DNA from: Candidatus Micrarchaeota archaeon
GTDB taxonomy: Archaea; Micrarchaeota; Micrarchaeia; Anstonellales; Bilamarchaeaceae
NCBI GenBank assembly: GCA_043821365.1
Contig: JBDRCX010000006.1
Coordinates: 40,840-104,839, forward strand
Length of the DNA: 64,000 nt
Direction of reading: 5' to 3'
Shown: piece by piece, positions 1 to 64,000 of the stretch
How the letters are laid out: each line of letters begins with the position of its first letter
Position numbering within the stretch: position 1 is the stretch's first letter
Notes under the pieces: model-generated
What the model was told of the DNA's origin: nothing
What the model saw: the letters and a program-made list of their open reading frames with translations, nothing else
The model's database searches: none
Made by a program: the position numbers and the translations under genes

Positions 1-117
1 AATTATCTGAGTCTGTTGGTCTAATTTAATTAATTGAGAAGAGAAGTAGGTCATCCCAACTCCAATAACTATTGACCCAACCAGAAGTAAAAAATTGCCA
101 AATGCGCTGCTTCCCAT
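1..117 (-). CDS. Partial CDS (N-terminus only; runs off window start): small membrane protein with an N-terminal TM helix (MGSSAFGNFLLLVGSIVIGVGMTYFSS...)
   Basis: ATG at 117-115 on the minus strand, preceded by AAAGGAG 5 nt upstream. The frame stays open to the window edge and the N-terminus is hydrophobic. It is not in the supplied ORF track because it is truncated. Confidence 0.25.
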   Translation of the reverse strand, partial: MGSSAFGNFLLLVGSIVIGVGMTYFSSQLIKLDQQTQII

Positions 118-127
118 AATGACTCCT

Positions 128-400
128 TTAATCAGATTTGTGTGAAGCTGACAGACCCTTTGTTACAACAATAACATCTTCGACTGATTTTACATTTTTA
201 TAAAGAATGCTTTTTTCACGAAGAGCTTTTCTTGCATCATCTTTTCCAAGTGGTAATGATTCAATTAATATCCTTGATACTTCCCCACCTTCAAGATCAA
301 CAATGAAGTCCTGTGCATTGCCAATGAACTTACCAGAGTCCGTAAAAATATCCATACCATATAGTCTTGATAGCTTTGTGCTCATCAGATCACCTTGCAC
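128..400 (-). CDS. PRC-barrel domain protein
   Basis: 90-aa ORF. The G-x-I-G-x-V-x-D-x-x-(D/E)-x-x-G-x-I pattern (SGKFIGNAQDFIVDLEGGEVSRILIE) is typical of small archaeal PRC-barrel proteins. The start may instead be the internal Met at 385. Confidence 0.5.
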   Translation of the reverse strand: MQGDLMSTKLSRLYGMDIFTDSGKFIGNAQDFIVDLEGGEVSRILIESLPLGKDDARKALREKSILYKNVKSVEDVIVVTKGLSASHKSD

Positions 401-449
401 AATTAATCGTGAAACTAATTAAAAAACCTTTCTCTCCCTAAATACGACG

Positions 450-1034
450 ATGAAAAGCGAATACATAGTTTATGGAGTATTTATTTTGTTTTTTTTGTTA
501 CTTATGGGGGCAACTTTTATTGTTCCTTTTATGGCATTTGACCAGGATATGGATTCTGCATATACTGCATTTGCATATACTTGCCACCAAAAACTTTCAC
601 GATCTCATTGTTTGTTTAAAGATGATCAAAATTTTTGGATAGCAGATTGCACTATACAAGATGGAAGTTTTGTAAACACAAAACAAGATAGAACAACAAT
701 AATGGTACAAGATGGAGACGCGATAGGTTACAAAATACCAATTTGTTCGAGAGATGTTGGGATATACGGTGCATTGTTAATTGGTGGAATAGCTTATCCT
801 TTTGTTCGCAAACTAGATGAACGACACATCTACCCAGCCATATACCTAATCCTAGCTCTGATCCCACTTGGACTTGATGGTAGCGTACAATTACTATCAG
901 AAATAGGGATACTACCATTCCTATATGAAAGTACAAATTTGATAAGATTATTCACTGGAGTAGTTGCTGGGTTTGTTTCCTCGTTTTATGCAATCCCAGT
1001 ATTGATGAATATGTTTGGTGGAATAAAAAAATAA
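450..1034 (+). CDS. Integral membrane protein, DUF2085-like (paired Cys plus multiple TM helices)
   Basis: 194-aa ORF. It has an N-terminal TM, a Cys-containing loop (CHQKLSRSHC...CTIQDG...C) and about 4 further hydrophobic helices. The family assignment is from memory only. Confidence 0.35.
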   Translation: MKSEYIVYGVFILFFLLLMGATFIVPFMAFDQDMDSAYTAFAYTCHQKLSRSHCLFKDDQNFWIADCTIQDGSFVNTKQDRTTIMVQDGDAIGYKIPICSRDVGIYGALLIGGIAYPFVRKLDERHIYPAIYLILALIPLGLDGSVQLLSEIGILPFLYESTNLIRLFTGVVAGFVSSFYAIPVLMNMFGGIKK

Positions 1035-1035
1035 A

Positions 1036-2277
1036 TTAAAAATCAGACAAGCTTTTTTGCTTTCTATCAATTTTATTTTTTATTTGTTGTGAATCATCCA
1101 ATATTAGCTGGCCAAAAACACCATCATAACCAGGAACCCAACTAACTTTACCCTCTTGGACACGAATAATTGAACTTGCAATATCTGTAGTAGTTGCCAA
1201 ACGAATTTGTTCTGCAGATGCTTCATAAACAGAAAACTCACTGCCAAAATAACGAATTAATTTGGAATATTCATCTAAAACTAATCTGGATGTTTCTGGT
1301 TTCTTCAATGTTTTCGATATGACAATTGATAGTGGGACTACATATTTGAAAGGGATATGATCAGATGGTTTGTACCCTAATCTTCGATCTGCAAGATCAG
1401 TTACACGATGAAGAACACCGAGTGTGAGTTTCTTTTTGCAAACAGGACAGATATTTCCATGTTCTTTTGATTCAAGTGGTGAGTAAGTAATATTGCAATT
1501 ACGATGACCATCATAGTGGTATTTGCCTTCTTCTGGATAGAATTCATAGGTATGAGTAAAATTTTTTCTTGTTTTTATGGCATTGATAATATTTTCATAA
1601 GTCAATTCTTCAAGATCAAAAACATTTGCTTCACGACCAAGTTTTTCCAAACTGTGCGCATCACTATTGGATAATAGTGAAATACCATCCAGATTACTCA
1701 GCATCCAATTCATAGATGGATCTGAACTGAGTCCTGTTTCCAATGCAAATATTCTATCAGTTTTATCCTCAAATGCATCCTTGAGCCTATCAACACCAGT
1801 CGAAGAACCAAAAACACCAAAATAAGGAGTCCATGCATGTGCTGGAAAAATAACAAACTTTTTTGATATTTCTTCACATTGCTCAATAAGTTCAGCAGAT
1901 GACATCTTAAGCATCGGTCGACCATCAGCAACCAGACTTCCAAAAGACTTCAATCTATCATTTAATTGCTCTGCCTCACTCAATCCAGGTGCAAGTACAA
2001 CATTGTGTATACGAAGGGAATGTTCTGGTGTTTTATAAAATAACGCAAGCTCTGTAGATAGGATAAAATGAACTCCGTCGTAAGGAAACAATCCATGTTC
2101 TTCTTTTTTTAAGTGTGTTTTGAGCTCATTAAAATAAGAAGGATGAGTAAAATCACCAGTGGCCATTACACTTATGCCTTTGATCTTTGCCCCTTGTGCA
2201 AGACCAGGAACATCACATTTTGGACTGGTTGCACGAGCATATTTGCTATGAACATGAAGATCAGCAATAATTCGCAT
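1036..2277 (-). CDS. EndoQ-like PHP-domain endonuclease with zinc finger
   Basis: The PHP N-terminal motif MRIIADLHVHSKYA begins at the ATG at 2277; the track ORF extends upstream to 2418 through non-ATG sequence. The protein is about 413 aa. It contains an internal H..GHRNC...CPVCKKK zinc-finger-like cluster. Size and architecture match archaeal EndoQ, which cleaves 5' of deaminated bases. Confidence 0.5.
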   Translation of the reverse strand: MRIIADLHVHSKYARATSPKCDVPGLAQGAKIKGISVMATGDFTHPSYFNELKTHLKKEEHGLFPYDGVHFILSTELALFYKTPEHSLRIHNVVLAPGLSEAEQLNDRLKSFGSLVADGRPMLKMSSAELIEQCEEISKKFVIFPAHAWTPYFGVFGSSTGVDRLKDAFEDKTDRIFALETGLSSDPSMNWMLSNLDGISLLSNSDAHSLEKLGREANVFDLEELTYENIINAIKTRKNFTHTYEFYPEEGKYHYDGHRNCNITYSPLESKEHGNICPVCKKKLTLGVLHRVTDLADRRLGYKPSDHIPFKYVVPLSIVISKTLKKPETSRLVLDEYSKLIRYFGSEFSVYEASAEQIRLATTTDIASSIIRVQEGKVSWVPGYDGVFGQLILDDSQQIKNKIDRKQKSLSDF

Positions 2278-2330
2278 TAAAATTGATAAGGCGGAGCAAA
2301 TTAAAAAACAGATATTACAATAGGTTGTGT

Positions 2331-3059
2331 ATGCGCGGGAAAAAAACATTTGAAAAAATAAAAAAACAGATTGAATCTTTTTCTCCATTTGTAAAAAGCT
2401 GGGAAAGTGCAAAGGCACTGTTTACGCCAAAGAAGATTGATAGCACATTAAAAGAATCAATAAAACTAGCTGATATGAATTTGGCAATAAAAATATTTAT
2501 TCTAGCGTCCATAATTGCCACATTCTTAACCTTACTTGGATTGGTCGAAATAATTTATCTTCTGAATTTTACTTCTGAAACAATGACAGATGTATTTGGA
2601 GTTGAGCAGCAGATGATGACATTGGAGGATATCATACCACTTGCCATATTCCATATCATCACTGGAATACCCCTTGCATTATTCATGAATATTGGTGGCG
2701 AATTCCTTGCTTATAAGATAGCAAAAATAAGCGGTGGAAAAGGAACTCTTGCTCAGCACCTATACCTTATTTCAGTTATAACATTGGCACTCGCAATGTT
2801 GAATGTAATTGCATTGGCATTACCAATACCATGTATACAAATAATTGCATGGATAATAAATATAGTAGGAATGATCTACCTATGGGGATACGTAGCAAGC
2901 AAAGCATATTCAGAAGCACATAATATAACTTTTGTACATTCATTGACCATTATCATAATAGTATCAATCATAAGATTTGCAATTATGATAACAGTAATAA
3001 ATTGGTTGACTGGTGCATTGAATTTAACAGAAATATTAGATTACCAAATTGGTGTGTGA
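2331..3059 (+). CDS. Multi-pass membrane protein (Yip1/DUF-like), hypothetical
   Basis: The ORF is open from 2283 (TTG). The first ATG at 2331 is taken as the start. There are 5-6 hydrophobic helices. The gene is divergent from the EndoQ-like gene. Confidence 0.4.
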   Translation: MRGKKTFEKIKKQIESFSPFVKSWESAKALFTPKKIDSTLKESIKLADMNLAIKIFILASIIATFLTLLGLVEIIYLLNFTSETMTDVFGVEQQMMTLEDIIPLAIFHIITGIPLALFMNIGGEFLAYKIAKISGGKGTLAQHLYLISVITLALAMLNVIALALPIPCIQIIAWIINIVGMIYLWGYVASKAYSEAHNITFVHSLTIIIIVSIIRFAIMITVINWLTGALNLTEILDYQIGV

Positions 3060-3060
3060 T

Positions 3061-4020
3061 ATGGGATTTCATCCGAAAAAATTCATTTTAGAAGCAGAAA
3101 ACAGCATAAAACAAACAATAGGAAAAGAACATGCAATAACTGCTCTTTCAGGTGGTGTTGATTCATTTGTTGCCGCAACTCTTGCATCAAGAGCTTTACC
3201 TGGCCAGATCCACGCATTTTATGTTGACAATGGGTTAATGAGAAAAAATGAAACAGAAAAGGTTATGGCAATTGCAAAATCACTTGGAGTTGAACTTACT
3301 GTAATAGATGCAAAAAAACGATTTTTAGATGCACTTAAGGGAATTGATGAACCAGAAAACAAACGTAAGGTGATTGGTGAAACTTTTGTAAGAATTTTCG
3401 AAGAAGAAGCAAAGAAAAAGAACAATATAACTTTTCTTATCCAAGGCACTATTGCACCAGACTGGATTGAAAGTGGTGGAATGGGAAGGGATACGATAAA
3501 AAGCCACCATAATGTCGGTGGATTACCAGAAAAGATGCACCTGAAGCTTTGTGAACCATTACGAGAATTGTATAAGCATGAAGTACGTGAAGTAGGCAAA
3601 GAACTTGAACTTCCAGAAATAGTACACCAAAGGCAGCCATTTCCAGGCCCAGGTCTTGCAGTTCGTGTAGTTGGGGAGATTACTGAAGAAAAAGTGAAGA
3701 TAGTGCAGGATGCATGCGAGATTGTAGAAACAGAACTTGACAATGCAGTCGAAGCAAAGGAAATTGACAAACCATGGCAGTATTTTGCTGCACTTCTTCC
3801 ATCAAAAACAGTTGGGGTCAGAGGAGACGAAAGAGCTTACCAGTATACCGTTATTGTTAGATCAGTAAGAAGCCTTGATGGTATGACTGCAAACTTTTCG
3901 CATATACCAATGGATATACTTGAAAAAATTTCAACTAGAATAACAAATGAAATAAGATCAGTTGGTAGAGTGGTTTATGATATAACGAATAAACCGCCAG
4001 GAACAGTAGAGATGGAATAA
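3061..4020 (+). CDS. guaAB: GMP synthase (glutamine-hydrolysing) subunit B, ATP-pyrophosphatase domain
   Basis: PP-loop SGGVDS near the N-terminus (ITALSGGVDSFVAATLA). The C-terminal dimerisation motif NKPPGTVEME corresponds to the canonical KPPGTIEWE. The length is about 319 aa. ATG at 3061; the track ORF begins at TTG 3049. Confidence 0.75.
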   Translation: MGFHPKKFILEAENSIKQTIGKEHAITALSGGVDSFVAATLASRALPGQIHAFYVDNGLMRKNETEKVMAIAKSLGVELTVIDAKKRFLDALKGIDEPENKRKVIGETFVRIFEEEAKKKNNITFLIQGTIAPDWIESGGMGRDTIKSHHNVGGLPEKMHLKLCEPLRELYKHEVREVGKELELPEIVHQRQPFPGPGLAVRVVGEITEEKVKIVQDACEIVETELDNAVEAKEIDKPWQYFAALLPSKTVGVRGDERAYQYTVIVRSVRSLDGMTANFSHIPMDILEKISTRITNEIRSVGRVVYDITNKPPGTVEME

Positions 4021-4269
4021 TTAGACACGTTCCATTAAAGCAGCAAAGCGTCTGCTAATAGGATTTGCAGGATTATCGTATTTTTCTTTGTTTGTAAGAG
4101 CACGGGTACTTATATCTGCCCTTGCAACTGTTGTATGTATCTCTCTCGAACGAACATCTGCAGCCCTTGAAAGAACATCGATACTAGAATGAGGTTCAGA
4201 TTCTGTTTTTCTGGCAACTGGAGAAACGATTATTGTTGGTTTTTTACGTTCTTTATATGCTTCAGCCAT
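4021..4269 (-). CDS. Small basic hypothetical protein (82 aa)
   Basis: Clean ORF in a gap between flanking genes. Rich in R, K and S. No recognisable family. Confidence 0.3.
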   Translation of the reverse strand: MAEAYKERKKPTIIVSPVARKTESEPHSSIDVLSRAADVRSREIHTTVARADISTRALTNKEKYDNPANPISRRFAALMERV

Positions 4270-4345
4270 GTTCCCACATTTTTACATTCTTTACAATAAA
4301 GCAATGTATAAAACCATTTAAAAGGTTACCTCTAAAGGAATAGTA

Positions 4346-4852
4346 ATGGCAGAATTCGACGAAGCACGTAATTTATTAAGCCAGCAAAAATACAAGGAAG
4401 CTGCCTTGATGCTTGACAGAACTATGCCTAATAATAAAAATAAAGACGAGTTTTGGTATCTTCGCGGAGTTGTATCATTAAAATTAAAAAATTATGATGC
4501 AGCACAAGAATTTTTTGATCGTGCATTGGCAGTTGAAAAAAAATCAAAATATTATCAGATAAAGGGAATGGCATATTTTGAACTTTTTGAGATTGACGAG
4601 GCAGTTGATGCATTTCTCAGTGCACTTGCACTTGAACCAGATAATGCAACAATAAACTTTTTCCTATCAATAAGTTACTTGTTCTTAGATGATCCAAGAT
4701 CAGAGCAATACATAAGAAAAGCATATACAGCTGATATGAAAAAAACAAGACAGCTACTTCTTAATTTTTACACTGTATTTTTGAAAAATGATAGAAGCTT
4801 AACAGATGTACAAAAAAGAAAAATAGAAGAAAAAATAAGAGGAAAGAATTAG
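4346..4852 (+). CDS. TPR-repeat protein
   Basis: 168 aa. Repeated 34-aa units with a W/Y-LG-Y-A-F-P consensus (EAALMLDRTMP...FWYLRGVVSLKLKNYDAAQEFFDRALAV...). Confidence 0.5.
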   Translation: MAEFDEARNLLSQQKYKEAALMLDRTMPNNKNKDEFWYLRGVVSLKLKNYDAAQEFFDRALAVEKKSKYYQIKGMAYFELFEIDEAVDAFLSALALEPDNATINFFLSISYLFLDDPRSEQYIRKAYTADMKKTRQLLLNFYTVFLKNDRSLTDVQKRKIEEKIRGKN

Positions 4853-4854
4853 CT

Positions 4855-4952
4855 GAATTTTTTCTTTAGGTTGAAAATTCGGAAGAATTTTTGACCTTGA
4901 AAAATTCAGACGAAATTTTTCTTCAGGTTGAAAATCTAGCAGGGTTTTCGAC
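4855..4952. repeat. Imperfect direct repeat (about 42 nt x2 plus a third partial 'ttgaaaattc' copy) in a convergent intergenic region
   Basis: gaattttttctttaggttgaaaattcggaagaatttttgac and gaaatttttcttcaggttgaaaatctagcagggttttcgac are about 80% identical. They lie between the convergent genes 4346-4852 (+) and 4965-5855 (-). Confidence 0.35.
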
Positions 4953-4964
4953 TATAGAGAAAGT

Positions 4965-5855
4965 TCAACTAAACTTTCTCTTCATCTCATTTAACCATGC
5001 TCTTTCTCTCAGAGTGTGTGGAGTAATTGTTTGAACGAATTTTTCAAGTCCGGTTGGTTTTTCTTTTGACAACCAGGCTTTTTTTTGTTTTATTTTCCTT
5101 AGATAGGATGGATTAGTAAGGAGGATCTGTCTGAGAATTCTTTCGTAGCGTTCTTTTTTTCTTGTTACTTCTTCTAATCTTCTTTGCGCAGCTGTTTCAA
5201 CAACAGTGCCTTTTCCAAGAACCCTGTAAAGATAACTTTTTGCAGTATTTTGTTCATAAGTATAATGATTTATTTTTGTCATAAATTTGGCTATGGGAAT
5301 TTGGATTAAAGAATCGGAAATAAGAAGAAGCCAGCCTTCACGAAGAACAACTTTTTCAGCTTCTTTAATTGCATCAAGAGCATCTGCCTTCATCATATCC
5401 TTATTTATGAAACCACGCAAGACAGGGAAATTTGCATCCATAGCACGTGCATTTACCTTTCCAACCCAACCACGTAATGATTCTCTTGCAGCTTTTATCT
5501 GCATTCTCCATTCCACAAGTTGTTCAAGTTTAACTGATGCCTCTTGTGGAGGAACCTGGTTAAAATCTAAAAGCCATGCTTTTTTCGATACAATAGGACC
5601 GACATATTTATCTTCCATTATAACACTAAGAAGTTCAGGATGGTATTTGTGCAATGCACGGAATTCATCAAGATTGAGGAGAAGTTGATCTATAACTTCA
5701 CCTCTTTTCTTTGACACTTCCCTACGAAGTATCATGGTTTCTCTTTTCAAATCACGATCATACACATCATGGAATTTACGTTCTAATTTTTGTATTTGAA
5801 TCATGCGATCTTTTATGTATTCAGATGCCTCTTCTAAATATTCCACAAGTAACAT
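4965..5855 (-). CDS. Hypothetical protein, coiled-coil rich (296 aa)
   Basis: Long ORF. Charged heptad-like segments. Its start codon overlaps the stop codon of the downstream gene (TAATG at 5855). Confidence 0.4.
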   Translation of the reverse strand: MLLVEYLEEASEYIKDRMIQIQKLERKFHDVYDRDLKRETMILRREVSKKRGEVIDQLLLNLDEFRALHKYHPELLSVIMEDKYVGPIVSKKAWLLDFNQVPPQEASVKLEQLVEWRMQIKAARESLRGWVGKVNARAMDANFPVLRGFINKDMMKADALDAIKEAEKVVLREGWLLLISDSLIQIPIAKFMTKINHYTYEQNTAKSYLYRVLGKGTVVETAAQRRLEEVTRKKERYERILRQILLTNPSYLRKIKQKKAWLSKEKPTGLEKFVQTITPHTLRERAWLNEMKRKFS

Positions 5856-6691
5856 TATTTCCCCTTTTTAAATTTCTCATATCTTTCCTTTAATACTAAA
5901 GCATCGATGTCGAGTTTGGGTGTTTCGCAAATAATTGTTCCGGAATAACCATTTTCAGCAAGTATTTTCATAAATGGTTCAAATGGCGGTTCGTTGTTTG
6001 TGCCAAGTACGTAATGATTCAGTTCTCCTTTATCTGAATAATTTATCTCAGAAAAATGACAGTGAAATCTTTTTACATAATCCCCAAGTTCATTTTCAAG
6101 TTTGTTGAAGATTGATAAATAATCTTTTTCGCCAGTGATTTTAAAATCACCGCGAGCATGAAGATGAGCGAAATCAAGCACTGGTTCAACCATATCCAAT
6201 TGCTGAGATAGTTTTATGTTCTCATCAAATCCACCAAATGCACTTTTTTTACCAACTGTTTCTGCACCAAGACGAATTTTGACATTGTGTTGTTTTAATT
6301 TTTCAACTAGATCAGAAAGGTTTTTTTTAGCGATCTCAAATGCTTTTTCTTTTGTTAACTTCTGATAGAAACCGGGATGAAAAACAGTTATGTTGCCACC
6401 ACACAACGAAGTTATTCTGGCAGATTCGAAAATATGTCTTTTTGTATTTTGAAGTTTATGCTCTTCAAGAGTGCAAAAATTAACATAGTATGGAGCATGT
6501 GAAGAAAGTGAGATATTGTATTTTTTTGAGATTGATGCTGCTTCTTTTGCAGTATCATCTTTCATTCTGACTCCATGAACAAATTCCATCTCCATTGCAG
6601 ACAATCCAATTTCTGAACAGCATTTTATTCCATCAAGAGTACTACTACCATTACATTGAATGGGAACTCCTGCTGGACCAAAAAGGATCAT
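5855..6691 (-). CDS. nfo: Endonuclease IV / AP endonuclease family 2 (xylose-isomerase-like TIM barrel)
   Basis: MILFGPAGVP start. The SSHAPYYVNF motif corresponds to endonuclease IV HAPYlINL. Additional His/Asp/Glu metal-ligand positions are present (DFAHLHARG, HCHFSE). 278 aa. Confidence 0.6.
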   Translation of the reverse strand: MILFGPAGVPIQCNGSSTLDGIKCCSEIGLSAMEMEFVHGVRMKDDTAKEAASISKKYNISLSSHAPYYVNFCTLEEHKLQNTKRHIFESARITSLCGGNITVFHPGFYQKLTKEKAFEIAKKNLSDLVEKLKQHNVKIRLGAETVGKKSAFGGFDENIKLSQQLDMVEPVLDFAHLHARGDFKITGEKDYLSIFNKLENELGDYVKRFHCHFSEINYSDKGELNHYVLGTNNEPPFEPFMKILAENGYSGTIICETPKLDIDALVLKERYEKFKKGK

Positions 6692-6848
6692 AAAGTAGAT
6701 TTGAAGTGAAAAGATAAAAAAGGAAGGTTGAAACCTTAGGTTCTAAACAAAAAGGAAGCTCAGATAGAAAGGAGATTCGAAAAGGACCTCGCTCAAAATG
6801 CCTTGCATTTTGGGTGTACAAAACCTGCGGTTTTGAACATGGTCCTTT

Positions 6849-7694
6849 TCATTGGCACATATGTGTTTGCTGATTACATTGTTCTCCTTGTACACAATCA
6901 GCTGCAGTATTACAGTAACCTGTTTTTGCATTGCAATAATGGCTACTATCGCAAACTTGCCAAGTGCCACAGTCATCGTTTGAATTACAACGATCAACAT
7001 CATGCACACAAATATGAGTTGTGCTGCTGCACAATTCCCATTCATTACACTCATTGTGCCCCATACAGTAACCTTGTCTTGCAACACATTTGTTAGTTGT
7101 CTTATCACAAACTGACCATGCTTGACAATTCTCAGTACTTATACAGAAACCAACTTTTGGAATGCATGTATGTGAAGCTGAGTCACATGTTTGCCATGTT
7201 TCACAATCACCATCAAGATCGCATTTACCATCTAGTAGCATACATCTCTTAGAGGAGATATCACATTGTTTCCATGCATCACAATCTCTTGTGTCCACAC
7301 AGTAACCTGGAGCTGGACCACATTCATGCTTTGCTGGATTACAATATTCGTATGGTTGATTGCATTGATTGTCAGCATCACAGTAACCTGGAGCAGGTCT
7401 GCATGTTTGTGCTGAATCGCAAACCTGCCAACTCTGACAATCACTTGTTTTTCTACATAATCCAGTCTTATAAACACAAAGATGAGTTGAATCCGAATCG
7501 CATGTTGTCAGATTATCTGAACAATCAGTTTCAACATAACAAAAACCAGAACGAAGACCGCAGGTCTGAGAGGTTACATTACAACCTTCCCACGCCTGAC
7601 ATTCAGAATCAGATGTACATGCTTTGGGAGCACTACTGTCGCATCCAGCTAATATAAAAACAATGGCTATAAGCCCGATTAAGATTACTCTCAT
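6849..7694 (-). CDS. Secreted Cys-rich tandem-repeat lipoprotein (eight repeats of about 33 aa: C-x2-(S/T)-D-C-x-(A/S)-W-x-x-C-D-x5-C-x4-G-x-C)
   Basis: Signal peptide plus lipobox (LIAIVFILAG-C). About 60 Cys residues in 281 aa in a regular spacing. The repeat resembles the myxococcal-type Cys-rich repeat; that family assignment is from memory. Confidence 0.55.
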   Translation of the reverse strand: MRVILIGLIAIVFILAGCDSSAPKACTSDSECQAWEGCNVTSQTCGLRSGFCYVETDCSDNLTTCDSDSTHLCVYKTGLCRKTSDCQSWQVCDSAQTCRPAPGYCDADNQCNQPYEYCNPAKHECGPAPGYCVDTRDCDAWKQCDISSKRCMLLDGKCDLDGDCETWQTCDSASHTCIPKVGFCISTENCQAWSVCDKTTNKCVARQGYCMGHNECNEWELCSSTTHICVHDVDRCNSNDDCGTWQVCDSSHYCNAKTGYCNTAADCVQGEQCNQQTHMCQ

Positions 7695-7722
7695 GAGGAT
7701 GTATTAGATTGATGGTTTTAAA

Positions 7723-8382
7723 TTACTTAAGTTTGGCTAGAATAGACGATAGATCATGAATATTGTTGCTAATAAAATCTGCTTTACTTGGGATTTCTGA
7801 GTATTTTCCAGTTAAAACTCGGATTGTTTTTATGCCCACCTGTTTTGCAGGAAGGATATCCACATCCTCCCGATCACCAATCATCAAACATTCTTCTGGT
7901 TTCGCTCTGAGTTCGGATAGGATTTTCTTATAGAAATTTTTATCTTTCTCTTTTTTCGTTACGAAAACTCCATCAAAATACAATGACAAGCGCAATCGAA
8001 TGAGTTTATCCCATTGTTTAATTGAATTTCCACTTGTTGCTGCATAAATTTTGAATCCCTGTTCTTTAAGTCGTAGAAGGAGAAGTGGAACTTGAGGAAA
8101 TGGTTGGATTGATGTTTTAGTGTCATGATATGATGCAACTGCAGCAGCAACATATTTTTCAGGATTTTTTATTTTTAGTTGTTTGCACAACTCATCAAAA
8201 TGACCCTCATAGTTGGAACCCTTTTGTTTTATGATTCTCATTAATTTCTTGTTCAATGTGTTGTAATCATATCTGAGCCCCATTCCAATCATTGAAGTTA
8301 ATGCATTTTTTCTGGCTAAAGAAGAGAATTCTGTTGATGGGAATAAAGTATCATCAATATCAAATAAAACAAACCTAAGCAT
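7723..8382 (-). CDS. HAD-superfamily hydrolase
   Basis: HAD motif I FDIDDTLF sits immediately after the ATG at 8382. Motif IV is GDREDVD. About 220 aa. The track ORF extends to 8475 with no ATG. Confidence 0.6.
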   Translation of the reverse strand: MLRFVLFDIDDTLFPSTEFSSLARKNALTSMIGMGLRYDYNTLNKKLMRIIKQKGSNYEGHFDELCKQLKIKNPEKYVAAAVASYHDTKTSIQPFPQVPLLLLRLKEQGFKIYAATSGNSIKQWDKLIRLRLSLYFDGVFVTKKEKDKNFYKKILSELRAKPEECLMIGDREDVDILPAKQVGIKTIRVLTGKYSEIPSKADFISNNIHDLSSILAKLK

Positions 8383-8452
8383 AATAGTAATTTGATGAAT
8401 AAATCTTAAGAATAGGATGATTTTATAATAAGAAAAATTATAAAATAAAAAA

Positions 8453-9505
8453 TTATTGTCTTTGTTCTGGGCCAACTACCACAGTGTGTGCAACACCTTT
8501 ACATTCTCCACTGTCTAAACGTACTAATTTGCTTGTTGCAAGGCTTAATACTTGTGATTCGTTACCTGGACTTGCACAGCCATCTCTTCCACATGATACG
8601 CCTCCATTTCTTACTACTGGCATACCAGAAGAATCAACATCAATAGTAACACTAACTGTAAAGTCTCTGTCTTCTGCTCCTACTGTGCCTCTTATGCGTT
8701 TTATGTGTGAAAGAACAGATTGCTTTACCCTTTGATAAATTGATGCATTAACATCATCAGTACATTCTGGGACTATTTTTACACGTGCTGCTGCCCTTAC
8801 TGGGCTGGGTTTTCTTCCACTACAATCATCCTTACATCTTGGGTCAATTCCTGGATCGCAAACTTCGTTAATTTTAACTGTTGCAAATTCATAGACAGTT
8901 GTTCCATCCTCACGAACAACTGGAACTTCTACACCAACAACTACGTTTCTTTGTAGTATACCATCACCACAGTGAGTGTCTGCAAGACAAACAACTGGCT
9001 TGGCATCTTCTGGTGTGAAAGTAGGCTCACCATCTTGTTTTGATCTAACTGGAGCATCCGCATTAGGTATTTCTAATGGACCTGCAACCCCATCACCACA
9101 ACGACCAGCATCTGCTGGATCATGTCTTGGTGATCTTGATTCGCCTTCACCTTTACTTAATTCTACTATTCCGTCTCCTTTAACTGGAGGAAGATCACAT
9201 GGAACACAATCAGTTCTTGGTGCTTCAACTTCCACCCATTCTATTTGAGTTACTTCTTGAACATTTCGCACAACTCTAGTAACTTGAACACACTCTTTTG
9301 GTTCTTCATGCATAGTTGCTGCGGCAACTGGTTTTGATGGTTCTGGAGGCAATATTGGTCCTTCAGTTTGTGGTCCGCCACTGCATGTTTTGAAAAGAAG
9401 CATAGCTGCAACTGCAGCTGTAGTTGTACCGATAGCAGCATAATTCTTCCATCCCATCTTTTTTGATTCTGGTGTTTTAGGACCAGATGTGCGAGTTGTT
9501 CTCAT
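8453..9505 (-). CDS. Secreted/membrane-anchored Cys-containing hypothetical protein (first gene of the island cluster when read from the 3' side)
   Basis: ATG at 9505; the track ORF starts at TTG 9517. There is an N-terminal TM (AAIGTTTAAVAAMLLF). The protein is rich in Pro, Gly, Asp and Cys. A TATA-like tataaaat lies about 20-26 nt upstream of the ATG, consistent with a leaderless mRNA. Confidence 0.45.
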   Translation of the reverse strand: MRTTRTSGPKTPESKKMGWKNYAAIGTTTAAVAAMLLFKTCSGGPQTEGPILPPEPSKPVAAATMHEEPKECVQVTRVVRNVQEVTQIEWVEVEAPRTDCVPCDLPPVKGDGIVELSKGEGESRSPRHDPADAGRCGDGVAGPLEIPNADAPVRSKQDGEPTFTPEDAKPVVCLADTHCGDGILQRNVVVGVEVPVVREDGTTVYEFATVKINEVCDPGIDPRCKDDCSGRKPSPVRAAARVKIVPECTDDVNASIYQRVKQSVLSHIKRIRGTVGAEDRDFTVSVTIDVDSSGMPVVRNGGVSCGRDGCASPGNESQVLSLATSKLVRLDSGECKGVAHTVVVGPEQRQ

Positions 9506-9523
9506 AAATTTCACCAAATAAAC

Positions 9524-9531
9524 ATTTTATA
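9524..9531 (-). promoter_or_regulatory. Putative TATA box (tataaaat on minus strand) for gene 8453..9505
   Basis: It is the AT-rich octamer at the expected distance upstream of the ATG. There is no SD sequence. Confidence 0.3.
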
Positions 9532-9613
9532 CCCCATAGGGTAGTTGTGTTATATTATATACTTTAGTGGTAAAGTATATTTAAACCTATCTTTTTTCTG
9601 GTTTGTTGAAAAA

Positions 9614-11134
9614 TCATGACTTTACCTCTAAAGATGCTGCTTCCTTATTGAGGTTGGTGTTTCTTGTTCCTCGGCTGAATAAAAGTAAACCTGCCTGTAC
9701 TGCTGCAAGGGCCACAAGTGCTGGTTGGTAGAAAGTACCCAAAAGATCACTGCCAGTTGATGTTAAAAACAACGCAGCATCTGCACCAAAACATACTGTA
9801 GCAGTTGCTATTTCGAATGTGTATGGTTTCAACCTCAAGTTAGACCACATTTCTGCAATGCCTCCTCGAGATATTGAATCAAGGATTTTTTGCTGAGTTT
9901 CCATTTTAACTGAAACCAACTTATTTCCTGATTTTCCATTGTGTGAATTTAGTGTTATTTCAACATCAGCTTTGACGCCTTTGATAGTAACTTGTTTTGA
10001 ATACTGTTCTGTAATAACTAATCTGAATAGATCTGGTTTAGCACCTTTTTGATGAAGAACAAACTCGTATTGACCATCTTTTGCACCTTTGTATTCAAGA
10101 TAGCACCCTGATGCTAGCCTTCTTTTTGATCCTGGAAGACCGAACGAATGTGGATAAGTTTTTTCACCCATTTTTGGTGGTTCTACTTTCTTTGGTTCGG
10201 GTTTTGGCTTAAGAGATTCTGCAATTGCTCTTACTATTCTTTTGTTATTTTTATTCATTACAGATGAAAAACCATTTTGAGTTCTTCCGTTACACACCAA
10301 CCAATCAATTACTTGTTTATCAGTGTGTTTGAAGTTTCTAGTTGTTGAAGCTTCAAGAACAACAGCTGAAAATCTTGGTAAATAATATCTGATATTGGTT
10401 TCTGATGATTCTGTTTCGCCTAATTTTTGTTTTAAAAGTTCAACTGCACTTTCAGCTCTTGCAGTACCGAATGTTTTAAGTTGTCTTAAATATTTATCAT
10501 TAAACTTGTGTGGTTTGTTAATATTGAAAAGATTAGAGTTATCTGCAAACAATCTACCGTCTTGATGGTAAAACCTAATTGATGTTTCTAAAGCAAGCCT
10601 AACAAGGTCTTCACTATATCCTGCTTTTTTTGCTGCTTCTGAAAATGCAACAATTGCAGCTTGGTATTTATCATTACTAAAATTGGCTCTTACAAAAACA
10701 CCTTCTACCCATGTTTGAATAGCAGAAACTTTTGGTATTGGTGGTTTTTCAACAAATGCTGGGTCTCTTTCTGATGGTGCAAAATCTAATACATCGCCCA
10801 ACTCAGAATATGCTGCTCTTGGTGGTTCTGCTGGCCCTGGTGCCACACCTGGTGCTTCCTCTCTGAATCTTGCTGGTGGCATTGAACCAAGATCAACTGA
10901 ATGATCACCTGGTGGACTAAAACCATCTGCATGAACATCAGTTCTGTCTGGTTCTCTGACTGGTGGTCTTGGTTCAGCTACTGGTGGTTTTCCACCGGTT
11001 GGAGCATCTTCAATCAAACTAGGTCTAAGTACTGGCCTTGGTAAAACTGTGGTGTCAAGAACTTTTCTTGCATCATCAAGTCTTCTTTTTGCTGCATCTC
11101 TTCCTGATGGTCCTACCTGTCCTCTTCCTGCCAT
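9614..11134 (-). CDS. Hypothetical protein, 506 aa, Pro/Ala/Arg-rich N-terminus and C-terminal hydrophobic helices
   Basis: ATG at 11134 overlaps the stop codon of the upstream gene (TAATG). The C-terminus VCFGADAALFLTSTGSDLLGTFYQPALVALAAVQAGLLLF predicts 2 TM helices. Confidence 0.45.
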   Translation of the reverse strand: MAGRGQVGPSGRDAAKRRLDDARKVLDTTVLPRPVLRPSLIEDAPTGGKPPVAEPRPPVREPDRTDVHADGFSPPGDHSVDLGSMPPARFREEAPGVAPGPAEPPRAAYSELGDVLDFAPSERDPAFVEKPPIPKVSAIQTWVEGVFVRANFSNDKYQAAIVAFSEAAKKAGYSEDLVRLALETSIRFYHQDGRLFADNSNLFNINKPHKFNDKYLRQLKTFGTARAESAVELLKQKLGETESSETNIRYYLPRFSAVVLEASTTRNFKHTDKQVIDWLVCNGRTQNGFSSVMNKNNKRIVRAIAESLKPKPEPKKVEPPKMGEKTYPHSFGLPGSKRRLASGCYLEYKGAKDGQYEFVLHQKGAKPDLFRLVITEQYSKQVTIKGVKADVEITLNSHNGKSGNKLVSVKMETQQKILDSISRGGIAEMWSNLRLKPYTFEIATATVCFGADAALFLTSTGSDLLGTFYQPALVALAAVQAGLLLFSRGTRNTNLNKEAASLEVKS

Positions 11135-12528
11135 TATGCACCACCTGAGTTAACTGAATCCCATTGGACAAGTACAAGCATTTCTGATGCTTTTGCCCTT
11201 ACGGTTTCAGCTATTTGAGTTACCTCTTCTTTGAGTTTTGCGTTCTCTGGTTTATCAAGATCAGTTAAAGAAACTCCTGCTTCTCTTGCAATAACTGCTT
11301 TAACTGAGCCTGGATCTTCAGTGAAAGATTCTAAAACTCCTTTCACTGTTTCAGCACCATATTGAGATGCAATTGTAGTCACTGTATTAGTGTCCTCTCT
11401 TGCTGGTCTTCTGCTTTTGTCAGCTGACAAAGCACCAATAAGCAAGTTTGAAACAATTTGTAATGTAAACTGTCTTACTCCATTTGCACTTTCTGCATTT
11501 GTACCAAGTGCTCTATCAAGATCTTGTTCAAGCTGTGCTACTCTGCCTGCTAAACCATGATCAGTTTTTTCTCCTTCTGCTGGCTCTGGTCCTTCAATTA
11601 CATCAAAGATACCATCAACTGTTTTTCTAAGTTCAGCCATGAAAGGATCGACTATTCCTCTTAATTCTCTCCTGATTGTTCTGGCAACTTCACCAGTGAC
11701 TTCTTCAACAGCTTCTGCTTTGAGTTGTTTTTTAAGATCTGGCAATACTCTGTCAAGAGCTGCTGCAACCATTGCTTCAAAATCAGGTTTTGCTTCTGGT
11801 TCTTGAACTACTGGAATTTGTCTTTCTGTATCTGGACCATCATCCATAGCTGGCATTTCTCTTTCTGGTTCTCGTTCTAAAAATGCTGGTCTTTCAACTG
11901 TATCTCTTGGACCAGCTGGTCTGTCTGCTAATGCATCTAAACCATCTGGAATTCCTGTAGCGTCTGGTTCTGGAACTTCAAATGGTGTACCTAGATCTCC
12001 AAAAGGATCAGAATCTAGATCAAAATCAGATGGTGGTGGTCTAGGAAGATCAGAAAATGCATCACGAACTTCGTCGCTTGGCCCTAGATCTGAATAACCG
12101 TCTCCTGAATCAACAGATACAAGAGCACCCACATCTAAATCATCAAATGAACGTCCTCTATCTTCTGGTTCTATTTCTGCAAGAACTTCAACTACTTCAT
12201 CCGTTCCTTGACCATCTTGGTGATCTCTTGTTACTAAACTAGCTAAATCATCTTCTGGTGCGAGACCTGGACCATGTAATGTTGGTTCTTGATCAACTGA
12301 ATCACCTTCAAGTGCTGGTGTTTCTTCTTGAACATCTGCAGCTTCACTTGGTAATTTTGCATCACGTTCAACTACTGGTGCTTTTGGTTCAGCTGCTGGA
12401 CCTTCTGTTAATCCAGCTCCAAGAACACCTGGTTTTAGTGGATCTGCAACTTTTTCAGGTGGTTTAGCTGCTCTTAATTTTGCTGCTTCCAATCTATCTT
12501 TCAAAGCTTGTCTTGGATCTGTCATCAT
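11134..12528 (-). CDS. Acidic, Pro/Asp/Glu-rich, probably intrinsically disordered protein (about 464 aa)
   Basis: Long ORF. ATG at 12528 (the track has GTG at 12534), 2 nt after the stop of the upstream gene. The composition is extreme (DLDSDPFGDLGTPFEVPEPD...). The antisense strand carries mirror Leu/Gln-rich ORFs, which are artefacts. Confidence 0.45.
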   Translation of the reverse strand: MMTDPRQALKDRLEAAKLRAAKPPEKVADPLKPGVLGAGLTEGPAAEPKAPVVERDAKLPSEAADVQEETPALEGDSVDQEPTLHGPGLAPEDDLASLVTRDHQDGQGTDEVVEVLAEIEPEDRGRSFDDLDVGALVSVDSGDGYSDLGPSDEVRDAFSDLPRPPPSDFDLDSDPFGDLGTPFEVPEPDATGIPDGLDALADRPAGPRDTVERPAFLEREPEREMPAMDDGPDTERQIPVVQEPEAKPDFEAMVAAALDRVLPDLKKQLKAEAVEEVTGEVARTIRRELRGIVDPFMAELRKTVDGIFDVIEGPEPAEGEKTDHGLAGRVAQLEQDLDRALGTNAESANGVRQFTLQIVSNLLIGALSADKSRRPAREDTNTVTTIASQYGAETVKGVLESFTEDPGSVKAVIAREAGVSLTDLDKPENAKLKEEVTQIAETVRAKASEMLVLVQWDSVNSGGA

Positions 12529-12530
12529 AA

Positions 12531-13979
12531 TCACCTTTTAATATCTTCAACTGGTTCTGTGGTCTTTGCCACTCCTTCATAACTTGGCTTTAGCATTAAT
12601 TCTGCTTGAGTCATTTCAGTCTCACTCAAATCTCTTCCAGCAGTTAGCATGTCAAATAATGCAGCAAGTTTTTGATCAACTACTTCAAATGCAGCTTTTA
12701 CTGCACCTTCAACTCCACTTAATTGTTCTTGAACTCCTGCAACAGCTTCTTGTGCTTGTACAAGCAAACCATTTGCTTGTTCAACAAGACCTTCTGCCCT
12801 GTCTGCTGCTTTTCTTGCTTCACTTGCTTCTCTTACAGCAGAACCTGCACTTCTTTTTGCAGTTCCAACTTCTGCTACAAGGTAGGCACTGAGTTCAGCT
12901 CCTGATAATGTTCTTTCTTCTCCATCGATTGTTACTCTGCATGTGAATACATCATCAACTGCTTTTCTTGTTTGTTCTGGTAATTCGAATTTTACTTTTT
13001 CTAAAGCATCAAACATATAGCCTAAAAGTTCAACACCCTTCTTTCTAACAGTTTTCAATTCACCAGAACCATTATCTGGAACTTGAACAGTTGCACTGAA
13101 TAGTTCATCCAATGAAACAGAAACAACACCTTTCATTACCATAGGATCTTGTAAATTATCAACTTGTGCACATAGATATGCCAAAGCCTCTAATCCTTTC
13201 AATTGTTTAACTTCAGGTGTACCAAAATCAACTGAATGATCAACTGATTCGCCCATACCTTCAACAAGAACTTCTGTTCTGTCTGCTGGTTTTGATTGAA
13301 CTGGACGATTAATTGTAATTGATTCTATTCCACTAACCATTTCTCCCAAAACTTCCATACCAACAACTTTATGTTCGCCACGCATTATTTCCAAACTTCC
13401 AATAGAACGAACAAGTTGTGCAACTGCTTCTGGTCCTTTTAGTTCTTCAGTACCAACAGCAATAGATACTTCAGCTATTGCAGCAACAACAGAACTTATT
13501 TGTTCCAATGCTTCTGGTCCTTTTAGTTCTTTCTCACCAACAGTAATTGTAATTGAATCTACCATTCCTTTCAAATCAGCTGCATCGCTTTGTGCTTTTT
13601 GTGCAGCGTCTGCAGCTTCAAGTGCTGAAGTTGCAGCTACTTCTGAATTTCCTCGAATCTCAACAGCAGCTTCAGATTGTTCTCCGATAAATCCTTCGAG
13701 CATATGACCTTGTTCTTCAACAAGTGTAGTAGCCTGAGTAAGTTTTCCTTTAGCTTCTTCAGCTGCTTCTTTAGCTCCCCGAGCATCTGCTCTAAGACCA
13801 TCCAATTGAGCATCAACATTTCCTTTAACAGCATCCAGTCCTTCGACAAGCGCTGCACCTACTGAACCAGTTTCACTACCAAGAACTTTACGAATATTTC
13901 TTTTTGCAACGTCTAAATCTGGTTGCCTAACTTCCTTTTTATCTGGAACCCCCGTACCTCTCTTCGTCAAACATATCAC
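12531..13979 (-). CDS. Ala/Glu-rich coiled-coil protein with internal repeats (482 aa)
   Basis: Internal repeat ...ELKGPEALEQISSVVAAIAEVSIAVGTEELKGPEAVAQLV.... There is no ATG near the 5' end, so a GTG start at 13979 is likely. It is the second gene of the coupled operon. Confidence 0.45.
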   Translation of the reverse strand: MICLTKRGTGVPDKKEVRQPDLDVAKRNIRKVLGSETGSVGAALVEGLDAVKGNVDAQLDGLRADARGAKEAAEEAKGKLTQATTLVEEQGHMLEGFIGEQSEAAVEIRGNSEVAATSALEAADAAQKAQSDAADLKGMVDSITITVGEKELKGPEALEQISSVVAAIAEVSIAVGTEELKGPEAVAQLVRSIGSLEIMRGEHKVVGMEVLGEMVSGIESITINRPVQSKPADRTEVLVEGMGESVDHSVDFGTPEVKQLKGLEALAYLCAQVDNLQDPMVMKGVVSVSLDELFSATVQVPDNGSGELKTVRKKGVELLGYMFDALEKVKFELPEQTRKAVDDVFTCRVTIDGEERTLSGAELSAYLVAEVGTAKRSAGSAVREASEARKAADRAEGLVEQANGLLVQAQEAVAGVQEQLSGVEGAVKAAFEVVDQKLAALFDMLTAGRDLSETEMTQAELMLKPSYEGVAKTTEPVEDIKR

Positions 13980-14126
13980 CTCATAGCGAAATATCTAAAT
14001 GTGTGTTATGGTATATTTTAGTGGGGACCAATATTTAAATGTTTGTATTTGTTCAATTGTGGTGGTACTAAGACATTCTTCATGCCCCCAAACCATACAA
14101 TACATTTCTAACAAAAACTAATAATA

Positions 14127-16319
14127 TCAAACTCGACGGAACATTAACGTCTTGTCATCATCATTTTTACTTTCTCTTTCTTTACATGAACACATGGTTG
14201 GGAATTTTGTTATTCTTTCCCCATCTGGACCATCATTATTATCTGCTCTTCTTTCTTCTGCCATTGATATTAGAGCATCTCTTGCCATAGTCAAATCCCC
14301 AGAATAAAGATCTATTACATCAACAATTTCATGATTGCAAATCGGTACTCCGATTCCATCACTATGCACAGCAATGATGTCACCTTTTTGTAGAACAAAT
14401 GGTTGGTGATGATAAAGTCTACCATTTATATGAATATGAGCAGCACCATGACCTAATGCTGAACCGATTATATGATCTGGATAATTAAGTTCAACTTGTT
14501 TTTTTAGAACTGCTTCGTAAAATTCTTTTGTTTGTGTTTCATCAAGATCTCTTACTCGAAGTCCTCTTTCTTCAAATTCATTAGAGACCAATCCAAAAGC
14601 ACCAACATAGTTAAAAGAGTGGCCAGCACTTTCAGCTACTATTTTACCACCACGAATTATTTTCCAATCACTATCCCCACAGTGAATTCCATAAAACTCA
14701 TTTTCTTTTTGATAGGATATTGTTACTGTGGTCCCCATATTGTTTATTTGTCTTCTATCTAGTGTTTGTTTTGATGCTATCTGGTCCATAACCACTGCCA
14801 AGTCCATTGCAACAATAGTAGCACGCACATCTTCTGGAGTTGATATCCAGCCCGCAGCAGATGCAATCTCAAAAACTTCTTTTGCAATTTCACTTGCTCT
14901 GCTGCCACCGCCATGTCCACCCATACCATCAAAAACTGCATCAAGATAGACTAGTTTACCATCAGGAAGAGTTACTCTGGCTGATGAGAAATTATCCTCA
15001 CACTCTTTTGGAGTACCATCACGACATCTTTTTGCTTTCATACTTGTGTTTTTGTAAGTTATTGAACCATAAACCTGGTGATTGAAGCCAAGAAACGAAG
15101 AGAAAACACTAAATTCTGCCTGTCTTAGTGCAGCTTGCCTAAGTGCACTCAGTTGCATTGTTTCTCCAAAAGCAGCAATATCAAGCAGTAGTTGTTGATG
15201 ATAATTTTGTTGATAAACTGGATGTAAAAAAGCACGTTCTAAATTTCCCACTACTTCCGAAGGGATTCTTCTTGCATTAGAATAACTTGGAACCAACCTT
15301 GTTGATAAACCATGTTGTTCTCTTTCATATTTACCCTCAAGTTGTGGTGTTTGCGTCAGCAAATCAACCAAACCAGTTTCTTCTCTTGTGAACCTAGGGG
15401 CATCTTCAAATCGAATTTTGTGAGCTAATGAAGCAAGAGTCCTAAGGTCTAAAACATTTCTACTATGAAATTGGAATCGCTCTGCAATTGGTGTGTTGAA
15501 CCAAAGATCGTGTGTTGAATTGTATTTGAACACAGTATTCTTATGTGCCATTGTTGCAGCATTTGTATCAACCAATAGACCTTTGCCTTTTTTTGCTTGT
15601 ATAAGTATTTGTACTCCTTCAACCCTTTCCATCCATCGTATAACTGCAATTGTTCTTTCATTTAATTTTCCTTTTCCAGATATTGCATCTGCAACAGATT
15701 GAAAATCAGAAGCAGAAGGATATGCCTTGCTCCAAAAATCAGAAAGTGCAGCATTATTTCCATCTAACCATGCATGAAATAATTCAAGTTTTAGTGCAGT
15801 TTCTGGTAAACAAACATCAGTAAGATTCTTGAATCTCGGTGCATTTGGTCCAAGTGATTCCATTGGCATTAAATAAAATGAATCAAGTTGAAAAGAATCT
15901 TCCATTGCCAGTGCTTCCAATCTTTTAGTTGGAGTTCCTGGAATAAGATCGCATTTGTCATAAATAGAACGAACAGCCAGACGAACTTCCTGTACTCTGT
16001 GCTGACCATCTTGTTTTTCCCACATTCCTGCAACTAAAAGCTGCATTCTCAAATCCCTAATTCCAGGATGCATTGCAAGGAACTCATTGAATCTTGATTG
16101 ATCTAATTCACCAACTGATATTCTCAAAGCTAATGAAATCGCATCTCTTTCTCTCACATTTAATTCATTGAAAAGCATTTCTTCTCTTGAAGTTATTTTT
16201 GATCTTAGTTCAAGTGTTGGTAGACCCATCCTATCAGCTAAACCTTTGGTAATATCTTTAGGAATAGCTCTGGTATGTAGCTGACGTGAAAGTAAAGTTT
16301 GTGGGTTAATCTCGGCCAT
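14127..16319 (-). CDS. Large multidomain protein with a C-terminal PP2C-type Ser/Thr phosphatase domain (730 aa)
   Basis: ATG at 16319. The PP2C signature VFDGMGGHGGGSRASEIA lies at about residue 460. Later HSDGI and further Asp-rich metal-binding motifs follow. The N-terminal roughly 450 aa have no recognisable domain. Confidence 0.55.
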   Translation of the reverse strand: MAEINPQTLLSRQLHTRAIPKDITKGLADRMGLPTLELRSKITSREEMLFNELNVRERDAISLALRISVGELDQSRFNEFLAMHPGIRDLRMQLLVAGMWEKQDGQHRVQEVRLAVRSIYDKCDLIPGTPTKRLEALAMEDSFQLDSFYLMPMESLGPNAPRFKNLTDVCLPETALKLELFHAWLDGNNAALSDFWSKAYPSASDFQSVADAISGKGKLNERTIAVIRWMERVEGVQILIQAKKGKGLLVDTNAATMAHKNTVFKYNSTHDLWFNTPIAERFQFHSRNVLDLRTLASLAHKIRFEDAPRFTREETGLVDLLTQTPQLEGKYEREQHGLSTRLVPSYSNARRIPSEVVGNLERAFLHPVYQQNYHQQLLLDIAAFGETMQLSALRQAALRQAEFSVFSSFLGFNHQVYGSITYKNTSMKAKRCRDGTPKECEDNFSSARVTLPDGKLVYLDAVFDGMGGHGGGSRASEIAKEVFEIASAAGWISTPEDVRATIVAMDLAVVMDQIASKQTLDRRQINNMGTTVTISYQKENEFYGIHCGDSDWKIIRGGKIVAESAGHSFNYVGAFGLVSNEFEERGLRVRDLDETQTKEFYEAVLKKQVELNYPDHIIGSALGHGAAHIHINGRLYHHQPFVLQKGDIIAVHSDGIGVPICNHEIVDVIDLYSGDLTMARDALISMAEERRADNNDGPDGERITKFPTMCSCKERESKNDDDKTLMFRRV

Positions 16320-16392
16320 TTTATCCCTTGTTTCTATGTATGTATTTTTGTGGGTATGTATTTTTAAATAAACCTTTTATGAAAATGGAAAA

Positions 16393-17097
16393 TTATGTTA
16401 ATGAGATTTGAAATAGAGTTCCAACAAAATAGCCAGTTAAAGCAGCTGCACCACCAATAAGCATCAACTCAATCCCACCATGAAGCCATTTGCCCGAGGT
16501 TAAATGACTTTTATATGCACCAAAAACAAATAGAAAAACAATGCTTATTATCAAACTTAGTATAATTGAAAAATTCACTGAAAAGAAAAAGAATGGGGCA
16601 ATAGGTATCAAAGATCCGATAATTGCACTGACTCCGACAATCAAACTTTGTTTCAAAGGAGACATACTTTCCCTTGGATCTTCAAGTTTTAGCTCATCCC
16701 GCATCATTGTTTTAAGCCAGACTTTTCTATTTGAAACAATTTTGTCAACAACTTGATTCAATAGTTTCCCTGAGAAACCTTTTTCTTTATATATCTCAGC
16801 TATTTCTTCACGTTCTTTATCTGGAAGATTTTCCATTTCCCAGATTTCTCTTGCTATTTCTGCTTCATAATGTTCAACTTCTGCACGTGCAGATGTATAT
16901 GCAACTGCCGCCATGCTTACACTCTCTGCAAATGTTGCAGCAAGACCAGCAAGAAGAACAAGCTGAGTTGATTGAGTTGCAACCGCCACACCCAAAAGAA
17001 TACCAAGAACATTGACAAGACCATCCTGGCCACCTAGAATAAGATTTCTGAAAAGTTCTCCTCGACCAGTTCGATGTTGCTCAATATGTTCTAACAT
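16393..17097 (-). CDS. VIT1/CCC1-family iron/manganese transporter
   Basis: N-terminal GGQDGLVNVLGILLGVA, a central acidic loop (EIAEIYKEKGFS...) and three C-terminal TM helices. 234 aa. ATG at 17097. Confidence 0.65.
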   Translation of the reverse strand: MLEHIEQHRTGRGELFRNLILGGQDGLVNVLGILLGVAVATQSTQLVLLAGLAATFAESVSMAAVAYTSARAEVEHYEAEIAREIWEMENLPDKEREEIAEIYKEKGFSGKLLNQVVDKIVSNRKVWLKTMMRDELKLEDPRESMSPLKQSLIVGVSAIIGSLIPIAPFFFFSVNFSIILSLIISIVFLFVFGAYKSHLTSGKWLHGGIELMLIGGAAALTGYFVGTLFQISLT

Positions 17098-17192
17098 ACA
17101 AAATCAATATAGTATATTACGATTAAAAAGATATCAAATTTTTCAGAATGAAAAATTCATCAACAAAAAATGGACTTGTTGTGAACTTCCAA

Positions 17193-17239
17193 CTGAACGA
17201 CGAATCGTTCAGTGGACCATAGAACGAATACTTCGTTCT
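17193..17239 (-). terminator. Two consecutive perfect hairpins (ctgaacga-cgaa-tcgttcag; gaacgaa-tac-ttcgttc) just downstream of the tRNA 3' end
   Basis: Palindromes seen directly at 17193-17212 and 17223-17239. They lie between the tRNA 3' end (17309) and the VIT gene start. Confidence 0.25.
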
Positions 17240-17308
17240 GTAGGTCGTTCACTTCTCGTCCAAATTTCTTGAGTATAGCTAATAGAAGAACAAAAATAAA
17301 ATGAAATT

Positions 17309-17568
17309 TGGACTTGAGGGGACTCGCACCCCTGGCCTCTCCGATTTTCTATTTACCATGAAATTGATAATTGCATGGCCGCATTGAACAGAGTCCAATA
17401 GCGTAGATATGCGAACGGAGCGCTCTGCTTCCCGCTTTTAGGAAAAGCGGGACCAAACCCCGCAGTTCATAAAAGATAATGCTCCAACCTTTTTCCTAAA
17501 AAGGTTGGACCAAAAACTAATTTTTGATCCAAACTTTTTTTCAAAAAGTTTGGCTGAGCTACAAGCCC
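17309..17568 (-). tRNA. tRNA-Ala (anticodon CGC) gene interrupted by about 190 nt of intron: about 121 nt in the D-loop region and about 65 nt in the anticodon loop (canonical 37/38)
   Basis: On the minus strand the 5' exon is GGGCTTG-TA-GCTC-AG. The 3' part is AGAGCG-CTCCG-TTCGCA[intron]T-CGGAG-AGGCC-AGGGG-TGCGAGT-CCCCT-CAAGTCC-A. The acceptor stem pairs perfectly and includes G3:U70, the alanine identity pair, and the discriminator is A73. The anticodon stem is CTCCG/CGGAG with loop TT-CGC-AT. The T-stem is AGGGG/CCCCT. No CCA is encoded. Hand-derived coordinates may be off by 1 nt. Confidence 0.55.
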
Positions 17569-17611
17569 TTCTGATAAATAATTAGGAGAAGATAATTAAG
17601 ACTTATCTAAG

Positions 17612-19234
17612 TCAATACATTGGTTGGGTTGCTTCACCATAATCTTTTGCCCACCTGTCAGCCATATTGGACAAATGCCTCTCAACTCTATCCCAAACTA
17701 ATTGATATTGTTCTTGTAAATAATCACTACAACCATATTCTACTGAACCAAACTTAAATTCAGACATTTTATTGATCATAAATTTTGCATATCTAAGAAG
17801 AGTACTAACTTCTCTCTCAGTAAGATCATACTCTTGCTTTAGTCTTCGTCTTTCATTATCTGGAATTTCTGTTTGTCCATTTGGTAGAGTCAATAGACTA
17901 TCAATAGCAAAATCAAGAGCATGCTGGAGTTGACTATACCTTCTATCAAATAATAGAGAATCAGCACTAACTATTCTCATAGGAAGGTGTTCTTCCAGAG
18001 GCAGTTCATGACCATTTGAACAAATGCCCTGTAGAAATCGATTTACATCTGAATATCTTTCTGTTCTCATAAGACGATAAATCCTATAAAGTCCTGCATT
18101 TAATTCAAATAATGGACTTGATGGATCATCATGCAAACCAAGAATTCTTTGCCTACGAGCACCGTATTGTAAATCAAACATGATAGTATCATTTGAACGA
18201 GCTTCTCTGGCTCCTTGTATTTGGCGCTTTTCTGCTGCAGAAACTGCATAATTTGAATAGTCCAATAATGGTGTAAGCAACCATGACTGTTCACTGTCTA
18301 ATAGACCTGCTTTAAGTGGTGCTCCAACCTCATTAATTCCAGCAGGATTTTTTGGTTGTAAATATTTCAAAAATAAACCATCATCAGTAATTGCAATGCA
18401 AAGATAGTACCTTGCATTAGAAACAACAAGATTAAGGTGGTAACCATAGGCCCCTTCTTTTGAATTGCCAGACCACCAAAAGGACACTAGACGATCTATA
18501 CCATCACCAGGCTCTGCAAATGTTAAGCTGCTTATTCCTTCTCTCATAGAATCCTGAATATCTTCTTCTGTCCTGAGGATAAGAGTATGCGCAACTGCCT
18601 GTCCGTCTTTGGTTTTTGCAACTGCATTTATACCAAAAGTTTCCAATTTTGTGTAGCCTCCTTTCAGAGTATAAACAATTGGAGCATCATGGTAAACTCT
18701 ATCAATAATATTTTGGATATCAAAATGGAAATTCTGTAAATGCTCCCCATCTCTTTGTGAACCTTTCCAAAAAATATTATGATATATAGAAAATCCAGCA
18801 AACCTACGCCAGCATTCTTGCGATTTTGAACGATAGGCAAAAACTAATCTTGTTTCATTATTCTGATGGACGTAAACTGGAACTGCTTCATACCCAACAT
18901 TAATTGGACTGCCAACACCAACCCACCCATCCTGAATTTTAACCATTTCACGTATTTTGAATGGCTCTTTGTTTCTTCTTATTATAGCTTCTATATGTCT
19001 TGCATGACGGTCAATTAAATTTGCTGCAATTGAACGTTTATCAGATTGAACACGCCACAATGAAGCATCACGATCAAATAAAGAGAATTTTGGAATGTCA
19101 CCAACACGAAAAGGTTTTGCATCAACTTGCCTTCTGATCGGATCCGAATATGGTAACCCCAGCTTATCAGCAAGAGAACGTGCTAATGCTGAGGGATTAA
19201 GATCTCTAGATTTATAGTTTAATCTGACTACCAT
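17612..19234 (-). CDS. Hypothetical protein (about 540 aa), Arg-rich, no recognisable domain
   Basis: Long clean ORF. ATG at 19234 (the track has TTG at 19240). Its composition resembles the 8.4-16.3 kb island proteins. Confidence 0.45.
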   Translation of the reverse strand: MVVRLNYKSRDLNPSALARSLADKLGLPYSDPIRRQVDAKPFRVGDIPKFSLFDRDASLWRVQSDKRSIAANLIDRHARHIEAIIRRNKEPFKIREMVKIQDGWVGVGSPINVGYEAVPVYVHQNNETRLVFAYRSKSQECWRRFAGFSIYHNIFWKGSQRDGEHLQNFHFDIQNIIDRVYHDAPIVYTLKGGYTKLETFGINAVAKTKDGQAVAHTLILRTEEDIQDSMREGISSLTFAEPGDGIDRLVSFWWSGNSKEGAYGYHLNLVVSNARYYLCIAITDDGLFLKYLQPKNPAGINEVGAPLKAGLLDSEQSWLLTPLLDYSNYAVSAAEKRQIQGAREARSNDTIMFDLQYGARRQRILGLHDDPSSPLFELNAGLYRIYRLMRTERYSDVNRFLQGICSNGHELPLEEHLPMRIVSADSLLFDRRYSQLQHALDFAIDSLLTLPNGQTEIPDNERRRLKQEYDLTEREVSTLLRYAKFMINKMSEFKFGSVEYGCSDYLQEQYQLVWDRVERHLSNMADRWAKDYGEATQPMY

Positions 19235-19341
19235 ATACAAACCTTCTGTTATTATCTATGTATATTAATGTAGAAAGAGTTTTTAAATATGTTCTAACTT
19301 GGGTTTTTATATATTAGCATATAATTTCTCGTAAGATTCTA

Positions 19342-20430
19342 ATGTTGCCTAATATTTACAAAGGAAATTATTTGTTACTAGCAATATTCCCGATTGCTTT
19401 GATTCTATTATCTATCTATTATATACCCACAATAAAATTAGGTGTTGATTTCCAGGGAGGTACGCTCATCACATTATCACTAAAAGAAAGCGTAGATGCA
19501 GATCAACTTGAGAGTCAACTTAATCAAGAAGGTTTAGAAGCTGATGTTAGAGTTTTTGAAACTGCTGTTGGTACAAGAGCAGAAATAGAAGTTCCACAAA
19601 GCACTGATTTGATAGAAGCAGATGAACTAAGAAATAAATTCAATATACTTTTACCAACAGTAACTCAACTAGAAGTTGCAAATTACCAAAACTCAAGTTT
19701 TAGTGATGAATACATAACAAAAAAAGCAGAATTAGATGCCCTAGCTGATGAAATGTTCACTCTTGCAGGAACAAATAGAAACGCATTGAACATAACAAGC
19801 ACAAATGAACTACAACAAGCTTTTTCACATGCATACACTGAGATTTACAAGAACTATCAGACTTCGATCTCACAACCAATAAACAAATATGTGGAATATG
19901 ACTCTATATCAGTCCAGACAGTTAGTCCTGCGTTAACCAGCCACTTTATCGAGGTCGCAACAAATGTTGTTATTATGGCAATAGTCTTGAGCCTCGTACT
20001 TGTGTTTTTATTTTTCAGGGCATTCGTACCAAGCCTTGCAGTTATGCTTGGAGCTGTTAGTGACATTTTAATAGCACTTGGTGCAATGGGTTTGTTTGGT
20101 ATACCATTAACCTTGGCTTCTTTTGCTGCGCTCCTCATGCTTCTCGGTTTCTCATTAGATACCGACATATTATTGACGACTAGAATGCTTAAGAGAAAAG
20201 GAGACCCAAGAGAAAACGCACACGATGCAATGAAAACAGGAATGACAATGAGTATTACTGCAATAATAGCTTTTTCTGCACTATTTATTTTAGCAACTTT
20301 AACACACATACCAACTTACCATGAAATATCTGCAGTTGCACTTGCGGGTTTGGTTGGAGACCTGTTTGCAACCTGGGGAATAAATGCAGTATTGATATTG
20401 CATTACGTAGAACATAGGAGGAGAACCTAA
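19342..20430 (+). CDS. secF: Protein-export membrane protein SecF
   Basis: The LGVDFQGGTLITLSL motif is the SecD/F periplasmic-domain signature. C-terminal multi-TM. The stop overlaps the secD start (TAATG). Confidence 0.6.
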   Translation: MLPNIYKGNYLLLAIFPIALILLSIYYIPTIKLGVDFQGGTLITLSLKESVDADQLESQLNQEGLEADVRVFETAVGTRAEIEVPQSTDLIEADELRNKFNILLPTVTQLEVANYQNSSFSDEYITKKAELDALADEMFTLAGTNRNALNITSTNELQQAFSHAYTEIYKNYQTSISQPINKYVEYDSISVQTVSPALTSHFIEVATNVVIMAIVLSLVLVFLFFRAFVPSLAVMLGAVSDILIALGAMGLFGIPLTLASFAALLMLLGFSLDTDILLTTRMLKRKGDPRENAHDAMKTGMTMSITAIIAFSALFILATLTHIPTYHEISAVALAGLVGDLFATWGINAVLILHYVEHRRRT

Positions 20431-22139
20431 TGGATTTTTATAAGGATAATCATTTCCTATTCTTATTATTCATTTTTGCATTATTTGCAGTTGCAATAGC
20501 AATGGTTGCAGGATGGATACTGATAATTGCAATTGTCTTTTTTGGAATTACTTCACTCAGGTGGAAACAGCCACACATAAAGATTTCTGGGATGGTATTC
20601 TTGGTTCTTTTGGCTCTTTTAAATGTCTACGTACACGGTATGAATTTTGGTATTGATTTTGTTGGTGGTACGCGAATCCCAGTTGTACTTGAACATGCAG
20701 TTGACCAAGATACAATGAACGAGATGGTTAATACAATAAAAAGCAGGGCAAATACACTTGGTCTTAAAGAAATTAAAGCAAGGGCAGTTGGCAATAGTCT
20801 TATCAACGTTGAAGTTGCAAGCAGCGATGAGGCAACTATTGAATATATAGAAAAAACACTTTCACAACAAGGAGTTTACATAGGTGTTGTTGATGGAGAA
20901 ATTGCCATAAGCGGAGACCATATTTTTAGAACATCCATAAGATCATTATCACCAAACGAACTTATACAGCAAGGTGGAGCAGATTGGGGAGTTGGATTTT
21001 CAGTTGATAGAGAAGGAGGAGAAATATTTGCAAGTACAGCAAAGGGAAAGGCAGATTATCCAGTTTACATGTTCATAGACAGACCAAATGATGCAGTCTT
21101 ATTTTATGATAAGGCCACATTCAAATCATATATACTTTCAGACGCAGGAGAAAAAGAATCATTGAAGGCAGTGCAAGAAATGCTTGAACTCGAAAATTCA
21201 AACATATCAGTCTATTTGATTGAAACAATTCCAGAGAATTTTACTGCTGCAACAAACTCAACTAAAGCAATAATTTCTTCCAACCTATCTGCAGAGATAA
21301 AACAAAACCTAACGAATATGGGTTTCACTCTTGTAGAATATGCAGAAGAAAAAATGAAGCCTGAATTTATGAGATCACGAACAGGAGTTCTTATTGTTAA
21401 CAAGCTGGAAGCAGTTGGATTGTTAACTGCACCATTGTTGAGCGGCGGAGTAACCTCTGGGGTTCCTAGTTATAATTATGTTATCACCGGAAGCATTGAA
21501 GCAAGCGATGGTAAATCAAAAAGTGCAGAGGCACTTGAAAAAGTAAAGAGCATAGAATCAATTTTGAAAGGAGGGGCATTACCAGTACAAATATCACTTG
21601 GATCAAGAACAACCTTACCAGCATCTCTTGGAAGTGAATTTTTAAAGCTAAGTTTGATCGCAATTGGCGGGTCGCTTCTTGCAATAGCTGTTTTGATTGG
21701 TTTGAGATATAGAAACATAAAAGCAACATTACCAATAGTTTTGATTAGTTTTGCTGAGTTAGCAATATTATTATCCATCCTAGGCTCATTTACAATTGAT
21801 CTTGCAGCAATGGCAGGTATTATTGCAGCCATAGGTGTTGGTGTAGATGCACAGATAGTTATTACTGATGAACTTCTGAAAAAGGACGACCATAAGATTT
21901 CTGAGAAAGTTGAACTTGCTTTCGGTATAATAAGAACAAATGCAATAGTTGCAATTTGTTCGATGATACCGCTTTTGTTCTCTGGTTTGGTAGAAATTAT
22001 CGGTTTCGCAATGTCAACCATGTTAGGTGCTTTGCTTGGTTATTTATTGACAAGACCAGCATATGCAGCGATGGTAGAGAAAGTGCTTGAAGCAGAAAAG
22101 AAAGGAGAAGCACACAAGCACGGGCATCCGATTGCTTAG
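20430..22139 (+). CDS. secD: Protein-export membrane protein SecD
   Basis: GIDFVGGTRIPVVL motif. Large extracytoplasmic domain. Six C-terminal TM helices. A strong GGAGGAG SD lies 8 nt upstream of the ATG. Confidence 0.6.
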   Translation: MDFYKDNHFLFLLFIFALFAVAIAMVAGWILIIAIVFFGITSLRWKQPHIKISGMVFLVLLALLNVYVHGMNFGIDFVGGTRIPVVLEHAVDQDTMNEMVNTIKSRANTLGLKEIKARAVGNSLINVEVASSDEATIEYIEKTLSQQGVYIGVVDGEIAISGDHIFRTSIRSLSPNELIQQGGADWGVGFSVDREGGEIFASTAKGKADYPVYMFIDRPNDAVLFYDKATFKSYILSDAGEKESLKAVQEMLELENSNISVYLIETIPENFTAATNSTKAIISSNLSAEIKQNLTNMGFTLVEYAEEKMKPEFMRSRTGVLIVNKLEAVGLLTAPLLSGGVTSGVPSYNYVITGSIEASDGKSKSAEALEKVKSIESILKGGALPVQISLGSRTTLPASLGSEFLKLSLIAIGGSLLAIAVLIGLRYRNIKATLPIVLISFAELAILLSILGSFTIDLAAMAGIIAAIGVGVDAQIVITDELLKKDDHKISEKVELAFGIIRTNAIVAICSMIPLLFSGLVEIIGFAMSTMLGALLGYLLTRPAYAAMVEKVLEAEKKGEAHKHGHPIA

Positions 22140-22224
22140 CGATGAAATGTATACCCTATTATACTAATTACTTGATTTGAAAGAGCTACCTAGTATTTAA
22201 AAACTATAATTGGATTAGTAAAAT

Positions 22225-24648
22225 ATGTGCAACTTATACCTAGAGGGTACAAGGGCAATAGTGGACTTAGCAAAATGTCCATATGAATTTGCCTCACCAG
22301 AGTTTCTTAATCTTCATCTAAAGGACCTCTCAACAACTGAATCACCAATAAAAACATTAAGGTATGAAGAGGAAATAGTTGTAGAACTTAATGAAGAAAA
22401 AACTGCAATCCTAACTCAATATGCTTCATTTATACGCCAATTGGAAACAATACTTTTGAAAGATGATATTTATGGATTACGACAGGATCCAGCATGTGAC
22501 AATAGGCGCAAATTATTGAAAAGATTTTATGAATATGTGTTCCTCAACCCACAGATGGCTTCTCAACAACTCAGAGATTATAATGAACCTGAACCTGAAA
22601 AAGCTATTTTTGTCAAAGGATATCAAACATTCAAGGGATGGATCGCAGGTATTTTGAAAAGTTATGAAGTGACAAAACTCTATAATTTAGTTAAGAATAC
22701 CGGAGATCTACGTGCAGCATTTCTTGAACTCGTTGGACTTAAGACTCTTTACTTTGTCCCTTCTTTGGTTTTAGGAATACCAAAAGATGCAGTTCCAATG
22801 AAAGGTCCTGAAGCAAAATATAGCCTTTCTTTTGGTGTTGATGTACAGATATATGAGATTCCGGGTGAAGAAGCATACTTATATGTCCAAGAAAACAAAG
22901 CCATAGATGGACTAAGTCCTGAACTCAATAAACTGTTGAAAACAACCATAAATGAACAATTCAAGGAAACGTTCTCAAATGTAGATTGGGACATATTAAT
23001 GAATTTAAAAACAAGAGATTATCGTCAATACTTCATAGATAGAGCAGTTATGGAAGGGATACCGATTACTCCACAACAGGCAATGGCCATGGGACACGAA
23101 TGTGCTGCATGGGTTGTTGGTCTTGGTGCCCATATTGAGAACCTATCTCTGGATAAAGAAAATATAACTGATATTTATATTGACAGCGAAAACTCTCCTT
23201 TGTACGTAGAACATGCAAAATATGGCCTGTGCCACACATTATACAGGTATAATAGAGATTTGCTAGATAGATGTTTCAGAAATATAGTCTATACACTTAA
23301 GGGCACTAGAAAATTTGATGAAAGCAACCCGATTGTTGATGTTGTACTAAAAAGACTTTCAATGAGATGCCACTTACAAAGACCTCCAGCTACATTCGGT
23401 GAATTGCAAGCTGCTTTGAGAATTATGAAAGAACAGCCATTTACATATGCACAATATTTAAACTTTAATTCATTTACCCCGTTTTTTGCAGGCTATGACG
23501 ATACAATGGTAACCTTAGGTTGTTCTGAAGCAGTTCTTGGATTAAAAGGTGTTGGAAAAACATCATTCACTGCAGCAAAAATTACCTCTATTGGAACTAG
23601 AAGAAGAATCATACCAGTTCAGGATATTGAAGAAATTCCAGTACGTGCATTTAGAAAACGTGGATTCCATATTGGTGCTGCGAGGGTTCAGAGTTCAGAT
23701 GTCGAAGAATCCCACACAAAAGAATTAGACCTTGTTGCAATGGCCAATGCTCTTCTGCGTATGGGTGATGCTGCACTTATTATTAACGAAGTTAGATCAC
23801 GTGTTGCAGTGCAGGGTATTATCAACTTACTTAATACCCAGCCAGGTGTTTTCCTTTTATACAATCTACACGCAGAATCACTTCGAGACATTCAAGATAG
23901 ATTGGAACTGGTATTTGGACTTCCAGCTGCCAGCATGTATGCCACTGATAGATATACCTTCTTGAAAAAAGTAAGATTTGGAAGAAAAGGAAGGATATAT
24001 CGTGTGGTTGGTTTTGAATTTGAAAGTGACATTGAAGAGAAAAAATTCGTGGAGATATTTAGGTTTAGAAGAGGGGAAAACATAAATAGCTGTACTTGGG
24101 AAGCAAAATTCCTTAGAAACCCTGAAGCAAGTATGTGGAATTTTGATAAAGTAGATATAAAGAAGTTGATGAAGGAAATTGACATTTCTTTTGTACCCCC
24201 AGCACTTGGAAGAAGAAGTGAAGAAAGTGGAATTTCACCAGAACAGTATATGCTTCAGGCATTCTGGAAAGGAAAAATGTACTATGATATATACAAACTT
24301 AGTAAACAGATGAATGATAAACTAATGCTTGAACTTGATTTTGTCCTCAAAGTGAATACTGCGGCAGGTAGACTACTTGTTTCAATGGAACAGGAACAGG
24401 GTGAAATTGATTTTGGAGAAGCATGGGATAGATGGGGACCAATCTTCAAAGATGTTGTAAAGAAAGACCTTGAAAAACGAAAATTAGGTGTGCCTGAAAT
24501 ACCAGATGAGCCAGAACTACCACAACCAGAAGATGATATCGATGATGGTGATGAACCACCAGAAGATGAAGAAATGGTTGAAGATCCAAGAATGAAAACT
24601 TTGAGAGAACGATTAAGACAAAAGAAATTGGAAACAAAGAAAAAATAG
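22225..24648 (+). CDS. Divergent secretion-superfamily (GspE/VirB11/FlaI-like) ATPase with a roughly 420-aa N-terminal extension and an acidic C-terminal tail
   Basis: Walker A GLKGVGKTS. Walker B / Asp box DAALIINEVRS matches the (D)RIIVGEVR motif. A His-box-like LYNLHAES matches the STLHANSA motif. 807 aa. The C-terminus is PDEPELPQPEDDIDDGDEPPEDEE. A TATA-like tatttaaaa lies about 30 nt upstream. The ATG in the printed sequence is about 1 nt off the track start. Confidence 0.45.
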   Translation: MCNLYLEGTRAIVDLAKCPYEFASPEFLNLHLKDLSTTESPIKTLRYEEEIVVELNEEKTAILTQYASFIRQLETILLKDDIYGLRQDPACDNRRKLLKRFYEYVFLNPQMASQQLRDYNEPEPEKAIFVKGYQTFKGWIAGILKSYEVTKLYNLVKNTGDLRAAFLELVGLKTLYFVPSLVLGIPKDAVPMKGPEAKYSLSFGVDVQIYEIPGEEAYLYVQENKAIDGLSPELNKLLKTTINEQFKETFSNVDWDILMNLKTRDYRQYFIDRAVMEGIPITPQQAMAMGHECAAWVVGLGAHIENLSLDKENITDIYIDSENSPLYVEHAKYGLCHTLYRYNRDLLDRCFRNIVYTLKGTRKFDESNPIVDVVLKRLSMRCHLQRPPATFGELQAALRIMKEQPFTYAQYLNFNSFTPFFAGYDDTMVTLGCSEAVLGLKGVGKTSFTAAKITSIGTRRRIIPVQDIEEIPVRAFRKRGFHIGAARVQSSDVEESHTKELDLVAMANALLRMGDAALIINEVRSRVAVQGIINLLNTQPGVFLLYNLHAESLRDIQDRLELVFGLPAASMYATDRYTFLKKVRFGRKGRIYRVVGFEFESDIEEKKFVEIFRFRRGENINSCTWEAKFLRNPEASMWNFDKVDIKKLMKEIDISFVPPALGRRSEESGISPEQYMLQAFWKGKMYYDIYKLSKQMNDKLMLELDFVLKVNTAAGRLLVSMEQEQGEIDFGEAWDRWGPIFKDVVKKDLEKRKLGVPEIPDEPELPQPEDDIDDGDEPPEDEEMVEDPRMKTLRERLRQKKLETKKK

Positions 24649-24651
24649 ATC

Positions 24652-25809
24652 TTATTTATTATTTTTCATATATTTTTCAATTCGATTCATTGCTTCATTT
24701 ATTTGTTCAGGTGAACCAAGGAAAACAACCCTGAAGTATTTCCCTTTGAGTGTTGGTGCAAATCCAGAGCCTGGGACTGCAACCACACCTGCTTTCAGTA
24801 ACCCATGAATAAATTCAACATCATTCTTCCAAGGACCTTCTACTTTTATGAATGCATAGAAAGCACCTTTAGGTGAAGCAAGGCTGAGACCTGGGATCTC
24901 ACTTACTCTTTTTGCTAGAATATCTCTTCGTTCTTTCAATTGAGCATTAAACTTGGCAATGTGATCATGTGGTCCTTTAAGTGCAGCAGTATATGCTCTT
25001 TGCATCTCCCAATTTACTGATAGTCTTTGGTTGCATAACCTTTGGACTGCATCCTTAATACCATCCCATTTATCTCCATGGAATGCTACATACCCAACAC
25101 GTGCACCTGGATAGATGTAATTTTTAGATAACGAATTACCAGAAATTAATGGAACGTCTTTATGAATTTCACGAAGATTTGTGTATTCTCCATCAAAAAC
25201 AAGTTTCTCATATGCATCATCTGAGATTATTGGGAGGTTGTGTTCTCCTGCAATATTAACAATTTCCTGGAGTGTTTTTCTTGAATAAACTGCACCAGTT
25301 GGATTATTTGGATTAATAACCAAAATTGCTTTTGTAAATTTATTTATACCTCTTCTGAGGCTGTCAGTATCTGGCTCGAAAGTTTCATCACAATCATAGA
25401 ATTCAACAGTACCATAACTTAGTCTTTCTTTTGTAAGATAAAGTGGGTATGTTGGAACAGGAAGAAGAATATTCCTACCAGGATCAACTAATGCCTGGAA
25501 AAGAAAATCAATTCCTTCGCTCAGACCAGATGTTATGAAAACATCTTCGTGAGAGGTTTTTTCATATTCTGCAATTGCTTTACGAAGATCATGATCTCCT
25601 TCGGATGGAGCATAACCAGAATAATTTTGTTTAAGTGCTTCTGCAGCTGCATCAAGAATATGTTGCGGTGGTCTAAAACCAAATGGAGCAGGATCACCAA
25701 TATTAAGATAAACCATTTCGGTTCCTTGTTTTTCCAAACGTTTTGCTTCCTGGACTATATCTCTAATTGGGTATGAAACTAATTCACTTCTCATAGATGG
25801 TTCAATCAT
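24652..25809 (-). CDS. Class-I/II PLP-dependent aminotransferase (aspartate/alanine aminotransferase-like)
   Basis: PLP-lysine motif SGNSLSKNY. N-terminal MIEPSMRSELV...IRDIV is typical of AspAT family I. ATG at 25809 with GGGAGG 7 nt upstream; the track ORF begins at TTG 25845. Confidence 0.7.
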   Translation of the reverse strand: MIEPSMRSELVSYPIRDIVQEAKRLEKQGTEMVYLNIGDPAPFGFRPPQHILDAAAEALKQNYSGYAPSEGDHDLRKAIAEYEKTSHEDVFITSGLSEGIDFLFQALVDPGRNILLPVPTYPLYLTKERLSYGTVEFYDCDETFEPDTDSLRRGINKFTKAILVINPNNPTGAVYSRKTLQEIVNIAGEHNLPIISDDAYEKLVFDGEYTNLREIHKDVPLISGNSLSKNYIYPGARVGYVAFHGDKWDGIKDAVQRLCNQRLSVNWEMQRAYTAALKGPHDHIAKFNAQLKERRDILAKRVSEIPGLSLASPKGAFYAFIKVEGPWKNDVEFIHGLLKAGVVAVPGSGFAPTLKGKYFRVVFLGSPEQINEAMNRIEKYMKNNK

Positions 25810-25958
25810 GTGAAAACCTCCCGAAAATAGGGATTCATCTACCAAATCAATTAACCAGATATATTCTGGAATCTTTTTATTAATGTCGTAATTGCATCGA
25901 TTATGATAATCTGGAACGAACGACGTTCCAGACTTGTTGATACGTCATAAGTCGATGG

Positions 25959-26294
25959 TCATCTCGGTGAGATTGAAAATGTAAATCTTTTCGATGTCCC
26001 GTAATATATTGTTGTTTTGGATAAGGAAGCTAATATGGTGTGGTTATTGCCAGAACGGCAATTTGTGAATTCAATACCATTAATGAAAAAACAAAGATTT
26101 GTCTTGTTGCCCATTATCTCCATGTCTGATTCAATTTTAATTCTACTAAGATCAGACATGTCCTGGAAATTATTTCTTAGATAGAGTACACGCCAACTAT
26201 CCTGAGCCAGTTGAAAATTGTAGAGTAGATTGGACGACTGGTATGGTTCAGGTATAATTGAAACTATGATTATTGTAAAAAATAATAACGACAA
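25959..26294 (-). CDS. Small N-terminally anchored protein (111 aa), hypothetical
   Basis: N-terminal TM (LLFFTIIIVSII). Last gene of a 4-gene tandem of small membrane-anchored proteins. Confidence 0.25.
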   Translation of the reverse strand: MSLLFFTIIIVSIIPEPYQSSNLLYNFQLAQDSWRVLYLRNNFQDMSDLSRIKIESDMEIMGNKTNLCFFINGIEFTNCRSGNNHTILASLSKTTIYYGTSKRFTFSISPR

Positions 26295-26315
26295 AAACGC
26301 TTCTATTGATTGTAT

Positions 26316-26741
26316 TTAACCACCACAAACAAAAAGCTGTTTTATTTCTTTTTCATCTCCAGTAACAACGATACGGTAGATACAGATAGGATATGTTTCT
26401 GAAGGAGGATTTGTCCCCAAGTAAAGTTTGGATAGGTCTGTTTTTTCCCTTAGATTTTCAGTTAGATTTTTATTTAATTTTTGTTCATCAATCCAGTTTG
26501 GATATTTCACATCATTAATATGTATTGCCGCACTGTTTTTTACCACATTATCTGCTATTGCAATAATCTTATTCATTATTTTTTGATGACGAGCATTCGT
26601 TGCATCTGTACTTGACAAAATAGAAATAGTCTTAGTAAGAAGGAAAATTATCAAAATGACTGATAGTAGGCTAATTAATCCATCAAGAGCAATAAAACCA
26701 TTATACTGGTTGGGCCTTGTCTGATTCAAAAACACCACCAA
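26316..26741 (-). CDS. Putative pilin-like protein (class-III/type-IV signal-peptide-like N-terminus)
   Basis: The N-terminus ...NQYNG-FIALDGLISLLSVILIIFLL resembles a prepilin-peptidase site: G followed by F-x-x-L-D/E and a hydrophobic helix. 141 aa. Confidence 0.3.
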   Translation of the reverse strand: MVVFLNQTRPNQYNGFIALDGLISLLSVILIIFLLTKTISILSSTDATNARHQKIMNKIIAIADNVVKNSAAIHINDVKYPNWIDEQKLNKNLTENLREKTDLSKLYLGTNPPSETYPICIYRIVVTGDEKEIKQLFVCGG

Positions 26742-26991
26742 CCTCGATAATTTTACTTCCGTTAGTTATATGAAGTTTGTTTTGCTCTATACTAAAATAG
26801 CCATCAAAAGTAGCTTCCACTCCATCATTCAGAGCGCAATCAATTGCTATTGCCATGGAATGTGCTTTGTTTATGTCATTCTGGGAGTATATGGAAGATT
26901 TATCCATTTCAAAGAGAATTGCCCCGGTTAATATTATTATTAGAATAAATGAAATAAAAAATATCATGAAAAATTCTACAGTTAATGACAA
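26701..26991 (-). CDS. Small N-terminally anchored protein (96 aa), hypothetical/pilin-like
   Basis: N-terminal TM FFMIFFISFILIIILTGAILF. It overlaps both neighbouring genes. Confidence 0.25.
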   Translation of the reverse strand: MSLTVEFFMIFFISFILIIILTGAILFEMDKSSIYSQNDINKAHSMAIAIDCALNDGVEATFDGYFSIEQNKLHITNGSKIIEVGGVFESDKAQPV

Positions 26992-27542
26992 GAAACCACC
27001 AGTTCTGGCAAAGTAGAATTCACTGAAATAAATATAGAATCAAGAGCCAGCTGAATTTTATTTAATTTTATATAATCAAGAGAAAACATATTTTTTGCAA
27101 GCGGGTCTAATTTCAGGATTGTTGATATCGAAGGAGCTGAAAACGAAACAGAAAAATCAGGATCAAATTCGTGATTTAATAGGCTAGAAATTTTCATATT
27201 TGATGAGCCTGCTGCACTTAGCCGCGCTTCATTCTCTCTAAAACATAACGAACACAAATGATCATCACAATAGTTTGGATGATCTCTATCATAACTACAA
27301 AAATTATCTTTACAATGCATACACATTCTCACATCATGACTTAGATCATATTTTACAAATCCTTCCATTGCACCTTGTAAAGCACTCTCGATAATTGCTT
27401 CTTTTACATTCATAGATAGTGCATATGATCTTTCAATAGCCAATGCTTTGGAAAAATCAAATTTATTAGACAGATTAGCCATTGTAGTAAATATAAGCAG
27501 AAGAGAAACAAATACCAGTAGAAACGAAAAGTAACCTTTCAT
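26982..27542 (-). CDS. Cys-rich secreted/anchored protein, possibly pilin-like (186 aa)
   Basis: The MKG-YFSFLLVFVSLLLIF N-terminus has a short basic segment then a hydrophobic stretch. The C-terminal half has C-x-H-C...C...C-x2-H-x-C-x2-C. Confidence 0.3.
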   Translation of the reverse strand: MKGYFSFLLVFVSLLLIFTTMANLSNKFDFSKALAIERSYALSMNVKEAIIESALQGAMEGFVKYDLSHDVRMCMHCKDNFCSYDRDHPNYCDDHLCSLCFRENEARLSAAGSSNMKISSLLNHEFDPDFSVSFSAPSISTILKLDPLAKNMFSLDYIKLNKIQLALDSIFISVNSTLPELVVSCH

Positions 27543-27625
27543 TCATCCCCCGGATTTGCTCTCAGCTAAAATTAAAATGTCTTTTGTTTAGCTGGAAAAT
27601 GATAAAAATTAAGAAAAAAAGCTTT

Positions 27626-27808
27626 TCACTTTACTTTTACTGCATAACTGCCAACAACATTTATCCCTATAACTTTGGCAACTTCTGAACGTTCTGCATC
27701 AATAACAACAATCATCCCCGAATATTTTTCTGAAAGTTCACCCTGGCACTTTGGACAGGTTTTATCTTTTGTATGAACGATATATCTACATTGTTTACAG
27801 GCACTCAT
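27626..27808 (-). CDS. spt4: Transcription elongation factor Spt4 / RNA polymerase subunit E''
   Basis: 60 aa. A Zn ribbon C-x2-C...C-x2-C (CKQCRYIV...CPKCQG) is followed by SGMIVVIDAERSEVAKVIG...YAVKVK, matching the archaeal Spt4 consensus. It is immediately downstream of rpoE' with a 4-nt overlap. Confidence 0.7.
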   Translation of the reverse strand: MSACKQCRYIVHTKDKTCPKCQGELSEKYSGMIVVIDAERSEVAKVIGINVVGSYAVKVK

Positions 27809-28380
27809 TTCTCTTCACCTTTTTTCTTTTCTTTTTTTGGAGCTGCCTTTGCTTCCAACCATTCTGGTCTTCCAAGTCCATCTGGTCTCATGGTCAAACC
27901 AATCTTTGTATCTGAAGAAGTTGATTTTAAACTTACAGTTGAAACCTTGACAATTAGTTCATCTCCTTTTTTTATTACCTTTTTCAGAACTTTTGAACCA
28001 AGAGTTTTTGCTTTCTTATCATAATAGAATTTTTCTTTATCAATCTGTGAAACATGTAAAAGTCCTTGGAACGGACCAATAGATGCGAATGCACCGAATT
28101 CAACAATTTCTTTTACTTCTGCCTTGTAGACCTCATTTACCATTGGATAGAAACAAAGTGCTTCATACTGAACAGAATAATATGCACCACTGTCACCTGG
28201 AATGATGGTACCATCAGAAACAACTTTTGGATTGTTAATTGATAATATAATACCAAGATCTTTGTAAATGCGACCTTCATACCTTTCTCTTACGATTGCC
28301 TGAACTGCATTCTCAAGCTCACTGCCAAACATTGATGGCGGTACTCTAATCCGATCTTCAACTGTTTTTGTATAATACAT
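27805..28380 (-). CDS. rpoE: DNA-directed RNA polymerase subunit E' (Rpb7 homologue; S1 domain)
   Basis: MYYTKTVEDRIRVPPSMFG...VEFGAFASIGPFQGLLHVSQI matches the RpoE' N-terminus and the S1 fold. ATG at 28380 with GGAGG 8 nt upstream; the track ORF extends to 28401. Confidence 0.65.
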   Translation of the reverse strand: MYYTKTVEDRIRVPPSMFGSELENAVQAIVRERYEGRIYKDLGIILSINNPKVVSDGTIIPGDSGAYYSVQYEALCFYPMVNEVYKAEVKEIVEFGAFASIGPFQGLLHVSQIDKEKFYYDKKAKTLGSKVLKKVIKKGDELIVKVSTVSLKSTSSDTKIGLTMRPDGLGRPEWLEAKAAPKKEKKKGEEK

Positions 28381-28541
28381 GAAATTTTCCTCCTGCTTCA
28401 CACCGGTTAAAATTTCATTAAACTTCTACCGGCAATATTGAGGATTAGTTCCTCCGTCATTCGCCTCACGAGATTTTCGTGGGAGAGTCTAGCTAATTTT
28501 TTAGCAAGTAATATGAGAATGGATTAGTTTAAATGGCTTAC

Positions 28542-30062
28542 TTATGGTGGGCAGACAGTAGGTGGCATGTTTTTTCGGCCTTCACAGAAGTCATTGAATT
28601 CTGGTTCATATACTTTCTCCCCTTCACCAACATAGCGATACCACTTTCTAACTTCATGGTCATAGTACCACCAAATGACCTCTCCGTCAATTACATTTAA
28701 TCTGTTATGCTCAAACGCATAACGAATATCATTTGCCAGTCGTCTTCCAGTCATGTCATTCATTGATTCGGCTTCTTTAATTTCAGCATAAAAACCAAGC
28801 TCACGAACAGAAAAATCCTGGAACCCATAAATAAATGGTCCTGCCAGAGGACTTTCGCAATTTTTACCTGGAATTCTTCTACAGATAGCTGTTGCTTCTT
28901 CTTTATCAAGCCAATAATTTCTATCAGCGTCTGCATAAACAAGCACTCGTGCTTCCAATAATTTTCTATTAAGATCAGTAATCTTGTTTCGTTCTGTCAT
29001 GTATGCCCATACCACCAAACTCACAACTGCAGCTGTGGCTAGAATAATACTAGCATACTTAAATGCTGACCTTAGTCGTTGAATCCAATGTTTTTCAACA
29101 GCTTTTTTATCATATACCCCTTCGCCAGTATTGACAATAACGATAGTATCTTTTGCACCTAAACCATATCCTCTAGAATATTGCATTGCTCCTGCAAATG
29201 CAATAGCAGCAGATGGTTCAGAATGTATTCCAATTTCCTGTAATCTTCTGTACATTCTGAGTATATCTCTATCTTTTACAGTTATAAGTTCAAGTTTGTT
29301 AGCACTTTGAAGATCACGCACTAATTCAGAATACGGAGAACATGGAGTCACAATTTTATCAGCTATGCTTCGATCACGTTTTTTTGAAAAACGTTTACCA
29401 GAAATATGAGCATTAGTAGGAATTGATACTCCTATAATTTTAGGTGCATCTTCTCCCCAAAGATTTGATGCCTCAACTACCAGCTCAATTGCAAGTTCTG
29501 CACTACCAACAGGACAAACAATATGTGATGGTGGACTAGGAATACCACGAGCTGCAAGGTCTCTCTGAATCTCTTGGATTATTGTCCTATAACCAGTATC
29601 AAGTTGATAACTTTCAACCATACGAACTTCTTCATCAGTACAATCAGTGAGTCTCTTTGCAATTGACCGCATTTCATCTTGAGTAAGTTCATGATTGGTG
29701 AGATCCATTTCGTGGACAAATGAGCATTCTTTTAATCTATCTTTAATGACTTTTGGAAGATCTTTTGAAACTATATTCACAACTTTAACTCGGAAACTTT
29801 TCCAATCTCTCCCTTCTGATTCAGCAAGAGTTTTTGTTAACTGACCCATACTAAGACCAGAGTTCCCACATGTAATATGTATAAGAACTGCTTTCTCATC
29901 TGGTTTGACAGTTGCTAGTAATGCCTCACATCGCCTGTCCTTGTGGGTGCCAGAAATTTCATTAACACTTTCATCCTTTATGAAAGCTCTAGCACCGCGA
30001 CACATGCCTGAAACCTGATGGTATTCACGTAATGGCGTATGCCCTATTCTGAGTAGTCTCAT
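28542..30062 (-). CDS. Fusion: fold-type-II PLP-dependent enzyme domain (Trp-synthase-beta/threonine-dehydratase-like), one TM helix, then a roughly 150-aa C-terminal domain of unknown function
   Basis: The PLP-lysine motif SGTHKDR lies near the N-terminus of a roughly 320-aa domain. The TM helix is YASIILATAAVVSLVVWAYM at about residue 330. The C-terminal domain is rich in W/Y/E. 506 aa. Confidence 0.5.
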   Translation of the reverse strand: MRLLRIGHTPLREYHQVSGMCRGARAFIKDESVNEISGTHKDRRCEALLATVKPDEKAVLIHITCGNSGLSMGQLTKTLAESEGRDWKSFRVKVVNIVSKDLPKVIKDRLKECSFVHEMDLTNHELTQDEMRSIAKRLTDCTDEEVRMVESYQLDTGYRTIIQEIQRDLAARGIPSPPSHIVCPVGSAELAIELVVEASNLWGEDAPKIIGVSIPTNAHISGKRFSKKRDRSIADKIVTPCSPYSELVRDLQSANKLELITVKDRDILRMYRRLQEIGIHSEPSAAIAFAGAMQYSRGYGLGAKDTIVIVNTGEGVYDKKAVEKHWIQRLRSAFKYASIILATAAVVSLVVWAYMTERNKITDLNRKLLEARVLVYADADRNYWLDKEEATAICRRIPGKNCESPLAGPFIYGFQDFSVRELGFYAEIKEAESMNDMTGRRLANDIRYAFEHNRLNVIDGEVIWWYYDHEVRKWYRYVGEGEKVYEPEFNDFCEGRKNMPPTVCPP

Positions 30063-30174
30063 ATCTCTCCATAATAGTTGTGGTTGTTAGTGTTTTTAAA
30101 TGTGGTGTTTGATGAGTATTGTCGTATTACTTTGTTCAACAGAAGAATAAGAACAAAAAATGGGAAATTAAAAC

Positions 30175-30912
30175 ATGGAAATAAATCGTGCATTCAGATC
30201 AACAACAAAAATTTTACTTGGACAAGAACTTGGACCAGTGGAAGAATACCATGGATTTCTTAGTAGATATATTGATCTTCCAGTAGAGACAAAATCAATT
30301 CTATCAGGAAAGCCAGTTTATCTTGCAGCAGAAACAAAAAAGAAAATTATATCAAACGAAGAAATGAGTAAGTTGTCTTTGCCTTCGGTAAGTATCAATG
30401 AAATAAAAGATATTGATTCCCTTTTTCATGCAGTTCAAGAAAATTTTCATCATGCAGGAAATAAGATTGGGGGTCAGTTCAAAGAAATTAATCGATCAGA
30501 TGAATGTTATGATGTTTATTTCATTAACAATTGCCTCAATGTTTACGAAACTCAATATGCTTCAAATTGTCAAATGATGAAGGATACTAAATATGTTTTT
30601 GGTTGTGCCTGGGGGGTGGAAAATACTTTTGGGATTAATACGAATGAATTCTACAAAGTTTCGAGAGTATTTGAATCAACGATGGTTCTTCATTCTAATG
30701 ATGTCTACTACTCTTACAATTGTAGAAATTGCCATGATGTAATGTTTTGTATGAATCAAAGATCAAAAAGAAATGCAATTGGGAATAATGAACTTTCAAA
30801 AGAAAAATATTTCGAATTGAAGAAAAAACTTCTTTCTGAAATTTGTGATCTGTTAATTAGGAAAAAAACTGCACCCGGCCATATGGATTTGTTTCAGGGG
30901 GTAAATGAATGA
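30175..30912 (+). CDS. Cys-rich paralog family, N-module-only protein (245 aa)
   Basis: Family N-module motifs: RSTTKILLGQELG...Y..FL, INEIKDIDSLFHAV, and C-x-N-C-x-D-V-M-F-C-M-N-Q-R-S-K-R-N-A-I-G-N. It ends at the family linker (KKTAPGHMDLFQGVNE). The stop overlaps the next gene's ATG (ATGA). Confidence 0.5.
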   Translation: MEINRAFRSTTKILLGQELGPVEEYHGFLSRYIDLPVETKSILSGKPVYLAAETKKKIISNEEMSKLSLPSVSINEIKDIDSLFHAVQENFHHAGNKIGGQFKEINRSDECYDVYFINNCLNVYETQYASNCQMMKDTKYVFGCAWGVENTFGINTNEFYKVSRVFESTMVLHSNDVYYSYNCRNCHDVMFCMNQRSKRNAIGNNELSKEKYFELKKKLLSEICDLLIRKKTAPGHMDLFQGVNE

Positions 30913-31625
30913 ACATTCAGGAAAAATTTGATGGGACAGCATTAGTACTTTTTGGGACTGTATTAGGTGAAATTGATGATTTTGAAAAAACTTTAAGCAA
31001 GAAACTACCAAGAACAGTTGGTGAGAAAGGACTAACTATACCACAATATGGCTCATTTAAAAAAATACCAAAAAACAAAGTTGTTCCAATAACTGAATTA
31101 GATAGAGTAGGACAACATAGGATAGAAATTGGACCTGGTGAAAATCTGGAAACCATCTCAGAAAAATGGTCGGAAAAAGCAATTTTTGTAGCAGATTTGA
31201 ATGAAGGAATAAACAATGAGGTTATTGATTCTGCAATTTATTATAATCTGACAAATGCTTACAAAATAATTGATTGTTTTAGTTCCAAACATATTGCATA
31301 CTCTTTTTTCTCTGATAATTGCGATCATGCATTTGGAATAGAAAAATGCTTTGATTGTAGTTTTGTAATGAATGTAAGAGCATCCAGAAAAATAACAAGG
31401 GCATATGAAGTTGATTTTTCAGAGAACTGTAGTGACATAATGTTTTGCCATAATGTTGCAAATGTTAAAGACTCATTATTTTGCCATAATGTAAAAAATC
31501 TGAGATATGCAGTGTTAAATAAAGTAGTTGGAAAGGAAGAGTATCTTAGAATAAAGAAAATGGTAATTGAAGAAATAATAAAAAAATTAAAAACAAAAAA
31601 TTCCTATTTTTTGGCATGTACTTGA
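30909..31625 (+). CDS. Cys-rich paralog family, C-module-only protein (238 aa)
   Basis: C-module motifs: QEKFDGTALVLFGTVLGEIDDFEKTL and CSDIMFCHNVANVKDSLFCHNVKNLRYAVLNKVVGKEEYLRIKKM. Translationally coupled to 30175..30912. Its last 8 codons lie inside the 54-nt tandem repeat. Confidence 0.5.
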   Translation: MNIQEKFDGTALVLFGTVLGEIDDFEKTLSKKLPRTVGEKGLTIPQYGSFKKIPKNKVVPITELDRVGQHRIEIGPGENLETISEKWSEKAIFVADLNEGINNEVIDSAIYYNLTNAYKIIDCFSSKHIAYSFFSDNCDHAFGIEKCFDCSFVMNVRASRKITRAYEVDFSENCSDIMFCHNVANVKDSLFCHNVKNLRYAVLNKVVGKEEYLRIKKMVIEEIIKKLKTKNSYFLACT

Positions 31626-31727
31626 ACGGCGTTCCGTTCAAGATAGTCAAAAAATTCCTATTTTTTGGCATGTACTTGAACGGCGTTCCGTTCAAGATAG
31701 TCAAAAAATTCCTATTTTTTGGCATGC
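31595..31727. repeat. 54-nt tandem direct repeat, about 2.4 copies, each containing a 9-bp-stem hairpin (cttgaacgg-cgtt-ccgttcaag)
   Basis: The unit is aaaaaattcctattttttggcatgtacttgaacggcgttccgttcaagatagtc, seen at 31595-31648, 31649-31702 and partially at 31703-31726. It lies between two convergent genes. The first copy supplies the stop region of 30909..31625 and the last partial copy supplies the C-terminal codons (HAKK) of the minus-strand TrmB gene. Confidence 0.6.
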
Positions 31728-32470
31728 TTCCATAAAAGCTCAAACTGTCTGCGGTAGGCTTCTGCAAGATCCTTTCCACGAATAATAATCCCGTGGAATG
31801 GTTCTGAAAATGTAATAAAAGCAACATTATCACCATAGATAAAAGTTGCTGTTGGACTGAAGAATTCAGATGATAAAAACCTGTATTCAGTGGTACCATA
31901 ATCCTTTCCTGGAAGAAATCGATCACCTTCCCTAACAAGGACCCGTTCTTTGAGTTTGTGTTTTTTTAGAAGAAGGAAAATTTTGCTAAGGCCAATGGGA
32001 TCTGCATCCATGAATTTTTTTTCATCTACACCCATAACAAGATCCTCACCACCGGTACGGATAAGGGTTTCAATAACATCCATCATTATGGCTCGCACTG
32101 CTTTTTTACCGCTAAAAAGTTCAACCACTGAACGATCTTTCGAAGTGCCTGCTATTTTTGTAAGTTTTGGCATTATTTTTTTTACATTCTCATCAAATGA
32201 ACTTGCCCAAGATAGAAATTCAGTTGGTGGAGCTGCATTGTAAAGTCTAACTTTATCTTTGATAATAAAACTAACCAAACCTTTTTCAGAGAGTTTTTTC
32301 AAAGTGTCATAAACATATGGCCTATAGATACCAGAATATTGTGCAATTGTAGACACTGTTGCTTCGCCAATTCTCAGAAGAGTTAGATAGGCCAATGCTT
32401 CATTTTTTGTAAATCCAAGTTTGGTTAATGATTCTATTTCTTCTTCAAATGCCATAGTTAATTTATGCAA
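31712..32470 (-). CDS. TrmB-family transcriptional regulator (TrmB-like, about 250 aa)
   Basis: N-terminal winged HTH LGFTKNEALAYLTLLRIGEATVSTIAQYSGIYRPYVYDTLKKLSEKGLV matches the TrmB N-domain. It is followed by a shorter effector-like domain. Confidence 0.6.
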   Translation of the reverse strand: MHKLTMAFEEEIESLTKLGFTKNEALAYLTLLRIGEATVSTIAQYSGIYRPYVYDTLKKLSEKGLVSFIIKDKVRLYNAAPPTEFLSWASSFDENVKKIMPKLTKIAGTSKDRSVVELFSGKKAVRAIMMDVIETLIRTGGEDLVMGVDEKKFMDADPIGLSKIFLLLKKHKLKERVLVREGDRFLPGKDYGTTEYRFLSSEFFSPTATFIYGDNVAFITFSEPFHGIIIRGKDLAEAYRRQFELLWKHAKK

Positions 32471-32574
32471 TATAGCTATTTTTATGTTTGTCGTTCTTAC
32501 TAATACGACAGCCTCGTGATATAGGCGATGAATAGACGAATAAAGTGTCTATAAGTAAATATATGTGGAGCGAA

Positions 32575-32584
32575 TATTTAAATA
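32575..32584 (+). promoter_or_regulatory. Putative TATA box (tatttaaata) about 23-32 nt upstream of the 32607 ATG
   Basis: The AT-rich box is at the canonical archaeal distance for a leaderless transcript. No SD is present. Confidence 0.3.
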
Positions 32585-32606
32585 ATAAACAGAACATAAT
32601 TAAAGT

Positions 32607-33263
32607 ATGAAATTTTGTGAAATGGGAGTTTATCATCATGATTGTTGGTTTACAGATGCAATAGAAAAATTCCCAGAACTACAAGTCAAAGAAATATCTG
32701 CGCGAGTATGCAAATTAGAATCAGGGACAAAAATAAATACTGCGTGCTATCGTTTATTTTCACCAAAAAAAGAATCACTAGATGGTTTTGTCAAGCAGAT
32801 AGTTCCAAATGTATCTGGTGCTAAGCTTCTTTCTAGTGATGGTTCGGTTGCTTTATTGGAGGTATCATGGAGAGCACCAAAAACCTCCTACGATACTGTA
32901 CTTGCAAGTGGATGTTCCACCACTTCATCCTGTTATGCAAAAGATGGATATGAAACATACTCATTATTCACTGAGGATCCTACGCAAATAAAGAAATTGT
33001 TTACAGATATGAATGAGATAGGCGAGGTAAAAATATTTGGCATAAAGAATGAACCAAAAAATAATGATAATTACGGTCTAACTCCAAAACAAAGACAGGC
33101 ACTGGCATCTGCAGTTTCCATGGGATATTACGAATGGCCAAAGAAGGTTAACTTAGAGGAACTTGCATCCAGACTTGGAATCAAAAGACGTGCATTACAA
33201 GAGAATTTGAGAAAAGCGGAAGGTAGAGTGTTGCAGAAACTTTTGGATGAACTAACTAGTTAG
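32607..33263 (+). CDS. HTH_10 (Bat/DmsR-like) family transcriptional regulator
   Basis: C-terminal LTPKQRQALASAVSMGYYEWPKKVNLEELASRLGIKRRALQENLRKAEGRVL is the HTH_10 signature (E-x-P-R with a helix-turn-helix). 218 aa. Confidence 0.55.
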   Translation: MKFCEMGVYHHDCWFTDAIEKFPELQVKEISARVCKLESGTKINTACYRLFSPKKESLDGFVKQIVPNVSGAKLLSSDGSVALLEVSWRAPKTSYDTVLASGCSTTSSCYAKDGYETYSLFTEDPTQIKKLFTDMNEIGEVKIFGIKNEPKNNDNYGLTPKQRQALASAVSMGYYEWPKKVNLEELASRLGIKRRALQENLRKAEGRVLQKLLDELTS

Positions 33264-34027
33264 TTTTTTGCAATTATCCAAAGTGTATCAAAATATGCCC
33301 TAAAACTTTTTACTGCTTCTTCACTTTCAATCAGAAACCCTTTTGGCTCATTAGTAAAAAGTGCGATAAATGCTTTATTTTTATAGAAAACAATTTCCAT
33401 ATTCGTAATAAAATATTGCGGAAGAAAACGAATCTTAGATTTTTTCTGAGTAGTTGCCACCATCTTTCCTTTGATATCAAAATTAGCAAGCATGTTCACT
33501 TTGATACCCTTTACTACCCTTCTCAGATGATGTTTATAGAAAAAATTTCTCCACATCGAGGTTATTTCATCTTTTGTTTCCTCGCCATAATAGGCTCCAA
33601 TCACAAAATATTCATCATCCTTTTCCAACTCATCAACAAGATTCCTAAAGAAACTTGACACCCCCTTAAAGCCTTCATAAAGAGTTGCGTTGGTTTTCTG
33701 CTCTGCTGCTTTTTTTTGCATTTCTAAATCAGGAAGCAGTTTCATCAGAAGTTCCCGATTTTGTTCCATACGCAAACGATTTTCATCAACATAATCCATG
33801 ATTCGTTTAGGCTCCATTGCAGAGAAATGTTTTATTTTACCCTTGAGTACATGACCAACAAGACCTTTTTTTTCAAGTCGTCCCAGTATTTTGTAAACCT
33901 TGGATGATGAAACAGATGCAAGGGACGCGAGCTCTCCTGTTTTTGAACTGCCAAGTTTGAGAAGTGCAAGATAGACTTTTACCTCTCCTTTGCTCAATCC
34001 AATTTCTTCCAATAACTTCAAATCCAT
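33260..34027 (-). CDS. TrmB-family transcriptional regulator (255 aa)
   Basis: N-terminal LGLSKGEVKVYLALLKLGSSKTGELASLASVSSSKVYKILGRLEKKGLV. It is divergent from paralog gene 34122. Confidence 0.6.
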   Translation of the reverse strand: MDLKLLEEIGLSKGEVKVYLALLKLGSSKTGELASLASVSSSKVYKILGRLEKKGLVGHVLKGKIKHFSAMEPKRIMDYVDENRLRMEQNRELLMKLLPDLEMQKKAAEQKTNATLYEGFKGVSSFFRNLVDELEKDDEYFVIGAYYGEETKDEITSMWRNFFYKHHLRRVVKGIKVNMLANFDIKGKMVATTQKKSKIRFLPQYFITNMEIVFYKNKAFIALFTNEPKGFLIESEEAVKSFRAYFDTLWIIAKN

Positions 34028-34061
34028 GAATATTATTGATATTTACAATTTATTAATTTTA

Positions 34062-34086
34062 GCAACTACGACCCCTCCAGGGGAAG
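34062..34086. promoter_or_regulatory. Conserved GC-rich motif caactacgacccctccaggggaaga in the TrmB/paralog divergent intergenic region (copy 1)
   Basis: It is near-identical to 38237-38260 (ccaactacgacccccaggggggaa). Both contain a CCCC(N)GGGG inverted repeat. They are GC-rich islands in AT-rich spacers between a TrmB gene and a divergent paralog gene. Confidence 0.4.
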
Positions 34087-34121
34087 ATAGAATTAAAATA
34101 CACGCATTGGGCAGTTAGCCC

Positions 34122-35690
34122 ATGGATTTAGATATTTATAATCATTTAAACAAACAATGGAAATCAACATACAAAATTCTTCTTGGCCAAGAAGCAGATG
34201 AACTAATTGAGCATAAAGATTGGCTCTGTAGAGGTAATGGTCCAAGATTACTAAAAAAATCTTCTATTTCTGGAAAAGAAATTGTATATTCAAGTGATAA
34301 ATACTCTGATAATTCAAAATGGATAGGACATGATGAAGTGGGGGGGAAATTCGAACCATTGAATATGAATGAGATCAAAGATATTGATTCTATAATAGAG
34401 GCAGTAAGAGAAAGAATAACCTATTCTGGTAGTGTTGTTCTTGGAAACTCGAAATTTGTCAAAGGTAGTACAACCATTAGTGATTGTTTTTACATTTTGG
34501 ATTCAGAAAGAGTTGCATTTTCTAAAAATGTTGCGTACTCAACCAGAGGAGGGTACAGTGAGAACATATTCGGGTGTTATGGTTTCGGGCCAGTAACATT
34601 TGCAATAAAATCATATGGGATAACTGAATCAACCAGGATTTTTTTGACTTCAAAAGCAGATTTCTCTTCGGATATTTATTATTCGCATGGGATCTCAAAC
34701 TGTATGGAATGTATTTTTTCATTCAATATAAGAAGCAAAAGATATGCAATTGGAAATTTAGTTCTTCCAAAAGAAAAATATGCTTTGCTTAAAAAGAAAC
34801 TTCTTGCTGAGATTGCAGAAAAATTGAAAAAAGAAAAAACACTACCATCAATTGCTGAATTGATAAAGCATGAGGGAAATCCGATAGAATTGATAGATTT
34901 AGTTGGAACCACATCGAAAACTGAAAAGGAAGACAAACAAAGAATCGAAAAAGCATTTAAACAAACAACAGAGGTTTTGATTGGTAAACCATTGAATGGC
35001 ATAGATAAATATGCAACATGGATGAAACGTGAATCAAGTGTTTTATTGAAACCGGCAAACTCATGTATATCAGGAGAACCAATCACACTACCAGATTATG
35101 CAGGATTCATTGATTACCCGGATCAACGACTATTAACCCAAGAAGAAGCATACCGAGCAGGTGAAAAACTTGCCATTATAGAGGGAGAGGCACATAAATT
35201 ATCAATTGAAAACGCTTCTGTTATTCTTAGTAAAATAGCCTATTTCTGTCCGTTTTGGTTTGCAGGAAAACTTGAGAATAATATTGATTCACCATTGAAC
35301 ATTGATTCTAGAGATTGCTATAGTGGAATCTTATACATACGATCAAAATTATGTGCATTTTCTTTTAGCCCACGAAGTTGCGAATACTGTTTTGGTTCAA
35401 GAGAAGGAAGGCATGTTTCATTTTCCATAAATTCACATTTTTCTATGCGTGTAACCCGTTGTTTCGAAGTGGACCATTGCTCGGATTGCTCAGATTGCTA
35501 TTTTTGCCACAATTGCGAAAACGTTCAAGATTCAATGTTTTGTTTTAATGTAAAGAATTTGAGAAATGCAATTGGAAATACTCCAGTTGATCGCGGATTA
35601 TATCAACAAACAAAGACCAATTTGAGAGAGTGGTTAGCAGAAAAACTTGAACAGAAAAATAAGGTGGACTCAACTATTTTTTCACTCTAA
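34122..35690 (+). CDS. Cys-rich paralog family, fused N+C two-module protein (522 aa)
   Basis: N-module: WKSTYKILLGQEADELIEHKDWL, MNEIKDIDSIIEAV, CMECIFSFNIRSKRYAIGN. Linker KTLPSIAELI. C-module: IEKAFKQTTEVLIGKPLNGIDKYATWM, CFEVDHCSDCSDCYFCHNCENVQDSMFCFNVKNLRNAIGN. Confidence 0.55.
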   Translation: MDLDIYNHLNKQWKSTYKILLGQEADELIEHKDWLCRGNGPRLLKKSSISGKEIVYSSDKYSDNSKWIGHDEVGGKFEPLNMNEIKDIDSIIEAVRERITYSGSVVLGNSKFVKGSTTISDCFYILDSERVAFSKNVAYSTRGGYSENIFGCYGFGPVTFAIKSYGITESTRIFLTSKADFSSDIYYSHGISNCMECIFSFNIRSKRYAIGNLVLPKEKYALLKKKLLAEIAEKLKKEKTLPSIAELIKHEGNPIELIDLVGTTSKTEKEDKQRIEKAFKQTTEVLIGKPLNGIDKYATWMKRESSVLLKPANSCISGEPITLPDYAGFIDYPDQRLLTQEEAYRAGEKLAIIEGEAHKLSIENASVILSKIAYFCPFWFAGKLENNIDSPLNIDSRDCYSGILYIRSKLCAFSFSPRSCEYCFGSREGRHVSFSINSHFSMRVTRCFEVDHCSDCSDCYFCHNCENVQDSMFCFNVKNLRNAIGNTPVDRGLYQQTKTNLREWLAEKLEQKNKVDSTIFSL

Positions 35691-35739
35691 TGACAAATGT
35701 CAGTTCATCCTTATATCAGATAAATTTTCAGTAGATTGC

Positions 35740-37383
35740 ATGGAAGGTAGCTACAATGAACTCAACAAAGAATGGAAAATAACATCACGACTCGTATTTG
35801 GAGGAGAAATAGGGGAACTCCAAGATTATAGAGACTGGCTCATTGAATTGAATAATCCTAGATTTACAAAAAACTCCTCAATTTCTGGTAAGGAAACTAT
35901 TTTCTCAAGTAGTGAATATGATGACCAGTCCAGATTTCTGGCTCTTGACGAAATTCCAGCAACACAATATTTTGAACCATTGAAAAATCATCAGATTTTT
36001 CAAAATTTGAACGGTAAACCGTTCAATCCTTTGAATATCAATGAGATCAAAGATATTGATTCCATAGTAGAAGCGATCCAAGAAAGAATCTATTATTGTG
36101 GGAATATAGTTTTAGGTAATTCGAAGTTTGTTGAGAAAAGTTCAAACATAACAAACAGTTTCTATGTTTATGATTCTGTAAAAATTAGTGATTGTAAAAA
36201 TATAGCATACTCACAGTATCTTCGCCTATGTGAAAATGTATTCGGAACAAATGAGGGTGGAGAATCAAAATATTGCATACGGTGTTGTATACTTTTCAAA
36301 AATGCAAGAAGTTTTGAGTTGTGGAAAAGTACTTGTTGCACAGATTGTTATTATTCATTTGGATTGAATGGGTGTAATGATGTTATTTTCTCATTTAACA
36401 TCCAGGGAAAGTCCAACGTAATAGGAAATCTTTCGCTTCCAAAAGACAAATACCGTGAGATAAAGAAAAAACTACTTGATGAAATGAGAGACGAACTTGT
36501 TAAGACTAAAAAACTACCATCACTCGTAGAGCTGACTATAAAAGAACCGGAAATCCCTGATGGCTATGGTTTGTGTGGACAGGATAAGGAAAAAAGCAGA
36601 AGTACAGTTGATAGTGCATTTAGCAAAACTTCTGAACTTTTGTTTGGTCAACAACTTCAAGGAAAGATGGAGGATTACGATGAATGGTTACGCTCACATA
36701 TAATTGTCCCATATTCTGTGAAATCAGTACTAAGCAAAAAAACAGTCCAACTTTCTCAATGGCCTGGTTTGGCTCAGTTGCCAAAAAACAGGATAGTAAC
36801 TTTGAATGAGGCTAGAGAACTAGCCAAACTTATGATAACAAATGAGCAAGCAGAAAGAATATCACTAACAAATGCATCAGATTACTTAACAAAAATAGCA
36901 TATTTCCCACCTGAAGAGATGACAGGAGAAAATACAAACTTAATTGAATGTCAATGGGGATCATCAGCAGCAAATTGCTATCGATCTGTGATATGTGTAT
37001 ATAGTAAAAACTGCGGTTATTGTTCCTGGCCACGAAGTTCGGAAAATTGTTTTGGCTGTGGAATTGTTTTTGACTCTAATTTTTCGATGAAATGCTATGA
37101 TTCAATTAAACTTTCCAGATGTTTTGAAGTAGATGCATCATCATCCTGTACTGACACGTACTTTGCACATAACTGTGAAAATGTACGAGACTCGATGTTT
37201 TGCTTCAATGTAAAGAATTTGAAAAATGCAATTGGAAATTGTCAACTCCAAACTGATCAGTATAAGAGTATAAAATCATCATTACAAGTGCAACTCCATA
37301 ATGGATTAGAATTAAAAAAATGTCTTGGTCTAAGTATTTTTAGTCTTAATAGAAATAAGCCACTTAAAGCATATCCCACATAA
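35740..37383 (+). CDS. Cys-rich paralog family, fused N+C two-module protein (about 547 aa)
   Basis: ATG at 35740 (MEGSYNELNKEWKITSRLVFGGEIGEL); the track ORF opens at TTG 35647. INEIKDIDSIVEAI, linker KKLPSLVEL, C-terminal CFEVDASSSCTDTYFAHNCENVRDSMFCFNVKNLKNAIGN. Confidence 0.55.
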   Translation: MEGSYNELNKEWKITSRLVFGGEIGELQDYRDWLIELNNPRFTKNSSISGKETIFSSSEYDDQSRFLALDEIPATQYFEPLKNHQIFQNLNGKPFNPLNINEIKDIDSIVEAIQERIYYCGNIVLGNSKFVEKSSNITNSFYVYDSVKISDCKNIAYSQYLRLCENVFGTNEGGESKYCIRCCILFKNARSFELWKSTCCTDCYYSFGLNGCNDVIFSFNIQGKSNVIGNLSLPKDKYREIKKKLLDEMRDELVKTKKLPSLVELTIKEPEIPDGYGLCGQDKEKSRSTVDSAFSKTSELLFGQQLQGKMEDYDEWLRSHIIVPYSVKSVLSKKTVQLSQWPGLAQLPKNRIVTLNEARELAKLMITNEQAERISLTNASDYLTKIAYFPPEEMTGENTNLIECQWGSSAANCYRSVICVYSKNCGYCSWPRSSENCFGCGIVFDSNFSMKCYDSIKLSRCFEVDASSSCTDTYFAHNCENVRDSMFCFNVKNLKNAIGNCQLQTDQYKSIKSSLQVQLHNGLELKKCLGLSIFSLNRNKPLKAYPT

Positions 37384-38101
37384 ACCAAAAGAATTTTCTA
37401 TAACCATCTGCCAATTGCCTACTCTTCACTACGAATTGGATTGGGTTGTCACCCAACTTCCCAACTTCAACCCCAGTAAAACTAACCACATAATCTCCAA
37501 AAATATCGATTGCAGTTGGACTTGAATATTTTTTTGGTAGGAACTTATATGGTTTCCCAACAAATTTTAGTATCTCTGGTTTATTTTCCTTAACCTCATG
37601 ATCAAATAAATGCATGAATTTTATACCGCGTTTTTTTCTTTCACTATCAAACTTTGGAAGGAAATATTGCAATCTAGGATCAAGCCAAAATGCTTTTGCA
37701 CCTATGAAATAGACTGTTTCTTCTTGCTCAAGTATGTCGTTGAGGTAGTTTTTGAATCCTTCCATACCTCTATAAAAATAAGCTTCTTCATTTTCTCTAA
37801 CTTTCCGATATTCTTTCTGAAGCGAAGGAAGGATAGCACCCAATTCATTTTGTCTTTCTACAAGTATGTCTGCAAGCCTGTTTGGGTCCCTTGGGATATA
37901 ATGCTTTTTTCCGGATACTACCAACTCTGATATCAGGCCTTTATCGAGTAATTTTGCGATAGAATCGTAAATGTTTCTTCTATGAACACCAGAACGTACT
38001 GCTATCTTTTCTATTGGTGCCTGGCCCATTCTGATTAATGCTTCGTAAACCTTAACCTCATTGATTGTAAGGCCTATTTTTGCAAGTGTATCCTCGTACA
38101 T
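37364..38101 (-). CDS. TrmB-family transcriptional regulator (245 aa)
   Basis: N-terminal IGLTINEVKVYEALIRMGQAPIEKIAVRSGVHRRNIYDSIAKLLDKGLI. The 3' end overlaps the convergent paralog gene by 20 nt. It is divergent from paralog 38317. Confidence 0.6.
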   Translation of the reverse strand: MYEDTLAKIGLTINEVKVYEALIRMGQAPIEKIAVRSGVHRRNIYDSIAKLLDKGLISELVVSGKKHYIPRDPNRLADILVERQNELGAILPSLQKEYRKVRENEEAYFYRGMEGFKNYLNDILEQEETVYFIGAKAFWLDPRLQYFLPKFDSERKKRGIKFMHLFDHEVKENKPEILKFVGKPYKFLPKKYSSPTAIDIFGDYVVSFTGVEVGKLGDNPIQFVVKSRQLADGYRKFFWFMWDML

Positions 38102-38236
38102 AGTACTATGGTGACATATGTCACCAACATTATTTAAATATGCCCAGAGCGTAATAGTTTCAGGAAGTTTGAAAAGGGAAAATCAAACAAATTAGGTGGG
38201 GAGGATTATGATTACACATATTAGATTTAGCGTAAG

Positions 38237-38260
38237 CCAACTACGACCCCCAGGGGGGAA
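38237..38260. promoter_or_regulatory. Conserved GC-rich motif (copy 2) ccaactacgacccccaggggggaa in the TrmB/paralog divergent intergenic region
   Basis: See the motif at 34062-34086. The shared core is CAACTACGACCCC.CAGGGG.AA. Confidence 0.4.
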
Positions 38261-38316
38261 AATAAACTTAAAGAATAACATCTGGTGCAGTTATAAACAA
38301 CAAAAAGGCGAGGATT

Positions 38317-39909
38317 ATGGATAATCTGACTACTAACGAGCTTGAGAAGAAATGGAATAGCTCTTGCAAGCTAATCTTCAATCAAGAAATCGGAGATATG
38401 AACAGTTATGAACACTGGCTTACTGAACTTGTTGAACCTATTAATTATCACAAATCAAGCCTTTCTGGAAAAGACGTCATATCTGCACCAAACGGGTACT
38501 CTAAAGAATCAAAATGGCTTGCTTTCGATGAAGTTGATTTTAACAAGAAGTTCGAACCATTGAATATCAATGAAATTAAAGATATTGATTCATTAGTTCA
38601 AGCAATTTCAGAAAGATGGTACTACTCTGGAAACATATTTTTTGGGAATTCAGCATATATTGAAAAAAGCTCTAACATAAACGACAGTTTTTACATTTTC
38701 AAGAGTGCAAGATTCGGGAATTCAAAATATCTTGCCCATTGCACAATAGGAAGACAAAACCAGGAATGTTTTGGTTGTAATGTAATCAGTGAATCAAAAA
38801 ACTGTATTAAGTGTTATAGGTCTTTCCGTAATTCACGTTCATTTGAGCTTTGGATGAGCCAGAATTGCTCTGGATGTTACTACTCATTTGGATTGAATGG
38901 TTGTATTGATTGTATATTTTGCTTTAATGTTGAGAGCAGAAGACAATCCATAGGAAATCTAACGCTTGAACGTGATAAGTACATTAGCATAAAGAGTAAG
39001 TTACTAGAAGAAATAGCAGAAAAACTGCAAAAAGATCGTAGACTCATTTCCTTATTAGAGATAATTGACAAAGTTCCGCATAAAGGCCTTAGATTTAGTA
39101 ATAAAGATGGTATAAACGAACGAAATAATATAAATAAAAACAAAATTGAAAATGCATTTTCACAAACAACCAGCACATTATTTAGTAAAAAACTTGAAGG
39201 CATTGATGATTATTCAGATTATTTAAACAGACATATAAGAATAACAAAAAAATACTCATCAGCATTTAGTGGAGATGATCTTTTCATACCAGATTATGCA
39301 AATTATTCCAGATTACCTAAAGAAAGACTGCTTAGTTCAGGTGAGGCACACACTCATAGTAAGACGGTCCAGATAAAACCAAACGACCTAGAAAACCTAA
39401 ACTTAGACAATGTGCATGAAAAAATAGGTAGGATGTGTTTTTTCAATGCTGAGATGTTTGAAGGCACGAATTTGAATATGATTGAATGTGCAGTATCTGT
39501 TGATTCAGCAGATTGTTATCGGAGTTCAGTAACAGAATACTCGAAACACTGCGGGTATTCATTCTGGCCAAGAAGTTCCCAGTATCTGTTTGGTTGTGAT
39601 TCGCCTTTTGATTCAAGTTTTTGTATTAACTGTTATTCATGCACTTCACTTATACGATGTTTTGAAGTAGACTGTAGCGGCTACTGTTCAGATCTTTATT
39701 TTGGGCATAATTGCGAAAACGTTAGAGATAGCATGTTTTGTTTTAATGTCAAAAATCTCAGAAATGCAATTGGGAATGTACCACTACAATCTGATTCTTA
39801 CAAAAAAATCAAAGTAATGCTTCAGAACCAGATTCATGATGAATTACAATCAAAAAAATTCTTAGAATGGGATATTTACTCCCTGAATAGAGGTGGCAGA
39901 CATGGCTAA
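38317..39909 (+). CDS. Cys-rich paralog family, fused N+C two-module protein (530 aa)
   Basis: LEKKWNSSCKLIFNQEIGDM, INEIKDIDSLVQAI, linker RRLISLLEII, C-terminal CFEVDCSGYCSDLYFGHNCENVRDSMFCFNVKNLRNAIGN. The stop overlaps the next ORF start (ATGGCTAA). Confidence 0.55.
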   Translation: MDNLTTNELEKKWNSSCKLIFNQEIGDMNSYEHWLTELVEPINYHKSSLSGKDVISAPNGYSKESKWLAFDEVDFNKKFEPLNINEIKDIDSLVQAISERWYYSGNIFFGNSAYIEKSSNINDSFYIFKSARFGNSKYLAHCTIGRQNQECFGCNVISESKNCIKCYRSFRNSRSFELWMSQNCSGCYYSFGLNGCIDCIFCFNVESRRQSIGNLTLERDKYISIKSKLLEEIAEKLQKDRRLISLLEIIDKVPHKGLRFSNKDGINERNNINKNKIENAFSQTTSTLFSKKLEGIDDYSDYLNRHIRITKKYSSAFSGDDLFIPDYANYSRLPKERLLSSGEAHTHSKTVQIKPNDLENLNLDNVHEKIGRMCFFNAEMFEGTNLNMIECAVSVDSADCYRSSVTEYSKHCGYSFWPRSSQYLFGCDSPFDSSFCINCYSCTSLIRCFEVDCSGYCSDLYFGHNCENVRDSMFCFNVKNLRNAIGNVPLQSDSYKKIKVMLQNQIHDELQSKKFLEWDIYSLNRGGRHG

Positions 39910-40135
39910 ACAGTTATCGTCTTCATGCATACGACAACAGGATAAATATGCTGAAAGAGCAAGTTTACAAATGGGAAAGAAAACTTGGGAAACAAATAAA
40001 CAGCCAGTTTTGGACCTTATCTTTTCGATGAGTTTTTGGGTACCTTTTTCCAAAAAAGGTACAAAACCGCTCTACAGCGGCACTAGAGATATATATTTCA
40101 AAAAAGAGATAGTTGGTGTGGGAATATGGAAGTAA
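39902..40135 (+). CDS. Small hypothetical protein (77 aa) bridging the paralog gene and the HerA-like ATPase
   Basis: ATG at 39902 with GAGGTGG 7 nt upstream. It overlaps the upstream stop in the same ATGNNTAA pattern used by the split paralog pairs, and overlaps the ATPase start by 10 nt. It contains a hydrophobic segment VLDLIFSMSFWVPF. Confidence 0.3.
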   Translation: MAKQLSSSCIRQQDKYAERASLQMGKKTWETNKQPVLDLIFSMSFWVPFSKKGTKPLYSGTRDIYFKKEIVGVGIWK

Positions 40136-42270
40136 GAGAAATACACCTCTACTCGGAAAAAGTAGAGGATAATGATGTTAAGAATCTGTTCAACCAGGTT
40201 ACCAAATCTAGGTTTCCACTATTTGGACTGATAGATCTGTCTAATATTTTCTCTCCTAATGCCCTTACGCTAGTAGTTAAAAGGAATATAAATACAGTAA
40301 AATTCTATGCAAAGGAAAAAGATTGCCTCCAGAATATCTCTCCACTAATTTTTCCATACAGAATGTGTGATCCAAGCTTGCTGAAGCTTTCTGGGGGCTC
40401 TTATTTCCCTTTTCCAAGAATGTACATCATCAATGGTGCAACCCATGATCTGCTTGACTTTATACTAAAAGAAAAGATAGAACAAATGACATTAAACGTA
40501 ACAAAAGTCATGGGACAGTTCATTGCAAACGGAACAGTAGTATGTGAAAATGGACAAAAAGGGATGTTCACTGTGCTAGCACCTCAAAAATTCCTTACGA
40601 TTAATCTTGAGAAAAACCCATCAATTTACATTGAACTCCTTGAGCCATTGCCAAAACAAATATATGTAAGCTCAAAATTCCCTGTTTTTGAAGAAACCGG
40701 AATTACTATGGGTGTGGATAACTACGACCCATTACAACACACAATAATAGCAGGAACTTCTGGTTCAGGAAAAAGTAAAGGGCTTTTTGTGTTGTTAAAA
40801 GCATTAGAAGCAAAGTACAAAGACGGTGCACGGGTGGTTGTGGTTGACCCACATGGGGAATTTGCAAGACTGTTCCCTCATGCCAAAGTTATAGATTTCA
40901 TAAAAAATTATGTTGAGCCACTAGACGTAGGAAAAGATAAATCCCCAATGCTGACCCAGTTGGTCTCACAATTAATTACCTCTTCGATAGGGCAAGAAAA
41001 CAAATATTCAGAACGTGTATTGTTTTATACTGTTCACCTTCTCTCATCAATCAATAAACTTGACCTTAACAATATAAGCCTACTTTTAACAGACTCATCA
41101 GTAAAGGCAGAATATGTCAGCATGTGTGATAATGATGAGGTAAAAAGATTCTTTGATGAAGAATACAATGACATACACATCCACCATTTCAACAATGCTA
41201 TTCTTCCAATTTTGAACTTTATTGGGGAGTACCAATTGTATTTAGGAAAGGAGAAAAAACGAGAGGGGCTTTTGGAATCCATCCAACAGAACAGAATAAC
41301 TGTAGTTGCATTTGACCCCAAATTCTTCGGAAGAAGAATGATTAGTTTCCTTGCTGGAGCAGTTATCAATCAGATGTATATTCTAGCAATTACAGGAAAA
41401 CTCCAAGAAAAACCAACTGTTTTGGTTGTTGATGAATTCCCAAGAGTGGAAACAAGAGTAACCAAGGACATTCTTTCAGAAACAAGAAAATTCAATTTAT
41501 TCGCATACCTATCATGCCAGTATTTGGGCCAGCTGAGCAAAGAAGTTCTTGATTCAATTGTATCAAATGCAAGAAACATAATTGCATTTAAGATAAATAA
41601 ACAAGATGCTGCAATGCTCAGCTCAATCATGGAAATAAAGGTCGAGGAATACTTCAAAAAGAGCAGAGCAACAACTGAACTTGAAGAGTCTAAAAAAGAG
41701 ATGTTTGTACGTTTACACCAGAGAGAGTGCATTGTCAGATTATTTGATGGTGTCAAATATCTTTTACCAATGAAACTAAAGATTGTTGATGCAAAAAAGT
41801 GGGGGCTGAGAGAAGGGACAGTACCTTACGTTGAAAGAGATCCACCACCAGAGGCACCAGGAGTGCCAAGATCAAAACCAATGACAAATGCATTCCAAGG
41901 ACAAGAACCTCAAGAAAGCGAAAAACCACAAATGACACCAGCAGGACCATTACCAAGAATGTCTGTTTCGCAACAGCAGGGAATACCAGGAGCACCACCA
42001 ATTGACAATGACACTGGACTGTATTGTGTAGCTGAAGAAGGAGAAACACCACCAGAAGAAGAAAAAGAAGAGAAACCAGCATTACCAGAACCAATGACTG
42101 AGAGTCCATGGTTGCAAGAAACACCAGATGCGATATACCAATTGGAAAAAGCAAAACTTAATGGTGTTATAAAAGATATGCCAAAACAACCTAAAGAAAC
42201 AGAAGATACAGATAAAAAACCAGAAGAGAAAAAACACAAAAAATCAAAAAAACCTAAGAAGAAAGAGTGA
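40126..42270 (+). CDS. HerA/FtsK-superfamily (DUF87-type) ATPase with an N-terminal unknown domain and a Pro/Glu/Lys-rich disordered C-terminal tail (714 aa)
   Basis: Walker A IIAGTSGSGKSKG is followed by the HerA-typical VVVDPHGEF. Walker B is VLVVDEFPRV. The C-terminal roughly 160 aa are low-complexity (PPPEAPGVP...EEEKEEKPALPEP...KKHKKSKKPKKKE). It sits where the two paralog arrays converge. Confidence 0.6.
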   Translation: MEVREIHLYSEKVEDNDVKNLFNQVTKSRFPLFGLIDLSNIFSPNALTLVVKRNINTVKFYAKEKDCLQNISPLIFPYRMCDPSLLKLSGGSYFPFPRMYIINGATHDLLDFILKEKIEQMTLNVTKVMGQFIANGTVVCENGQKGMFTVLAPQKFLTINLEKNPSIYIELLEPLPKQIYVSSKFPVFEETGITMGVDNYDPLQHTIIAGTSGSGKSKGLFVLLKALEAKYKDGARVVVVDPHGEFARLFPHAKVIDFIKNYVEPLDVGKDKSPMLTQLVSQLITSSIGQENKYSERVLFYTVHLLSSINKLDLNNISLLLTDSSVKAEYVSMCDNDEVKRFFDEEYNDIHIHHFNNAILPILNFIGEYQLYLGKEKKREGLLESIQQNRITVVAFDPKFFGRRMISFLAGAVINQMYILAITGKLQEKPTVLVVDEFPRVETRVTKDILSETRKFNLFAYLSCQYLGQLSKEVLDSIVSNARNIIAFKINKQDAAMLSSIMEIKVEEYFKKSRATTELEESKKEMFVRLHQRECIVRLFDGVKYLLPMKLKIVDAKKWGLREGTVPYVERDPPPEAPGVPRSKPMTNAFQGQEPQESEKPQMTPAGPLPRMSVSQQQGIPGAPPIDNDTGLYCVAEEGETPPEEEKEEKPALPEPMTESPWLQETPDAIYQLEKAKLNGVIKDMPKQPKETEDTDKKPEEKKHKKSKKPKKKE

Positions 42271-43828
42271 ACACGCTCCACTTCAAACTTTTATTATTTT
42301 CTAGTTTTTGGTTTATTTCATCTAAAACCATTTTTTTAATTTTAAGATACCTCTCTTTACCAACCTCAACATTGCCTATAGCGTACCGTTTATTCTTTAG
42401 ATTAAAACAGAACAGACAATTCGACAAACTTTCGCAGTTATGGCAGAATAATGAATCTGAGCAATCCCTGCAATTATCCATTTCAAAACATCTTGATAAT
42501 TTTTGAGAATGATAACAATTGATACAGAAATTAGAATCGAAAATAGTATCAAATCCAAAGCAATTATTGGAATCCTTGGGCCACATACCACAAGCACAGT
42601 ATTTTGACCTCACTACGGCAGATGCCTTGTAACAATGTGCTGCTCCAACAGTGACCGTAGACTCGATAAAATTCTCAACTTTGCCCTCTCTAATATCAAC
42701 AGTAAAATAGGATATTTTTCCAATATTTTCATGTGCATTTTCCAAACTTAATTTTTCGACTTCGTCTAGGTTAAATTTCACAGACTCGCCAATCTGTCTA
42801 GCCTCACCCATTGTAACAACAATATCCTCTGGGAGGGCCTCAAGTGCAATAACATAGGGTAGCATAAGTAGTCTTTTTCCACTGATGGCAGATTTTCTTT
42901 CCTCTATTTTATGTGCATGCCTATAGAGCCAATCATGATACTCGTCGATATCCTTTAGTCTTTTTCCAAAAATTACTGCCGATGTATTTGTAAATGCATT
43001 TTCAACTATTTCCTTATTTTCAGAATATTTTTCTTCATCAAGTGGAGGTAAATTTGGCTTTTGTAATTTGCCTTTTTTAACAATATCAAGCAAAGAAGGC
43101 AATGATTTGTTCTTTTTTAGTTCATCAACCATTTGTTCACAGAGGGATTTTTTTATTGAGAAATATTTTTCTTTGTCGATTTCCAGATTCCCTATGCAGT
43201 ATCTTTTATTTTTTAAGTGGAAAGAAAAAAGACAGTTGGAACAACCAGTTAGGTTTGATACATAATAACAATCTGAACAGTTCTGAGCAGACCAAATTTC
43301 AAACGAACGTTTAACAGAAAATGTCTGAGTACAACGAATACAGAATTCTGTTTCTCCTGGGCCATGGACTCCAAAACAATTGTTGCTATCCCTACCAACA
43401 GTGCAGTAAGCAAGATATTTTGAATTTATAAATTGGGCTGAATCAGTTACATAAAAACAATCAGTAAGATTACAACTTCTTTCTACATGGCTTGAGTTAC
43501 CAAGAACAGTATTACCACAGTAATAAGCCCTATCCGAAACCGCTTGTATAAGAGAATCAATATCTTTAATTTCGTTAATATCCAATGGTTCGAACTTCTT
43601 GTTAAAATCAACTTCATCGAAACTTATCCACTTGGAATTTGGATAATACTCCTTTATTGAAAATGCAACTTCTTTCCCAGATAGGGTTGATTTTCTGATT
43701 AGGTTTGAATCGATAAGACCAGAAAGCCATTTTGAATATTCTTCAAGCTCACCAATCTCTTCGCCAAATAATAGTTTTGTAGTTTTTTTCCATGATTGAT
43801 TCAGTATATTATACGTTTCTGATGACAT
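42254..43828 (-). CDS. Cys-rich paralog family, fused N+C two-module protein (524 aa)
   Basis: WKKTTKLLFGEEIGELEEYSKWL, INEIKDIDSLIQAV, linker KSLPSLLDIV, C-terminal CFEMDNCRDCSDSLFCHNCESLSNCLFCFNLKNKRYAIGN. The 3' end overlaps the convergent ATPase gene by 17 nt. Confidence 0.55.
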   Translation of the reverse strand: MSSETYNILNQSWKKTTKLLFGEEIGELEEYSKWLSGLIDSNLIRKSTLSGKEVAFSIKEYYPNSKWISFDEVDFNKKFEPLDINEIKDIDSLIQAVSDRAYYCGNTVLGNSSHVERSCNLTDCFYVTDSAQFINSKYLAYCTVGRDSNNCFGVHGPGETEFCIRCTQTFSVKRSFEIWSAQNCSDCYYVSNLTGCSNCLFSFHLKNKRYCIGNLEIDKEKYFSIKKSLCEQMVDELKKNKSLPSLLDIVKKGKLQKPNLPPLDEEKYSENKEIVENAFTNTSAVIFGKRLKDIDEYHDWLYRHAHKIEERKSAISGKRLLMLPYVIALEALPEDIVVTMGEARQIGESVKFNLDEVEKLSLENAHENIGKISYFTVDIREGKVENFIESTVTVGAAHCYKASAVVRSKYCACGMWPKDSNNCFGFDTIFDSNFCINCYHSQKLSRCFEMDNCRDCSDSLFCHNCESLSNCLFCFNLKNKRYAIGNVEVGKERYLKIKKMVLDEINQKLENNKSLKWSVFTLSS

Positions 43829-43829
43829 G

Positions 43830-44594
43830 CTATTTTTTACCCCCCAAATTGTAGATGTTCAGAACAAGCTTTTTTTCATTTTCTATTTTTTCTGCAATTT
43901 CACTCACAATCATTTTCTTTATTCTAAGGTACTCCTCCTTTCCAACTTCCACATTCATTATAGCATATCTAAGCGATTTTGCATTAAAACAGAACATACA
44001 ATTGTTCAAATTCTCGCAGTTATGGCAAAAGTAGCAATCAGTACAGTTGCTACAATCGCTTAATTCAAAGCACCTTGCTAGTTTTACGGAATTATAACAT
44101 TTGATAGAAAAATTTGAAGCAAATAAAAAGTGGGAACCAAAACAATATTCTGATTCTCTTGGCCAAAAACAGTAAGCATCACATTTTGAATAGATATACC
44201 AGACTCCATCTAAACAATGTTGGGCATGCATACAGGTGGATGTTTTTTGAAGGTCTTGATTCTGGCCAAGCATGACATCAGAAGTTACATAGTTTATTTC
44301 TTGTAATTTTTCTGAGGCATTAGATAGGGTTAATGTCTTTGCACCATGTTCTGAGATTTGTTTTTTACCAAGTTCAAGTGATTCTTCTAAAGTAACAAGA
44401 TTCTTTTTTATGGAATTGAAGAAGAGGATATCTGGCACGTAGACAATCTTGTCACTTACCTGGGATTTGGTATGGAGTGCTTTGTTTACATTTTCTAAAA
44501 GCCAATTTCGATAGCTTTCCAAATTAGTCAATTTTCTACCGAAAATAATTGAAGTGGTTTCCTGAAAGGCTTTTTCAATTTCCAAATTACCCAT
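43830..44594 (-). CDS. Cys-rich paralog family, C-module-only protein (about 254 aa)
   Basis: MGNLEIEKAFQETTSIIFGRKL...CFELSDCSNCTDCYFCHNCENLNNCMFCFNAKSLRYAIMN. ATG at 44594. Its start overlaps the upstream N-module stop as ATGGGTAA. Confidence 0.5.
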   Translation of the reverse strand: MGNLEIEKAFQETTSIIFGRKLTNLESYRNWLLENVNKALHTKSQVSDKIVYVPDILFFNSIKKNLVTLEESLELGKKQISEHGAKTLTLSNASEKLQEINYVTSDVMLGQNQDLQKTSTCMHAQHCLDGVWYIYSKCDAYCFWPRESEYCFGSHFLFASNFSIKCYNSVKLARCFELSDCSNCTDCYFCHNCENLNNCMFCFNAKSLRYAIMNVEVGKEEYLRIKKMIVSEIAEKIENEKKLVLNIYNLGGKK

Positions 44595-45357
44595 GCACAT
44601 CACCGTTAATTATATCTATCAATGATGGAAGTTTCTTTCTTGCTTTCAGAATCTCACGCATTTCACCAATGAGTTTTTCCTTTAATTTATGGTATTCTTC
44701 AGGACTAAATTGGTGGTTTCCGATCATATAACTTTTATTTCTTTGATTGAAAGAAAACATACAATTGGTGCAATTTTCCAGACTTCCTGTAAAATAACAA
44801 TCTGATGCAACATAGTTTCTGATGGTTTCCAAGCATCGGACATTTTTGTAGGTTTCAAAGGTTTTGATATTAAACTTACTCCCTTCACCAATTGCATTAC
44901 CACCAAAGATGTACTCTGCAAATCTTAGAACTGATGAGTATGCGACAAATTTACAATCATAAACATCTTGGGTTTTATAAATAAATGAGGAATTGATGCA
45001 CCTATTAGAGACCTGAACTTCACGGGAGTTACCAAGAACAACATTACCAATATAATATGCTTTTTCATTAACAGCTTCAATAATGGAATCAATATCTTTG
45101 ATTTTGTTTATATCATATTTTTGCTTGCCAATTGTGTTCATATATTGATCAATTTCATCAAGGCTTAGGAATTTGGCCCCTGGAGCAACTTTTTCAGATG
45201 ATACAATAACTTCTTTCCCAGATAAGGCGGATTTTTTCATACCAAATGGATCAACATATCTTAGAAGCCATGTCTCGTATTCACCAAGGTTGCCAAGTTC
45301 TTCTCCAAATAGCACCTTGGATGTTTTTTTCCATGCAACATTAATATCAGAATTCAT
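44587..45357 (-). CDS. Cys-rich paralog family, N-module-only protein (256 aa)
   Basis: WKKTSKVLFGEELGNLGEYETWL, INKIKDIDSIIEAV, CTNCMFSFNQRNKSYMIGN. It ends at the linker KKLPSLIDIINGDVHG. Confidence 0.5.
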   Translation of the reverse strand: MNSDINVAWKKTSKVLFGEELGNLGEYETWLLRYVDPFGMKKSALSGKEVIVSSEKVAPGAKFLSLDEIDQYMNTIGKQKYDINKIKDIDSIIEAVNEKAYYIGNVVLGNSREVQVSNRCINSSFIYKTQDVYDCKFVAYSSVLRFAEYIFGGNAIGEGSKFNIKTFETYKNVRCLETIRNYVASDCYFTGSLENCTNCMFSFNQRNKSYMIGNHQFSPEEYHKLKEKLIGEMREILKARKKLPSLIDIINGDVHG

Positions 45358-46127
45358 TATTGCTGCCCCACATTAAAAATATTCAAACTAAGTCGTTTGT
45401 CTTTTTCTAGTTTTTTTGTAAGTTCTTCAAGAACTTTTTGTTTTATTTCGAGGTATTTTTCTTTACCGACTTCGATATTGGCAATTGCGTACCTCTTTGC
45501 TTTTACATTAAAACAAAACATGCAGTTATTCAGATTTTCACAATTATGACAGAACAGTGAATCAGTACAATTGCTACAGTCACTCATTTCAAAGCAACGA
45601 TTAAGGTTTTCAGAATTGTAACACTTGATACAGAATTGAGAGGAAAAAGTGTAGAAAGTACCAATATTGTAATCTGATTGCCTTGGCCAAAAACAATAGA
45701 AACAATATTTGGAACGGACAAGAGCAACACACTTGTAACTATAATGAGATGAATAGTAAAAATCACAATCAATAAGATTGCTGCACTCACCATAGCGAGT
45801 ATTTGGAGTGGTGGTGGATAATTTTGCCAAAAGATTTTTAGCAGTGGAAAAGGTTAGTTGGTTTAGTTCATCATCAGAAAGATGGTTTTTTCCGTGGGTA
45901 AAATAGGCTTCTTCTATGGTAAGTATGTTGTGTTTTATGTCTCGATAAAAATCAAATGGTGGAAGGTATATTTTTTCACCACTAATAAGTGATTTGCCAT
46001 ATTCATTCGTTGATACATTTTCAGTTAGCCAATCTTCATAATCTTTGAAATTACAAAGTTTTTTGCCTAGAACAATCGAAGTAATGGTCTGAAAAGATTT
46101 TTCAAGATCAGATTCTAGTTTATCCAT
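45357..46127 (-). CDS. Cys-rich paralog family, C-module-only protein (about 256 aa)
   Basis: ATG at 46127 (MDKLESDLEKSFQTITSIVLGKKL...). CFEMSDCSNCTDSLFCHNCENLNNCMFCFNVKAKRYAIAN. The stop overlaps the next N-module ATG (TAATG). Confidence 0.5.
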   Translation of the reverse strand: MDKLESDLEKSFQTITSIVLGKKLCNFKDYEDWLTENVSTNEYGKSLISGEKIYLPPFDFYRDIKHNILTIEEAYFTHGKNHLSDDELNQLTFSTAKNLLAKLSTTTPNTRYGECSNLIDCDFYYSSHYSYKCVALVRSKYCFYCFWPRQSDYNIGTFYTFSSQFCIKCYNSENLNRCFEMSDCSNCTDSLFCHNCENLNNCMFCFNVKAKRYAIANIEVGKEKYLEIKQKVLEELTKKLEKDKRLSLNIFNVGQQ

Positions 46128-46908
46128 TCCAATCACCTTTCCCACTTATTATCTCTATTATCGAGGGAAGTTTCTTCTTTCTTTTAAGTTCATCGGCAAA
46201 TTCACCAACTAATTTTGATTTCAGTTCAGCATATTTATCTTTAGTCAGCTGTATATTGCCAATTAGATAGTTCTTATTTCTTTGATTAAATGAAAAGATA
46301 CAGTTGGTACAGTCCTCAAGACTTGCAGAATAGAAACTATCAGATGCAACATTACAATGATAGGTTTCCAAGCACCGGAGTTGTTTGTGCGGATCAAGGA
46401 CTTTTATACAGAACTGAATCTCTCCACCAAAACAACAACCAAATGAGTACTCTGGACTGCGAATAGAAGTTGTATATGCAACGTATTTTCCATCATAAAC
46501 ATCCTGGCAACCCATGGCATAAACAGTATTAACGCAACGGTGTGAGTTTATCACATTGGTTGAATGTCCCAAAACAATATTTCCAGCATAACAGACTTTT
46601 TCTTTAGCTGCATGAATAATTGAATCAACATCTTTGATATCATTGATATTGAAGGGCATTGAAAACATTCTTTTTTCGTATTCATGCATTTCCTCATGAC
46701 CTATCACTGGTGCTTGTTTTGGCACCCTATTGGATGAGATTGTAACATCATTGCCACTTAGAATGGATTTTCTTTTTACGATTGGGTCAGTATATGTTTT
46801 TAGATAATTTGTAAATTCTGATAGTTCACCAACTTCTTGACCAAGCAGAACCTTACAAGTGGATTTCCAAGATTTATTTAATTGATTAATAATCATAGCA
46901 TCAGACAT
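46120..46908 (-). CDS. Cys-rich paralog family, N-module-only protein (about 262 aa)
   Basis: ATG at 46908 (MSDAMIINQLNKSWKSTCKVLLGQEVGEL). INDIKDVDSIIHAA, CTNCIFSFNQRNKNYLIGN, linker KKLPSIIEIISGKGDWNG. Its stop/start overlap with the next gene is ATGGATAA. Confidence 0.5.
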   Translation of the reverse strand: MSDAMIINQLNKSWKSTCKVLLGQEVGELSEFTNYLKTYTDPIVKRKSILSGNDVTISSNRVPKQAPVIGHEEMHEYEKRMFSMPFNINDIKDVDSIIHAAKEKVCYAGNIVLGHSTNVINSHRCVNTVYAMGCQDVYDGKYVAYTTSIRSPEYSFGCCFGGEIQFCIKVLDPHKQLRCLETYHCNVASDSFYSASLEDCTNCIFSFNQRNKNYLIGNIQLTKDKYAELKSKLVGEFADELKRKKKLPSIIEIISGKGDWNG

Positions 46909-47689
46909 TAGGATCACCTTTTCCTATTGAATAAATGTCAAAATTTACGGTTTTAGTTTTTGATAATTGATCGTTAATATGAGTAAGTAGAATTTTTTTC
47001 ACACGCATATATTCTTCACGGCCAACTTCTATGTTTCCTATCGCATAGCGCTTATTTTTCACATTAAAGCAAAACATGCAGTCGTTCAGACCTTCTGAAT
47101 TATGACAGAATAGAATATCGCTTGAATGATAGCAACCATCAACTTCGAATGACCGGATAACTTTAACTGAATTGTAAGCATGAATGCAGAATTGGGAATA
47201 GGGAGTATTATGGCAACCAAACATATTCTGAGAATACATTGGATAGTTGGAATATGCCACGTTTTTTATGCCGCCATAAAGGTCGTCACCGTAGTATAGA
47301 TACATGCCATCCCCTGCACCACTGCATTTTTCAATGTTTGAAAATGTCTTCCATCTGAAATTACCGATGGCATAGGCAACTGGTTTTACAATCCTGTTTA
47401 CCATGTCTTTTATGTCAGAATCCTTTATCTCATCATAAATGAATTTAGTATGATTTACTTTGTCCATTTCTTCCATGGAAATAGATCTTTTGCTTGAAAT
47501 TTTTCTCCCCATAAAATTTAGAGTTGGGAAGTTCCAAACCTCAACATCACTAACTGCAGATTTAGCTGGATGGGGGAGTGGAACATATTTACCAAGCCAG
47601 GGACCATAATCATCAATACCAACTAGTGGTTTGCCAAGTAAAAGGTTAGATGTACTAGAAAATTCCTTTTCTAATTCAGGCCAGACCAT
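46901..47689 (-). CDS. Cys-rich paralog family, C-module-only protein (about 262 aa)
   Basis: ATG at 47689 (MVWPELEKEFSSTSNLLLGKPL). CMFCFNVKNKRYAIGNIEVGREEYMRVKKIL. The overlap with the upstream N-module stop is ATGTCTGA. Confidence 0.5.
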   Translation of the reverse strand: MVWPELEKEFSSTSNLLLGKPLVGIDDYGPWLGKYVPLPHPAKSAVSDVEVWNFPTLNFMGRKISSKRSISMEEMDKVNHTKFIYDEIKDSDIKDMVNRIVKPVAYAIGNFRWKTFSNIEKCSGAGDGMYLYYGDDLYGGIKNVAYSNYPMYSQNMFGCHNTPYSQFCIHAYNSVKVIRSFEVDGCYHSSDILFCHNSEGLNDCMFCFNVKNKRYAIGNIEVGREEYMRVKKILLTHINDQLSKTKTVNFDIYSIGKGDPNV

Positions 47690-47690
47690 A

Positions 47691-48467
47691 TTAGGCACCC
47701 TCCCCCAGAATATCCATTATGGACATTATTCTCTTTCTTTTTTTCAAATCCTCAGCCATTTCGCCTATTAATTTTGCCCTCAACGGGGCATATTGTTCTT
47801 TTGTGAGTTGTACATTGCCGACCATATTTCGTTTTGCACGTACATTGAAAGTGAAAAGGCAATCAGATGAACCAGTAACATTATGGCAGAAATAACAATC
47901 AGAACTACTTACAGTAAGACTGCACTCAAAACAGCGTTTGAGAGAATTGTTATAGAGGCATCTTATGAGCATGGAACTGTCACCGCTTGAAGTTGATGCA
48001 AAACAATATTCGTTATTCCGTAGCATGTAGCAGTATGCAACATATTTTCCATTGACAATCATTGATGAATCAAGAACATAATTGCTGTCAGTTATGTTAT
48101 CTGAATTTTTCACAAATTTCGAGTTTCCGAGAACTTTGTTGCCACTGTAAATGAATTTTTCTTCTACTGCATCAAAGAGAGAATCAACATCCTTGATTCG
48201 GTTTACATCAATTGGCTTGGACAGAATAGATGCACTTTGGATTTCTTTATTGTAATCAAAAAATCTGGCTTTTGGAGGATAATGTTTTGACGTGACAAAT
48301 AGGTCTTTGCCAGATATTATTGATTTTACTGATTTGCCAACCAATGGTTCTTTTAGATAGTCAGAATAATCAGACATCACGCTAAGTGGTTCCCCAAATA
48401 GGACTTTGGTAGTTTGCTTCCAAGCATTATCCATAATTGTCTCTATGCCATTAGTTTCGAATGCCAT
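47691..48467 (-). CDS. Cys-rich paralog family, N-module-only protein (about 258 aa)
   Basis: ATG at 48467 (MAFETNGIETIMDNAWKQTTKVLFGEPL); the track ORF begins at GTG 48506. VNRIKDVDSLFDAV, CLFTFNVRAKRNMVGN, linker KRIMSIMDILGEGA. Confidence 0.5.
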   Translation of the reverse strand: MAFETNGIETIMDNAWKQTTKVLFGEPLSVMSDYSDYLKEPLVGKSVKSIISGKDLFVTSKHYPPKARFFDYNKEIQSASILSKPIDVNRIKDVDSLFDAVEEKFIYSGNKVLGNSKFVKNSDNITDSNYVLDSSMIVNGKYVAYCYMLRNNEYCFASTSSGDSSMLIRCLYNNSLKRCFECSLTVSSSDCYFCHNVTGSSDCLFTFNVRAKRNMVGNVQLTKEQYAPLRAKLIGEMAEDLKKRKRIMSIMDILGEGA

Positions 48468-50047
48468 AATTTTGACCCTCTTCCACCTAAATTGAAAATG
48501 CTCCACGGAATGCTCTTTCTTTTTTCAAGATCATCAACGATCTGAGCAAGAACAGTGGATTTAATTGATTTGAACTTATCCTGTGGCAACACTCCATTGC
48601 CAATTGCAAACCGTAAATTTTTTGCATTAAAACAAAACATACTATCTCGTACATTTTCGCAATTGTGTGCAAAGTAAATATCTGAACAGTTATTTGATGC
48701 ATCCACCTCAAATGCTCTTGAGAGATTCATGGAATAATATGTGTGAATACAGAAATTCGAAGTAAATGAAAGACCACAACCATAGACATATTTTGAATGC
48801 CTAGGCCAATAGGAAAAGGCAACATTTTCATTGAATGATGCAATTGGACAGTAATAACAATTTACAGAAGTATTGCAAAGTGGAACCATGATTAAATTTT
48901 TTGTTTCTCCCAATTGACCTTCTGGATTGAAATAAGCAATTTTACCGATTGATTTTTTCAAGCTAGACAATGACTCTATATCTTCTCCATCAAGTTGCAG
49001 ATTTTCTCCTAATGCCCAATTTTCCCATTGGGTAACTAATCGATCACGAGAATAAAGGTGGAATGGTGAAGTTTCACCAAGATAAACTGGTTTTCCGGTT
49101 GCCGAAGATTTTTCTTCACTTATATATGGCACATGACTTAGCAACCAGCCCTTATAATTATCAATTTGTGAAAGGGGGTTGTTGAATAAAAGAGATGTTG
49201 TTTTTTGAAAACCTAATTCAATAGGTCCTTTATTTTTTTGTTCTTTATCATCAGAAGGATTGAAATTTTTTGGAACAGGAAGTGCATCACAACTTTTTGA
49301 TGCAATTTCCATCAATGATGGAAGTTTTTTCTTTATCTCAAGCTCAATCTTAAGATCTTCAATAAGTTTTTCTTTTAAAGAAAGATATTTTTCTTTTGTC
49401 AATTGGATATTTCCTATGACATTTCTTTTGTTTTTTAGATTAAATGAAAAAAGAACATCCTGTGAACCCTGGACACATGAACTGAAATAACAATCACTTG
49501 AATCATAACATTTCCATGCTTCAAGACATCGTGATTGTTTGTGGGTTTCAAATGCCCTTACTGTTGAGGTTGTAAAAGCATCACTAACAACACCAAAAAG
49601 ATATTTGCTACCCCGGCAATATGAACAATATGCCATATATTCTGAATCATAGATAAAATTGGAATTGTAAACATAGAACGAGTTTTGTACATCTGAACTT
49701 TTTTCAACATGTTTGGAATTTCCAAGAACAACATTACCGCAATAGTAAACTCTTTCTTCCAAAGCTTCAATGATAGAATCGATATCTTTGATCTCATTTA
49801 TATTCAATGGTTCGAATTTTTGGCCATAATCAATTTCATCAAGTGAAATAAATTTGGCATTGTCTTCATAATCAGATACGGCACAGTACACTTCTTTATT
49901 TGATTTTGCTGATTTTTTATTTTTTAGAGGAACACAACCTTCTGAAAGCCATTCGGAATAGTTATCAATATCACCTACCTCTGCACCTAAGAGCACTTTC
50001 ATAGTAGATTTCCAAGACTTGTTTATTGATTCACGAACCTCGGTCAT
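48443..50047 (-). CDS. Cys-rich paralog family, fused N+C two-module protein (534 aa)
   Basis: INKSWKSTMKVLLGAEVGDIDNYSEWL, INEIKDIDSIIEAL, linker KKLPSLMEIA, C-terminal AFEVDASNNCSDIYFAHNCENVRDSMFCFNAKNLRFAIGN. Its ATG overlaps the upstream stop (ATGA). Confidence 0.55.
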   Translation of the reverse strand: MTEVRESINKSWKSTMKVLLGAEVGDIDNYSEWLSEGCVPLKNKKSAKSNKEVYCAVSDYEDNAKFISLDEIDYGQKFEPLNINEIKDIDSIIEALEERVYYCGNVVLGNSKHVEKSSDVQNSFYVYNSNFIYDSEYMAYCSYCRGSKYLFGVVSDAFTTSTVRAFETHKQSRCLEAWKCYDSSDCYFSSCVQGSQDVLFSFNLKNKRNVIGNIQLTKEKYLSLKEKLIEDLKIELEIKKKLPSLMEIASKSCDALPVPKNFNPSDDKEQKNKGPIELGFQKTTSLLFNNPLSQIDNYKGWLLSHVPYISEEKSSATGKPVYLGETSPFHLYSRDRLVTQWENWALGENLQLDGEDIESLSSLKKSIGKIAYFNPEGQLGETKNLIMVPLCNTSVNCYYCPIASFNENVAFSYWPRHSKYVYGCGLSFTSNFCIHTYYSMNLSRAFEVDASNNCSDIYFAHNCENVRDSMFCFNAKNLRFAIGNGVLPQDKFKSIKSTVLAQIVDDLEKRKSIPWSIFNLGGRGSKLWHSKLMA

Positions 50048-51609
50048 TTCATCCCTCCGATGGTAAAAATATTAAATCGAAGATTTTTCTTGTCAAGTAT
50101 TTCTGAACTTAGTTGCTCAGTGATAGATTCTTTTATTTTGGAATAATCTGCTTGTGGGATGGTCGTATTCCCAATTGCATGCCTCTTGCCTTTTACATTA
50201 AAACAGAACATACTGTCACTTAGACCCTCAGAATTATGACAGAAAAATGAATCAGAACATTTGTTCGACGTGTCTACTTCTAGACAACGGCTAAGATATA
50301 GTGAATTATGACAATTGATACAGAACTCGGAATTCATATTACGGTAGCCACCAAAAATATACTTTGAACTAAATGCTGATGATATGACACCAAGATTTTC
50401 ACTTTGGACTATGTCAAAGCCTTTGTAGACATTGTTCGTATAGTAAACTAATGGTGACTGAATGATATTACTATTTACACCATCCAAAATTTCAACTGAA
50501 AAATAGGCAATTTCAGCGAGATTTGAAATGATTGAATCTACTGAATTGATTTTTGATGGATCCAGAGTGAGTTTACTAAGTTCCAACCCTTCCCCTAAAG
50601 TAACTAGAAGTTCTTTTGGAAAAAGAGAAAGGGCATATAGATCTGGATGAAGAGGGAGATAGGTTGTTCTTCCAAACATTGTTTTTATTGAATCCATCTT
50701 TATTTTTTCAGATGAAAGCCAAGACTCATAATTTTTTATTGTTCCAGGATCTTTTTTCAGAATAATTTTGAATGTTGATGTAAAACTCCTCTCAATTACT
50801 TGCATATCGCCTGTATCTGGTTTTTTTGGTGTGGAAAGAACTGGTCGTTTTGGTATTTTTCCCTTTCTTACTAGATCAAATAATGAAGGGTATTTTTTAT
50901 TCTTTTTCAGATCATGAACAACTTCGGATATAAGCTTCTTTTTCAATTCTAGATATTTGTCCCTAGTAAGTTGAAGATTTCCAATTCTATACTTTTTATT
51001 TCTTTGGAAAAATGAAAACAAAAGCTCACTAGAATTGACGCATTGATTAGAAAAATAGATATCAGTACAATCACCGAGAATTTGACTTTCAAAAATACGC
51101 TTGCAATGAAACCCACCATAGAACTTTATTGTAAATTCTGTTTTTCCGAACCACCCTGAACCAAAAATATGTTTACTGTTAAGACGAACTAAAGATGAAT
51201 GGAAAACGTTAGTAGATTGGGAGATATTCAGAGAATTGGCAACATAATTTGAATCCATTACAAGATCTGAAGATTCAACGAACTTGGAATTACCTAGAAT
51301 TCTGTTGCCTGTGTATGTCCATTCTTCAGAAACTGCCCTTGTAATTGAATCAATGTCTTTGATATCATTTATTGACAGTGGTTTTGATTCTTTTATTTCA
51401 TCTGCAGAAATAACTTTTGCCAATTTAGAATAATCTGATGCAAGTACCACATCTTTACCAGAAATTGCGGATTTTGAAACTTGAGGTTTTGGACAGTACT
51501 CCTTCAACCACTCTTCATAATCCCTAAGCTCACCTAGCTCTTCTCCAAGAAGAATCTTGCATGTTGATGACCAGGATTTGTTAAGTGATGAATAAAGCTC
51601 GGAATTCAT
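50044..51609 (-). CDS. Cys-rich paralog family, fused N+C two-module protein, most divergent member (521 aa)
   Basis: LNKSWSSTCKILLGEELGELRDYEEWL, INDIKDIDSITRAV, linker KKYPSLFDLV, C-terminal CLEVDTSNKCSDSFFCHNSEGLSDSMFCFNVKGKRHAIGN. First paralog of the minus-strand array. Confidence 0.55.
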   Translation of the reverse strand: MNSELYSSLNKSWSSTCKILLGEELGELRDYEEWLKEYCPKPQVSKSAISGKDVVLASDYSKLAKVISADEIKESKPLSINDIKDIDSITRAVSEEWTYTGNRILGNSKFVESSDLVMDSNYVANSLNISQSTNVFHSSLVRLNSKHIFGSGWFGKTEFTIKFYGGFHCKRIFESQILGDCTDIYFSNQCVNSSELLFSFFQRNKKYRIGNLQLTRDKYLELKKKLISEVVHDLKKNKKYPSLFDLVRKGKIPKRPVLSTPKKPDTGDMQVIERSFTSTFKIILKKDPGTIKNYESWLSSEKIKMDSIKTMFGRTTYLPLHPDLYALSLFPKELLVTLGEGLELSKLTLDPSKINSVDSIISNLAEIAYFSVEILDGVNSNIIQSPLVYYTNNVYKGFDIVQSENLGVISSAFSSKYIFGGYRNMNSEFCINCHNSLYLSRCLEVDTSNKCSDSFFCHNSEGLSDSMFCFNVKGKRHAIGNTTIPQADYSKIKESITEQLSSEILDKKNLRFNIFTIGGMK

Positions 51610-51696
51610 GTTAGTATGGACGCTTTAATCATATAATAGAGTAACACCGTTGCAGAGCGGTTTTGGCATCTCTCAATGAAATAATGCGTTGTTTAA

Positions 51697-52413
51697 TCAG
51701 CGCATGATCCGTAAGATGTCATTCAAAACTGGAAGTAACTTCTTTTCTGCTTTTCTCAAAAGTTCTGCACAAGTAGACGGACTTATGTCTAGTTTCTTTG
51801 ACAGCTCTTCTATATTGATTTTTTTAGGTTCTTCATAATACCCATATCTACAGGCAAGATCAAAAACTTCCATCTGTCTATCTGTTAAAATTTCACTGGC
51901 AAATTTTAGTTTACTAAACCCAGACGTTCTAAAATTATCAAGAGAAACTGATTGTGAAGGTTCAAGATATCTTTTTGATTTGATTTTAAGATCATAACCA
52001 TGGTCTTTTACAAGTTCCATAAAATGTTTTAAACTTTTGAAATTCGGTGCAAGCATGGTAACATGATCAACACCATCCTCTGTCCATGTTGGCTCTATCC
52101 ACATGGTTTTAGTTTTTGCAAGTGCAGGAGCAGTGGCAAGATCCTTGCTTTGTTTAACAGAAATTTGTGACTTGTGATTACCTATTATGATTATTGCGAC
52201 TTCTTTGACTTTTGATTGTTTTTTGAAGAGTTCGACAGTAGACCTGAGGTTGGATGTATCAACTTCAAAAAGATTAGTAATTGTTTTTTCATCCTGGCCT
52301 ATTGTTGCAAGCCATTTTATTTTGACATCTTTTAATTTGTCAGTAACTGCTATTGAAGTACAATCATGGATTTGTTCAAGCTCCACAATAAGAGGTTGAA
52401 TTTTATCAGCCAT
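51697..52413 (-). CDS. HTH_10 (Bat/DmsR-like) family transcriptional regulator
   Basis: C-terminal LTDRQMEVFDLACRYGYYEEPKKINIEELSKKLDISPSTCAELLRKAEKKLL. 238 aa. It is immediately upstream of the minus-strand paralog array. Confidence 0.55.
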   Translation of the reverse strand: MADKIQPLIVELEQIHDCTSIAVTDKLKDVKIKWLATIGQDEKTITNLFEVDTSNLRSTVELFKKQSKVKEVAIIIIGNHKSQISVKQSKDLATAPALAKTKTMWIEPTWTEDGVDHVTMLAPNFKSLKHFMELVKDHGYDLKIKSKRYLEPSQSVSLDNFRTSGFSKLKFASEILTDRQMEVFDLACRYGYYEEPKKINIEELSKKLDISPSTCAELLRKAEKKLLPVLNDILRIMR

Positions 52414-52442
52414 ATAACAGATTCACCTTGATGATTTTAATA

Positions 52443-53549
52443 TTATGCAGCTTTTAGATTTTTTACAGGAAGAACTGTTTGTCCTTGGCCTCTGTGACTT
52501 GGGATTCTCTTCTTATCAAGTGCAAATGCCTCCCTTGCTCTTTTGCAGACAGTGTCACATATGGAACCCTGTTCAGTTTCCTTATTTGACCTAAGCCAGG
52601 CTTCTGCTTCTCTTACATAATGTGTAATTAAAAGAACACGATTTGCTACGATTTCTTCAAATGAATGGCCTCTAAGATCACCTTCATTCATATCAAGATT
52701 TGTAAATTTAGATGTGAAACATGCAGTAATATGGCCTTCTGCAGTTACACGCATATTATTTGAGGCACCATCGTGCACATCAGATAAAAAACGTTCGACT
52801 CTTTCCCTTGTTGTTAAACCATCACTTAGGATTAATGGTAAAGTGCATGCCCTTCCAGTTCTGCGCAATGGTTTTGCTGTTAAATCAACATCTAGAAATG
52901 GATTTGGAAGAGATCTTGGACTGCCATCAGGATTTGTCCTTCTTGCATTTTCAAAAATTGCAAAGTTTTCTCTTACCCATCTAAAAAAATCAGTCTCAAG
53001 AATTTCTCTTTCTGTTAAAACAGGGAATAGAGAACGGATCTGAACAGGCATCTCAACAGATTCAGGAAAACAAAGGACTTTTAGGCCTCTTGCAGCTAAC
53101 GGTGCTCTTGATATGAATAGAAGAGCATCACGAATTCTATTTTCATCTGAAAGATAACCGTATGGATGGTATGTGACATTGAAACGAACGTGTATACCAG
53201 ATTCTGCAAATTCTCGCAAAACAGTTTCAAGATGATCTTTATCCATATGGGGATTAAATCCACCAGTTAATACTCCTATGAAATTTGCATAACGTGAGAC
53301 TGAACGCAAAAAATTTGGAAGATCGCTGTGATAGGTTGGATCTCCACCTCCAAGTAGATTGATTTTTGTTCCAAGATCAGGAACTAGACGGGACTTGGGT
53401 CTTAGTCGGAAGTGACCAGACTGAAATAAAAGATCAACATCTTCTGGAGACAGCTCCAGTCCTTTCATATTGGCACTATCCCCACAGTGCTTGCAACCAT
53501 TGCCGCATTTGGATGTTGGATCTAATTGGCTGATGGTAAGATTATCCAT
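52443..53549 (-). CDS. Radical SAM domain protein (paralog 1)
   Basis: N-terminal CxxxCxxC cluster CGNGCKHCG at residues 15-22. About 368 aa. No C-terminal SPASM-type Cys cluster. Paralogous to 54787..55887 (shared LDPTS.CGN.CKHCGDS... and ...ICDTVCKRAREAF..D.KR.PSHRG.G.TVL). Confidence 0.55.
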   Translation of the reverse strand: MDNLTISQLDPTSKCGNGCKHCGDSANMKGLELSPEDVDLLFQSGHFRLRPKSRLVPDLGTKINLLGGGDPTYHSDLPNFLRSVSRYANFIGVLTGGFNPHMDKDHLETVLREFAESGIHVRFNVTYHPYGYLSDENRIRDALLFISRAPLAARGLKVLCFPESVEMPVQIRSLFPVLTEREILETDFFRWVRENFAIFENARRTNPDGSPRSLPNPFLDVDLTAKPLRRTGRACTLPLILSDGLTTRERVERFLSDVHDGASNNMRVTAEGHITACFTSKFTNLDMNEGDLRGHSFEEIVANRVLLITHYVREAEAWLRSNKETEQGSICDTVCKRAREAFALDKKRIPSHRGQGQTVLPVKNLKAA

Positions 53550-53653
53550 AGGCTAGTATTGTGTGGAAAACTATATAAAAGTGATGAATAGTGATAGAGA
53601 ATAAGTGTTTTAATTATTAGCAACTATTTAACATTTGTTAAATACTGGTTGTT

Positions 53654-53677
53654 AAAAATTTCACTTCGTGAAATTTT
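53654..53677. promoter_or_regulatory. Perfect 9-bp-arm palindrome (aaatttcac-ttc-gtgaaattt) overlapping a TATA-like AT box, 22 nt upstream of the inositol-phosphate synthase ATG
   Basis: Seen directly in the sequence. It lies in the divergent intergenic region between radical SAM paralog 1 and the synthase gene. Confidence 0.35.
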
Positions 53678-53699
53678 GACAAACCAACATAGTGATATT

Positions 53700-54785
53700 A
53701 TGAACAAGATCAAATGTGCAGTTGTTGGGGTTGGAAATTGTTTTGCTGGTCTGGTACAGGGAATTGAGTATTACAAACTGAATCCTGAACAGAGAGTAGT
53801 TGGAGTCATGCATGAAGAGATGGGCGGATATTCTATTCATGATATTGATTTTGTTGCTGGGTTTGATGTTGATTCTAAAAAAGTGGGCCAAACATTAAGC
53901 AATGCGGTTTATGCCGAACCGAATAAAGTAAAATGGGTTGAATCTTTATCTTCCATGAGTGATGTTACTGTGAAACAATCCCCCCAATTGGATGGAGTGG
54001 GGATATATGTAAGTAAAGTCGTGCACCCAGTAAAAGAAAGGCCAATTGAAGAACTTAAAAAAGAGATTGTGACAGAGTTGGCTGAAAAAAAAGTAGAGAT
54101 TATTGTTTCCTATTTACCAGTTGGATCTGATAATGCTACAAAATTCTGGGCACAGGTTTGTTTGGATGCTGGAGTTGGATTTGTTAATTGTATGCCGAGT
54201 TTTATTGCTTCAGATCCAGAATGGGCAGCGAAATTTGAAAATTCTGGAATTCCCATCGTTGGAGACGACATAAAAGGCCAGGTCGGAGCTACCATAGTTC
54301 ACAGAACACTTGCAAAACTCTGTGATAAAAGAGCAACAAAAATAGAAAAAACATATCAAATCAATGTTGGTGGAAATACTGATTTTTTATCCATGAAAGA
54401 ACAGGATAGACTCACATCAAAAAAGATATCAAAAACAGAATCAGTTCAATCACAACTTTCTCAGAGATTGGAGGATGACCAGATATATGTTGGGCCATCA
54501 GATTTCATCCCATTTTTAGGAAATACAAAATTAATGTTTATGCGAATAGAAGGTAAGATGTGGGCAAATATTCCTTATAATATGGAAGTTAGATTAGAAG
54601 TTGATGATAAAGCCAATTCAGCAGGAATAGTAGTTGATGCAATAAGATATTGTAGAATAGCACTTGACAGAAAGCAAGGAGGCCCATTGATTGGCCCAAG
54701 TGCCTGGTTGATGAAACATCCACCAAAACAGTTCAGTGATGATGAAGCACAACGACTTGCAAGTGAATTTGTAAAAAATAAATAA
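53700..54785 (+). CDS. myo-Inositol-1-phosphate (inositol-3-phosphate) synthase family protein
   Basis: N-terminal Rossmann motif KCAVVGVGN. GDDIKGQVGATIVHRTLAKL corresponds to MIPS NDGKTGETLVKTTLAPMF. GGNTDFLSMKEQDRLTSKKISKTESV corresponds to the MIPS KxSK region. ATG at 53700; the track ORF starts at 53649. Confidence 0.6.
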   Translation: MNKIKCAVVGVGNCFAGLVQGIEYYKLNPEQRVVGVMHEEMGGYSIHDIDFVAGFDVDSKKVGQTLSNAVYAEPNKVKWVESLSSMSDVTVKQSPQLDGVGIYVSKVVHPVKERPIEELKKEIVTELAEKKVEIIVSYLPVGSDNATKFWAQVCLDAGVGFVNCMPSFIASDPEWAAKFENSGIPIVGDDIKGQVGATIVHRTLAKLCDKRATKIEKTYQINVGGNTDFLSMKEQDRLTSKKISKTESVQSQLSQRLEDDQIYVGPSDFIPFLGNTKLMFMRIEGKMWANIPYNMEVRLEVDDKANSAGIVVDAIRYCRIALDRKQGGPLIGPSAWLMKHPPKQFSDDEAQRLASEFVKNK

Positions 54786-54786
54786 T

Positions 54787-55887
54787 CTAACGTACCAGAG
54801 CACGTGCTTTCAAGACAGTGTTTCCATGCCCGCGATGACTTGGAAAACGCTTGGGGTCATCTATAAATGCTTCTCTTGCTCTTCTACAAACAGTATCACA
54901 TATTGTACCTGATTCAGACGTATGTGATCTTAGCCATCTTCTTGATTCAGAAATAAGATGTTCGATAAATAATAAACGATTAGACCGAATTTCATCATAA
55001 TTATGACCATACAAATCTCCCTCAAAAAAATCTGTTCGTGGAAATCTGGATGATTCACAACCTGTCACAAAACCATCATATGTGACTCTAAGAGGATGGA
55101 CATATAATTGCGGTGCTAAAGCAAGCATAGCTTCAACATTCCTCGTAGTGGTAGTACCAGAAAGTAAAATACGTGGTAGTGTAAGTGCTCTTCCACTACA
55201 CCTCAAAGAATCTTCGTTATACTCCAGAATTAATGGTGGTTTGGTAGTATTATATGAAGCTGCACCAAGATACATCTTTAATGGGGAGGCCATAAAGATC
55301 ACTCCAAATTTTTTATTTATCCAACGCCAAAGATCGCTTCTCTCGAAATTAGCACGGGTCATGTAAGGAAAGGTATGTTTAATAGCACGGTCAACGTGAA
55401 CAGCAAGTTCTTCAGGTATGCAACGAACACGCAAAGTCCATCCAAGGATACCAGAATCTCTAAACATCAATAATGTTTTTTTTATTCTAGCATCATGACC
55501 ATTAGAACCAAAGGGATGATGATTAATGGTGAAATTGATCTTTACTCCAGTTGAACAAAGTGTATTGACCTTTCTTAATTGTTGTAAAGTTAGTTGGCGA
55601 CTAACACCACCAGTTAAAACAAGAATTGATGGTGCAAAAGAAGATAAAAGACGTATTAGTTCAACAAATCCATGCACATACGCAGTTGGATCTCCCCCAC
55701 CAGCTAAAGCAAACATCTGAGAATTAGCAACGCCAGAAATACCAAAGAAGCCAGAGGTAAATATAGCCTCAATATCTTCTAATGGCATGGCTTGCCCATT
55801 TGGTAAACTTGAATCGCCGCAATGTTTGCAAAAATTCCCACAGCTAGATGTCGGATCAAGTTGCCCAATGATTAATTTATCTGCCAT
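54787..55887 (-). CDS. Radical SAM domain protein (paralog 2)
   Basis: CGNFCKHCG at residues 16-23. 366 aa with ATG at 55887 (the track has TTG at 55896). Shares end-to-end similarity with paralog 1. Confidence 0.55.
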   Translation of the reverse strand: MADKLIIGQLDPTSSCGNFCKHCGDSSLPNGQAMPLEDIEAIFTSGFFGISGVANSQMFALAGGGDPTAYVHGFVELIRLLSSFAPSILVLTGGVSRQLTLQQLRKVNTLCSTGVKINFTINHHPFGSNGHDARIKKTLLMFRDSGILGWTLRVRCIPEELAVHVDRAIKHTFPYMTRANFERSDLWRWINKKFGVIFMASPLKMYLGAASYNTTKPPLILEYNEDSLRCSGRALTLPRILLSGTTTTRNVEAMLALAPQLYVHPLRVTYDGFVTGCESSRFPRTDFFEGDLYGHNYDEIRSNRLLFIEHLISESRRWLRSHTSESGTICDTVCRRAREAFIDDPKRFPSHRGHGNTVLKARALVR

Positions 55888-55981
55888 ACTAAACAACTAT
55901 ATACAACAAGATTTAAATATCAGATAGACCAGATAAGAGATAGAAGGTCTGCTTTAAATAATATTTTTACTTATTCAAATC

Positions 55982-57718
55982 ATGCTTCTTTTTTCAGATG
56001 TTGCAAACTTTTTTCAAGAAATAGAAAAGCGCAGCGGTAGGCTGGAAATGACAGACCTACTGGCGAATCTTTTCAAGCAAACAACAGCAGATGAAATCGA
56101 TAGACTAGTTTATATCTTACAAGGAATTCTAGCTCCACCATATGAAGGAATTGATTTGGGAATGGGAGAAAGATTCGCACTTGCAGCAATTGCATCAAGT
56201 TCTGGCTATTCTACAGCAGAAGTTGAAAAGAATTATAAAAAAAGTGGGGATTTGGGGGATACTGCAGAAGAATTTCTTGGTAGAAAAAAACAAACTGCCC
56301 TATCAACAACAGACATGGGAGTAACCTACTTATTTGATGCTTTAATGAGGATTGCGAAGTCTTCTGGACCAGGAAGCCAAGACCAAAAAATAAAAATTCT
56401 TACAGAACTTCTGAATAACTCCACAGGTCTTGAATCAAGATACATAATTAGATATGTAACTGGGAGCCTCAGGCTTGGAGTGGGGGACCCCACAATCCTA
56501 GATGCGATTTCTGTTGCGCATGCTGGTGATAAATCACTTAGAGAAAAACTTGAACGTGCATATAATACTTGTTCAGATCTTGGGCATGTTGCAAAGGTAT
56601 TTTACCAGGATCCAAAAAAGATAGAGAAATTTGTAGTTACTCCATTCAAACCATTGATGCCTGCGTTAGCTGAAAGAGAGAACACTCCAGAAGCCATAAT
56701 TAAACGGTTAGAAAAATGCGGAATTGAAATGAAATATGATGGTTTCAGACTTCAATGCCATAAAAAAGGAGATAACGTAGAATTATACTCACGAAAACTC
56801 GAAAAAATGACAGCCATGTTTCCAGATGTTGTTGAGGCTGTAAAGCAGATTAAAGCTGATGAACTGATATTTGAAGGAGAAGCTCTTGCATTTGACAATA
56901 AGAACAATAGATATTTTTCATTCCAACAAACCATGCACAGAAGAAGAAAACATGGGATTGAAGATGCATCAAAGGAATTTCCATTAAATGTTTTTGTTTT
57001 TGATGTTCTTTATGTTGATGGTAAGGATATGACTGAGATAGCCTACAACAAGAGAAGAAAAATAATTGAAAAATTATTCAAAAAAGACATACTTAAACCA
57101 AGTGAAATGAAACTCGTAAGCAGTGCAAATGAACTTGAAAAGATATTCCAAAATTCTATTAGTCAAGGATTGGAAGGGATAATAGCCAAGGATTTGAATG
57201 CACCCTATACTGCAGGAAAAAGAAAATTTGCATGGATAAAACTGAAAAAATCCTATGGAAAGGCAGTCGATACTATAGATGCTGTTATTGTTGGATATTA
57301 TTTGGGGCAGGGATCTAGAGCTGAGTTTGAATTTGGTGGACTTTTGGTAGCAGTTTACAATCCAGATAGAGGGAAATTAGAAACTGTTGCAAGAATAGGA
57401 TCAGGATTTAGTGAGGACGAGATGAAGAATTTCAGTGAGATGCTTGGTAAAATAAAAACCAAAAAAGCACCCGCAAAACTAGACTATTCAGTTGAAAAAC
57501 CAGATTTCTGGGTAACCCCAAAATATGTTGTTGAGGTTGCTTTTGATGATATTACTCAGTCATCCATGCACACATGTGGAACTATGGGAGTTGAAGATGA
57601 GAAGGGGTATGCATTGAGATTCCCAAGATTGGTTAGATTGAGAGAGGATAAGGGAACAGAGGAAGTAACAACAACTGAAGAAGTAATTGGAATGTTTAGA
57701 TTACAACGAAGGGGGTAA
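55982..57718 (+). CDS. lig: ATP-dependent DNA ligase (Lig I family)
   Basis: Adenylation motif I EMKYDGFRLQ (KxDG). Motifs EGIIAKD and the conserved C-terminal OB-fold region are present. 578 aa. Confidence 0.75.
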   Translation: MLLFSDVANFFQEIEKRSGRLEMTDLLANLFKQTTADEIDRLVYILQGILAPPYEGIDLGMGERFALAAIASSSGYSTAEVEKNYKKSGDLGDTAEEFLGRKKQTALSTTDMGVTYLFDALMRIAKSSGPGSQDQKIKILTELLNNSTGLESRYIIRYVTGSLRLGVGDPTILDAISVAHAGDKSLREKLERAYNTCSDLGHVAKVFYQDPKKIEKFVVTPFKPLMPALAERENTPEAIIKRLEKCGIEMKYDGFRLQCHKKGDNVELYSRKLEKMTAMFPDVVEAVKQIKADELIFEGEALAFDNKNNRYFSFQQTMHRRRKHGIEDASKEFPLNVFVFDVLYVDGKDMTEIAYNKRRKIIEKLFKKDILKPSEMKLVSSANELEKIFQNSISQGLEGIIAKDLNAPYTAGKRKFAWIKLKKSYGKAVDTIDAVIVGYYLGQGSRAEFEFGGLLVAVYNPDRGKLETVARIGSGFSEDEMKNFSEMLGKIKTKKAPAKLDYSVEKPDFWVTPKYVVEVAFDDITQSSMHTCGTMGVEDEKGYALRFPRLVRLREDKGTEEVTTTEEVIGMFRLQRRG

Positions 57719-57745
57719 ACGCAAATTTTTAATGCTCACCTGATT

Positions 57746-59215
57746 ATGCTAATCATGAAAGTTGAATTGAAGAAAGGACATTTATCGGATCTTAAAGGAG
57801 GACTTCTTTGTGTTTTTGTAATGCAAGGAGAAGAATTACCATGGGATGTTAGACCATTCTTAGACGGAGTGTCAAAAGAGAGATTTGAAGGAAAACTTCT
57901 GCAGACATATTCAACTGACACACTAAAAAAAGCAAAGTTTTCTAAATTGCTTATTGTTGGTTTGGGTAAAAAAGAAGAATTCAAAACTGATTATTTGAGA
58001 AGAGCAGCAGGAACAGCAGTAAGATATGCAACTGGTTCAAAAGAAAAGGAATTGACAATTCATATTCCAAGCAAATTTGTTGGCAGACCAGAACTTTTGA
58101 AAATGATTCAGGCAACAACCGAAGGTGCGATTCTTGCTGGATATAAATTCCACCAGTATAAAACCAAGAAAGAGGATTTGTTTTTAGTTGAGAAAGTCAA
58201 TATTTTGAGCAATGAAGATATAAGAGATGGAATAACCCAGGGAATAGTTTATGCAGAAGCACAGAATTATGCACGTGAACTTGATGAACAGCCAGGGAAC
58301 ATAGCAAGTCCGCAGTGGGTTGCAAATGAAGCAAAAAAACTGGCTAAGAAACATGGATTACGTTTAACCATTTTGGACAAACATGCAATGAAAAGAAAGG
58401 AGATGAATGCGCTTCTAGGCGTTGCACAGGGAAGTGGATATGACCCCTACCTCCTGAAATTAGAGTACAATAAAGGAAAAACTCCAACATATTGTGTTGT
58501 TGGTAAAGGAGTCATTTTCGATAGTGGTGGGATAAGCCTAAAACCATCACCAAATATGCACGAGATGAAATATGATAAAACAGGTGCAATAAATGTGCTT
58601 GGAGTTATGAAAGCAGTTGCTGAACTAAAACTACCAGTTAGAGTTGTTGGGATAATGCCAATGGTAGAGAACATGCCTTCAGGAACTGCCCAAAGACCAG
58701 GCGACATAGTAAAATCATATAGTGGAAAAACAATCGAAGTGCTTAATACTGATGCAGAGGGAAGGCTGATTCTTGCTGATGCGCTGGCTTATGCAACTGA
58801 AGAAAAGCCAAAATACATGATAGACATGGCAACCCTGACAGGTGCAATGGTTGTAAGCCTTGGAAGACATGCAATTGGTTTATTCTCCAATGATGATAAT
58901 CTTTCTGAGACGATAAAGGATGCAGGAGAAGAAACTCATGAGAGAATTTGGAGAATGCCACTTTGGCAGGAATACAGCGAGATGATGAAGTCTGAATTTG
59001 CTGATGTTAAAAATATATCAGAAGTTGGAGAAGCAGGATCAATAACTGCAGCTGCGTTCTTGAAAGAATTCATAGGAAAAACAAAATGGGCACATTTAGA
59101 TATTGCCGGGGTTGACCACACAAAACCACCTCACCCATATTTTGACAAAGGTGCAACTGGGATTGGAGTAAGATTGGTGACTAAAACTTTGGCGAAATTA
59201 GCTAAAAAGAAATAA
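57746..59215 (+). CDS. pepA: Leucyl aminopeptidase (M17 family)
   Basis: M17 signature NTDAEGRLILADAL. Metal ligands are in VGKGVIFDSGG. 489 aa. Confidence 0.75.
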   Translation: MLIMKVELKKGHLSDLKGGLLCVFVMQGEELPWDVRPFLDGVSKERFEGKLLQTYSTDTLKKAKFSKLLIVGLGKKEEFKTDYLRRAAGTAVRYATGSKEKELTIHIPSKFVGRPELLKMIQATTEGAILAGYKFHQYKTKKEDLFLVEKVNILSNEDIRDGITQGIVYAEAQNYARELDEQPGNIASPQWVANEAKKLAKKHGLRLTILDKHAMKRKEMNALLGVAQGSGYDPYLLKLEYNKGKTPTYCVVGKGVIFDSGGISLKPSPNMHEMKYDKTGAINVLGVMKAVAELKLPVRVVGIMPMVENMPSGTAQRPGDIVKSYSGKTIEVLNTDAEGRLILADALAYATEEKPKYMIDMATLTGAMVVSLGRHAIGLFSNDDNLSETIKDAGEETHERIWRMPLWQEYSEMMKSEFADVKNISEVGEAGSITAAAFLKEFIGKTKWAHLDIAGVDHTKPPHPYFDKGATGIGVRLVTKTLAKLAKKK

Positions 59216-59218
59216 TGA

Positions 59219-59962
59219 CTAAAATTCCAACTGAACAGAATTTCTTAATTCACCAAATTCAGTTGAATAAATAGTAACTTTATCGCCAGCCTGTGCATAG
59301 CAACGTTTTGGTAATATTAATCCAGTCCCTGCTAGGATAATTGTTCCTTTTGGCAAGAAACCATCTTGACCAATAGTTATTCTTTTTGATTGTGGCAGCG
59401 GCCCCAACTGAAGTAGTTCCTCCCTACGTGCAAATATTAATTCTGGAAATTCAGCAAACTCTCTTAATCTCTGAGAAGTGGAATATGAATTATCATATAT
59501 GGTGCTTCCATCTCTAATTATTCTTAGTCCGATTTCAATTTCATTCACATTTCCAACCTTACTGGCACGGTAAAATCTCGTTCCAATGCTACAACTTCCT
59601 GGCCAACACTTTCCAAAATAAGTTGGATCATAATCTGTTTTTGATCTTTCGAATTCAATATTCGCTGCAGTAAGATCATTTGCTAGAGCATATGCAACTA
59701 TAGTATGTTTTGGACCAAGTAATAATGCAAGTTCAGGTTCATACCAATGATCAGTTTGTTTGCCAGTTTCTGGATGTTTTCTTAATACTAAAGACCCACC
59801 ACCACGAATAATATCCTCTGGATTTTCTACTTTTTTGAAATAGGAAAATGCATCTTTTCCTTTGTGTGAACTATGATCTGCACGATCTTTTGCAAAAGAA
59901 TCTCTAACTGCAAGACTAACTCGGTATGTATATGCACATCCAATAACTTGAATAATTCTCAT
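59219..59962 (-). CDS. Fumarylacetoacetate hydrolase (FAH)-family protein
   Basis: YEPELALLLGPK corresponds to the FAH-family E-x-E-L-A/V motif. ATG at 59962 (MRIIQVIG...); the track ORF extends to 60052 and overlaps the next gene. Confidence 0.5.
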   Translation of the reverse strand: MRIIQVIGCAYTYRVSLAVRDSFAKDRADHSSHKGKDAFSYFKKVENPEDIIRGGGSLVLRKHPETGKQTDHWYEPELALLLGPKHTIVAYALANDLTAANIEFERSKTDYDPTYFGKCWPGSCSIGTRFYRASKVGNVNEIEIGLRIIRDGSTIYDNSYSTSQRLREFAEFPELIFARREELLQLGPLPQSKRITIGQDGFLPKGTIILAGTGLILPKRCYAQAGDKVTIYSTEFGELRNSVQLEF

Positions 59963-59966
59963 TTTA

Positions 59967-61181
59967 TCACCTTCCAAATTTTGCAACCAACTTGTCTCGT
60001 ATCTGGTCTTTTTTTCTAAGAAGAGCAAGATCATGTTTTCTAATCCAATCATTTGCTTTTGATTGGTCTAGAATACCTTGTTCAACAAGTATTCTGGTGT
60101 TTGTTAGCCTGCCAGTTAGATGAGCAGTTATTTGTGCTAATCCTGGCGCCACCAATTCATCTGAGCCAAAACAAATAGTGTGTAAAGCCATGTTCCTCTC
60201 ATGAGCTGCTTTGACCAGGCTCTTTGTTTTGATTTCTTCTAAAGTTGTTGCAAGCACAATTTCAACGTCGCCTTTTCTTCCGTTGTCTTGAACCTCTATT
60301 GCTTGATTGAAACCACAACCCCCATCATTACCAACTCCAGTCATATGACAGGGAAGTAAGCCTGAGAGAACTAGATTCGACCAAATTTCTCTTGTTTCAT
60401 CTCTAGCATCCCAAACCAGATTGTGTGCCATATGCTCTGCAGGGGCAACCAACAACCCATCAGTTGCATCAACTCTTACAATTGCCCTTTGTTTGAAAGC
60501 AGAGACAATATCTTCAACAATTTTTAGAAGTAATTCTGGCTCGATAATTCTTACTACTCCATCAACTAATTTTTCTAAATAAATTTCTCTGGTTGTTTCT
60601 ATTGATTCCGATTTGCCTGATAATAGAAGACCAACCTGTCTTGCAAGTATAAGCAAAGTTGCAATTGTAACTTCCTCTAGTTTTTGTTGGTCTTGAAGAG
60701 GAATGATAATGAGATGGTCTGGAACGTTTTGTTTTGTAATTAACCCATTTGCACTTATTGAGACGGTTCTGGCACCAGATTTCCTAGAAAGTGCTGACGC
60801 GCCCAAGATATTGCATGAGTTTCCGCTTGCACTAACCAAAATTACAAGATCTCCTTTTCTGGCTCTTCTGGTAAGTATATGGTCGAATAATGATTCGCTT
60901 CTTCTGGATAGGATTCCATCAAGTTTTGGATTGCCAAAACTACCAAATTTAATAGTAGGATCAACTTCTCGTTCAAGAGCAAAAAGGAATGAATCAGCCT
61001 CTGCGTGGCTGCCTCCATTTCCAAAGGCAAAAATATTTCCATTAGCACTTATTGTTTGGACAATATCATGAATGATTGGAATTAGAGAGTGATTGCAAAC
61101 TTCCCTTAGACCTGCCACCACATCTTGGACATATTCTTGTATAAATATACCGAGATCTTTTTCGAATTGTGGTGGGAACAT
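59967..61181 (-). CDS. SIS-domain protein (GmhA/phosphoheptose-isomerase-like N-domain) with a roughly 200-aa C-terminal extension
   Basis: FAFGNGGSHAEADSF and VILVSASGNSCNILGA are SIS motifs in the first roughly 190 aa. The C-terminal half has no recognisable motif. 404 aa. Confidence 0.45.
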   Translation of the reverse strand: MFPPQFEKDLGIFIQEYVQDVVAGLREVCNHSLIPIIHDIVQTISANGNIFAFGNGGSHAEADSFLFALEREVDPTIKFGSFGNPKLDGILSRRSESLFDHILTRRARKGDLVILVSASGNSCNILGASALSRKSGARTVSISANGLITKQNVPDHLIIIPLQDQQKLEEVTIATLLILARQVGLLLSGKSESIETTREIYLEKLVDGVVRIIEPELLLKIVEDIVSAFKQRAIVRVDATDGLLVAPAEHMAHNLVWDARDETREIWSNLVLSGLLPCHMTGVGNDGGCGFNQAIEVQDNGRKGDVEIVLATTLEEIKTKSLVKAAHERNMALHTICFGSDELVAPGLAQITAHLTGRLTNTRILVEQGILDQSKANDWIRKHDLALLRKKDQIRDKLVAKFGR

Positions 61182-61277
61182 ATGTTTACTAATGTATTTT
61201 CTTATATATTAAATATGTTAATAAAAAATTACACAAAATGAAAATATTTATATATTAAATTGCAAATAGAGTAAAAT

Positions 61278-62264
61278 ATGAAGAAATATGGGCTTGATTT
61301 ATTAGATAGAAAGATACTTTATGAACTTGATAAGAACAGTAGGATGACATTCAAACAGCTTGGGAAAAAAATAGGCATATCAAAAGAAACTGCAACTTTT
61401 AGAGTAAAACGCCTAGTAAAAAACAAGTATATCAAAAATTTTATAACGACAATTCATACTTCGAATCTGAATCGTTTTTACTATAAACTTTTTTACAAAT
61501 TTTATGGTACAACACCTGAAATAGATAGGGAGATTGTTGATTATATACAAAATTATCAATCAGTTGCTTATTTTGCAAGTTCAGAAGGTAGATATGACGT
61601 GCTATTCTTGATACTTGCAAAAGATATGAGAGATTTATATAAATTTTTAGTTCTGTTTAGAGAAAGATTTGGAGGTTATATATTAGAACAGGAAATTGTT
61701 ACTCTGCCATCAGTACATAGGTTTAATTTTAGGTTTTTTTACGAAGACGGAGAACTCCTGCATACAAAATATCCTGTTGAATTAGTGGAACCTAGGATAG
61801 ACGAAATGGATTACAAGATAATATCAGAAATAGCAAAAAATGCCCGTATTTCATTAACAGAAATTGCAAAGATAACAAAAACAGACATTAATGTGATTAA
61901 ATATAGAATGAACAAATTGAAAAAATCAAATATAATTGGTACTCATGTATTAGAGATAAATTTTGAGAAGTTCGGCCTCCAACAAATACAAATAGGGTAT
62001 ACATTGAAGAATCACAAATCAATAAACAAAATGATAGAATATGTTGCACAGAACCCAAAATCAACATTTGCAACAGTTATGTTAGGAAAGTACGATCTTG
62101 CAGTTGAATTCTTTGTAGAGAATATGGAAGAACTTCGTAGGATAATGAATGGGATAAAAAAAGAGTTCTCAGGAGATATCACAAATCATGATGTTTTCAT
62201 ACTAAAAGAACACACCCTGAACTGGTTCCCATATAAGCTTGGTAATTTTGAAACTAAGGAATAA
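61278..62264 (+). CDS. Tandem-duplicated Lrp/AsnC-family transcriptional regulator (two HTH+RAM units)
   Basis: Two HTH_AsnC-type segments: LDRKILYELDKNSRMTFKQLGKKIGISKETATFRVKRL at the N-terminus and MDYKIISEIAKNARISLTEIAKITKTDINVIKYRMNKL at about residue 180. 328 aa. Confidence 0.55.
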   Translation: MKKYGLDLLDRKILYELDKNSRMTFKQLGKKIGISKETATFRVKRLVKNKYIKNFITTIHTSNLNRFYYKLFYKFYGTTPEIDREIVDYIQNYQSVAYFASSEGRYDVLFLILAKDMRDLYKFLVLFRERFGGYILEQEIVTLPSVHRFNFRFFYEDGELLHTKYPVELVEPRIDEMDYKIISEIAKNARISLTEIAKITKTDINVIKYRMNKLKKSNIIGTHVLEINFEKFGLQQIQIGYTLKNHKSINKMIEYVAQNPKSTFATVMLGKYDLAVEFFVENMEELRRIMNGIKKEFSGDITNHDVFILKEHTLNWFPYKLGNFETKE

Positions 62265-62308
62265 AAACACTAGCAATGAAGTGAATATGGATACAAAAAG
62301 AACAGTGT

Positions 62309-62719
62309 GTGATAGGTATGGTTAGATATGTTTTCAATGAATTCTCAATAGAGTGGCTTAAAGAACAAAAATTCACAGATTATGAGATAGATGATGCTCA
62401 AAATCTATTGAATAAGGTTGAAGCACAGAGAGACAATAAAGAACTAATTAAGAGGCTCGTGCAGGGAAAAAGTCCAAGAATAGATGCAATAATTTCATTG
62501 CTTAGTTCAATAACAGATGCAGAAGGAAGACCAATTTGTTTTGAAGATAATGGAATGATAGACATACCAGACGAAGCACGAGAATATTTTGAGCATGATT
62601 TGGAGTTTGAAGAATTAGATATATTTGTCGGCAAACTAAAGAACATAAAATTTGCAAAACGATTCTCATACCCAAAAAGAAGAAGTGACAAAAAAGGAGA
62701 ACGACACAAATCGCTTTAA
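62309..62719 (+). CDS. Hypothetical protein (136 aa)
   Basis: Clean ORF with charged residues. No recognisable family. Confidence 0.35.
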   Translation: MIGMVRYVFNEFSIEWLKEQKFTDYEIDDAQNLLNKVEAQRDNKELIKRLVQGKSPRIDAIISLLSSITDAEGRPICFEDNGMIDIPDEAREYFEHDLEFEELDIFVGKLKNIKFAKRFSYPKRRSDKKGERHKSL

Positions 62720-63006
62720 CGAATAATTACAAATCCTTTGAATTTTTCTTCTGACTCAATCCAAGCATATTCCAGTTCAGAGACATCTGCACCAGATGGT
62801 CCGTGATAACACCATTCAAGTAATTTTTCTAATCCTTGTCTGTCTCCTTGAGCCATTATCTCTACTGATCCATCTTCCCTATTTTTTACCCAGCCAGTTA
62901 GACCAAGTTTAAGTGCCATGGTCTGAGTATTGGCTCGGAAGAAAACTCCTTGCACATGACCAAAAACTTGAATGATAATTGTTTGAAACATAAAAGGAAT
63001 AGACAA
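62716..63006 (-). CDS. acyP: Acylphosphatase
   Basis: The VxGxVQGVFFR signature (IIQVFGHVQGVFFRANT) and a later GWV.N..DGSVE motif. 96 aa. Confidence 0.7.
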   Translation of the reverse strand: MSIPFMFQTIIIQVFGHVQGVFFRANTQTMALKLGLTGWVKNREDGSVEIMAQGDRQGLEKLLEWCYHGPSGADVSELEYAWIESEEKFKGFVIIR

Positions 63007-63043
63007 AAAAACACTAAAAATATGAGTGTGGGAATTTAATTAT

Positions 63044-63829
63044 CTACATAGCTGTTCTCAAATCAAGAAACGCACCATTAAGATTAGAAAGTATTTCTTT
63101 ACCAACCTCAGTAGAAGGATCTGTGTTTATTGACATTGCATCATCTTTAGTTCTTCCTTTAGAACCACTACCAAATCTGCGTAAAAGATCAACTGATTCC
63201 AGATAGGCTAGAAAAGTTTTTGGTGAAACACTACAATGTCTTGAAATACTTGAACGGATTTTAGGCCCTTGATAATGTGAAAATCCAACAGCTCCACCTC
63301 CGCTTCCCTTACCAAAATCAAATCCTTTACAAATACCAAATACAACATCTCTTGATGTTAATCCAGCAGCACGAATATGTTCATCAGTAGCAGAAGAAAA
63401 TGAAATACTACCTAAAAATTCCTCTTTGGAAGCAAATCCATTTGAACCTGTAGAATCAGAAGGTAGTTGAACCGACTTGTGTTTATCTCTGCGTATGCAA
63501 TGTAGTCTGTATCTTTTGACTATCTTATCAAAATCCCTGGTGCCATTGTTTATACGAGTTACATAAAAACTTGCTGGAATTGATTCTTTTTCAAGTCTGC
63601 GTACAAGATCTTTTAGCAAACGATTATTGGCACGTCTTTCACGAATTTGTTGGATTTCGCTTGGGCTTGGATGGGTTGCAAGATGATAAAGTCCTGGAAA
63701 CTCCCTACGAACACACTTGAGTTCCTCTTTTTCAGTTCTTTTTGGAGATGCGGTTGGATCAACCCAATATGCTTCTGCAGCTATGCTCAATACCTTGGGA
63801 GGTTCAAGATCTTCCCATTGGGTACGCAA
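63044..63829 (-). CDS. Hypothetical protein (261 aa or more)
   Basis: Long ORF near the window end. Gly-rich segment GFDFGKGSGGGAVGF. No family recognised. Confidence 0.35.
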   Translation of the reverse strand: MRTQWEDLEPPKVLSIAAEAYWVDPTASPKRTEKEELKCVRREFPGLYHLATHPSPSEIQQIRERRANNRLLKDLVRRLEKESIPASFYVTRINNGTRDFDKIVKRYRLHCIRRDKHKSVQLPSDSTGSNGFASKEEFLGSISFSSATDEHIRAAGLTSRDVVFGICKGFDFGKGSGGGAVGFSHYQGPKIRSSISRHCSVSPKTFLAYLESVDLLRRFGSGSKGRTKDDAMSINTDPSTEVGKEILSNLNGAFLDLRTAM

Positions 63830-64000
63830 TTCTGCAAATGCTTGTCGATATACAATTTTACGCTTTTCTAACCTTAATTGTTTACGCTTTGCATCTGTAG
63901 AAGCTGCACGTGTTCTTCTTTCGATATCGCAGAGTTTCTTAAATCGATCATCATAGTTAGGATTAGCAAGGTAAAGAAGTGCATCTAACGAACATGTCTC

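Follow-up and report, generated by a model that had tools for sequence, protein, structure and literature searches.

A conserved PP2C phosphatase gene neighbourhood with four divergent partner genes in Micrarchaeota

The window analysed is a 64-kb stretch of DNA from a Candidatus Micrarchaeota archaeon whose genome has ~36% GC. All six minus-strand open reading frames noted in the initial annotation are present (6/6), namely a PP2C phosphatase gene followed by p2, p3, p4 and p5, and p0 on the far side of a tRNA-Ala gene. The features of the locus are as follows.

8453..9505, minus strand: p5, with a basic N-terminus, a hydrophobic segment, a Cys-rich ectodomain and a C-terminal beta-rich domain
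9578..9585, minus strand: TATA-box-like TTTAAATA, 80 nt upstream of the p5 start
9614..11134, minus strand: p4, with an amphipathic N-terminal motif, a Pro-rich disordered region, a beta-rich domain and a C-terminal hydrophobic hairpin
11134..12528, minus strand: p3, with an amphipathic basic N-terminal motif, a disordered region and a helical C-terminal domain
12531..13979, minus strand: p2, acidic Ala-rich coiled-coil protein (from sequence and repeats)
14032..14039, minus strand: TATA-box-like TTTAAATA, 69 nt upstream of the p2 start
14127..16319, minus strand: PP2C-family Ser/Thr phosphatase, 730 aa (open reading frame and Pfam PP2C_2)
14130..15005, minus strand: PP2C catalytic domain, residues ~439–730, with all metal-binding motifs
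14991..16196, minus strand: all-alpha N-terminal domain of the PP2C protein, residues ~42–443 (local HMM and AlphaFold2)
16361..16368, minus strand: TATA-box-like TTTAAAAA, 49 nt upstream of the PP2C start
16393..17097, minus strand: VIT1-family transporter (Pfam VIT1, E 4e-64)
~17311..17568, minus strand: tRNA-Ala(CGC), with the G3:U70 pair and two large inserts
17612..19234, minus strand: p0, a 540-aa globular protein with an N-terminal motif common with the PP2C protein

The five genes from PP2C to p5 had been described as one translationally coupled operon. Coupling holds for p2, p3 and p4, which abut each other: the p2 stop codon (TGA, 12531–12533) is separated from the p3 ATG at 12528 by 2 nt, with GGTGA just upstream, and at 11134 the stop codon of p3 and the start codon of p4 overlap in TAATG. 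By contrast, spacers of 147–156 nt between PP2C and p2 and of 108 nt between p4 and p5 each begin with a T-run (T5 directly after the p4 stop) and contain the consensus archaeal TATA box TTTAAATA, and a single five-gene operon is therefore unlikely. The p2 gene more likely starts with TTG at 13970, located 10 nt downstream of a GGTGA Shine-Dalgarno-like motif, than with GTG at 13979. PP2C and p5 each seem to be served by a separate TATA box, and the locus probably comprises three transcription units, PP2C, p2-p3-p4 and p5. These units probably have separate promoters, so any co-regulation is putative.

Pfam PP2C_2 matches residues 439–599 above its cutoff (33.1 bits, cutoff 24; E 5e-8), with the motif VFDGMGGHGGGS at residues 462–473. 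The protein is 100% identical to an NCBI entry from a metagenome-assembled genome, 'PP2C family serine/threonine-protein phosphatase [Candidatus Micrarchaeota archaeon]'. Six catalytic motifs are conserved in the family (ED at 441–442, DGMGGH at 464–469, MGTT at 528–531, GDS at 548–550, SDG at 653–655 and DDDKT at 720–724) and align to bacterial PP2C structures, the best PDB sequence matches being PppA, PstP and Stp1. A hydropathy window detected no hydrophobic or transmembrane segment, and no signal peptide was found. The protein is predicted to be a soluble, motif-complete PPM-type phosphatase. Its gene is a single-copy syntenic ortholog, and the longest members of its family reach 2111 aa.

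The catalytic domain is fused to an all-helical N-terminal domain of ~400 aa that is confined to this PP2C family. A local HMM of this domain matches most of the top 150 representatives, nearly always directly upstream of the PP2C part; at E<1e-30 there are 78 cluster representatives, and the two domains are combined in most matches. The AlphaFold2 model built from 40 sequences is almost wholly helical (pLDDT 86.4, pTM 0.79). Foldseek returned no credible structural counterpart for it in the PDB (best E 0.39, TM 0.15) or in a viral structure set (best E 0.11).

The phosphatases closest to this protein are PstP of M. tuberculosis, Stp1/PhpP of streptococci and PppA of the P. aeruginosa type VI secretion system, to which the PP2C domain aligns with all metal-binding motifs kept, although similarity to Stp1 is low (58.9 bits against a cutoff of 230 for the NCBIfam Stp1 model). 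The present system differs from those PPM systems in that its N-terminal domain is unmatched, phospho-binding domains such as FHA were not detected, the window lacks a kinase gene and the neighbouring proteins have no homologues there. The phosphatases RsbU, RsbP and SpoIIE of Bacillus are PP2C enzymes under the control of N-terminal regulatory domains. In the Micrarchaeota protein, too, the C-terminal PP2C domain is preceded by a large non-catalytic module fused directly to it, but this N-terminal module matches no solved structure in sequence or fold, its regulatory role is putative, and STAS or anti-sigma proteins for partner switching were not seen.

In p2, the ELKGPEA repeat reported by the initial annotation is present as two exact copies, and a third unit, QLKGLEA, fits the pattern. 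By eye, three further looser G-x-E units can be discerned, giving six in all. The centre of the protein is an array of strand-turn-helix (beta-alpha) units of ~27–35 aa; according to the ortholog alignment, distant relatives have two related units, and several more are found in the window, L002 and L004. A PDB profile search yielded no match other than coiled coils of the tropomyosin and Lpp types, at E >= 1e-3. The two terminal thirds of p2 weakly match alanine-rich coiled coils (Pfam Alanine_zipper at E 0.026, PDB tropomyosin at E 1e-3); these scores do not reach family thresholds and mirror nothing beyond composition and heptad pattern, and the central array has no counterpart in tropomyosin or the Lpp alanine zipper. 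Single-sequence AlphaFold2 gave long terminal helices at low confidence (pLDDT 49).

The proposed disorder of p3 was borne out for residues 1–250, which the charge-hydropathy boundary places on the disordered side, as it does residues 1–130 of p4. The ~250-aa middle of p3 is acidic, Pro/Ala-rich and disordered, and is followed by a conserved helical C-terminal domain of ~215 aa that ends in GG[DE/A] and is the only part alignable with orthologs. The protein has a net charge of -51 and no Cys, and found no Pfam, NCBIfam, PHROG, PADLOC or credible PDB match. Ser and Thr make up 8% of the disordered regions, which are not especially rich in them. Only the first 90 aa and the last 180 aa of p4 are alignable with orthologs; its beta-rich domain is conserved, and an insert of ~190 aa is specific to the window. 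The C-terminal hydrophobic segments claimed for p4 are present and are predicted to form a transmembrane hairpin serving as a membrane anchor. It should be noted that transmembrane segments and topology were assigned with a simple hydropathy window rather than a dedicated predictor.

As had been noted, p5 is Cys-rich (14 Cys). A short basic N-terminus and one hydrophobic segment precede a conserved Cys, the ectodomain carries the motifs CGxCGDG and HCG[DN]G, and the C-terminal beta-rich domain is conserved. The protein is predicted to be anchored through the hydrophobic segment, which scores under the transmembrane threshold in the window copy and over it in most orthologs. Relatives carry p5 paralogs with 21–30 Cys further downstream. 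In L006 and L008, the N-terminal motif and disordered region of the p4 type, together with a transmembrane segment, are fused ahead of a p5-type ectodomain, which links the two families.

The gene order SecD/SecF, variable gene, intron-bearing tRNA-Ala, VIT1, PP2C, p2, p3, p4, p5 and HAD hydrolase was found in at least 12 Micrarchaeota loci with 41–63% GC (conserved order is seen in L002, L004–L006, L008–L019 and one contig known by its gene list alone). The same housekeeping genes bracket the block in every relative examined, and VIT1 lies immediately upstream of the PP2C gene in all loci reaching that far except L018. Compared with Candidatus Bilamarchaeum, the flagged genes are 36–49% identical, whereas the flanking genes are 72–89% identical. 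All named family members are from Micrarchaeota without exception. The neighbourhood is inherited vertically and has to date been found only in Micrarchaeota, which are tiny symbiotic archaea; it proved to be conserved core genome within this lineage, but the partner proteins p2–p5 lack homologues of known function. Beside the locus lie SecDF and a CpaF/FlaI-like secretion ATPase that is highly conserved.

The block genes are indeed compositional outliers in the window: Ala, Pro, Asp, Glu, Arg and Gly together make up 42–55% of the proteins of the four downstream genes versus 23–40% for other window genes. GC1 of the atypical genes is 0.52–0.67, and third positions are A/T-rich as reported, with GC3 of 0.11–0.19 versus ~0.25 in the flanks and versus 0.22–0.24 expected from host codon usage and amino-acid content (z -2.6 to -6). 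In the window, the block genes draw on the host-preferred codons and do so more strongly. The amino-acid bias is alike in all five genomes examined, in each of which GC3 falls below that of most compared flanking genes, and the Ala/Pro/Gly/Asp/Glu-rich make-up is a family trait in all of the at least 12 loci. Across genomes of 36–63% GC, the first two codon positions remain GC-rich and the third very AT-rich. Since syntenic orthologs in genomes of 41–63% GC share the bias, the composition is a property of the proteins and not of a recent transfer from a high-GC donor, in agreement with the initial annotation. It would follow from the structural classes represented, i.e., coiled coil, disorder and Cys-rich ectodomain.

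We tentatively propose, at a probability of about 45%, that this inherited neighbourhood of three units encodes a membrane scaffold under Ser/Thr phosphorylation. Proteins p2–p5 would form a scaffold at or across the cytoplasmic membrane, with the Cys-rich domain of p5 facing the cell exterior and the disordered cytoplasmic arms serving as phosphorylation substrates. Phosphates would be added by receptor-type Hanks kinases, comprising a kinase domain, a transmembrane segment and a PEGA domain, and removed by PP2C, whose N-terminal domain may act as a regulatory or docking module. Kinases of this make-up adjoin SecDF in six of the more distant relatives (L005, L006, L008, L011, L017 and L018), a few genes away from the phosphatase, matching the Hanks-kinase/PPM gene pairing of the bacterial systems; neither the 64-kb window nor the 22 kb examined in L002 contains a kinase gene. 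The anatomy of the locus, with its intact PP2C, nearby receptor-type kinases in more distant relatives, transmembrane-hairpin protein and Cys-rich ectodomain protein, fits the earlier suggestion of a signalling or envelope-associated module. The one feature that would tie p2–p5 to phosphorylation is their conserved adjacency to the PP2C gene. Possible biological roles include envelope or shape maintenance, division and host contact.

The same adjacency could also arise among syntenic neighbours without a functional link, PP2C being a general cytoplasmic phosphatase and p2–p5 an independent envelope or structural set. The separate TATA boxes and T-runs at the PP2C/p2 and p4/p5 spacers are compatible with this, gene order may be very stable in such small genomes, and the wider surroundings are likewise conserved yet functionally mixed (aminotransferase, SecDF, VIT1, HAD hydrolase and AP endonuclease). 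However, wherever a locus includes sequence downstream of PP2C, the next gene is p2-like, between 36% and 63% GC and at protein identities as low as ~30%. Variable features are the kinases, the p5-type gene number and the gene that separates SecF from the tRNA. Accelerated divergence and low GC3 are common to all five block genes. We consider the absence of a functional link unlikely.

A more specific proposal, which we regard as decidedly unlikely, is a membrane tether for cell division or shape, in which p3 and p4 anchor FtsZ or a cytoskeleton, p2 is DivIVA- or tropomyosin-like, in keeping with its tropomyosin-like coiled-coil composition, and kinase and PP2C regulate the cell cycle in the manner of StkP/PhpP (with MapZ and DivIVA) or of PknA/B (with PstP). 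Among the nearest solved PP2C structures are PstP and Stp1, components of modules for division or wall growth. ZipA and MapZ of bacteria are tethers composed of a membrane-binding element, a long disordered linker and a binding domain. The fast-evolving p3 likewise consists of an N-terminal amphipathic helix, a long linker that is disordered and, at the C-terminus, a domain, the same layout as described for the haloarchaeal FtsZ1 anchor CdpC, and p3 and p4 resemble CdpC-type tethers in architecture, p3 also in its fast evolution with conserved layout (bioRxiv 10.64898/2026.07.16.738847). Nevertheless, p3 lacks Cys and zinc ribbons and is therefore not a CdpC homologue; both proteins are non-homologous to such tethers and have no known FtsZ link, and membrane binding by their N-terminal motif is putative. 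No FtsZ, SepF or Cdv gene was found among the ~35 of 51 window genes scanned with Pfam or in related loci, and a Cys-rich ectodomain with expanding paralogs suits a surface role better.

Still less likely is an apparatus for host contact or effector delivery by an episymbiont, with p4 and p5 spanning the envelope and 'ARSLAxKxGLP'-tagged proteins as cargo or effectors. Cultivated Micrarchaeota are attached to Thermoplasmatales hosts. A short N-terminal tag does recur in otherwise unrelated enzymes of the locus, including PP2C (ITKGLADRMGLP), the giant PP2C proteins, p0 (ALARSLADKLGLP) and a transglutaminase-core protein, but the hhalign probability of this shared motif is very low. The great length of some PP2C family members, the fast-evolving and expanding p5-type surface proteins and the secretion ATPase and SecDF beside the locus would suit such an apparatus, whereas PP2C is single-copy, syntenic and cytoplasmic in its features, and the adjacent receptor kinases, whose kinase domains are cytoplasmic, point to a substrate cycle inside the cell.

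Finally, the suggestion of an integrated element, or of recent high-GC DNA inserted at tRNA-Ala, is effectively refuted: the adjacent tRNA gene, the atypical amino-acid composition and the slightly raised GC of the block (0.38–0.40 vs 0.35) would fit it, but orthologs lie between the same housekeeping genes in at least 12 loci, codon choice tracks host preference, named family members all belong to Micrarchaeota, no integrase, phage-like or defence match was found save one PHROG of unassigned function on the PP2C domain, and the tRNA-Ala, likewise retained next to the block in 11 related loci, does not mark an insertion boundary.

The tRNA-Ala gene is present as annotated, even though both ARAGORN and Rfam miss its unspliced form; the inserts lie in the D-loop and in the anticodon loop, after the anticodon, and ARAGORN finds the tRNA only after in-silico splicing. 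Beyond it, p0, without a Pfam or PDB match, had been assigned the same composition as the block, a resemblance that is only mild (Gly, Ala, Arg and Pro 25.6% vs 18–24% in five housekeeping genes; GC3 0.21). Its orthologs are found in L002, L005 and L015, and in other relatives its position is occupied by a PP2C paralog or a transglutaminase-core protein.

The six minus-strand ORFs of the initial annotation, a PP2C-domain gene with its four downstream partners (p2-p5, in order of transcription) and the hypothetical gene p0 beyond a tRNA-Ala gene, are all present in the window:

17612-19240/19234, minus strand: p0, ORF
14127-16319, minus strand: PP2C, 730-aa ORF
12531-13979, minus strand: p2, ORF
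11134-12534/12528, minus strand: p3, ORF
9614-11134, minus strand: p4, ORF
8453-9517/9505, minus strand: p5, ORF

The proposal that the five genes from PP2C to p5 form one translationally coupled operon holds for its central part. The p3 stop and p4 start codons overlap in a TAATG (junction sequence GCATAATGGCA), and at the p2/p3 junction, AGGTGATTATGATG, a GGTGA Shine-Dalgarno-like motif is followed by the TGA stop, two bases and an ATG. In contrast, the two longer spacers, of 147-156 nt between PP2C and p2 and of 108 nt between p4 and p5, both show a T-run of at least 5 at their start and, on a motif reading, TTTAAATA inside. Either TTTAAATA or TTTAAAAA occurs in each of the spacers upstream of PP2C, p2 and p5, at 49-80 nt from the start codon, and GGTGA is found 10 nt ahead of the p2 and p5 starts. 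A single polycistronic five-gene operon is judged unlikely from the T-runs and promoter-like motifs in these spacers. Together, the TATA-like motifs, T-runs and GGTGA elements point to three likely transcription units, namely PP2C, the translationally coupled p2-p3-p4 and p5. The start of p2 is probably the TTG at 13970, since the conserved pseudo-N-termini in orthologs ("VICL", "VIMM" and similar) resemble a translated Shine-Dalgarno sequence (GGTGAT).

A protein in NCBI, encoded on a 798-kb contig of a MAG labelled "Candidatus Micrarchaeota archaeon", matches the window PP2C protein at 100% identity; the nearest named relative of PP2C, from Ca. Bilamarchaeum dharawalense, shows 46% identity. 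An exhaustive HMMER search with this pair of PP2C proteins returned 78 cluster representatives at E<1e-30, among which all named members belong to Micrarchaeota or Micrarchaeia. Word-indexed homolog searches with PP2C and p5, one of them with an 11-sequence profile, returned the query and one relative each, and a GTDB genome scan with overly specific patterns matched Ca. Bilamarchaeum only. Further loci were collected from the contigs of PP2C-family proteins and by a metagenome scan with the family signature GWIxxPED[VA]R, the latter alone yielding 9 loci. In addition to the Ca. Bilamarchaeum locus (L002, 41% GC), 12 more loci with 42-63% GC were obtained (L004-L006, L008-L019), and one extra contig is known from its gene list alone.

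Clustering of the ORFs from related loci revealed a common map. It is headed in some loci by one or two Hanks kinases and runs on through secD and secF, a variable gene, tRNA-Ala, the transporter gene VIT1, PP2C, p2, p3, p4, p5 and a HAD hydrolase. Some loci encode after p5 an extra protein of the "motif, disordered region, transmembrane" type and more Cys-rich p5 paralogs. In L002, the order is aminotransferase, an ~816-aa protein, SecD, SecF, p0, VIT1 and PP2C, followed by a proline-dehydrogenase insert and then p2, p3, p4, p5, the HAD hydrolase, a Cys-rich protein and AP endonuclease. In the most divergent locus, L019, the p5 match is weak and the genes in the p2 and p3 positions escape the profiles used. 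Between the window and L002, flanking orthologs share 72-89% identity, whereas the flagged genes share only 36-49%, with p3 and p4 aligning to their orthologs only in part; the rate of evolution of the block is about double that of the neighbouring genes. The suggestion that it is an integrated element, such as a tRNA-targeted island, was rejected because at least 12 related loci have the block in this position with the tRNA as a conserved neighbour, and no integrase or defence-system genes were matched in Pfam, PHROGs and PADLOC scans. The sole phage-family match was to a PHROG without a known function and fell in the PP2C domain, and paralogs of p2-p5 were not found elsewhere in the window. 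The block is vertically inherited and has so far been seen only in Micrarchaeota, being one of few multi-gene "hypothetical" blocks that keep their position between genomes of widely differing GC content.

The composition of the encoded proteins was measured across 51 window ORFs. Ala, Pro, Asp, Glu, Arg and Gly together make up 42-55% of p2-p5 vs 23-40% of the products of other window genes, while PP2C and p0 are milder outliers. The p2-p5 genes combine a GC1 of 0.52-0.67 with a GC3 of 0.11-0.19, compared with ~0.25 in the flanks and 0.22-0.24 expected from host codon usage and amino acid content (z -2.6 to -6), and they favour the host's preferred codons (GCA, AGA, CCA, GTT, GAA) more strongly. 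Across five genomes with 36-63% GC, p2-p5 contain 28-41% Gly+Ala+Arg+Pro and 12-24% Phe+Tyr+Met+Ile+Asn+Lys, and the GC3 of p2-p4 is below that of all SecD, SecF, VIT1 and HAD genes of the same genome, that of p5 being below most. For example, GC3 on the p2-p5 side of L006 is 0.56-0.69 vs 0.76-0.83 in flanking genes. This recurrence of the same bias in five genomes of 36-63% GC agrees with the original view that the composition reflects selection on the proteins, not recent transfer from a high-GC donor. The pairing of "high-GC-like" proteins with extremely AT-rich third positions can therefore be a stable family trait and not a sign of gene transfer. In the window, the low GC3 of the block is explained neither by amino acid content nor by the first base of the next codon, and GC1+2 and GC3 are negatively correlated over all 51 genes (r = -0.67). 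A candidate cause is that genes which evolve fast are under weaker selection for codons ending in G or C; avoidance of over-GC-rich mRNA is an alternative candidate.

In NCBI, the PP2C gene already bears this annotation and its partners are "hypothetical". The phosphatase assignment was confirmed by Pfam PP2C_2 on residues 439-599 (33.1 bits, cutoff 24, E 5e-8) and by the presence of all the signature acidic motifs: ED 441-442, DGMGGH 464-469, MGTT, GDS 548-550, SDG 653-655 and DDDKT 720-724. The closest PDB sequence matches of the domain are PppA, PstP and Stp1 (E 1e-4 to 1e-3), and the first three signature blocks (ED, DGMGGH and GDS) align to the PppA and PstP structures. Since these motifs are intact and both the ortholog and 40 family members conserve them, the protein is likely an active enzyme. 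It does not belong to the Stp1/IreP equivalog family (NCBIfam NF033484), scoring 58.9 bits against a cutoff of 230 and matching profile positions 22-131 of 232. The region upstream of the phosphatase domain (N-domain, residues ~42-443) matches most of the listed family representatives, nearly always with the PP2C domain directly after it, in proteins of up to 2111 aa. An AlphaFold2 model built from a 40-sequence alignment is almost entirely helical (pLDDT 86.4, pTM 0.79). Foldseek searches with this model returned no match in PDB (best E 0.39, TM <= 0.15) or BFVD (best E 0.11), so that this ~400-residue domain is a confident prediction without a match among solved or viral structures.

Among the partners, p2-p5 have no Pfam, NCBIfam, PHROG, PADLOC or credible PDB match, either as window copies or as orthologs. 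Family scans of the six proteins and 28 ortholog or neighbour proteins returned only PP2C, kinase, PEGA and one Transglut_core domain, and PDB profile searches with p2, p3, p4, p5 and p0 gave coiled-coil or compositional noise or nothing. The alternative considered in the initial annotation, a conserved core block with homologues of known function, is thus borne out for conservation, within Micrarchaeota, and not for the partners, which are without a homologue of known function. The ends of p2 are Ala-rich coiled coils with compositional matches only, to tropomyosin and Lpp, and its centre consists of strand-turn-helix units (ITITVGEKELKGPEALEQISSVVAAI), two related ones in distant relatives and several more in the window, L002 and L004. 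A single-sequence structure model of p2 (pLDDT 49) was too poor for structure search. At its N-terminus, p3 carries a short basic, amphipathic motif with the consensus MG[S/K]LxDxLKK, which reads QALKDRLEAAKL in the window. Next come ~250 acidic Pro/Ala-rich residues, predicted from charge and hydropathy to be disordered, and a conserved helical C-terminal domain terminating in GG[DE/A]. In p4, an N-terminal motif of the same kind precedes a Pro-rich disordered arm; a beta-rich domain, which is conserved, comes next, and a hydrophobic hairpin lies at the C-terminus. The window copy of p4 also contains, at residues ~130-320, a ~190-aa Lys/Asn-rich insert of host-like composition, probably folded, which is absent in L002 and L004. 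In p5, a short basic N-terminus (GWKN) leads into a single hydrophobic segment with a conserved Cys after it; the Cys-rich ectodomain carries CGxCGDG and HCG[DN]G motifs, and its C-terminal domain is beta-rich and conserved. The p5 alignment shows CGDG and CGNG motifs, with "CGNG...GEQCD" in p5 paralogs, which may resemble those of Myxococcus-type cysteine-rich repeat proteins (repeated CGNG...E.CD units); no Pfam or NCBIfam model matched p5 at E 0.1 or better. In L006 and L008, the gene in the p4 position fuses an N-terminal motif, a disordered region and a transmembrane segment to a p5-type ectodomain, which links the p4 and p5 families. Overall, p2-p5 comprise a coiled coil, disordered arms, hydrophobic anchor segments and a Cys-rich domain, their membrane placement being predicted from hydropathy.

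A second motif, (I/L)ARSLAxK(W/L)G(L/M)P, was found at the N-terminus of PP2C, its paralogs, p0 and a Transglut_core protein, and is treated only as a lead because the hhalign probability of the match is very low. Comparison of p0 with the PP2C protein excluded it as a paralog of the latter, and profile comparison excluded a degenerate PP2C or transglutaminase-like protein. The slot between SecF and tRNA-Ala is variable and holds p0, a 570-aa PP2C paralog or a Transglut_core protein (Pfam E 1.6e-5), as in L008 (3419-5191), L019 (3743-5950), L005 (6795-8507) and L017 (7015-8727); several of these proteins carry the short N-terminal motif of the main PP2C protein.

One or two Hanks-type kinases adjoin SecDF in L005, L006, L008, L011, L017 and L018. 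Those fully read (L005, L006, L017 and L018) each combine a cytoplasmic kinase domain with a linker and a single transmembrane segment; Pfam confirmed a C-terminal PEGA domain in the L005 kinase only. No kinase gene is present in the window or in the available sequence of L002. An FHA domain was absent from all window and ortholog proteins scanned against Pfam, which excludes among them an FHA-kinase-PP2C module of the FhaA/FhaB-PstP-PknA/B type.

The block is tied to Ser/Thr signalling enzymes, and we rate the locus, judging from sequence, as a putative kinase/PP2C signalling module with lineage-specific partners and a regulatory domain. Of the two options first proposed, a signalling/envelope module is the one retained, its putative function being read from gene neighbourhood. 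Our preferred reading, to which we give somewhat less than even odds (about 45%), is that p2-p5 would assemble into a scaffold associated with the membrane, Ser/Thr phosphorylation would control the disordered cytoplasmic arms of this scaffold, and the N-domain of PP2C would serve as a regulatory or docking module. We found no paper describing this locus. Micrarchaeota are ultrasmall DPANN archaea, whose cultivated members depend on a host, and to our knowledge their envelope building, division and host attachment are largely unknown. With its five to seven proteins and its pair of short motifs, the locus offers a testable entry point for experiments in co-cultures of cultivated Micrarchaeota.

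A possible alternative role, by architectural analogy, is division or shape tethering as by CdpC, a haloarchaeal FtsZ1 anchor defined by two zinc-ribbon domains either side of a disordered linker (bioRxiv 10.64898/2026.07.16.738847). However, neither zinc ribbons nor a link to FtsZ are known here, and p3 was excluded as a CdpC-like FtsZ1 membrane anchor, for which two zinc-ribbon domains are required, by its complete lack of cysteine. Host contact or effector delivery is another possible role. It would be consistent with the N-terminal tag that several proteins share, with the giant size of some family members, with the expansion of Cys-rich surface paralogs and with a CpaF/FlaI-like ATPase nearby. 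It is also possible that the genes are merely syntenic and have no functional link. A further proposal, which we consider improbable, is a previously undescribed, envelope-spanning and Micrarchaeota-specific apparatus for contact with, or protein delivery into, a Thermoplasmatales host. Here p4 and p5 would lie at the membrane and surface, p2 and p3 would form a cytoplasmic scaffold, the ARSLAxKxGLP tag of PP2C, the giant PP2C proteins, p0 and the Transglut_core protein would act as a recognition signal, and the adjacent receptor kinases would be the switch.

Several other features of the window were noted. The tRNA-Ala(CGC) gene (17311-17568, minus strand) has a G3:U70 pair and is interrupted twice, by ~110 nt within the D-loop and by ~85 nt behind position 37 of the anticodon loop; it was missed by ARAGORN and Rfam, and ARAGORN calls it only after in-silico splicing. 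An interrupted tRNA-Ala of 110-335 nt lies beside VIT1 in 11 related loci (listed for L002, L005, L006, L008-L011, L013, L015 and L016), and ARAGORN found none in the seven scanned. Between tRNA-Ala and the VIT1 start lies a structured RNA candidate of ~95 nt (17170-17262, minus strand; MFE -40.5 kcal/mol, z -4.7; no Rfam match). It is closed by the stem UGGAC/GUCCA, has GUGAAC/GUUCAC as its inner stem and two hairpins that share the stem GAACGA/UCGUUC, and runs into U6; the L002 spacer is too short to hold it.

The gene at 22225-24648 (plus strand) encodes an 807-aa protein that contains the Walker A sequence GVGKTS, ends in an acidic tail, has no Pfam match and is similar to the CpaF, GspE and FlaI secretion ATPases in PDB (E 1e-9); it is unusually conserved, with 85-89% identity between genomes of 36%, 41% and 57% GC. 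A second "dark" block (34122-51609) comprises ten scanned genes without a Pfam match and two similar neighbours. It includes five tandem ~260-aa genes (43830-47698) and six ~525-aa genes, whose likeness, in size only, suggests paralog sets, and which enclose a HerA/FtsK/TrwB-like ATPase (40126-42270). Finally, the gene at 6849-7694 (minus strand) encodes a Cys-rich 281-aa protein with a canonical lipobox (ILAGC), repeated C-x-C motifs and a weak, below-threshold match to DUF5885; it is 75% identical in L002, and in several relatives the HAD hydrolase is closely followed by a gene of about this length.

Follow-up and report, generated by a model that had tools for sequence, protein, structure and literature searches.

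Two-module proteins of Micrarchaeia with predicted narrow beta-solenoids, encoded beside a HerA/FtsK-like ATPase

Ten two-lobed units, predicted to be rod-shaped and each made of an N-type and a C-type module, take up about 22 kb in a MAG of Candidatus Micrarchaeota, a tiny symbiotic archaeon. The window analysed here is the whole 64,000-nucleotide stretch (GCA_043821365.1 JBDRCX010000006.1:40840-104839). The two-module proteins constitute an old, lineage-specific family of the archaeal class Micrarchaeia, with inward-facing ladders of interchangeable small residues. Our best explanation, to which we give a probability of about 0.4, is that the units form soluble N·C heterodimers that may be paralogue-specific partners of a Micrarchaeota-specific ATPase. 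An N and a C module would pair as a pseudo-symmetric heterodimer, and the differentiated heterodimers would serve as adaptors, clients or accessory subunits of the adjacent ring ATPase of HerA/FtsK/coupling-protein type.

Organisation and age of the locus

A preliminary description of this DNA listed 14 ORFs at 30175-51609, and their coordinates and strands were all borne out (Table 1). With a module profile exactly 20 modules of about 250 aa were found in these ORFs, and the profile together with a six-frame scan gave no further modules elsewhere in the window. The units comprise six fused N-C proteins (521-578 aa), which share 37-41% identity with each other (E 1e-99 to 1e-133), and four split N+C pairs. 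N-type and C-type modules are homologous, as had been proposed, with 24-30% identity over approximately 240 aa (E 1e-12 to 1e-24), and each unit thus represents an old duplication. The shared motifs are not an artefact of composition, since the likeness is positional across whole modules in the alignment.

Table 1. Features of the locus, numbered from the first nucleotide of the window
Position	Strand	Feature	Evidence and remarks
30175..30912	+	split unit 1, N-type module, 245 aa	module profile E 1e-90; N-type by alignment
30909..31625	+	split unit 1, C-type module, 238 aa	module profile E 3e-81; start overlaps N-gene stop by 4 nt
31712..32470	-	TrmB-family regulator, convergent with unit 1	PF01978 TrmB, 64.2 bits (cut-off 25.6)
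32607..33263	+	HTH_10 regulator, head of plus-strand side	PF04967, 68.8 bits; Bilamarchaeum orthologue by synteny, 67% identity
33260..34027	-	TrmB-family regulator, divergent from fused unit 34122	PF01978, 58.3 bits
34063..34083	+	palindromic operator-like element CAACTACGACCCCTCCAGGGG, then A/T-rich box	~40 nt upstream of start codon 34122
34122..35690	+	fused N-C unit, 522 aa, the protein modelled	AF2
35740..37383	+	fused N-C unit	ORF opens TTG 35647; likely start ATG 35740
37364..38101	-	TrmB-family regulator, divergent from fused unit 38317	PF01978, 47.7 bits
38238..38258	+	second copy of TrmB-side palindrome, CAACTACGACCCCCAGGGGGG	exact 13-mer recurrence
38317..39909	+	fused N-C unit, 530 aa, immediately upstream of ATPase	module profile
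40039..40062	+	terminator-like hairpin GGTACCTTTTTCCAAAAAAGGTAC	read from sequence; equivalent hairpin in L037
40064..40080	+	palindromic element AAACCGCTCTACAGCGG, then TATA-like box, upstream of ATPase	two window copies
40126..42270	+	HerA/FtsK/coupling-protein-like P-loop ATPase, 714 aa, Micrarchaeota-specific	PF01935 DUF87, PF10412
42254..43828	-	fused N-C unit, last gene of minus-strand operon	module profile; L037 orthologue 79%
43830..44603	-	split unit, C-type module	module profile; L037 orthologue 83%
44587..45357	-	split unit, N-type module	module profile; L037 orthologue 81%
45357..46145	-	split unit, C-type module	module profile; L037 orthologue 80%
46120..46917	-	split unit, N-type module	module profile; L037 orthologue 81%
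46901..47698	-	split unit, C-type module	module profile; L037 orthologue 81%
47691..48506	-	split unit, N-type module	module profile; L037 orthologue 83%
48443..50047	-	fused N-C unit, 534 aa	module profile
50044..51609	-	fused N-C unit, 521 aa, first gene of nine-gene minus-strand operon	module profile
51647..51663	-	second ATPase-type palindrome AAACCGCTCTGCAACGG, then A/T-rich box, upstream of nine-gene operon	sequence match
51697..52413	-	HTH_10 regulator, directly upstream of minus-strand operon	PF04967, 69.5 bits

N precedes C without exception, in 45 split-module genes as well as in 117 fused genes, and the N/C gene junctions overlap. Judged from this fixed order and from the overlaps, N-C pairing would be obligate. 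Throughout the nine-gene minus-strand operon the genes either overlap or lie 1 nt apart, and its last unit, convergent with the ATPase gene, overlaps the end of that gene by 17 nt. Two start codons are probably misplaced: TTG 35647 lies too far upstream, the ATG at 35740 (MEGSYNELNKEW) being the one that aligns with the other N-termini, and GTG 48506 over-extends the ORF 47691..48506. On the plus strand, the fused unit 34122..35690 is 100% identical to a Micrarchaeota MAG protein, the unit 35740..37383 is 71% identical to the Bilamarchaeum unit just upstream of the ATPase, and the unit 38317..39909 has an orthologue in L020 (62% identity).

The family had been called unrecognised, and it is indeed without a match in Pfam, NCBIfam, PADLOC and PDB. 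The best Pfam-A matches to the two-module proteins were unrelated noise (E >= 0.005), none of which recurred across 50 homologues, nothing came near a cut-off in NCBIfam, and PADLOC gave zero matches for four family proteins. In public data the family amounts to at least 340 clusters at 50% identity. Its named matches are all from Micrarchaeota, with the exception of two oddly labelled MAGs, and both module types are present in the two orders Gugararchaeales and Anstonellales.

If the term "large expansion" is taken to mean a recent burst within one lineage, it does not hold, because all nine copies of the minus-strand array have one-to-one orthologues, in the same order, in Ca. Bilamarchaeum with 79-83% identity, compared to 33-49% between paralogues. 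The orthologue values are similar to those of the housekeeping neighbours, which exhibit 62-91% identity between genomes. By these comparisons the paralogues are old, differentiated and under purifying selection. The locus is syntenic across genera and has housekeeping flanks.

The proposal of a diversified defence family fares poorly against the same data. As an anti-virus or conflict system, the units would be a diversified sensor family coupled to a HerA-type effector ATPase; HerA-type ATPases are known in several defence systems, the ATPase has weak PADLOC matches (mad8, 7.8e-11; HerA models, 3e-8 and weaker), and the paralogues are many. However, with zero PADLOC matches for the family itself, no relatives found on viral contigs, cross-genus synteny with housekeeping flanks, a core-like ATPase and purifying selection on the paralogues, we regard such a system as extremely unlikely.

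Predicted fold and the cysteine ladder

The fused unit 34122..35690 was modelled with AF2 (pLDDT 80.3, pTM 0.84), with strands approximately every 6 residues. Each module is predicted to consist of an N-terminal alpha/beta cap domain (95 aa), a narrow two-sheet beta-solenoid with about 9-10 coils of about 12 residues each, and a long amphipathic C-terminal helix of 25-30 residues. In the model cap domain and helix flank each solenoid, so that both of its ends are capped. The solenoid of the N-module is predicted with moderate confidence only (pLDDT ~65-70).

Across a profile built from 628 non-redundant modules, the Cys+Ser frequency has autocorrelation peaks at lags 3, 6 and 12 (0.38, 0.66 and 0.57, respectively), values that were reached by none of 5000 shuffles, and hydrophobic residues exhibit a peak at lag 12. 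Together with the strand spacing of the model, the Cys+Ser peaks indicate the 12-residue coil known from the Tenebrio molitor antifreeze protein (TmAFP, PDB 1ezg), which has its own TCTxSxxCxxAx beta-helix. Common to both is a very narrow solenoid in which every third residue is small and points inward, often being Cys or Ser. In contrast to TmAFP, where the disulfide positions are 2 and 8, the family lacks conserved i/i+6 Cys pairs, none of which is found among the correlated Cys columns. It also lacks a Thr-x-Thr ice-binding ladder (Thr dominates no periodic profile column) and a signal peptide, has the cap domain and the long helix, and is archaeal and cytoplasmic with many paralogues. No common ancestry with TmAFP was detectable.

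Other solenoids resemble the family less closely. Curli CsgA (PDB 8c50) and the ryegrass ice-binding protein (PDB 3ult) are likewise two-sheet beta-solenoids, but with 6-7% sequence identity to the family, repeats of about 19-23 and 14-15 residues rather than about 12, and secretion from the cell; moreover, the ends of the curli solenoid are uncapped, and curli assembles into amyloid. The pattern [LIV]-[GAED]-x2-[STAV]-x and Hexapep of the left-handed beta-helix hexapeptide-repeat enzymes were not found. Bactofilins (DUF583) share with the family a cytoplasmic beta-solenoid, several operonic paralogues and a cooperation with P-loop ATPases that is putative for the family, but they are three-sided helices with uncapped ends, disordered tails and turns of about 18 residues, as opposed to capped, two-lobed proteins.

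These likenesses bear on the possibility that the units are a cytoskeletal or scaffold heteropolymer, stacked end to end in the style of bactofilins or curli and remodelled by the ATPase. The beta-solenoid fold, with CsgA as the top structural match, and the many differentiated paralogues in fixed gene order speak for it, as does the fact that bactofilin paralogues are operonic and work with P-loop ATPases. Nevertheless, we find a polymer very unlikely: a cap domain and a C-terminal helix sit at the solenoid ends, and capping normally blocks end-to-end stacking. Furthermore, neither Curlin_rpt nor bactofilin families were matched in Pfam or NCBIfam, and solitary copies, each under its own regulation, are hard to reconcile with a fixed stoichiometry.

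The label "cysteine-rich" applies to some copies only and fails for the family as a whole, the Cys content varying from 2.1 to 5.8% among copies. The reported CxxCxxCxxCxxC run is real and occurs in two C-modules (34122-35690 and 43830-44603). The preliminary description suggested Zn or Fe-S binding by the regularly spaced Cys; in a wider form of this idea the Cys would coordinate Zn, Fe-S or other metals, or the units would store metal or cysteine. In its support some copies have 5-6% Cys with CxxC-type spacing and the run, in three genomes the cluster is flanked by a PLP-dependent enzyme of threonine/cysteine-synthase fold, and Cys on adjacent stacked rungs correlate modestly (phi up to 0.55). 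On the other hand, R, F and N are the only residues that are invariant across the 20 modules of the window, Cys accounts for at most 83% of any column among the 628 modules, and single modules contain from 0 to 21 Cys. A conserved metal site is therefore unsupported, and the conserved Cys/His ligand set expected of an Fe-S or zinc metalloprotein is absent. Cys is replaced mainly by Ser, and at some ladder positions by Val, Leu or Ile, and no Fe-S or zinc-finger family matched consistently (zf-CXXC in 3 of 50 members, E 0.01). A metal-related role is thus highly improbable, and Cys is instead one of two interchangeable small residues, Cys and Ser, in an inward-facing ladder with spacing 3/6/12.

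No hydrophobic N-terminus or TM-like segment was present in the family proteins (maximum 19-residue Kyte-Doolittle hydropathy <=1.64), in line with the earlier claim that they are cytoplasmic and without signal peptides. By this sequence measure they appear to be soluble cytoplasmic proteins.

The adjacent ATPase

With its Walker A (GTSGSGKS, 210-217) and Walker B (VLVVDE, 432-437) motifs and Pfam scores over cut-off (PF01935 DUF87, 42.3 bits vs 23.2; PF10412, 35 vs 20.5), the ATPase qualifies as a P-loop ATPase of the HerA-FtsK superfamily. In common with HerA, FtsK, VirD4-TraD and CedD it has Walker A/B, DUF87 and TrwB_AAD_bind above cut-off, and a helical insertion in the P-loop core. It differs from them in lacking a TM anchor (maximum hydropathy 1.66, located inside the ATPase core and not at the N-terminus) and a NurA partner, and in having its own beta-rich N-terminal domain, seen with the all-alpha insertion in an AF2 model, and a disordered Pro/Glu/Lys-rich tail (565-714). 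Orthology to HerA, CedD, TraD/VirD4 or FtsK was rejected, the scores being 12-37 bits versus NCBIfam equivalog cut-offs of 250-970 and the N-terminal TM anchor missing. Identity is 47-83% among the Micrarchaeota matches listed and 87% to Bilamarchaeum, and the protein, which appears once per named genome in that listing, looks like a conserved core gene.

The suggested linkage of family and ATPase is conserved. The ATPase is present in 10 family-anchored loci, and family genes are directly adjacent to it in four of four ATPase-anchored look-ups. In Gugararchaeum N, C and ATPase genes form an operon with a 4-nt gap, in Anstonella and L086 family arrays are convergent with the ATPase, and in L087 an N+C pair is divergent from it. 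By contrast, the claimed radical SAM linkage was not recovered, as an rSAM query matched no ORF in 82 loci. The reading of heterodimers as ATPase partners is weakened because the resemblance of the ATPase to HerA, FtsK and TraD is confined to the P-loop (the PDB profile match covers about 50 residues around it), and because the cluster is without a membrane component, nuclease or other recognisable partner pointing to a process.

The FtsK/coupling-protein-like ATPase might instead export the N·C heterodimers or deliver them into the host, as symbiont adhesins or effectors. Paired multi-paralogue units without signal peptides adjoin an FtsK/HerA-superfamily ATPase that has the all-alpha insertion and weak matches to coupling-protein domains (TrwB_AAD_bind, 35 bits; TraG-D_C, E 0.002). 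We consider export unlikely, since the ATPase has no TM segment and the cluster no conserved membrane channel gene, the i/i+6 signature expected for intra-coil disulfides is missing, and the orthologues are conserved like housekeeping proteins, a level that would be unusual in effectors facing a host.

Regulators and the functional reading

The three TrmB-family regulators of Table 1 exceed the Pfam cut-off for the TrmB winged-helix domain, and no sugar-binding C-terminal domain was detected in them. The proposed TrmB linkage is conserved as well: a TrmB gene neighbours a unit in 12 loci, and HTH_10 and AsnC-type regulators do so in 17 and 3 loci, respectively. The exact 13-mer of the CAACTACGACCCCTCCAGGGG-type palindrome occurs twice in the window (0.26 expected), the motif is found at the same position in the TrmB-unit cassettes of L053 and L059, and cassette-specific palindromes are kept between genomes. 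The ATPase-type palindrome also occurs twice (0.02 expected), and three other genomes (L037, L020, L045) have kept it upstream of their ATPase gene. If the heterodimers are partners of the ATPase, the core array would be co-regulated with it via this putative common operator, and the peripheral copies would each be switched by their own TrmB, HTH_10 or AsnC regulator on a cassette-specific palindrome. The binding or functional site would most likely be on the last three rungs of the C-module, where R179, E182, H196, N197 and N209 make up the polar patch with the highest conservation.

Many units are found outside the ATPase setting, as solitary regulator-plus-unit cassettes among housekeeping genes (L001, L083, L084). 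They too weaken the ATPase-partner reading, and being far from the ATPase, these units may act on their own. The units could then be self-contained ligand-binding proteins or enzymes, each paralogue with its own small molecule or glycan that is sensed by the neighbouring one-component regulator, with an incidental or secondary linkage to the ATPase. Such an arrangement would follow the logic of a LysR-type regulator, which is divergently transcribed from the gene it controls. Besides the solitary cassettes, the recruitment of three regulator families, each with its own palindrome, fits this alternative, and so does a near-invariant polar cluster in the C-type modules (R179/E182/H196/N197/N209). 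We nevertheless hold a ligand-binding or enzymatic role to be somewhat unlikely: the sequence matches no enzyme family, the inward spacing is 3/3, whereas the hexapeptides of left-handed beta-helix enzymes follow a 4/2 pattern, a coil of about 12 residues leaves little room for a pocket, and the ATPase both neighbours family genes in all four ATPase-anchored loci and has its operator in common with the array.

For export of the heterodimers by the ATPase, the analogy is type VII secretion, where the FtsK-like EccC handles many paralogous Esx and PE/PPE heterodimer pairs without signal peptides. The logic is similar, an FtsK/HerA-superfamily ATPase beside many paralogous adjacent pairs that are expected to form heterodimers and have no signal peptides. 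However, Esx, PE and PPE proteins are helical hairpins and not beta-solenoids, the present ATPase contains a single P-loop domain without any TM segment, and EccB-, EccD- or EccE-like membrane genes are absent; membership in type VII secretion is excluded and the likeness is an analogy only. A bolder and rather unlikely extension is that the N·C solenoid heterodimers and the FtsK/HerA-like ATPase together make up a previously undescribed ATPase-driven machine of Micrarchaeota, possibly for signal-peptide-independent delivery or display of a paralogous heterodimer repertoire at the symbiont-host interface. If this is true, the logic of the machine would resemble that of type VII secretion, built from unrelated parts.

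Gene arrays, modules and relatives

The five plus-strand and nine minus-strand ORFs of the preliminary description were recovered at 30175-51609 by ORF listing, and a profile built from the modules counted exactly 20 of them, all in these 14 ORFs; no module outside them was detected when the whole window was searched with this profile, six-frame scan included. Six ORFs encode fused N-C proteins (521-578 aa) and eight form four split pairs, N preceding C in every pair. Identity among the fused proteins is 37-41% (E 1e-99 to 1e-133), and N-type and C-type modules, described from the start as distant homologues, do align with each other at 24-30% identity over ~240 residues (E 1e-12 to 1e-24). 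Since the alignment is positional along entire modules, low-complexity composition cannot explain the similarity, and this artefact, initially named as a possible though unlikely refutation, is ruled out by the E-values and the positional alignment. One ORF probably begins downstream of its TTG at 35647, and an ATG at 35740 agrees with the other N-termini.

Coordinates of features in the window
Feature	Position	Strand	Remark
Plus-strand family ORFs	30175-39909	+	five ORFs
Minus-strand family ORFs	42254-51609	-	nine ORFs
Fused protein used as search query	34122-35690	+	522 aa; matches phrog_15341
Family proteins matching phrog_15341	42254-43828, 43830-44603	-	
Array members with Bilamarchaeum orthologues	42254-48506	-	seven ORFs
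TrmB-cassette motif CAACTACGACCCC(T)CCAGGGG	34063-34083, 38238-38258		two copies
Palindrome AAACCGCTCTNCANCGG	40064-40080		upstream of ATPase
Palindrome AAACCGCTCTNCANCGG	51647-51663		upstream of nine-gene operon
ATPase	40126-42270	+	
Short ORF	39893-40135	+	80 aa
Terminator-like hairpin	40039-40062		
Regulator with tandem AsnC/Lrp-type HTH domains	61278-62264	+	328 aa
Radical SAM-motif paralogues	52443-53549, 54787-55896	-	~368 aa each
myo-Inositol-1-phosphate synthase gene	53649-54785		
PLP-dependent enzyme	28542-30062	-	506 aa
ATPase-like protein of possible pilus-like locus	22225-24648	+	807 aa
Pilin-like ORFs	25959-27542	-	four; 96-186 aa
SecD/F-like genes	19342-22139		
Gene run of atypical composition	8453-19240	-	products of 354-730 aa
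Gene with a PP2C phosphatase domain	14127-16319		within the gene run

At each of their junctions the nine minus-strand genes, read from 51609 down to 42254, either overlap or are separated by 1 nt, and this points to a single operon. From 22225 to 51609 the window is collinear with Ca. Bilamarchaeum dharawalense, where seven array members each have a same-order orthologue of 79-83% identity (the Bilamarchaeum locus compared ends inside the eighth array gene, so that the count covers seven members). The window paralogues are only 33-49% identical to each other, and housekeeping neighbours are 62-91% identical to their Bilamarchaeum counterparts. These values mean that the paralogues are old, have each differentiated and evolve under ordinary purifying selection, with family conservation on par with that of housekeeping genes. 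The large expansion proposed earlier thus does not hold as a recent burst, and the comparison argues that the genes are neither such a burst nor an arms-race family; we regard a role in defence, which had also been put forward, as extremely improbable. A provirus or mobile element was rejected because the flanks are syntenic housekeeping genes. Relative to Bilamarchaeum the window has three extra plus-side cassettes, each a unit with a TrmB gene. In Ca. Anstonella stagnisolia a fused unit (L082, 13964-15517) is broken into ORFs of 442 and 55 aa, the shorter matching the C-module end, by either a frameshift (pseudogene) or an assembly error.

A sequence search with the 522-aa protein, which has a 100% identical counterpart annotated as hypothetical in a Candidatus Micrarchaeota MAG, returned 852 significant relatives, none with a Pfam domain; those bearing names are labelled hypothetical or uncharacterised and are all from Micrarchaeota, Ca. 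Anstonella stagnisolia and Ca. Bilamarchaeum dharawalense among them. When 1.84 billion cluster representatives were searched exhaustively with the profile, matches numbered 2479 at E <= 1e-3, falling to 1081 at <= 1e-10 and to 340 at <= 1e-30, and the family comprises at least 340 sequence clusters in public data. Nearly all of the best 150 of the 2479 matches were two-module proteins of ~520-540 aa or their fragments; ~1400 representatives sit in the weak range (E 1e-10 to 1e-3), where non-Micrarchaeota relatives might lie. Among species-representative genomes 371 stretches encode relatives, and the best 80 of these come from Micrarchaeota-labelled MAGs, save one labelled 'ainarchaeum', with 4-6 separate loci each in several genomes. 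A later search gave one match in a MAG labelled Marsarchaeota. At least two orders, Anstonellales and Gugararchaeales, carry the family, and none of the 131 pattern matches in a scan of viral contigs was a relative.

That the family was unrecognised was confirmed: Pfam and NCBIfam gave nothing consistent for single proteins or for all 50 aligned homologues, neither a single protein nor the module profile matched any PDB sequence, and Foldseek found no match at E <= 0.001 against PDB and viral structures. Full-text literature searches found no published description of the family, including in the paper naming Anstonella and Bilamarchaeum, and neither the Ca. Micrarchaeum harzensis co-culture paper nor a 2026 preprint on cysteine-rich repeats describes it. 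In PHROGs, three family proteins weakly matched phrog_15341, a phage family of unknown function, through the C-module solenoid (E 3e-4 to 5e-3), which could reflect a distant Cys-ladder solenoid relative or a composition effect. No RNA families were found in the window with Rfam.

Predicted fold and cysteine usage

An AlphaFold2 model of the 522-aa fused protein, built on a 50-sequence alignment, reached a pLDDT of 80.3 and a pTM of 0.84. In it, a module opens with ~95 aa comprising two helices, a small beta-hairpin and short helices, continues with ~110 aa of short strands about every six residues, and closes with a 22-residue helix. Model confidence was above 90 for the C-module cap and 60-70 for most of both solenoids, where it exceeded 80 only in the last C-module rungs. 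When 628 non-redundant modules (<80% identity) were aligned to the module profile, the autocorrelation of Cys+Ser frequency peaked at lags 3, 6 and 12 (0.38, 0.66 and 0.57; 0/5000 shuffles as high) and that of hydrophobic residues at lag 12 (0.47), with a small residue (Ser/Cys) alternating with Val, Ile or Cys at every third position. Such a pattern is consistent with a very narrow two-sheet solenoid that has ~9-10 coils, each of ~12 residues, and a capped narrow beta-solenoid is well supported as the predicted fold of the modules. Its coil resembles in geometry that of the beetle antifreeze protein, which has 12 residues, and the fold is like that of the antifreeze, curli and ice-binding narrow beta-solenoids, but the modules fail each family's defining features. 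Assembly of the proteins into polymers is very improbable, given that the solenoid ends are capped in the model.

Cysteine makes up 2.1-5.8% of the family proteins in the window, and none is invariant among the 20 modules there, where the invariant residues are a single Arg, Phe and Asn. In the alignment of 628 modules Cys attains at most 83% in any column, the number of Cys per module ranges from 0 to 21 (N-type) and from 1 to 19 (C-type), and Ser is the chief substitute at ladder positions (C36/S34, C56/S33, C44/S41, C65/S32). Cys columns correlate modestly with one another (phi <= 0.55), and preferentially at stacking distances, for instance 12 or 18, rather than at i/i+6, hence there is no antifreeze-type disulfide signature. 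Being non-invariant, Ser-exchangeable and variable in number, the cysteines act as interchangeable small core residues. Their regular spacing had been taken to suggest Zn or Fe-S binding; a family-wide site of either kind is not supported by the alignments, and we consider it very unlikely that these are metalloproteins, metal binding by individual Cys-rich copies being possible. Metal binding and defence would have been the most striking readings, and neither found support.

The conserved positions comprise turn residues (G115, G158, G218, N219), a Phe ladder (F206, F208) and R179, the last in N-type and C-type modules alike. A polar cluster in the last three rungs (E182, H196, N197, N209) is confined to C-type modules, and it is this region that the motif RCFE...HNCEN...FCFN...AIGN of the preliminary description had captured.

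The ATPase, regulators and neighbouring genes

The ATPase between the two arrays has Walker A and Walker B motifs and exceeds the Pfam thresholds of DUF87, which is the central domain of HerA, and of TrwB_AAD_bind; it reaches 12-37 bits against NCBIfam equivalogs with cut-offs of 250-970, and solved HerA/FtsK structures match it only across ~50 residues around the P-loop. On its sequence it is a member of the HerA-FtsK superfamily and the orthologue of no named member. The AlphaFold2 model (pLDDT 73) predicts a beta-rich N-terminal domain (residues 1-160), a ~100-residue all-helical insertion in the P-loop core, and a disordered Pro/Glu/Lys-rich tail (565-714); no TM segment was found. Identity is 47-83% among the Micrarchaeota matches listed and 87% to the Bilamarchaeum orthologue, a 28-sequence alignment has more than 110 invariant columns, and the protein is listed once per named genome, so that it appears to be a lineage-specific core gene of the class.

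Association of the family with a HerA-like ATPase, suspected earlier, was seen from both directions. A large cluster surrounds the ATPase in 10/80 family-anchored loci, and when four ATPase orthologues were looked up independently of the family, family genes directly adjoined the ATPase in all four: an N-C-ATPase operon with a 4-nt gap and a divergent TrmB gene alongside in Ca. Gugararchaeum, a fused-unit array convergent with the ATPase in Ca. Anstonella, at least six fused units beside it in a third genome (L086), and an N+C pair divergent from it in a fourth (L087). The proteins might instead be clients exported by the ATPase, by a logic like that of type VII secretion; with no membrane component and with housekeeping-like conservation, this is rather improbable.

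Linkage to TrmB regulators also recurred, with a TrmB gene divergent from a unit in 12/80 family-anchored loci; HTH_10 regulators stand beside units in 17/80, and tandem AsnC-type regulators take the same role in other loci. The window itself holds a tandem AsnC/Lrp-type regulator with no unit adjacent, of the same architecture as those beside units in Anstonella (L082) and in two MAGs (L084, L085). Both TrmB-paired fused genes are closely preceded by CAACTACGACCCC(T)CCAGGGG and then an A/T-rich box (two exact copies observed, 0.26 expected), and TrmB-unit cassettes of two other genomes carry this motif in the equivalent place; other cassettes have differing palindromes. Upstream of both the ATPase and the nine-gene operon lies a second palindrome, AAACCGCTCTNCANCGG, with a TATA-like box after it (two copies observed, 0.02 expected); this palindrome is also conserved in front of the ATPase gene of three related genomes. 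This suggests one regulon for the ATPase and the core array, with peripheral cassettes individually controlled; the regulators would bind these palindromes. The 80-aa ORF between the last plus-strand unit and the ATPase has no family match, covers a terminator-like hairpin and the operator/promoter region, and is probably not a gene.

Two radical SAM paralogues adjoin the cluster in the window, but a radical SAM query matched nothing in 82 related loci; the linkage once suggested is not supported by these loci, and a radical SAM maturase for Cys-rich proteins was rejected. The two paralogues carry the CxxxCxxC motif, flank the myo-inositol-1-phosphate synthase gene, fall below the Pfam cut-off and lack an NCBIfam match; one has an additional weak SPASM match. 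A PLP-dependent enzyme of threonine/cysteine-synthase fold, with a ~190-aa C-terminal extension containing a hydrophobic segment, flanks the cluster in the window, in Bilamarchaeum and in one further locus (L020), and Bilamarchaeum has a second PALP gene directly after the ATPase; a connection with the supply of cysteine is conceivable.

Further out, an 807-aa protein without a Pfam match (NCBIfam TadA/VirB11/FlaI-type secretion ATPases, E 4e-15; 89% identity to its Bilamarchaeum orthologue) lies near four small ORFs with hydrophobic N-termini resembling archaeal pilins; together with it they could make up a locus resembling that of a type IV pilus, adjacent to the SecD/F-like genes. In two MAGs, split N+C pairs with a divergent AsnC-type regulator (L084, 6801-11417; L085, 2763-7290) adjoin a TPR protein and a type IV pilus-type operon (T2SSE and two T2SSF genes), which may be coincidence or a second recurrent neighbourhood. 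In the gene run at the left of the window most products lack a Pfam or NCBIfam match and several have Arg/Pro-rich N-termini; GC content there is 0.39-0.40 against ~0.35, and GC skew is strongly negative.

Proposed role and significance

We propose that N and C form a pseudo-symmetric heterodimer, because N precedes C without exception, their genes overlap or, in many cases, are fused, and the model of the fused protein reaches a pTM of 0.84. Our tentative reading, with a probability of about 0.4, is that differentiated heterodimers would be adaptors, clients or accessory subunits with which the ring ATPase works. The solitary cassettes and the conserved polar patch of the C-module speak for autonomous ligand-binding proteins or enzymes under ligand-sensing regulators, a reading that we find unlikely though well conceivable.

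Micrarchaeota are genome-reduced DPANN symbionts (~1 Mb), and uncharacterised lineage-specific families are common in DPANN archaea. At least 22 kb, ~3% of the 798-kb contig carrying the window, is devoted here to one unnamed family. Provisionally, the family and its ATPase association stand outside any named family or system, the fold class being familiar. The family definition describes a domain that Pfam lacks, the family is a marker for the class, and the modules offer a natural example of a soluble, capped beta-solenoid with 12-residue coils, in the core of which Cys and Ser can replace one another. The pairing of N with C, the binding of units to the ATPase and the operators of the regulators are testable targets. 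A gene set so costly, old and tightly regulated probably underlies a central part of Micrarchaeota cell biology.

Follow-up and report, generated by a model that had tools for sequence, protein, structure and literature searches.

A predicted soluble FtsK-HerA superfamily ATPase and a neighbouring family of predicted beta-solenoid proteins in Micrarchaeota and bacteria

HerA is known from several partner assemblies (HerA-NurA, Sir2-HerA or 'Nezha', and DUF4297-HerA), in which NurA, Sir2 and DUF4297 dock on the ATPase. The substrate of the related VirB4 is debated, and EccC and EssC, which have more distant folds, handle proteins. In the Ced system of Sulfolobales, the archaeal VirB4-related ATPase CedD oligomerises and is needed for DNA import (PMC11868833).

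Here we have analysed a window of 64,000 nucleotides from a tiny, symbiotic Candidatus Micrarchaeota archaeon, which encodes an ATPase of this kind with the following layout.

40126-42270, plus strand: ATPase gene, ATG start, 714 aa
40126-40710, plus strand: N-terminal domain of the ATPase (aa 1-195), beta-rich, conserved
40711-41790, plus strand: P-loop core of the ATPase (aa 196-555), FtsK/HerA/VirB4 clade, with a helical insert
41791-42267, plus strand: Pro/Glu/Lys tail of the ATPase (aa 556-714), variable, with a polybasic end
39902-40135, plus strand: 77-aa ORF, judged not to be a gene, overlying an upstream hairpin and the ATPase operator, TATA box and ribosome-binding site

The initial annotation had placed the start at 39902, which is that of the spurious 77-aa ORF; the ATPase itself starts at 40126. 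Its description of the 714-aa protein is otherwise confirmed by the sequence. The Walker A motif GTSGSGKS spans aa 210-217; VVVDPHGEF comes next at aa 238-246, and the Walker B VLVVDEFPRV, with its catalytic Glu, at aa 432-441. The protein also has the conserved Arg downstream of Walker B and, as the polar sensor residue, a Gln. The Pro/Glu/Lys-rich tail, put at about 160 residues, has 159 (Pro 16%, Glu 14.5%, Lys 13.8%), with a net charge of +7 in the final 19. The N-terminal domain of about 200 residues that had gone unrecognised corresponds to ~195 aa with no match in Pfam, NCBIfam or PDB sequences, and is strongly conserved across orthologues; its model is beta-rich, and the aa 1-195 profile, compared with PDB sequences with a HAS-barrel in mind, gave no match. 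The reported 17-nt overlap at the 3′ end was also found, the ATPase stop (42270) lying inside the last minus-strand array gene (42254-43828) and overlapping its stop. Hydropathy analysis revealed no membrane-spanning segment in the ATPase or any paralogue; the top 19-residue value for the ATPase (1.66, aa 405) falls within the core, and there is none in the N-terminus.

From its RecA-like P-loop core and its structural similarity to members of the superfamily, the protein is a P-loop ATPase of the FtsK-HerA superfamily, in the VirB4/VirD4/HerA/DptH clade, with intact catalytic motifs, and it is predicted to be soluble. It passes Pfam DUF87 (PF01935; 42.3 bits against a gathering threshold of 23.2), with a match at aa 204-323 that covers 80 of 220 profile positions, and TrwB_AAD_bind (35 against 20.5 bits), over only 58 residues around Walker A. 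At the superfamily level the earlier label 'HerA-type' is thus sound; more narrowly it is not, since by fold DptH, VirB4 and TrwB lie at least as near, and the curated HerA, VirD4, VirB4 and FtsK models are all missed by a wide margin. The NCBIfam HerA models score 17-21 bits against cut-offs of 800-970 (NF040819: 17.2 against 970, in the Walker A region only), TraD_Ftype 24 against 521, conju_CD1115 25 against 250, and VirB4 TIGR00929 12.8 against 643. TraG-D_C (18.6 against 22 bits) and FtsK/SpoIIIE PF01580 (20.2 bits, cut-off 24, and no membrane segment) are not reached either. The best NCBIfam match is CedD (E 1.2e-9), at 37 bits against a cut-off of 600 and in the Walker A region only. 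The structural neighbours include DptH, VirB4, TrwB, HerA and FtsK, with HerA-DUF4297, TdpA and Nezha HerA among the top matches, and also DotL and the more distant EccC and EssC; the likeness to VirB4 concerns the fold of the C-terminal ATPase domain only, and VirB3/VirB6-type genes were not found in the window or among conserved neighbours. Some orthologues are named 'type IV secretion system DNA-binding domain-containing protein' by NCBI.

The family beside the ATPase, first described as Cys-rich, falls into subfamilies A and B and their fusions (AB) in an all-against-all BLAST comparison. Its genes in the window are listed below.

30175-30912 (A) and 30909-31625 (B), plus strand: split A/B partner pair
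34122-35690, plus strand: fused AB partner gene
35647-37383, plus strand: fused AB partner gene
38317-39909, plus strand: fused AB partner gene
42254-51609, minus strand: convergent partner array, made up of the next nine genes
50044-51609, minus strand: array gene 1, AB
48443-50047, minus strand: array gene 2, AB
47691-48506, minus strand: array gene 3, A
46901-47698, minus strand: array gene 4, B
46120-46917, minus strand: array gene 5, A
45357-46145, minus strand: array gene 6, B
44587-45357, minus strand: array gene 7, A
43830-44603, minus strand: array gene 8, B
42254-43828, minus strand: array gene 9, AB

The family has no relative in Pfam, NCBIfam or PDB. In the model of a fused AB protein (pLDDT 87.9, pTM 0.85), which is a compact beta-solenoid, each unit is predicted to begin with a small alpha/beta domain at the N-terminus, to continue as a narrow beta-solenoid whose hexapeptide repeat gives coils of roughly 12 residues, and to close with a long C-terminal helix, so that these proteins appear to be two-lobed narrow beta-solenoids. 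Their only fold neighbours are weak ones (curli CsgA, antifreeze beta-helices and phage appendage helices). We recognised no nuclease, DNA-binding or other enzymatic signature and no signal peptide in them, and their pI is near-neutral (6.2-8.8); the alignment shows a conserved C-terminal motif, for example L-x-I-Y-N-L-G. Cysteine does not define the family, since its content varies from 2.1 to 5.8% among the window paralogues and a bacterial partner contains just four cysteines. The array is collinear with that of L001, one of the two closest genomes, gene for gene (77-83% identity per gene, against 87% for the ATPase), and partner orthologues are 43-79% identical across Micrarchaeota; the paralogues thus appear to be stable and under selection.

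The ATPase and the partner are neighbours well beyond this genome. Among GTDB ATPase loci, the partner family was present in 56 of 68 by tblastn and in 55 by HMM. In 38 Micrarchaeota species loci the ATPase was complete and flanked by 3 kb or more on each side; among these, a partner lay within 2.5 kb of the ATPase in 31 and within 250 nt in 27, and in seven loci with full flanks no partner gene occurred within 10 kb. When all locus ORFs were clustered, the partner was the sole neighbour cluster found in most loci (the next clusters occurred in 20 and 18). The order A then B is invariable, and ATPase orthologues and arrays are syntenic, well conserved and set amid housekeeping genes. Of 23 partner loci flanked by 2.5 kb or more on each side, 17 had no ATPase within reach, so that partner genes can lie, and their products perhaps work, at a distance from the ATPase.

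More distant, second-tier ATPase homologues occur in bacterial contexts, likewise amid housekeeping genes, and two of their contigs were placed near Saccharibacteria and gut Bacilli. In all seven such loci looked up, an ORF of 230-240 aa directly follows the ATPase homologue (one is ended by the contig end after 26 aa), with a 4-nt ATGA overlap at four junctions. Searched with the A/B HMMs, the six complete bacterial partners give E-values of 1e-21 to 1e-40, and A3 aligns with P0434 in hhalign at a probability of 98.3%; conserved adjacency and homology of the bacterial partners are thus established at the level of sequence comparison. The ATPase core is 28% identical to P0286 over 360 aa, and the N-domain is probably common to the bacterial homologues as well (hhalign 87.8%). 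This two-gene operon of some small-genome bacteria, an ATPase followed by one partner, is the simplest and possibly the ancestral form.

The genomic coupling of ATPase and Cys-rich family, argued earlier from the window, is therefore borne out by the conserved adjacency, the bacterial operon and a shared operator (see below): a survey of homologue neighbourhoods found co-occurrence in 31/38 Micrarchaeota and 7/7 bacterial loci. Just as had been noted, no canonical partner (NurA, Sir2, DUF4297 or T4SS genes) was found in the flanking proteins scanned, where NurA, Mre11 and Rad50 were also missing, as they were among conserved neighbours. Transfer genes, phage genes and genes for known defence partners are all absent, and so is a conjugative backbone. 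We define an ATPase that has this N-domain and core and lies beside one or more A/B homologues as a new module, represented in the window, in the 31 Micrarchaeota loci and in the seven bacterial loci.

The shared control of the two gene groups rests on the elements below.

40067-40080, unstranded: palindromic operator CCGCTCTACAGCGG at the ATPase promoter, 7 nt upstream of its TATA box
40088-40098, plus strand: TATA-box-like element GATATATATTT of the putative ATPase promoter
51647-51660, unstranded: second operator copy (minus-strand reading CCGCTCTGCAACGG), 38 nt upstream of the first array gene's ATG
51697-52413, minus strand: HTH_10 (PF04967) regulator gene (Pfam, 2.1e-19), directly upstream of the operator-bearing array promoter
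31712-32470, minus strand: TrmB regulator (Pfam), in a cluster between partner genes (31712-34027)
32607-33263, plus strand: HTH_10 regulator (Pfam), same cluster
33260-34027, minus strand: TrmB regulator (Pfam), same cluster

A GGTG ribosome-binding site follows GATATATATTT about 10 nt before the ATPase ATG, and the second operator lies 6 nt upstream of the TATA-like TCTATTATATG. CCGYT-N4-ARCGG has only two exact matches in the window, at the ATPase and array promoters. The palindrome-TATA pair is conserved upstream of the ATPase in many species: in most of 15 GTDB loci, and also in three metagenome loci, the operator precedes the ATPase start by 38-98 nt (mostly 46-50), and in 12 GTDB and three metagenome loci it precedes the first array gene by 32-73 nt (mostly 38-40). 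In 1.04 Mb of loci, CCG[CT]T-N4-A[AG]CGG occurs 29 times, against about 1.5 expected by chance from base composition; 15 of them precede the ATPase and 12 the first array gene, most at 38-50 nt from the start codon. Both promoters thus bear what is, by its sequence, the same predicted operator. An HTH_10 homologue takes the same position in 8 of the 12 loci with an operator at the array promoter, and the protein encoded at 51697-52413 is probably the one that binds it. Since the two promoters have the same operator and an HTH_10 regulator lies upstream, the system looks inducible. A further TrmB gene (37364-38101, minus strand) interrupts the plus-strand AB genes (34122-39909), and AACTACGACCCC..GGGG occurs upstream of 34122 and 38317, in intergenic regions that these two genes share with divergent TrmB genes.

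The 77-aa ORF had been taken as a translational link between the last plus-strand paralogue (38317-39909) and the ATPase. The overlaps are real (8 nt with the paralogue, 10 nt with the ATPase start); a gene and a translational link are not supported, and the ATPase has its own conserved putative promoter. The ORF matches no family in Pfam or NCBIfam, and tblastn recovers nothing but its final ~40 codons, in L001 and L002, the genomes closest to this one. This stretch, with about one synonymous to seven non-synonymous differences (counted by eye), is the operator palindrome, TATA box and GGTG site. We have therefore rejected the ORF as a gene.

Taken together, we consider it about an even bet that the ATPase is the motor subunit of an undescribed two-part cytoplasmic system whose second part is the partner family. 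The ATPase would presumably form a hexameric ring, as its relatives do, on which the partners might dock as adaptor, regulatory or effector subunits, in analogy to NurA, Sir2 and DUF4297 on HerA. From a single-partner form, the partner would have split into A and B types in Micrarchaeota, and A-then-B pairs or AB fusions would have been amplified into arrays, while additional single copies lie at other places in the genome. In the window and in closer relatives, the ATPase and the convergent array would be transcribed from two promoters with the same operator. The ring may spend ATP on moving or remodelling a polymer, for which DNA is the most probable candidate, and the A/B isoforms could give one motor different targets or settings. 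DNA is our leading guess for the substrate of the complex: among the closest folds HerA, TrwB, DptH and FtsK handle DNA, but VirB4 is one of them too. Against the proposal stand the near-neutral pI of the partners, which show no nuclease or DNA-binding signature, the nine units of the paralogue array, an unusual number if they were plain adaptors, the seven full-flank loci with no partner nearby and the 17 partner loci with no ATPase.

The presence of TrwB, DotL and EccC/EssC among the structural neighbours brings up another reading, in which a coupling-type motor (a type IV coupling protein or type VII EccC/EssC-like) would recognise the A/B proteins as substrates, perhaps via a C-terminal motif such as the one conserved in their alignment, and pass them on to a channel in the membrane, whose genes would lie elsewhere, for export to the cell surface or into a host cell. 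Paired or fused partners beside a motor, together with dispersed extra copies, resemble the Esx and PE/PPE pairs, which are paired substrates of type VII systems. However, VirD4, TrwB and EccC are membrane-anchored and the ATPase, by hydropathy, is not; no channel or other secretion gene occurs among the conserved neighbours; and the partners have no signal peptide and are 43-83% identical between species, unlike typical effectors. The lineages identified so far (Micrarchaeota and the Saccharibacteria-like contig) are known for cell-attached lifestyles, and Patescibacteria are rich in orphan VirD4-like genes whose function is open (PMC12102498), both of which favour export. The tight 1:1 bacterial operon better fits subunits of a complex, and we regard the export reading as unlikely.

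It is improbable that the A/B solenoids instead stack end to end, bactofilin/curli-like, into a multi-isoform filament or tubule that the ATPase assembles, remodels or dismantles. The weak likeness to CsgA, antifreeze and phage appendage helices, the many stable and individually conserved isoforms, and the compact, confident AB model would all suit such a structure; the flanking N-domain and long C-terminal helix in that model might block stacking, however, and a single partner gene suffices in bacteria. To our knowledge, FtsK-HerA ATPases are not filament assembly factors, with the exception of VirB4 in pilus biogenesis.

A new HerA-type defence system, with the A/B proteins as antiviral sensors or effectors of the ATPase ring as in Sir2-HerA, DUF4297-HerA or DptFGH, was one of two options offered by the initial annotation, beside a translocase or assembly motor acting on the paralogues, and is the less likely of them; we judge it distinctly doubtful. 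DptH, HerA-DUF4297, TdpA and Nezha HerA are top structural matches, and paralogue multiplication and dedicated regulators do occur in defence loci, but PADLOC gave only weak, partial matches to the ATPase (mad8 at 40 bits, HerA models at 12-31 bits over ~50 residues, confined to the Walker A region) and none to the partners, which have no recognisable enzymatic domain. The orthologues, which are widespread in the phylum, show synteny and vertical conservation and lie amid housekeeping genes in archaea and bacteria, the paralogues evolve almost as slowly as the ATPase, and no relatives were found in phages or viral contigs, with plasmid matches remote only (<=31% identity, <=55% coverage).

That the ATPase is a gene of an integrated element, conjugative or mobile, or merely adjoins an unrelated family, as TrwB_AAD_bind, the sub-threshold TraG-D_C and the type IV secretion names might suggest, is scarcely credible: the window holds no other transfer gene, relaxase or integrase, the plasmid matches are remote, and the reading is contradicted because adjacency is conserved and the operator is common to the ATPase and the array units.

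Returning to the two-part motor, the placements of the pair so far are Micrarchaeota (DPANN), a Saccharibacteria-like (CPR) contig and a contig resembling gut Bacilli. It might, as a long shot, be a module serving the lifestyle of cell-attached organisms that are ultra-small or have small genomes, a cytoplasmic motor with interchangeable beta-solenoid adaptors that takes in or hands over macromolecules at the contact site, for example host DNA for nucleotide salvage. If true, this would be a new kind of uptake or exchange machine, with a parts list unrelated to type IV or Ced systems.

Compared with the known systems, the ATPase differs from CedB/CedD in having no adjacent CedA-type membrane proteins or pilins, and from the VirD4/TrwB/DotL coupling proteins and VirB4 in having neither N-terminal membrane helices nor T4SS, relaxase or pilin genes close by. 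Unlike DptH/DndH of the DptFGH phosphorothioate-dependent restriction system, it shows no sequence-level family match and no DptF/DptG or dnd genes close by, and is conserved phylum-wide and in bacteria with a different, dedicated partner. The partner has no sequence relationship to the narrow 12-residue beta-helices of Tenebrio molitor antifreeze protein and curli CsgA; it is predicted to be cytoplasmic and two-lobed, to carry an additional domain at its N-terminus and to have a long helix at its C-terminus, and its cysteines are dispensable. Unlike the HerA of the known partner assemblies, the ATPase described here carries an unrecognised N-domain and lies in a conserved housekeeping context, not in a Mre11-Rad50 operon or a defence island, beside a predicted beta-solenoid partner that bears no nuclease, NADase or other enzyme signature and has been multiplied into A/B arrays.

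The source of the window is a Micrarchaeota (DPANN) archaeon, and the surroundings of the ATPase gene are archaeal housekeeping genes; its neighbours include TrmB regulators and an ATP-dependent DNA ligase, together with Sec-type and RNA-polymerase-subunit-like proteins, the latter two read from translations. The genes at the centre of this analysis are:

34122-39909 (+), stretch containing fused paralogues (AB genes) of the Cys-rich partner family
39902-40135 (+), ORF of 77 aa
40126-42270 (+), ATPase of 714 aa (N-domain aa 1-195, core aa 196-555, tail aa 556-714)
42254-51609 (-), partner array converging on the ATPase gene

The motifs on which the initial annotation had based its HerA/FtsK-like label are all present in the ATPase ORF, as is the Pro/Glu/Lys-rich tail (aa 556-714), which has a polybasic end. 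The 17-nt convergent overlap with the last array gene (42254-43828) and the overlaps of the 77-aa ORF with both of its neighbours are likewise real. In databases, the protein is named only as a 'DUF87 domain-containing' or 'type IV secretion system DNA-binding domain-containing' protein. Only two Pfam families pass their thresholds, DUF87 (42.3 bits versus 23.2) and TrwB_AAD_bind, the latter over a 58-residue stretch only, and the protein falls more than tenfold short of each of the curated NCBIfam models for CedD, TraD, VirD4-like, HerA, antiphage HerA, VirB4 and EccC. A structure model of aa 1-565 (pLDDT 83) consists of three parts, namely a beta-rich N-domain (about aa 1-170), a low-confidence linker and a P-loop core with a helical insert. 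Its structural matches are spread over the superfamily, with scores of 29.2 for DptH, 28.7 for the VirB4 C-domain, 25.8 for TrwB, 24.5 for HerA, 19.8 for DotL and 18.2 for FtsK. Since the curated models were missed while the folds are similar, the catalytic residues vary little or not at all among orthologues, and no membrane segment is predicted from hydropathy, the HerA/FtsK-like label holds at the superfamily level, but the ATPase fits no named family within it.

Among 20 orthologues, aa 1-555 are highly conserved, including the unrecognised N-domain, the profile of which gave no match to PDB sequences, and the tail is the sole part that does not align. Within this otherwise unalignable tail, a motif LPEPMTESPWLQETPDAIYQLEK (42080-42140, aa ~652-675) is kept in the closer orthologues P0001, P0003, P0005, P0010 and P0019, and may be a docking peptide.

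Scanning one genome per GTDB species yielded 68 ATPase loci. Every taxon named for them is a Micrarchaeota-type archaeon, a few being given only as 'archaeon' or ainarchaeum, and the species representatives span several named Micrarchaeota lineages. When the 14 paralogues of the window were used as queries, tblastn gave a match in 56 of the 68 loci and an HMM search in 55. Linkage was counted in the 38 loci in which the ATPase is complete and flanked on each side by 3 kb or more; the partner family lies within 2.5 kb of the ATPase in 31 of these, and within 250 nt in 27. No partner was found within 10 kb in seven loci. A divergent partner hidden in these seven was considered and rejected, as a relaxed HMM detected nothing and the flanking ORFs that were read look like ordinary housekeeping genes. 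When all ORFs of the loci were clustered, the partner was the sole neighbour family present in most loci, the next clusters occurring in 20 and 18. The commonest layout is that of a partner array convergent on the ATPase gene, with 3′ ends abutting or overlapping, and the number of A-B units varies from one to nine per locus (nine in the window). Together with the shared operator and the bacterial operon described below, these counts strongly support the genomic coupling of the ATPase and the Cys-rich family; the initial annotation, which had proposed it, was mostly right in this observation.

The partner family also occurs by itself. Only 6 of 23 metagenome partner loci with flanks of 2.5 kb or more in both directions contain the ATPase. 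Many of these loci hold solitary AB genes, far from any ATPase (among L070-L148, for example L082, L084, L109, L120, L130, L133 and L136), and several of them stand beside TrmB regulators; a TrmB gene is present in the same locus in 5 of 19 cases, about a quarter. No CCGYT-N4-ARCGG palindrome was found at the solitary partner genes of the metagenome loci.

The 77-aa ORF had been taken as a link that chains translation of the ATPase to the last upstream paralogue. This proved to be wrong, since the ORF has no family match and its conservation is confined to the putative ATPase promoter. With tblastn, only its last ~40 codons were matched, in the two closest genomes only, and in these codons we counted manually about one synonymous versus about seven non-synonymous differences. 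Judged by sequence, the conserved DNA before the ATPase reads as a promoter with the following elements:

40067-40080, palindrome CCGCTCTACAGCGG
7 nt after the palindrome CCGCTCTACAGCGG, TATA box GATATATATTT
about 10 nt before the ATPase ATG, GGTG

This layout of palindrome and TATA box recurs upstream of the ATPase in many species, which argues for a promoter of its own and against chaining to the upstream paralogue. Just upstream of the palindrome is a perfect hairpin, GGTACCTTTTT-CC-AAAAAAGGTAC (40037-40060). At the equivalent site of the Ca. Bilamarchaeum dharawalense locus L001 (~9912-9935), the sequence is GGCACCCTTTT-CC-AAAAGGGTGCC; both arms differ yet still pair, so that the pairing is preserved. 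The hairpin may serve the upstream paralogue as a terminator-like element, or may be a second site of protein binding.

The palindrome has only two exact CCGYT-N4-ARCGG matches in the window, one in the ATPase promoter and the other before the minus-strand array:

51647-51660, second operator, with a TATA-like box 6 nt downstream and the first minus-strand array gene starting 38 nt downstream

The 68 loci, 1.04 Mb in all, contain 29 copies of the motif, versus about 1.5 estimated by chance from base composition. In 15 cases the motif precedes the ATPase and in 12 the first gene of the array, usually at a distance of 38-50 nt from the start codon. The same operator pair is present in three metagenome loci. 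In 8 of the 12 array promoters a gene for an HTH_10 regulator ends just past the operator (51697-52413 in the window), making its product the obvious candidate for the operator-binding protein. Beside this regulator gene are two radical-SAM-like genes, 52443-53549 (with a weak SPASM match) and 54787-55896, with a myo-inositol-1-phosphate synthase gene (53649-54785) between them.

The plus-strand AB genes starting at 34122 and 38317, which are divergent from TrmB genes, have a different common motif, AACTACGACCCC(N1-4)GGGG followed by an A/T-rich box, in these promoter regions:

~34040-34100, shared with the divergent TrmB gene 33260-34027
~38240-38300, shared with the divergent TrmB gene 37364-38101

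The plus-strand partner genes seem to be under a second regulatory circuit.

The partner family comprises two subtypes, A and B, each of ~255 aa, which always follow the order A then B or are fused as AB (~525 aa). Searches of Pfam, NCBIfam, PADLOC and PDB sequences gave no match, and a hit to TRM1 (TIGR00308, 24 versus 281 bits) was taken as cysteine-rich noise. The databases hold 618 homologues; all those with an organism name are Micrarchaeota-type, and these are annotated as 'hypothetical' or 'uncharacterised'. An AB fusion was modelled with confidence (pLDDT 87.9, pTM 0.85), each half having a small N-terminal domain, short strands at a six-residue period and a long C-terminal helix; the structural matches are phi29 gp12 (7.4), the Tenebrio antifreeze protein (6.6) and curli CsgA (6.4). 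In this reading of the repeat, the cysteines would occupy inward-facing ladder positions. A role as metal ligands is unsupported, because the Cys content is variable (2.1 to 5.8% among the window paralogues), exchange for Ser or Ala is seen in the alignment, that with Ser being common, and one bacterial partner has only four cysteines. The proteins have near-neutral charge and no membrane segment.

Gene by gene, the window array has the same order as that of L001, with 77-83% identity per array gene versus 87% for the ATPase. On this sequence comparison, the paralogues are old, stable and selected rather than fast-changing. One AB paralogue (35647-37383, +) has, as called, a TTG start and a 44-nt overlap with the end of the previous gene, together with an N-terminal extension of ~30 aa and a 17-aa insertion absent from other members; its true start may lie further downstream.

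A profile search with the ATPase over 1.84 billion representatives gave matches in three tiers. The top tier consists of the Micrarchaeota orthologues, the second of roughly 100 representatives with 125-303 bits (full-length ones 546-751 aa), and the third of lower-scoring proteins, one of which belongs to a different family (DUF8128 plus DUF87). All seven second-tier proteins that were looked up lie in bacterial contexts (sigma-70, DnaG, GreA, DnaE, UvrB, PolA, GatCAB). In each of these loci the gene after the ATPase is a 230-240-aa ORF, one of them ending with its contig after 26 aa, and at four of the junctions the two genes overlap by 4 nt (ATGA). These ORFs have no Pfam match, and the six complete ones match the A/B HMMs with E values of 1e-21 to 1e-40; hhalign of the archaeal partner alignment with one bacterial partner gave 98.3% probability. 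Between the archaeal and bacterial ATPases, identity is 28% over 360 aa of the core, and the N-domain is likely to be common to both. Two loci could be placed with the help of a neighbouring protein and its 90%-identity cluster: the first is near Ca. Onthousia (a genus of gut Bacilli), the second near a Ca. Saccharibacteria bacterium. At least 894 proteins make up the bacterial partner family, and each is either unnamed or 'hypothetical'. A gene for an AraC-type HTH_18 regulator with a GyrI-like/Cass2 domain stands just upstream of the operon in three (L151, L154 and L157) of the six loci with upstream sequence. The operon adjoins the dnaG-sigma70 genes in L149 and L155, and directly follows uvrB in L153. 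According to a 2025 survey, Patescibacteria carry thousands of VirD4-like genes of open function that lie far from virB4 (PMC12102498); some of these orphans may belong to the bacterial ATPase family, and may be explained by the module.

Taken together, the ATPase is a catalytically intact, soluble protein of the FtsK-HerA type with a dedicated beta-solenoid partner family; their adjacency is conserved in archaea and bacteria, and one operator is common to both promoters in the clade of the window. By analogy with its relatives, the ATPase would form a hexameric ring to which the partner proteins would bind, the solenoids serving as adaptor, regulatory or effector subunits of a cytoplasmic complex. 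We favour such a complex because the tight 1:1 bacterial operon and the slow evolution of the partner suit subunits of one assembly better than they suit secreted substrates or sensors in an arms race. Each of three alternatives, namely that the A/B proteins are secreted, that the solenoids assemble into filaments or that the pair is a new defence system, has a similar, low probability. Because DNA is what most of the close relatives by fold act on, and because the tail of the Micrarchaeota proteins has a polybasic end, DNA is the leading guess for the substrate, though only a guess. The dedicated regulators in both domains suggest that the system is induced rather than constitutive. A conjugative or mobile element was rejected, there being no transfer genes and only remote plasmid matches, the best of which has an uninformative neighbourhood. 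A phage or virus origin was also rejected, as tblastn of the ATPase and partner against phages, an IMG/VR scan and Foldseek against BFVD detected no relatives, and PHROGs gave weak P-loop matches only.

Other wholly or largely unrecognised genes were seen elsewhere in the window. Three consecutive large ORFs (9614-13979, -; 506, 466 and 482 aa), rich in Pro/Ala/Glu/Gly, have no Pfam match, and their segment is richer in G+C (0.39-0.40 versus ~0.35); no other part of the window has so negative a GC skew. A 730-aa protein (14127-16319, -) has a PP2C phosphatase domain (aa 439-599) as its only recognisable part, and an 807-aa protein (22225-24648, +) has no Pfam match.

This conserved, co-regulated module offers a handle on a sizeable part of the genomic dark matter in Micrarchaeota and bacterial contigs. 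Its two-gene version in bacteria is compact enough to be co-expressed, solved structurally and assayed for ATPase activity, and the operator with the HTH_10 regulator constitutes a testable archaeal regulatory circuit. If the module does serve host interaction or DNA handling in episymbionts, it would bear on their way of life. We found no description of it in the literature searched on Micrarchaeota, DPANN and Saccharibacteria, and one paper on cysteine-rich repeats and another on DPANN nanotubes turned out to be unrelated to it. As far as we have searched, no description exists of the partner family, N-domain, A/B expansion, shared operator or bacterial two-gene form; an FtsK-HerA ATPase with a dedicated partner is, as a type of system, already known.
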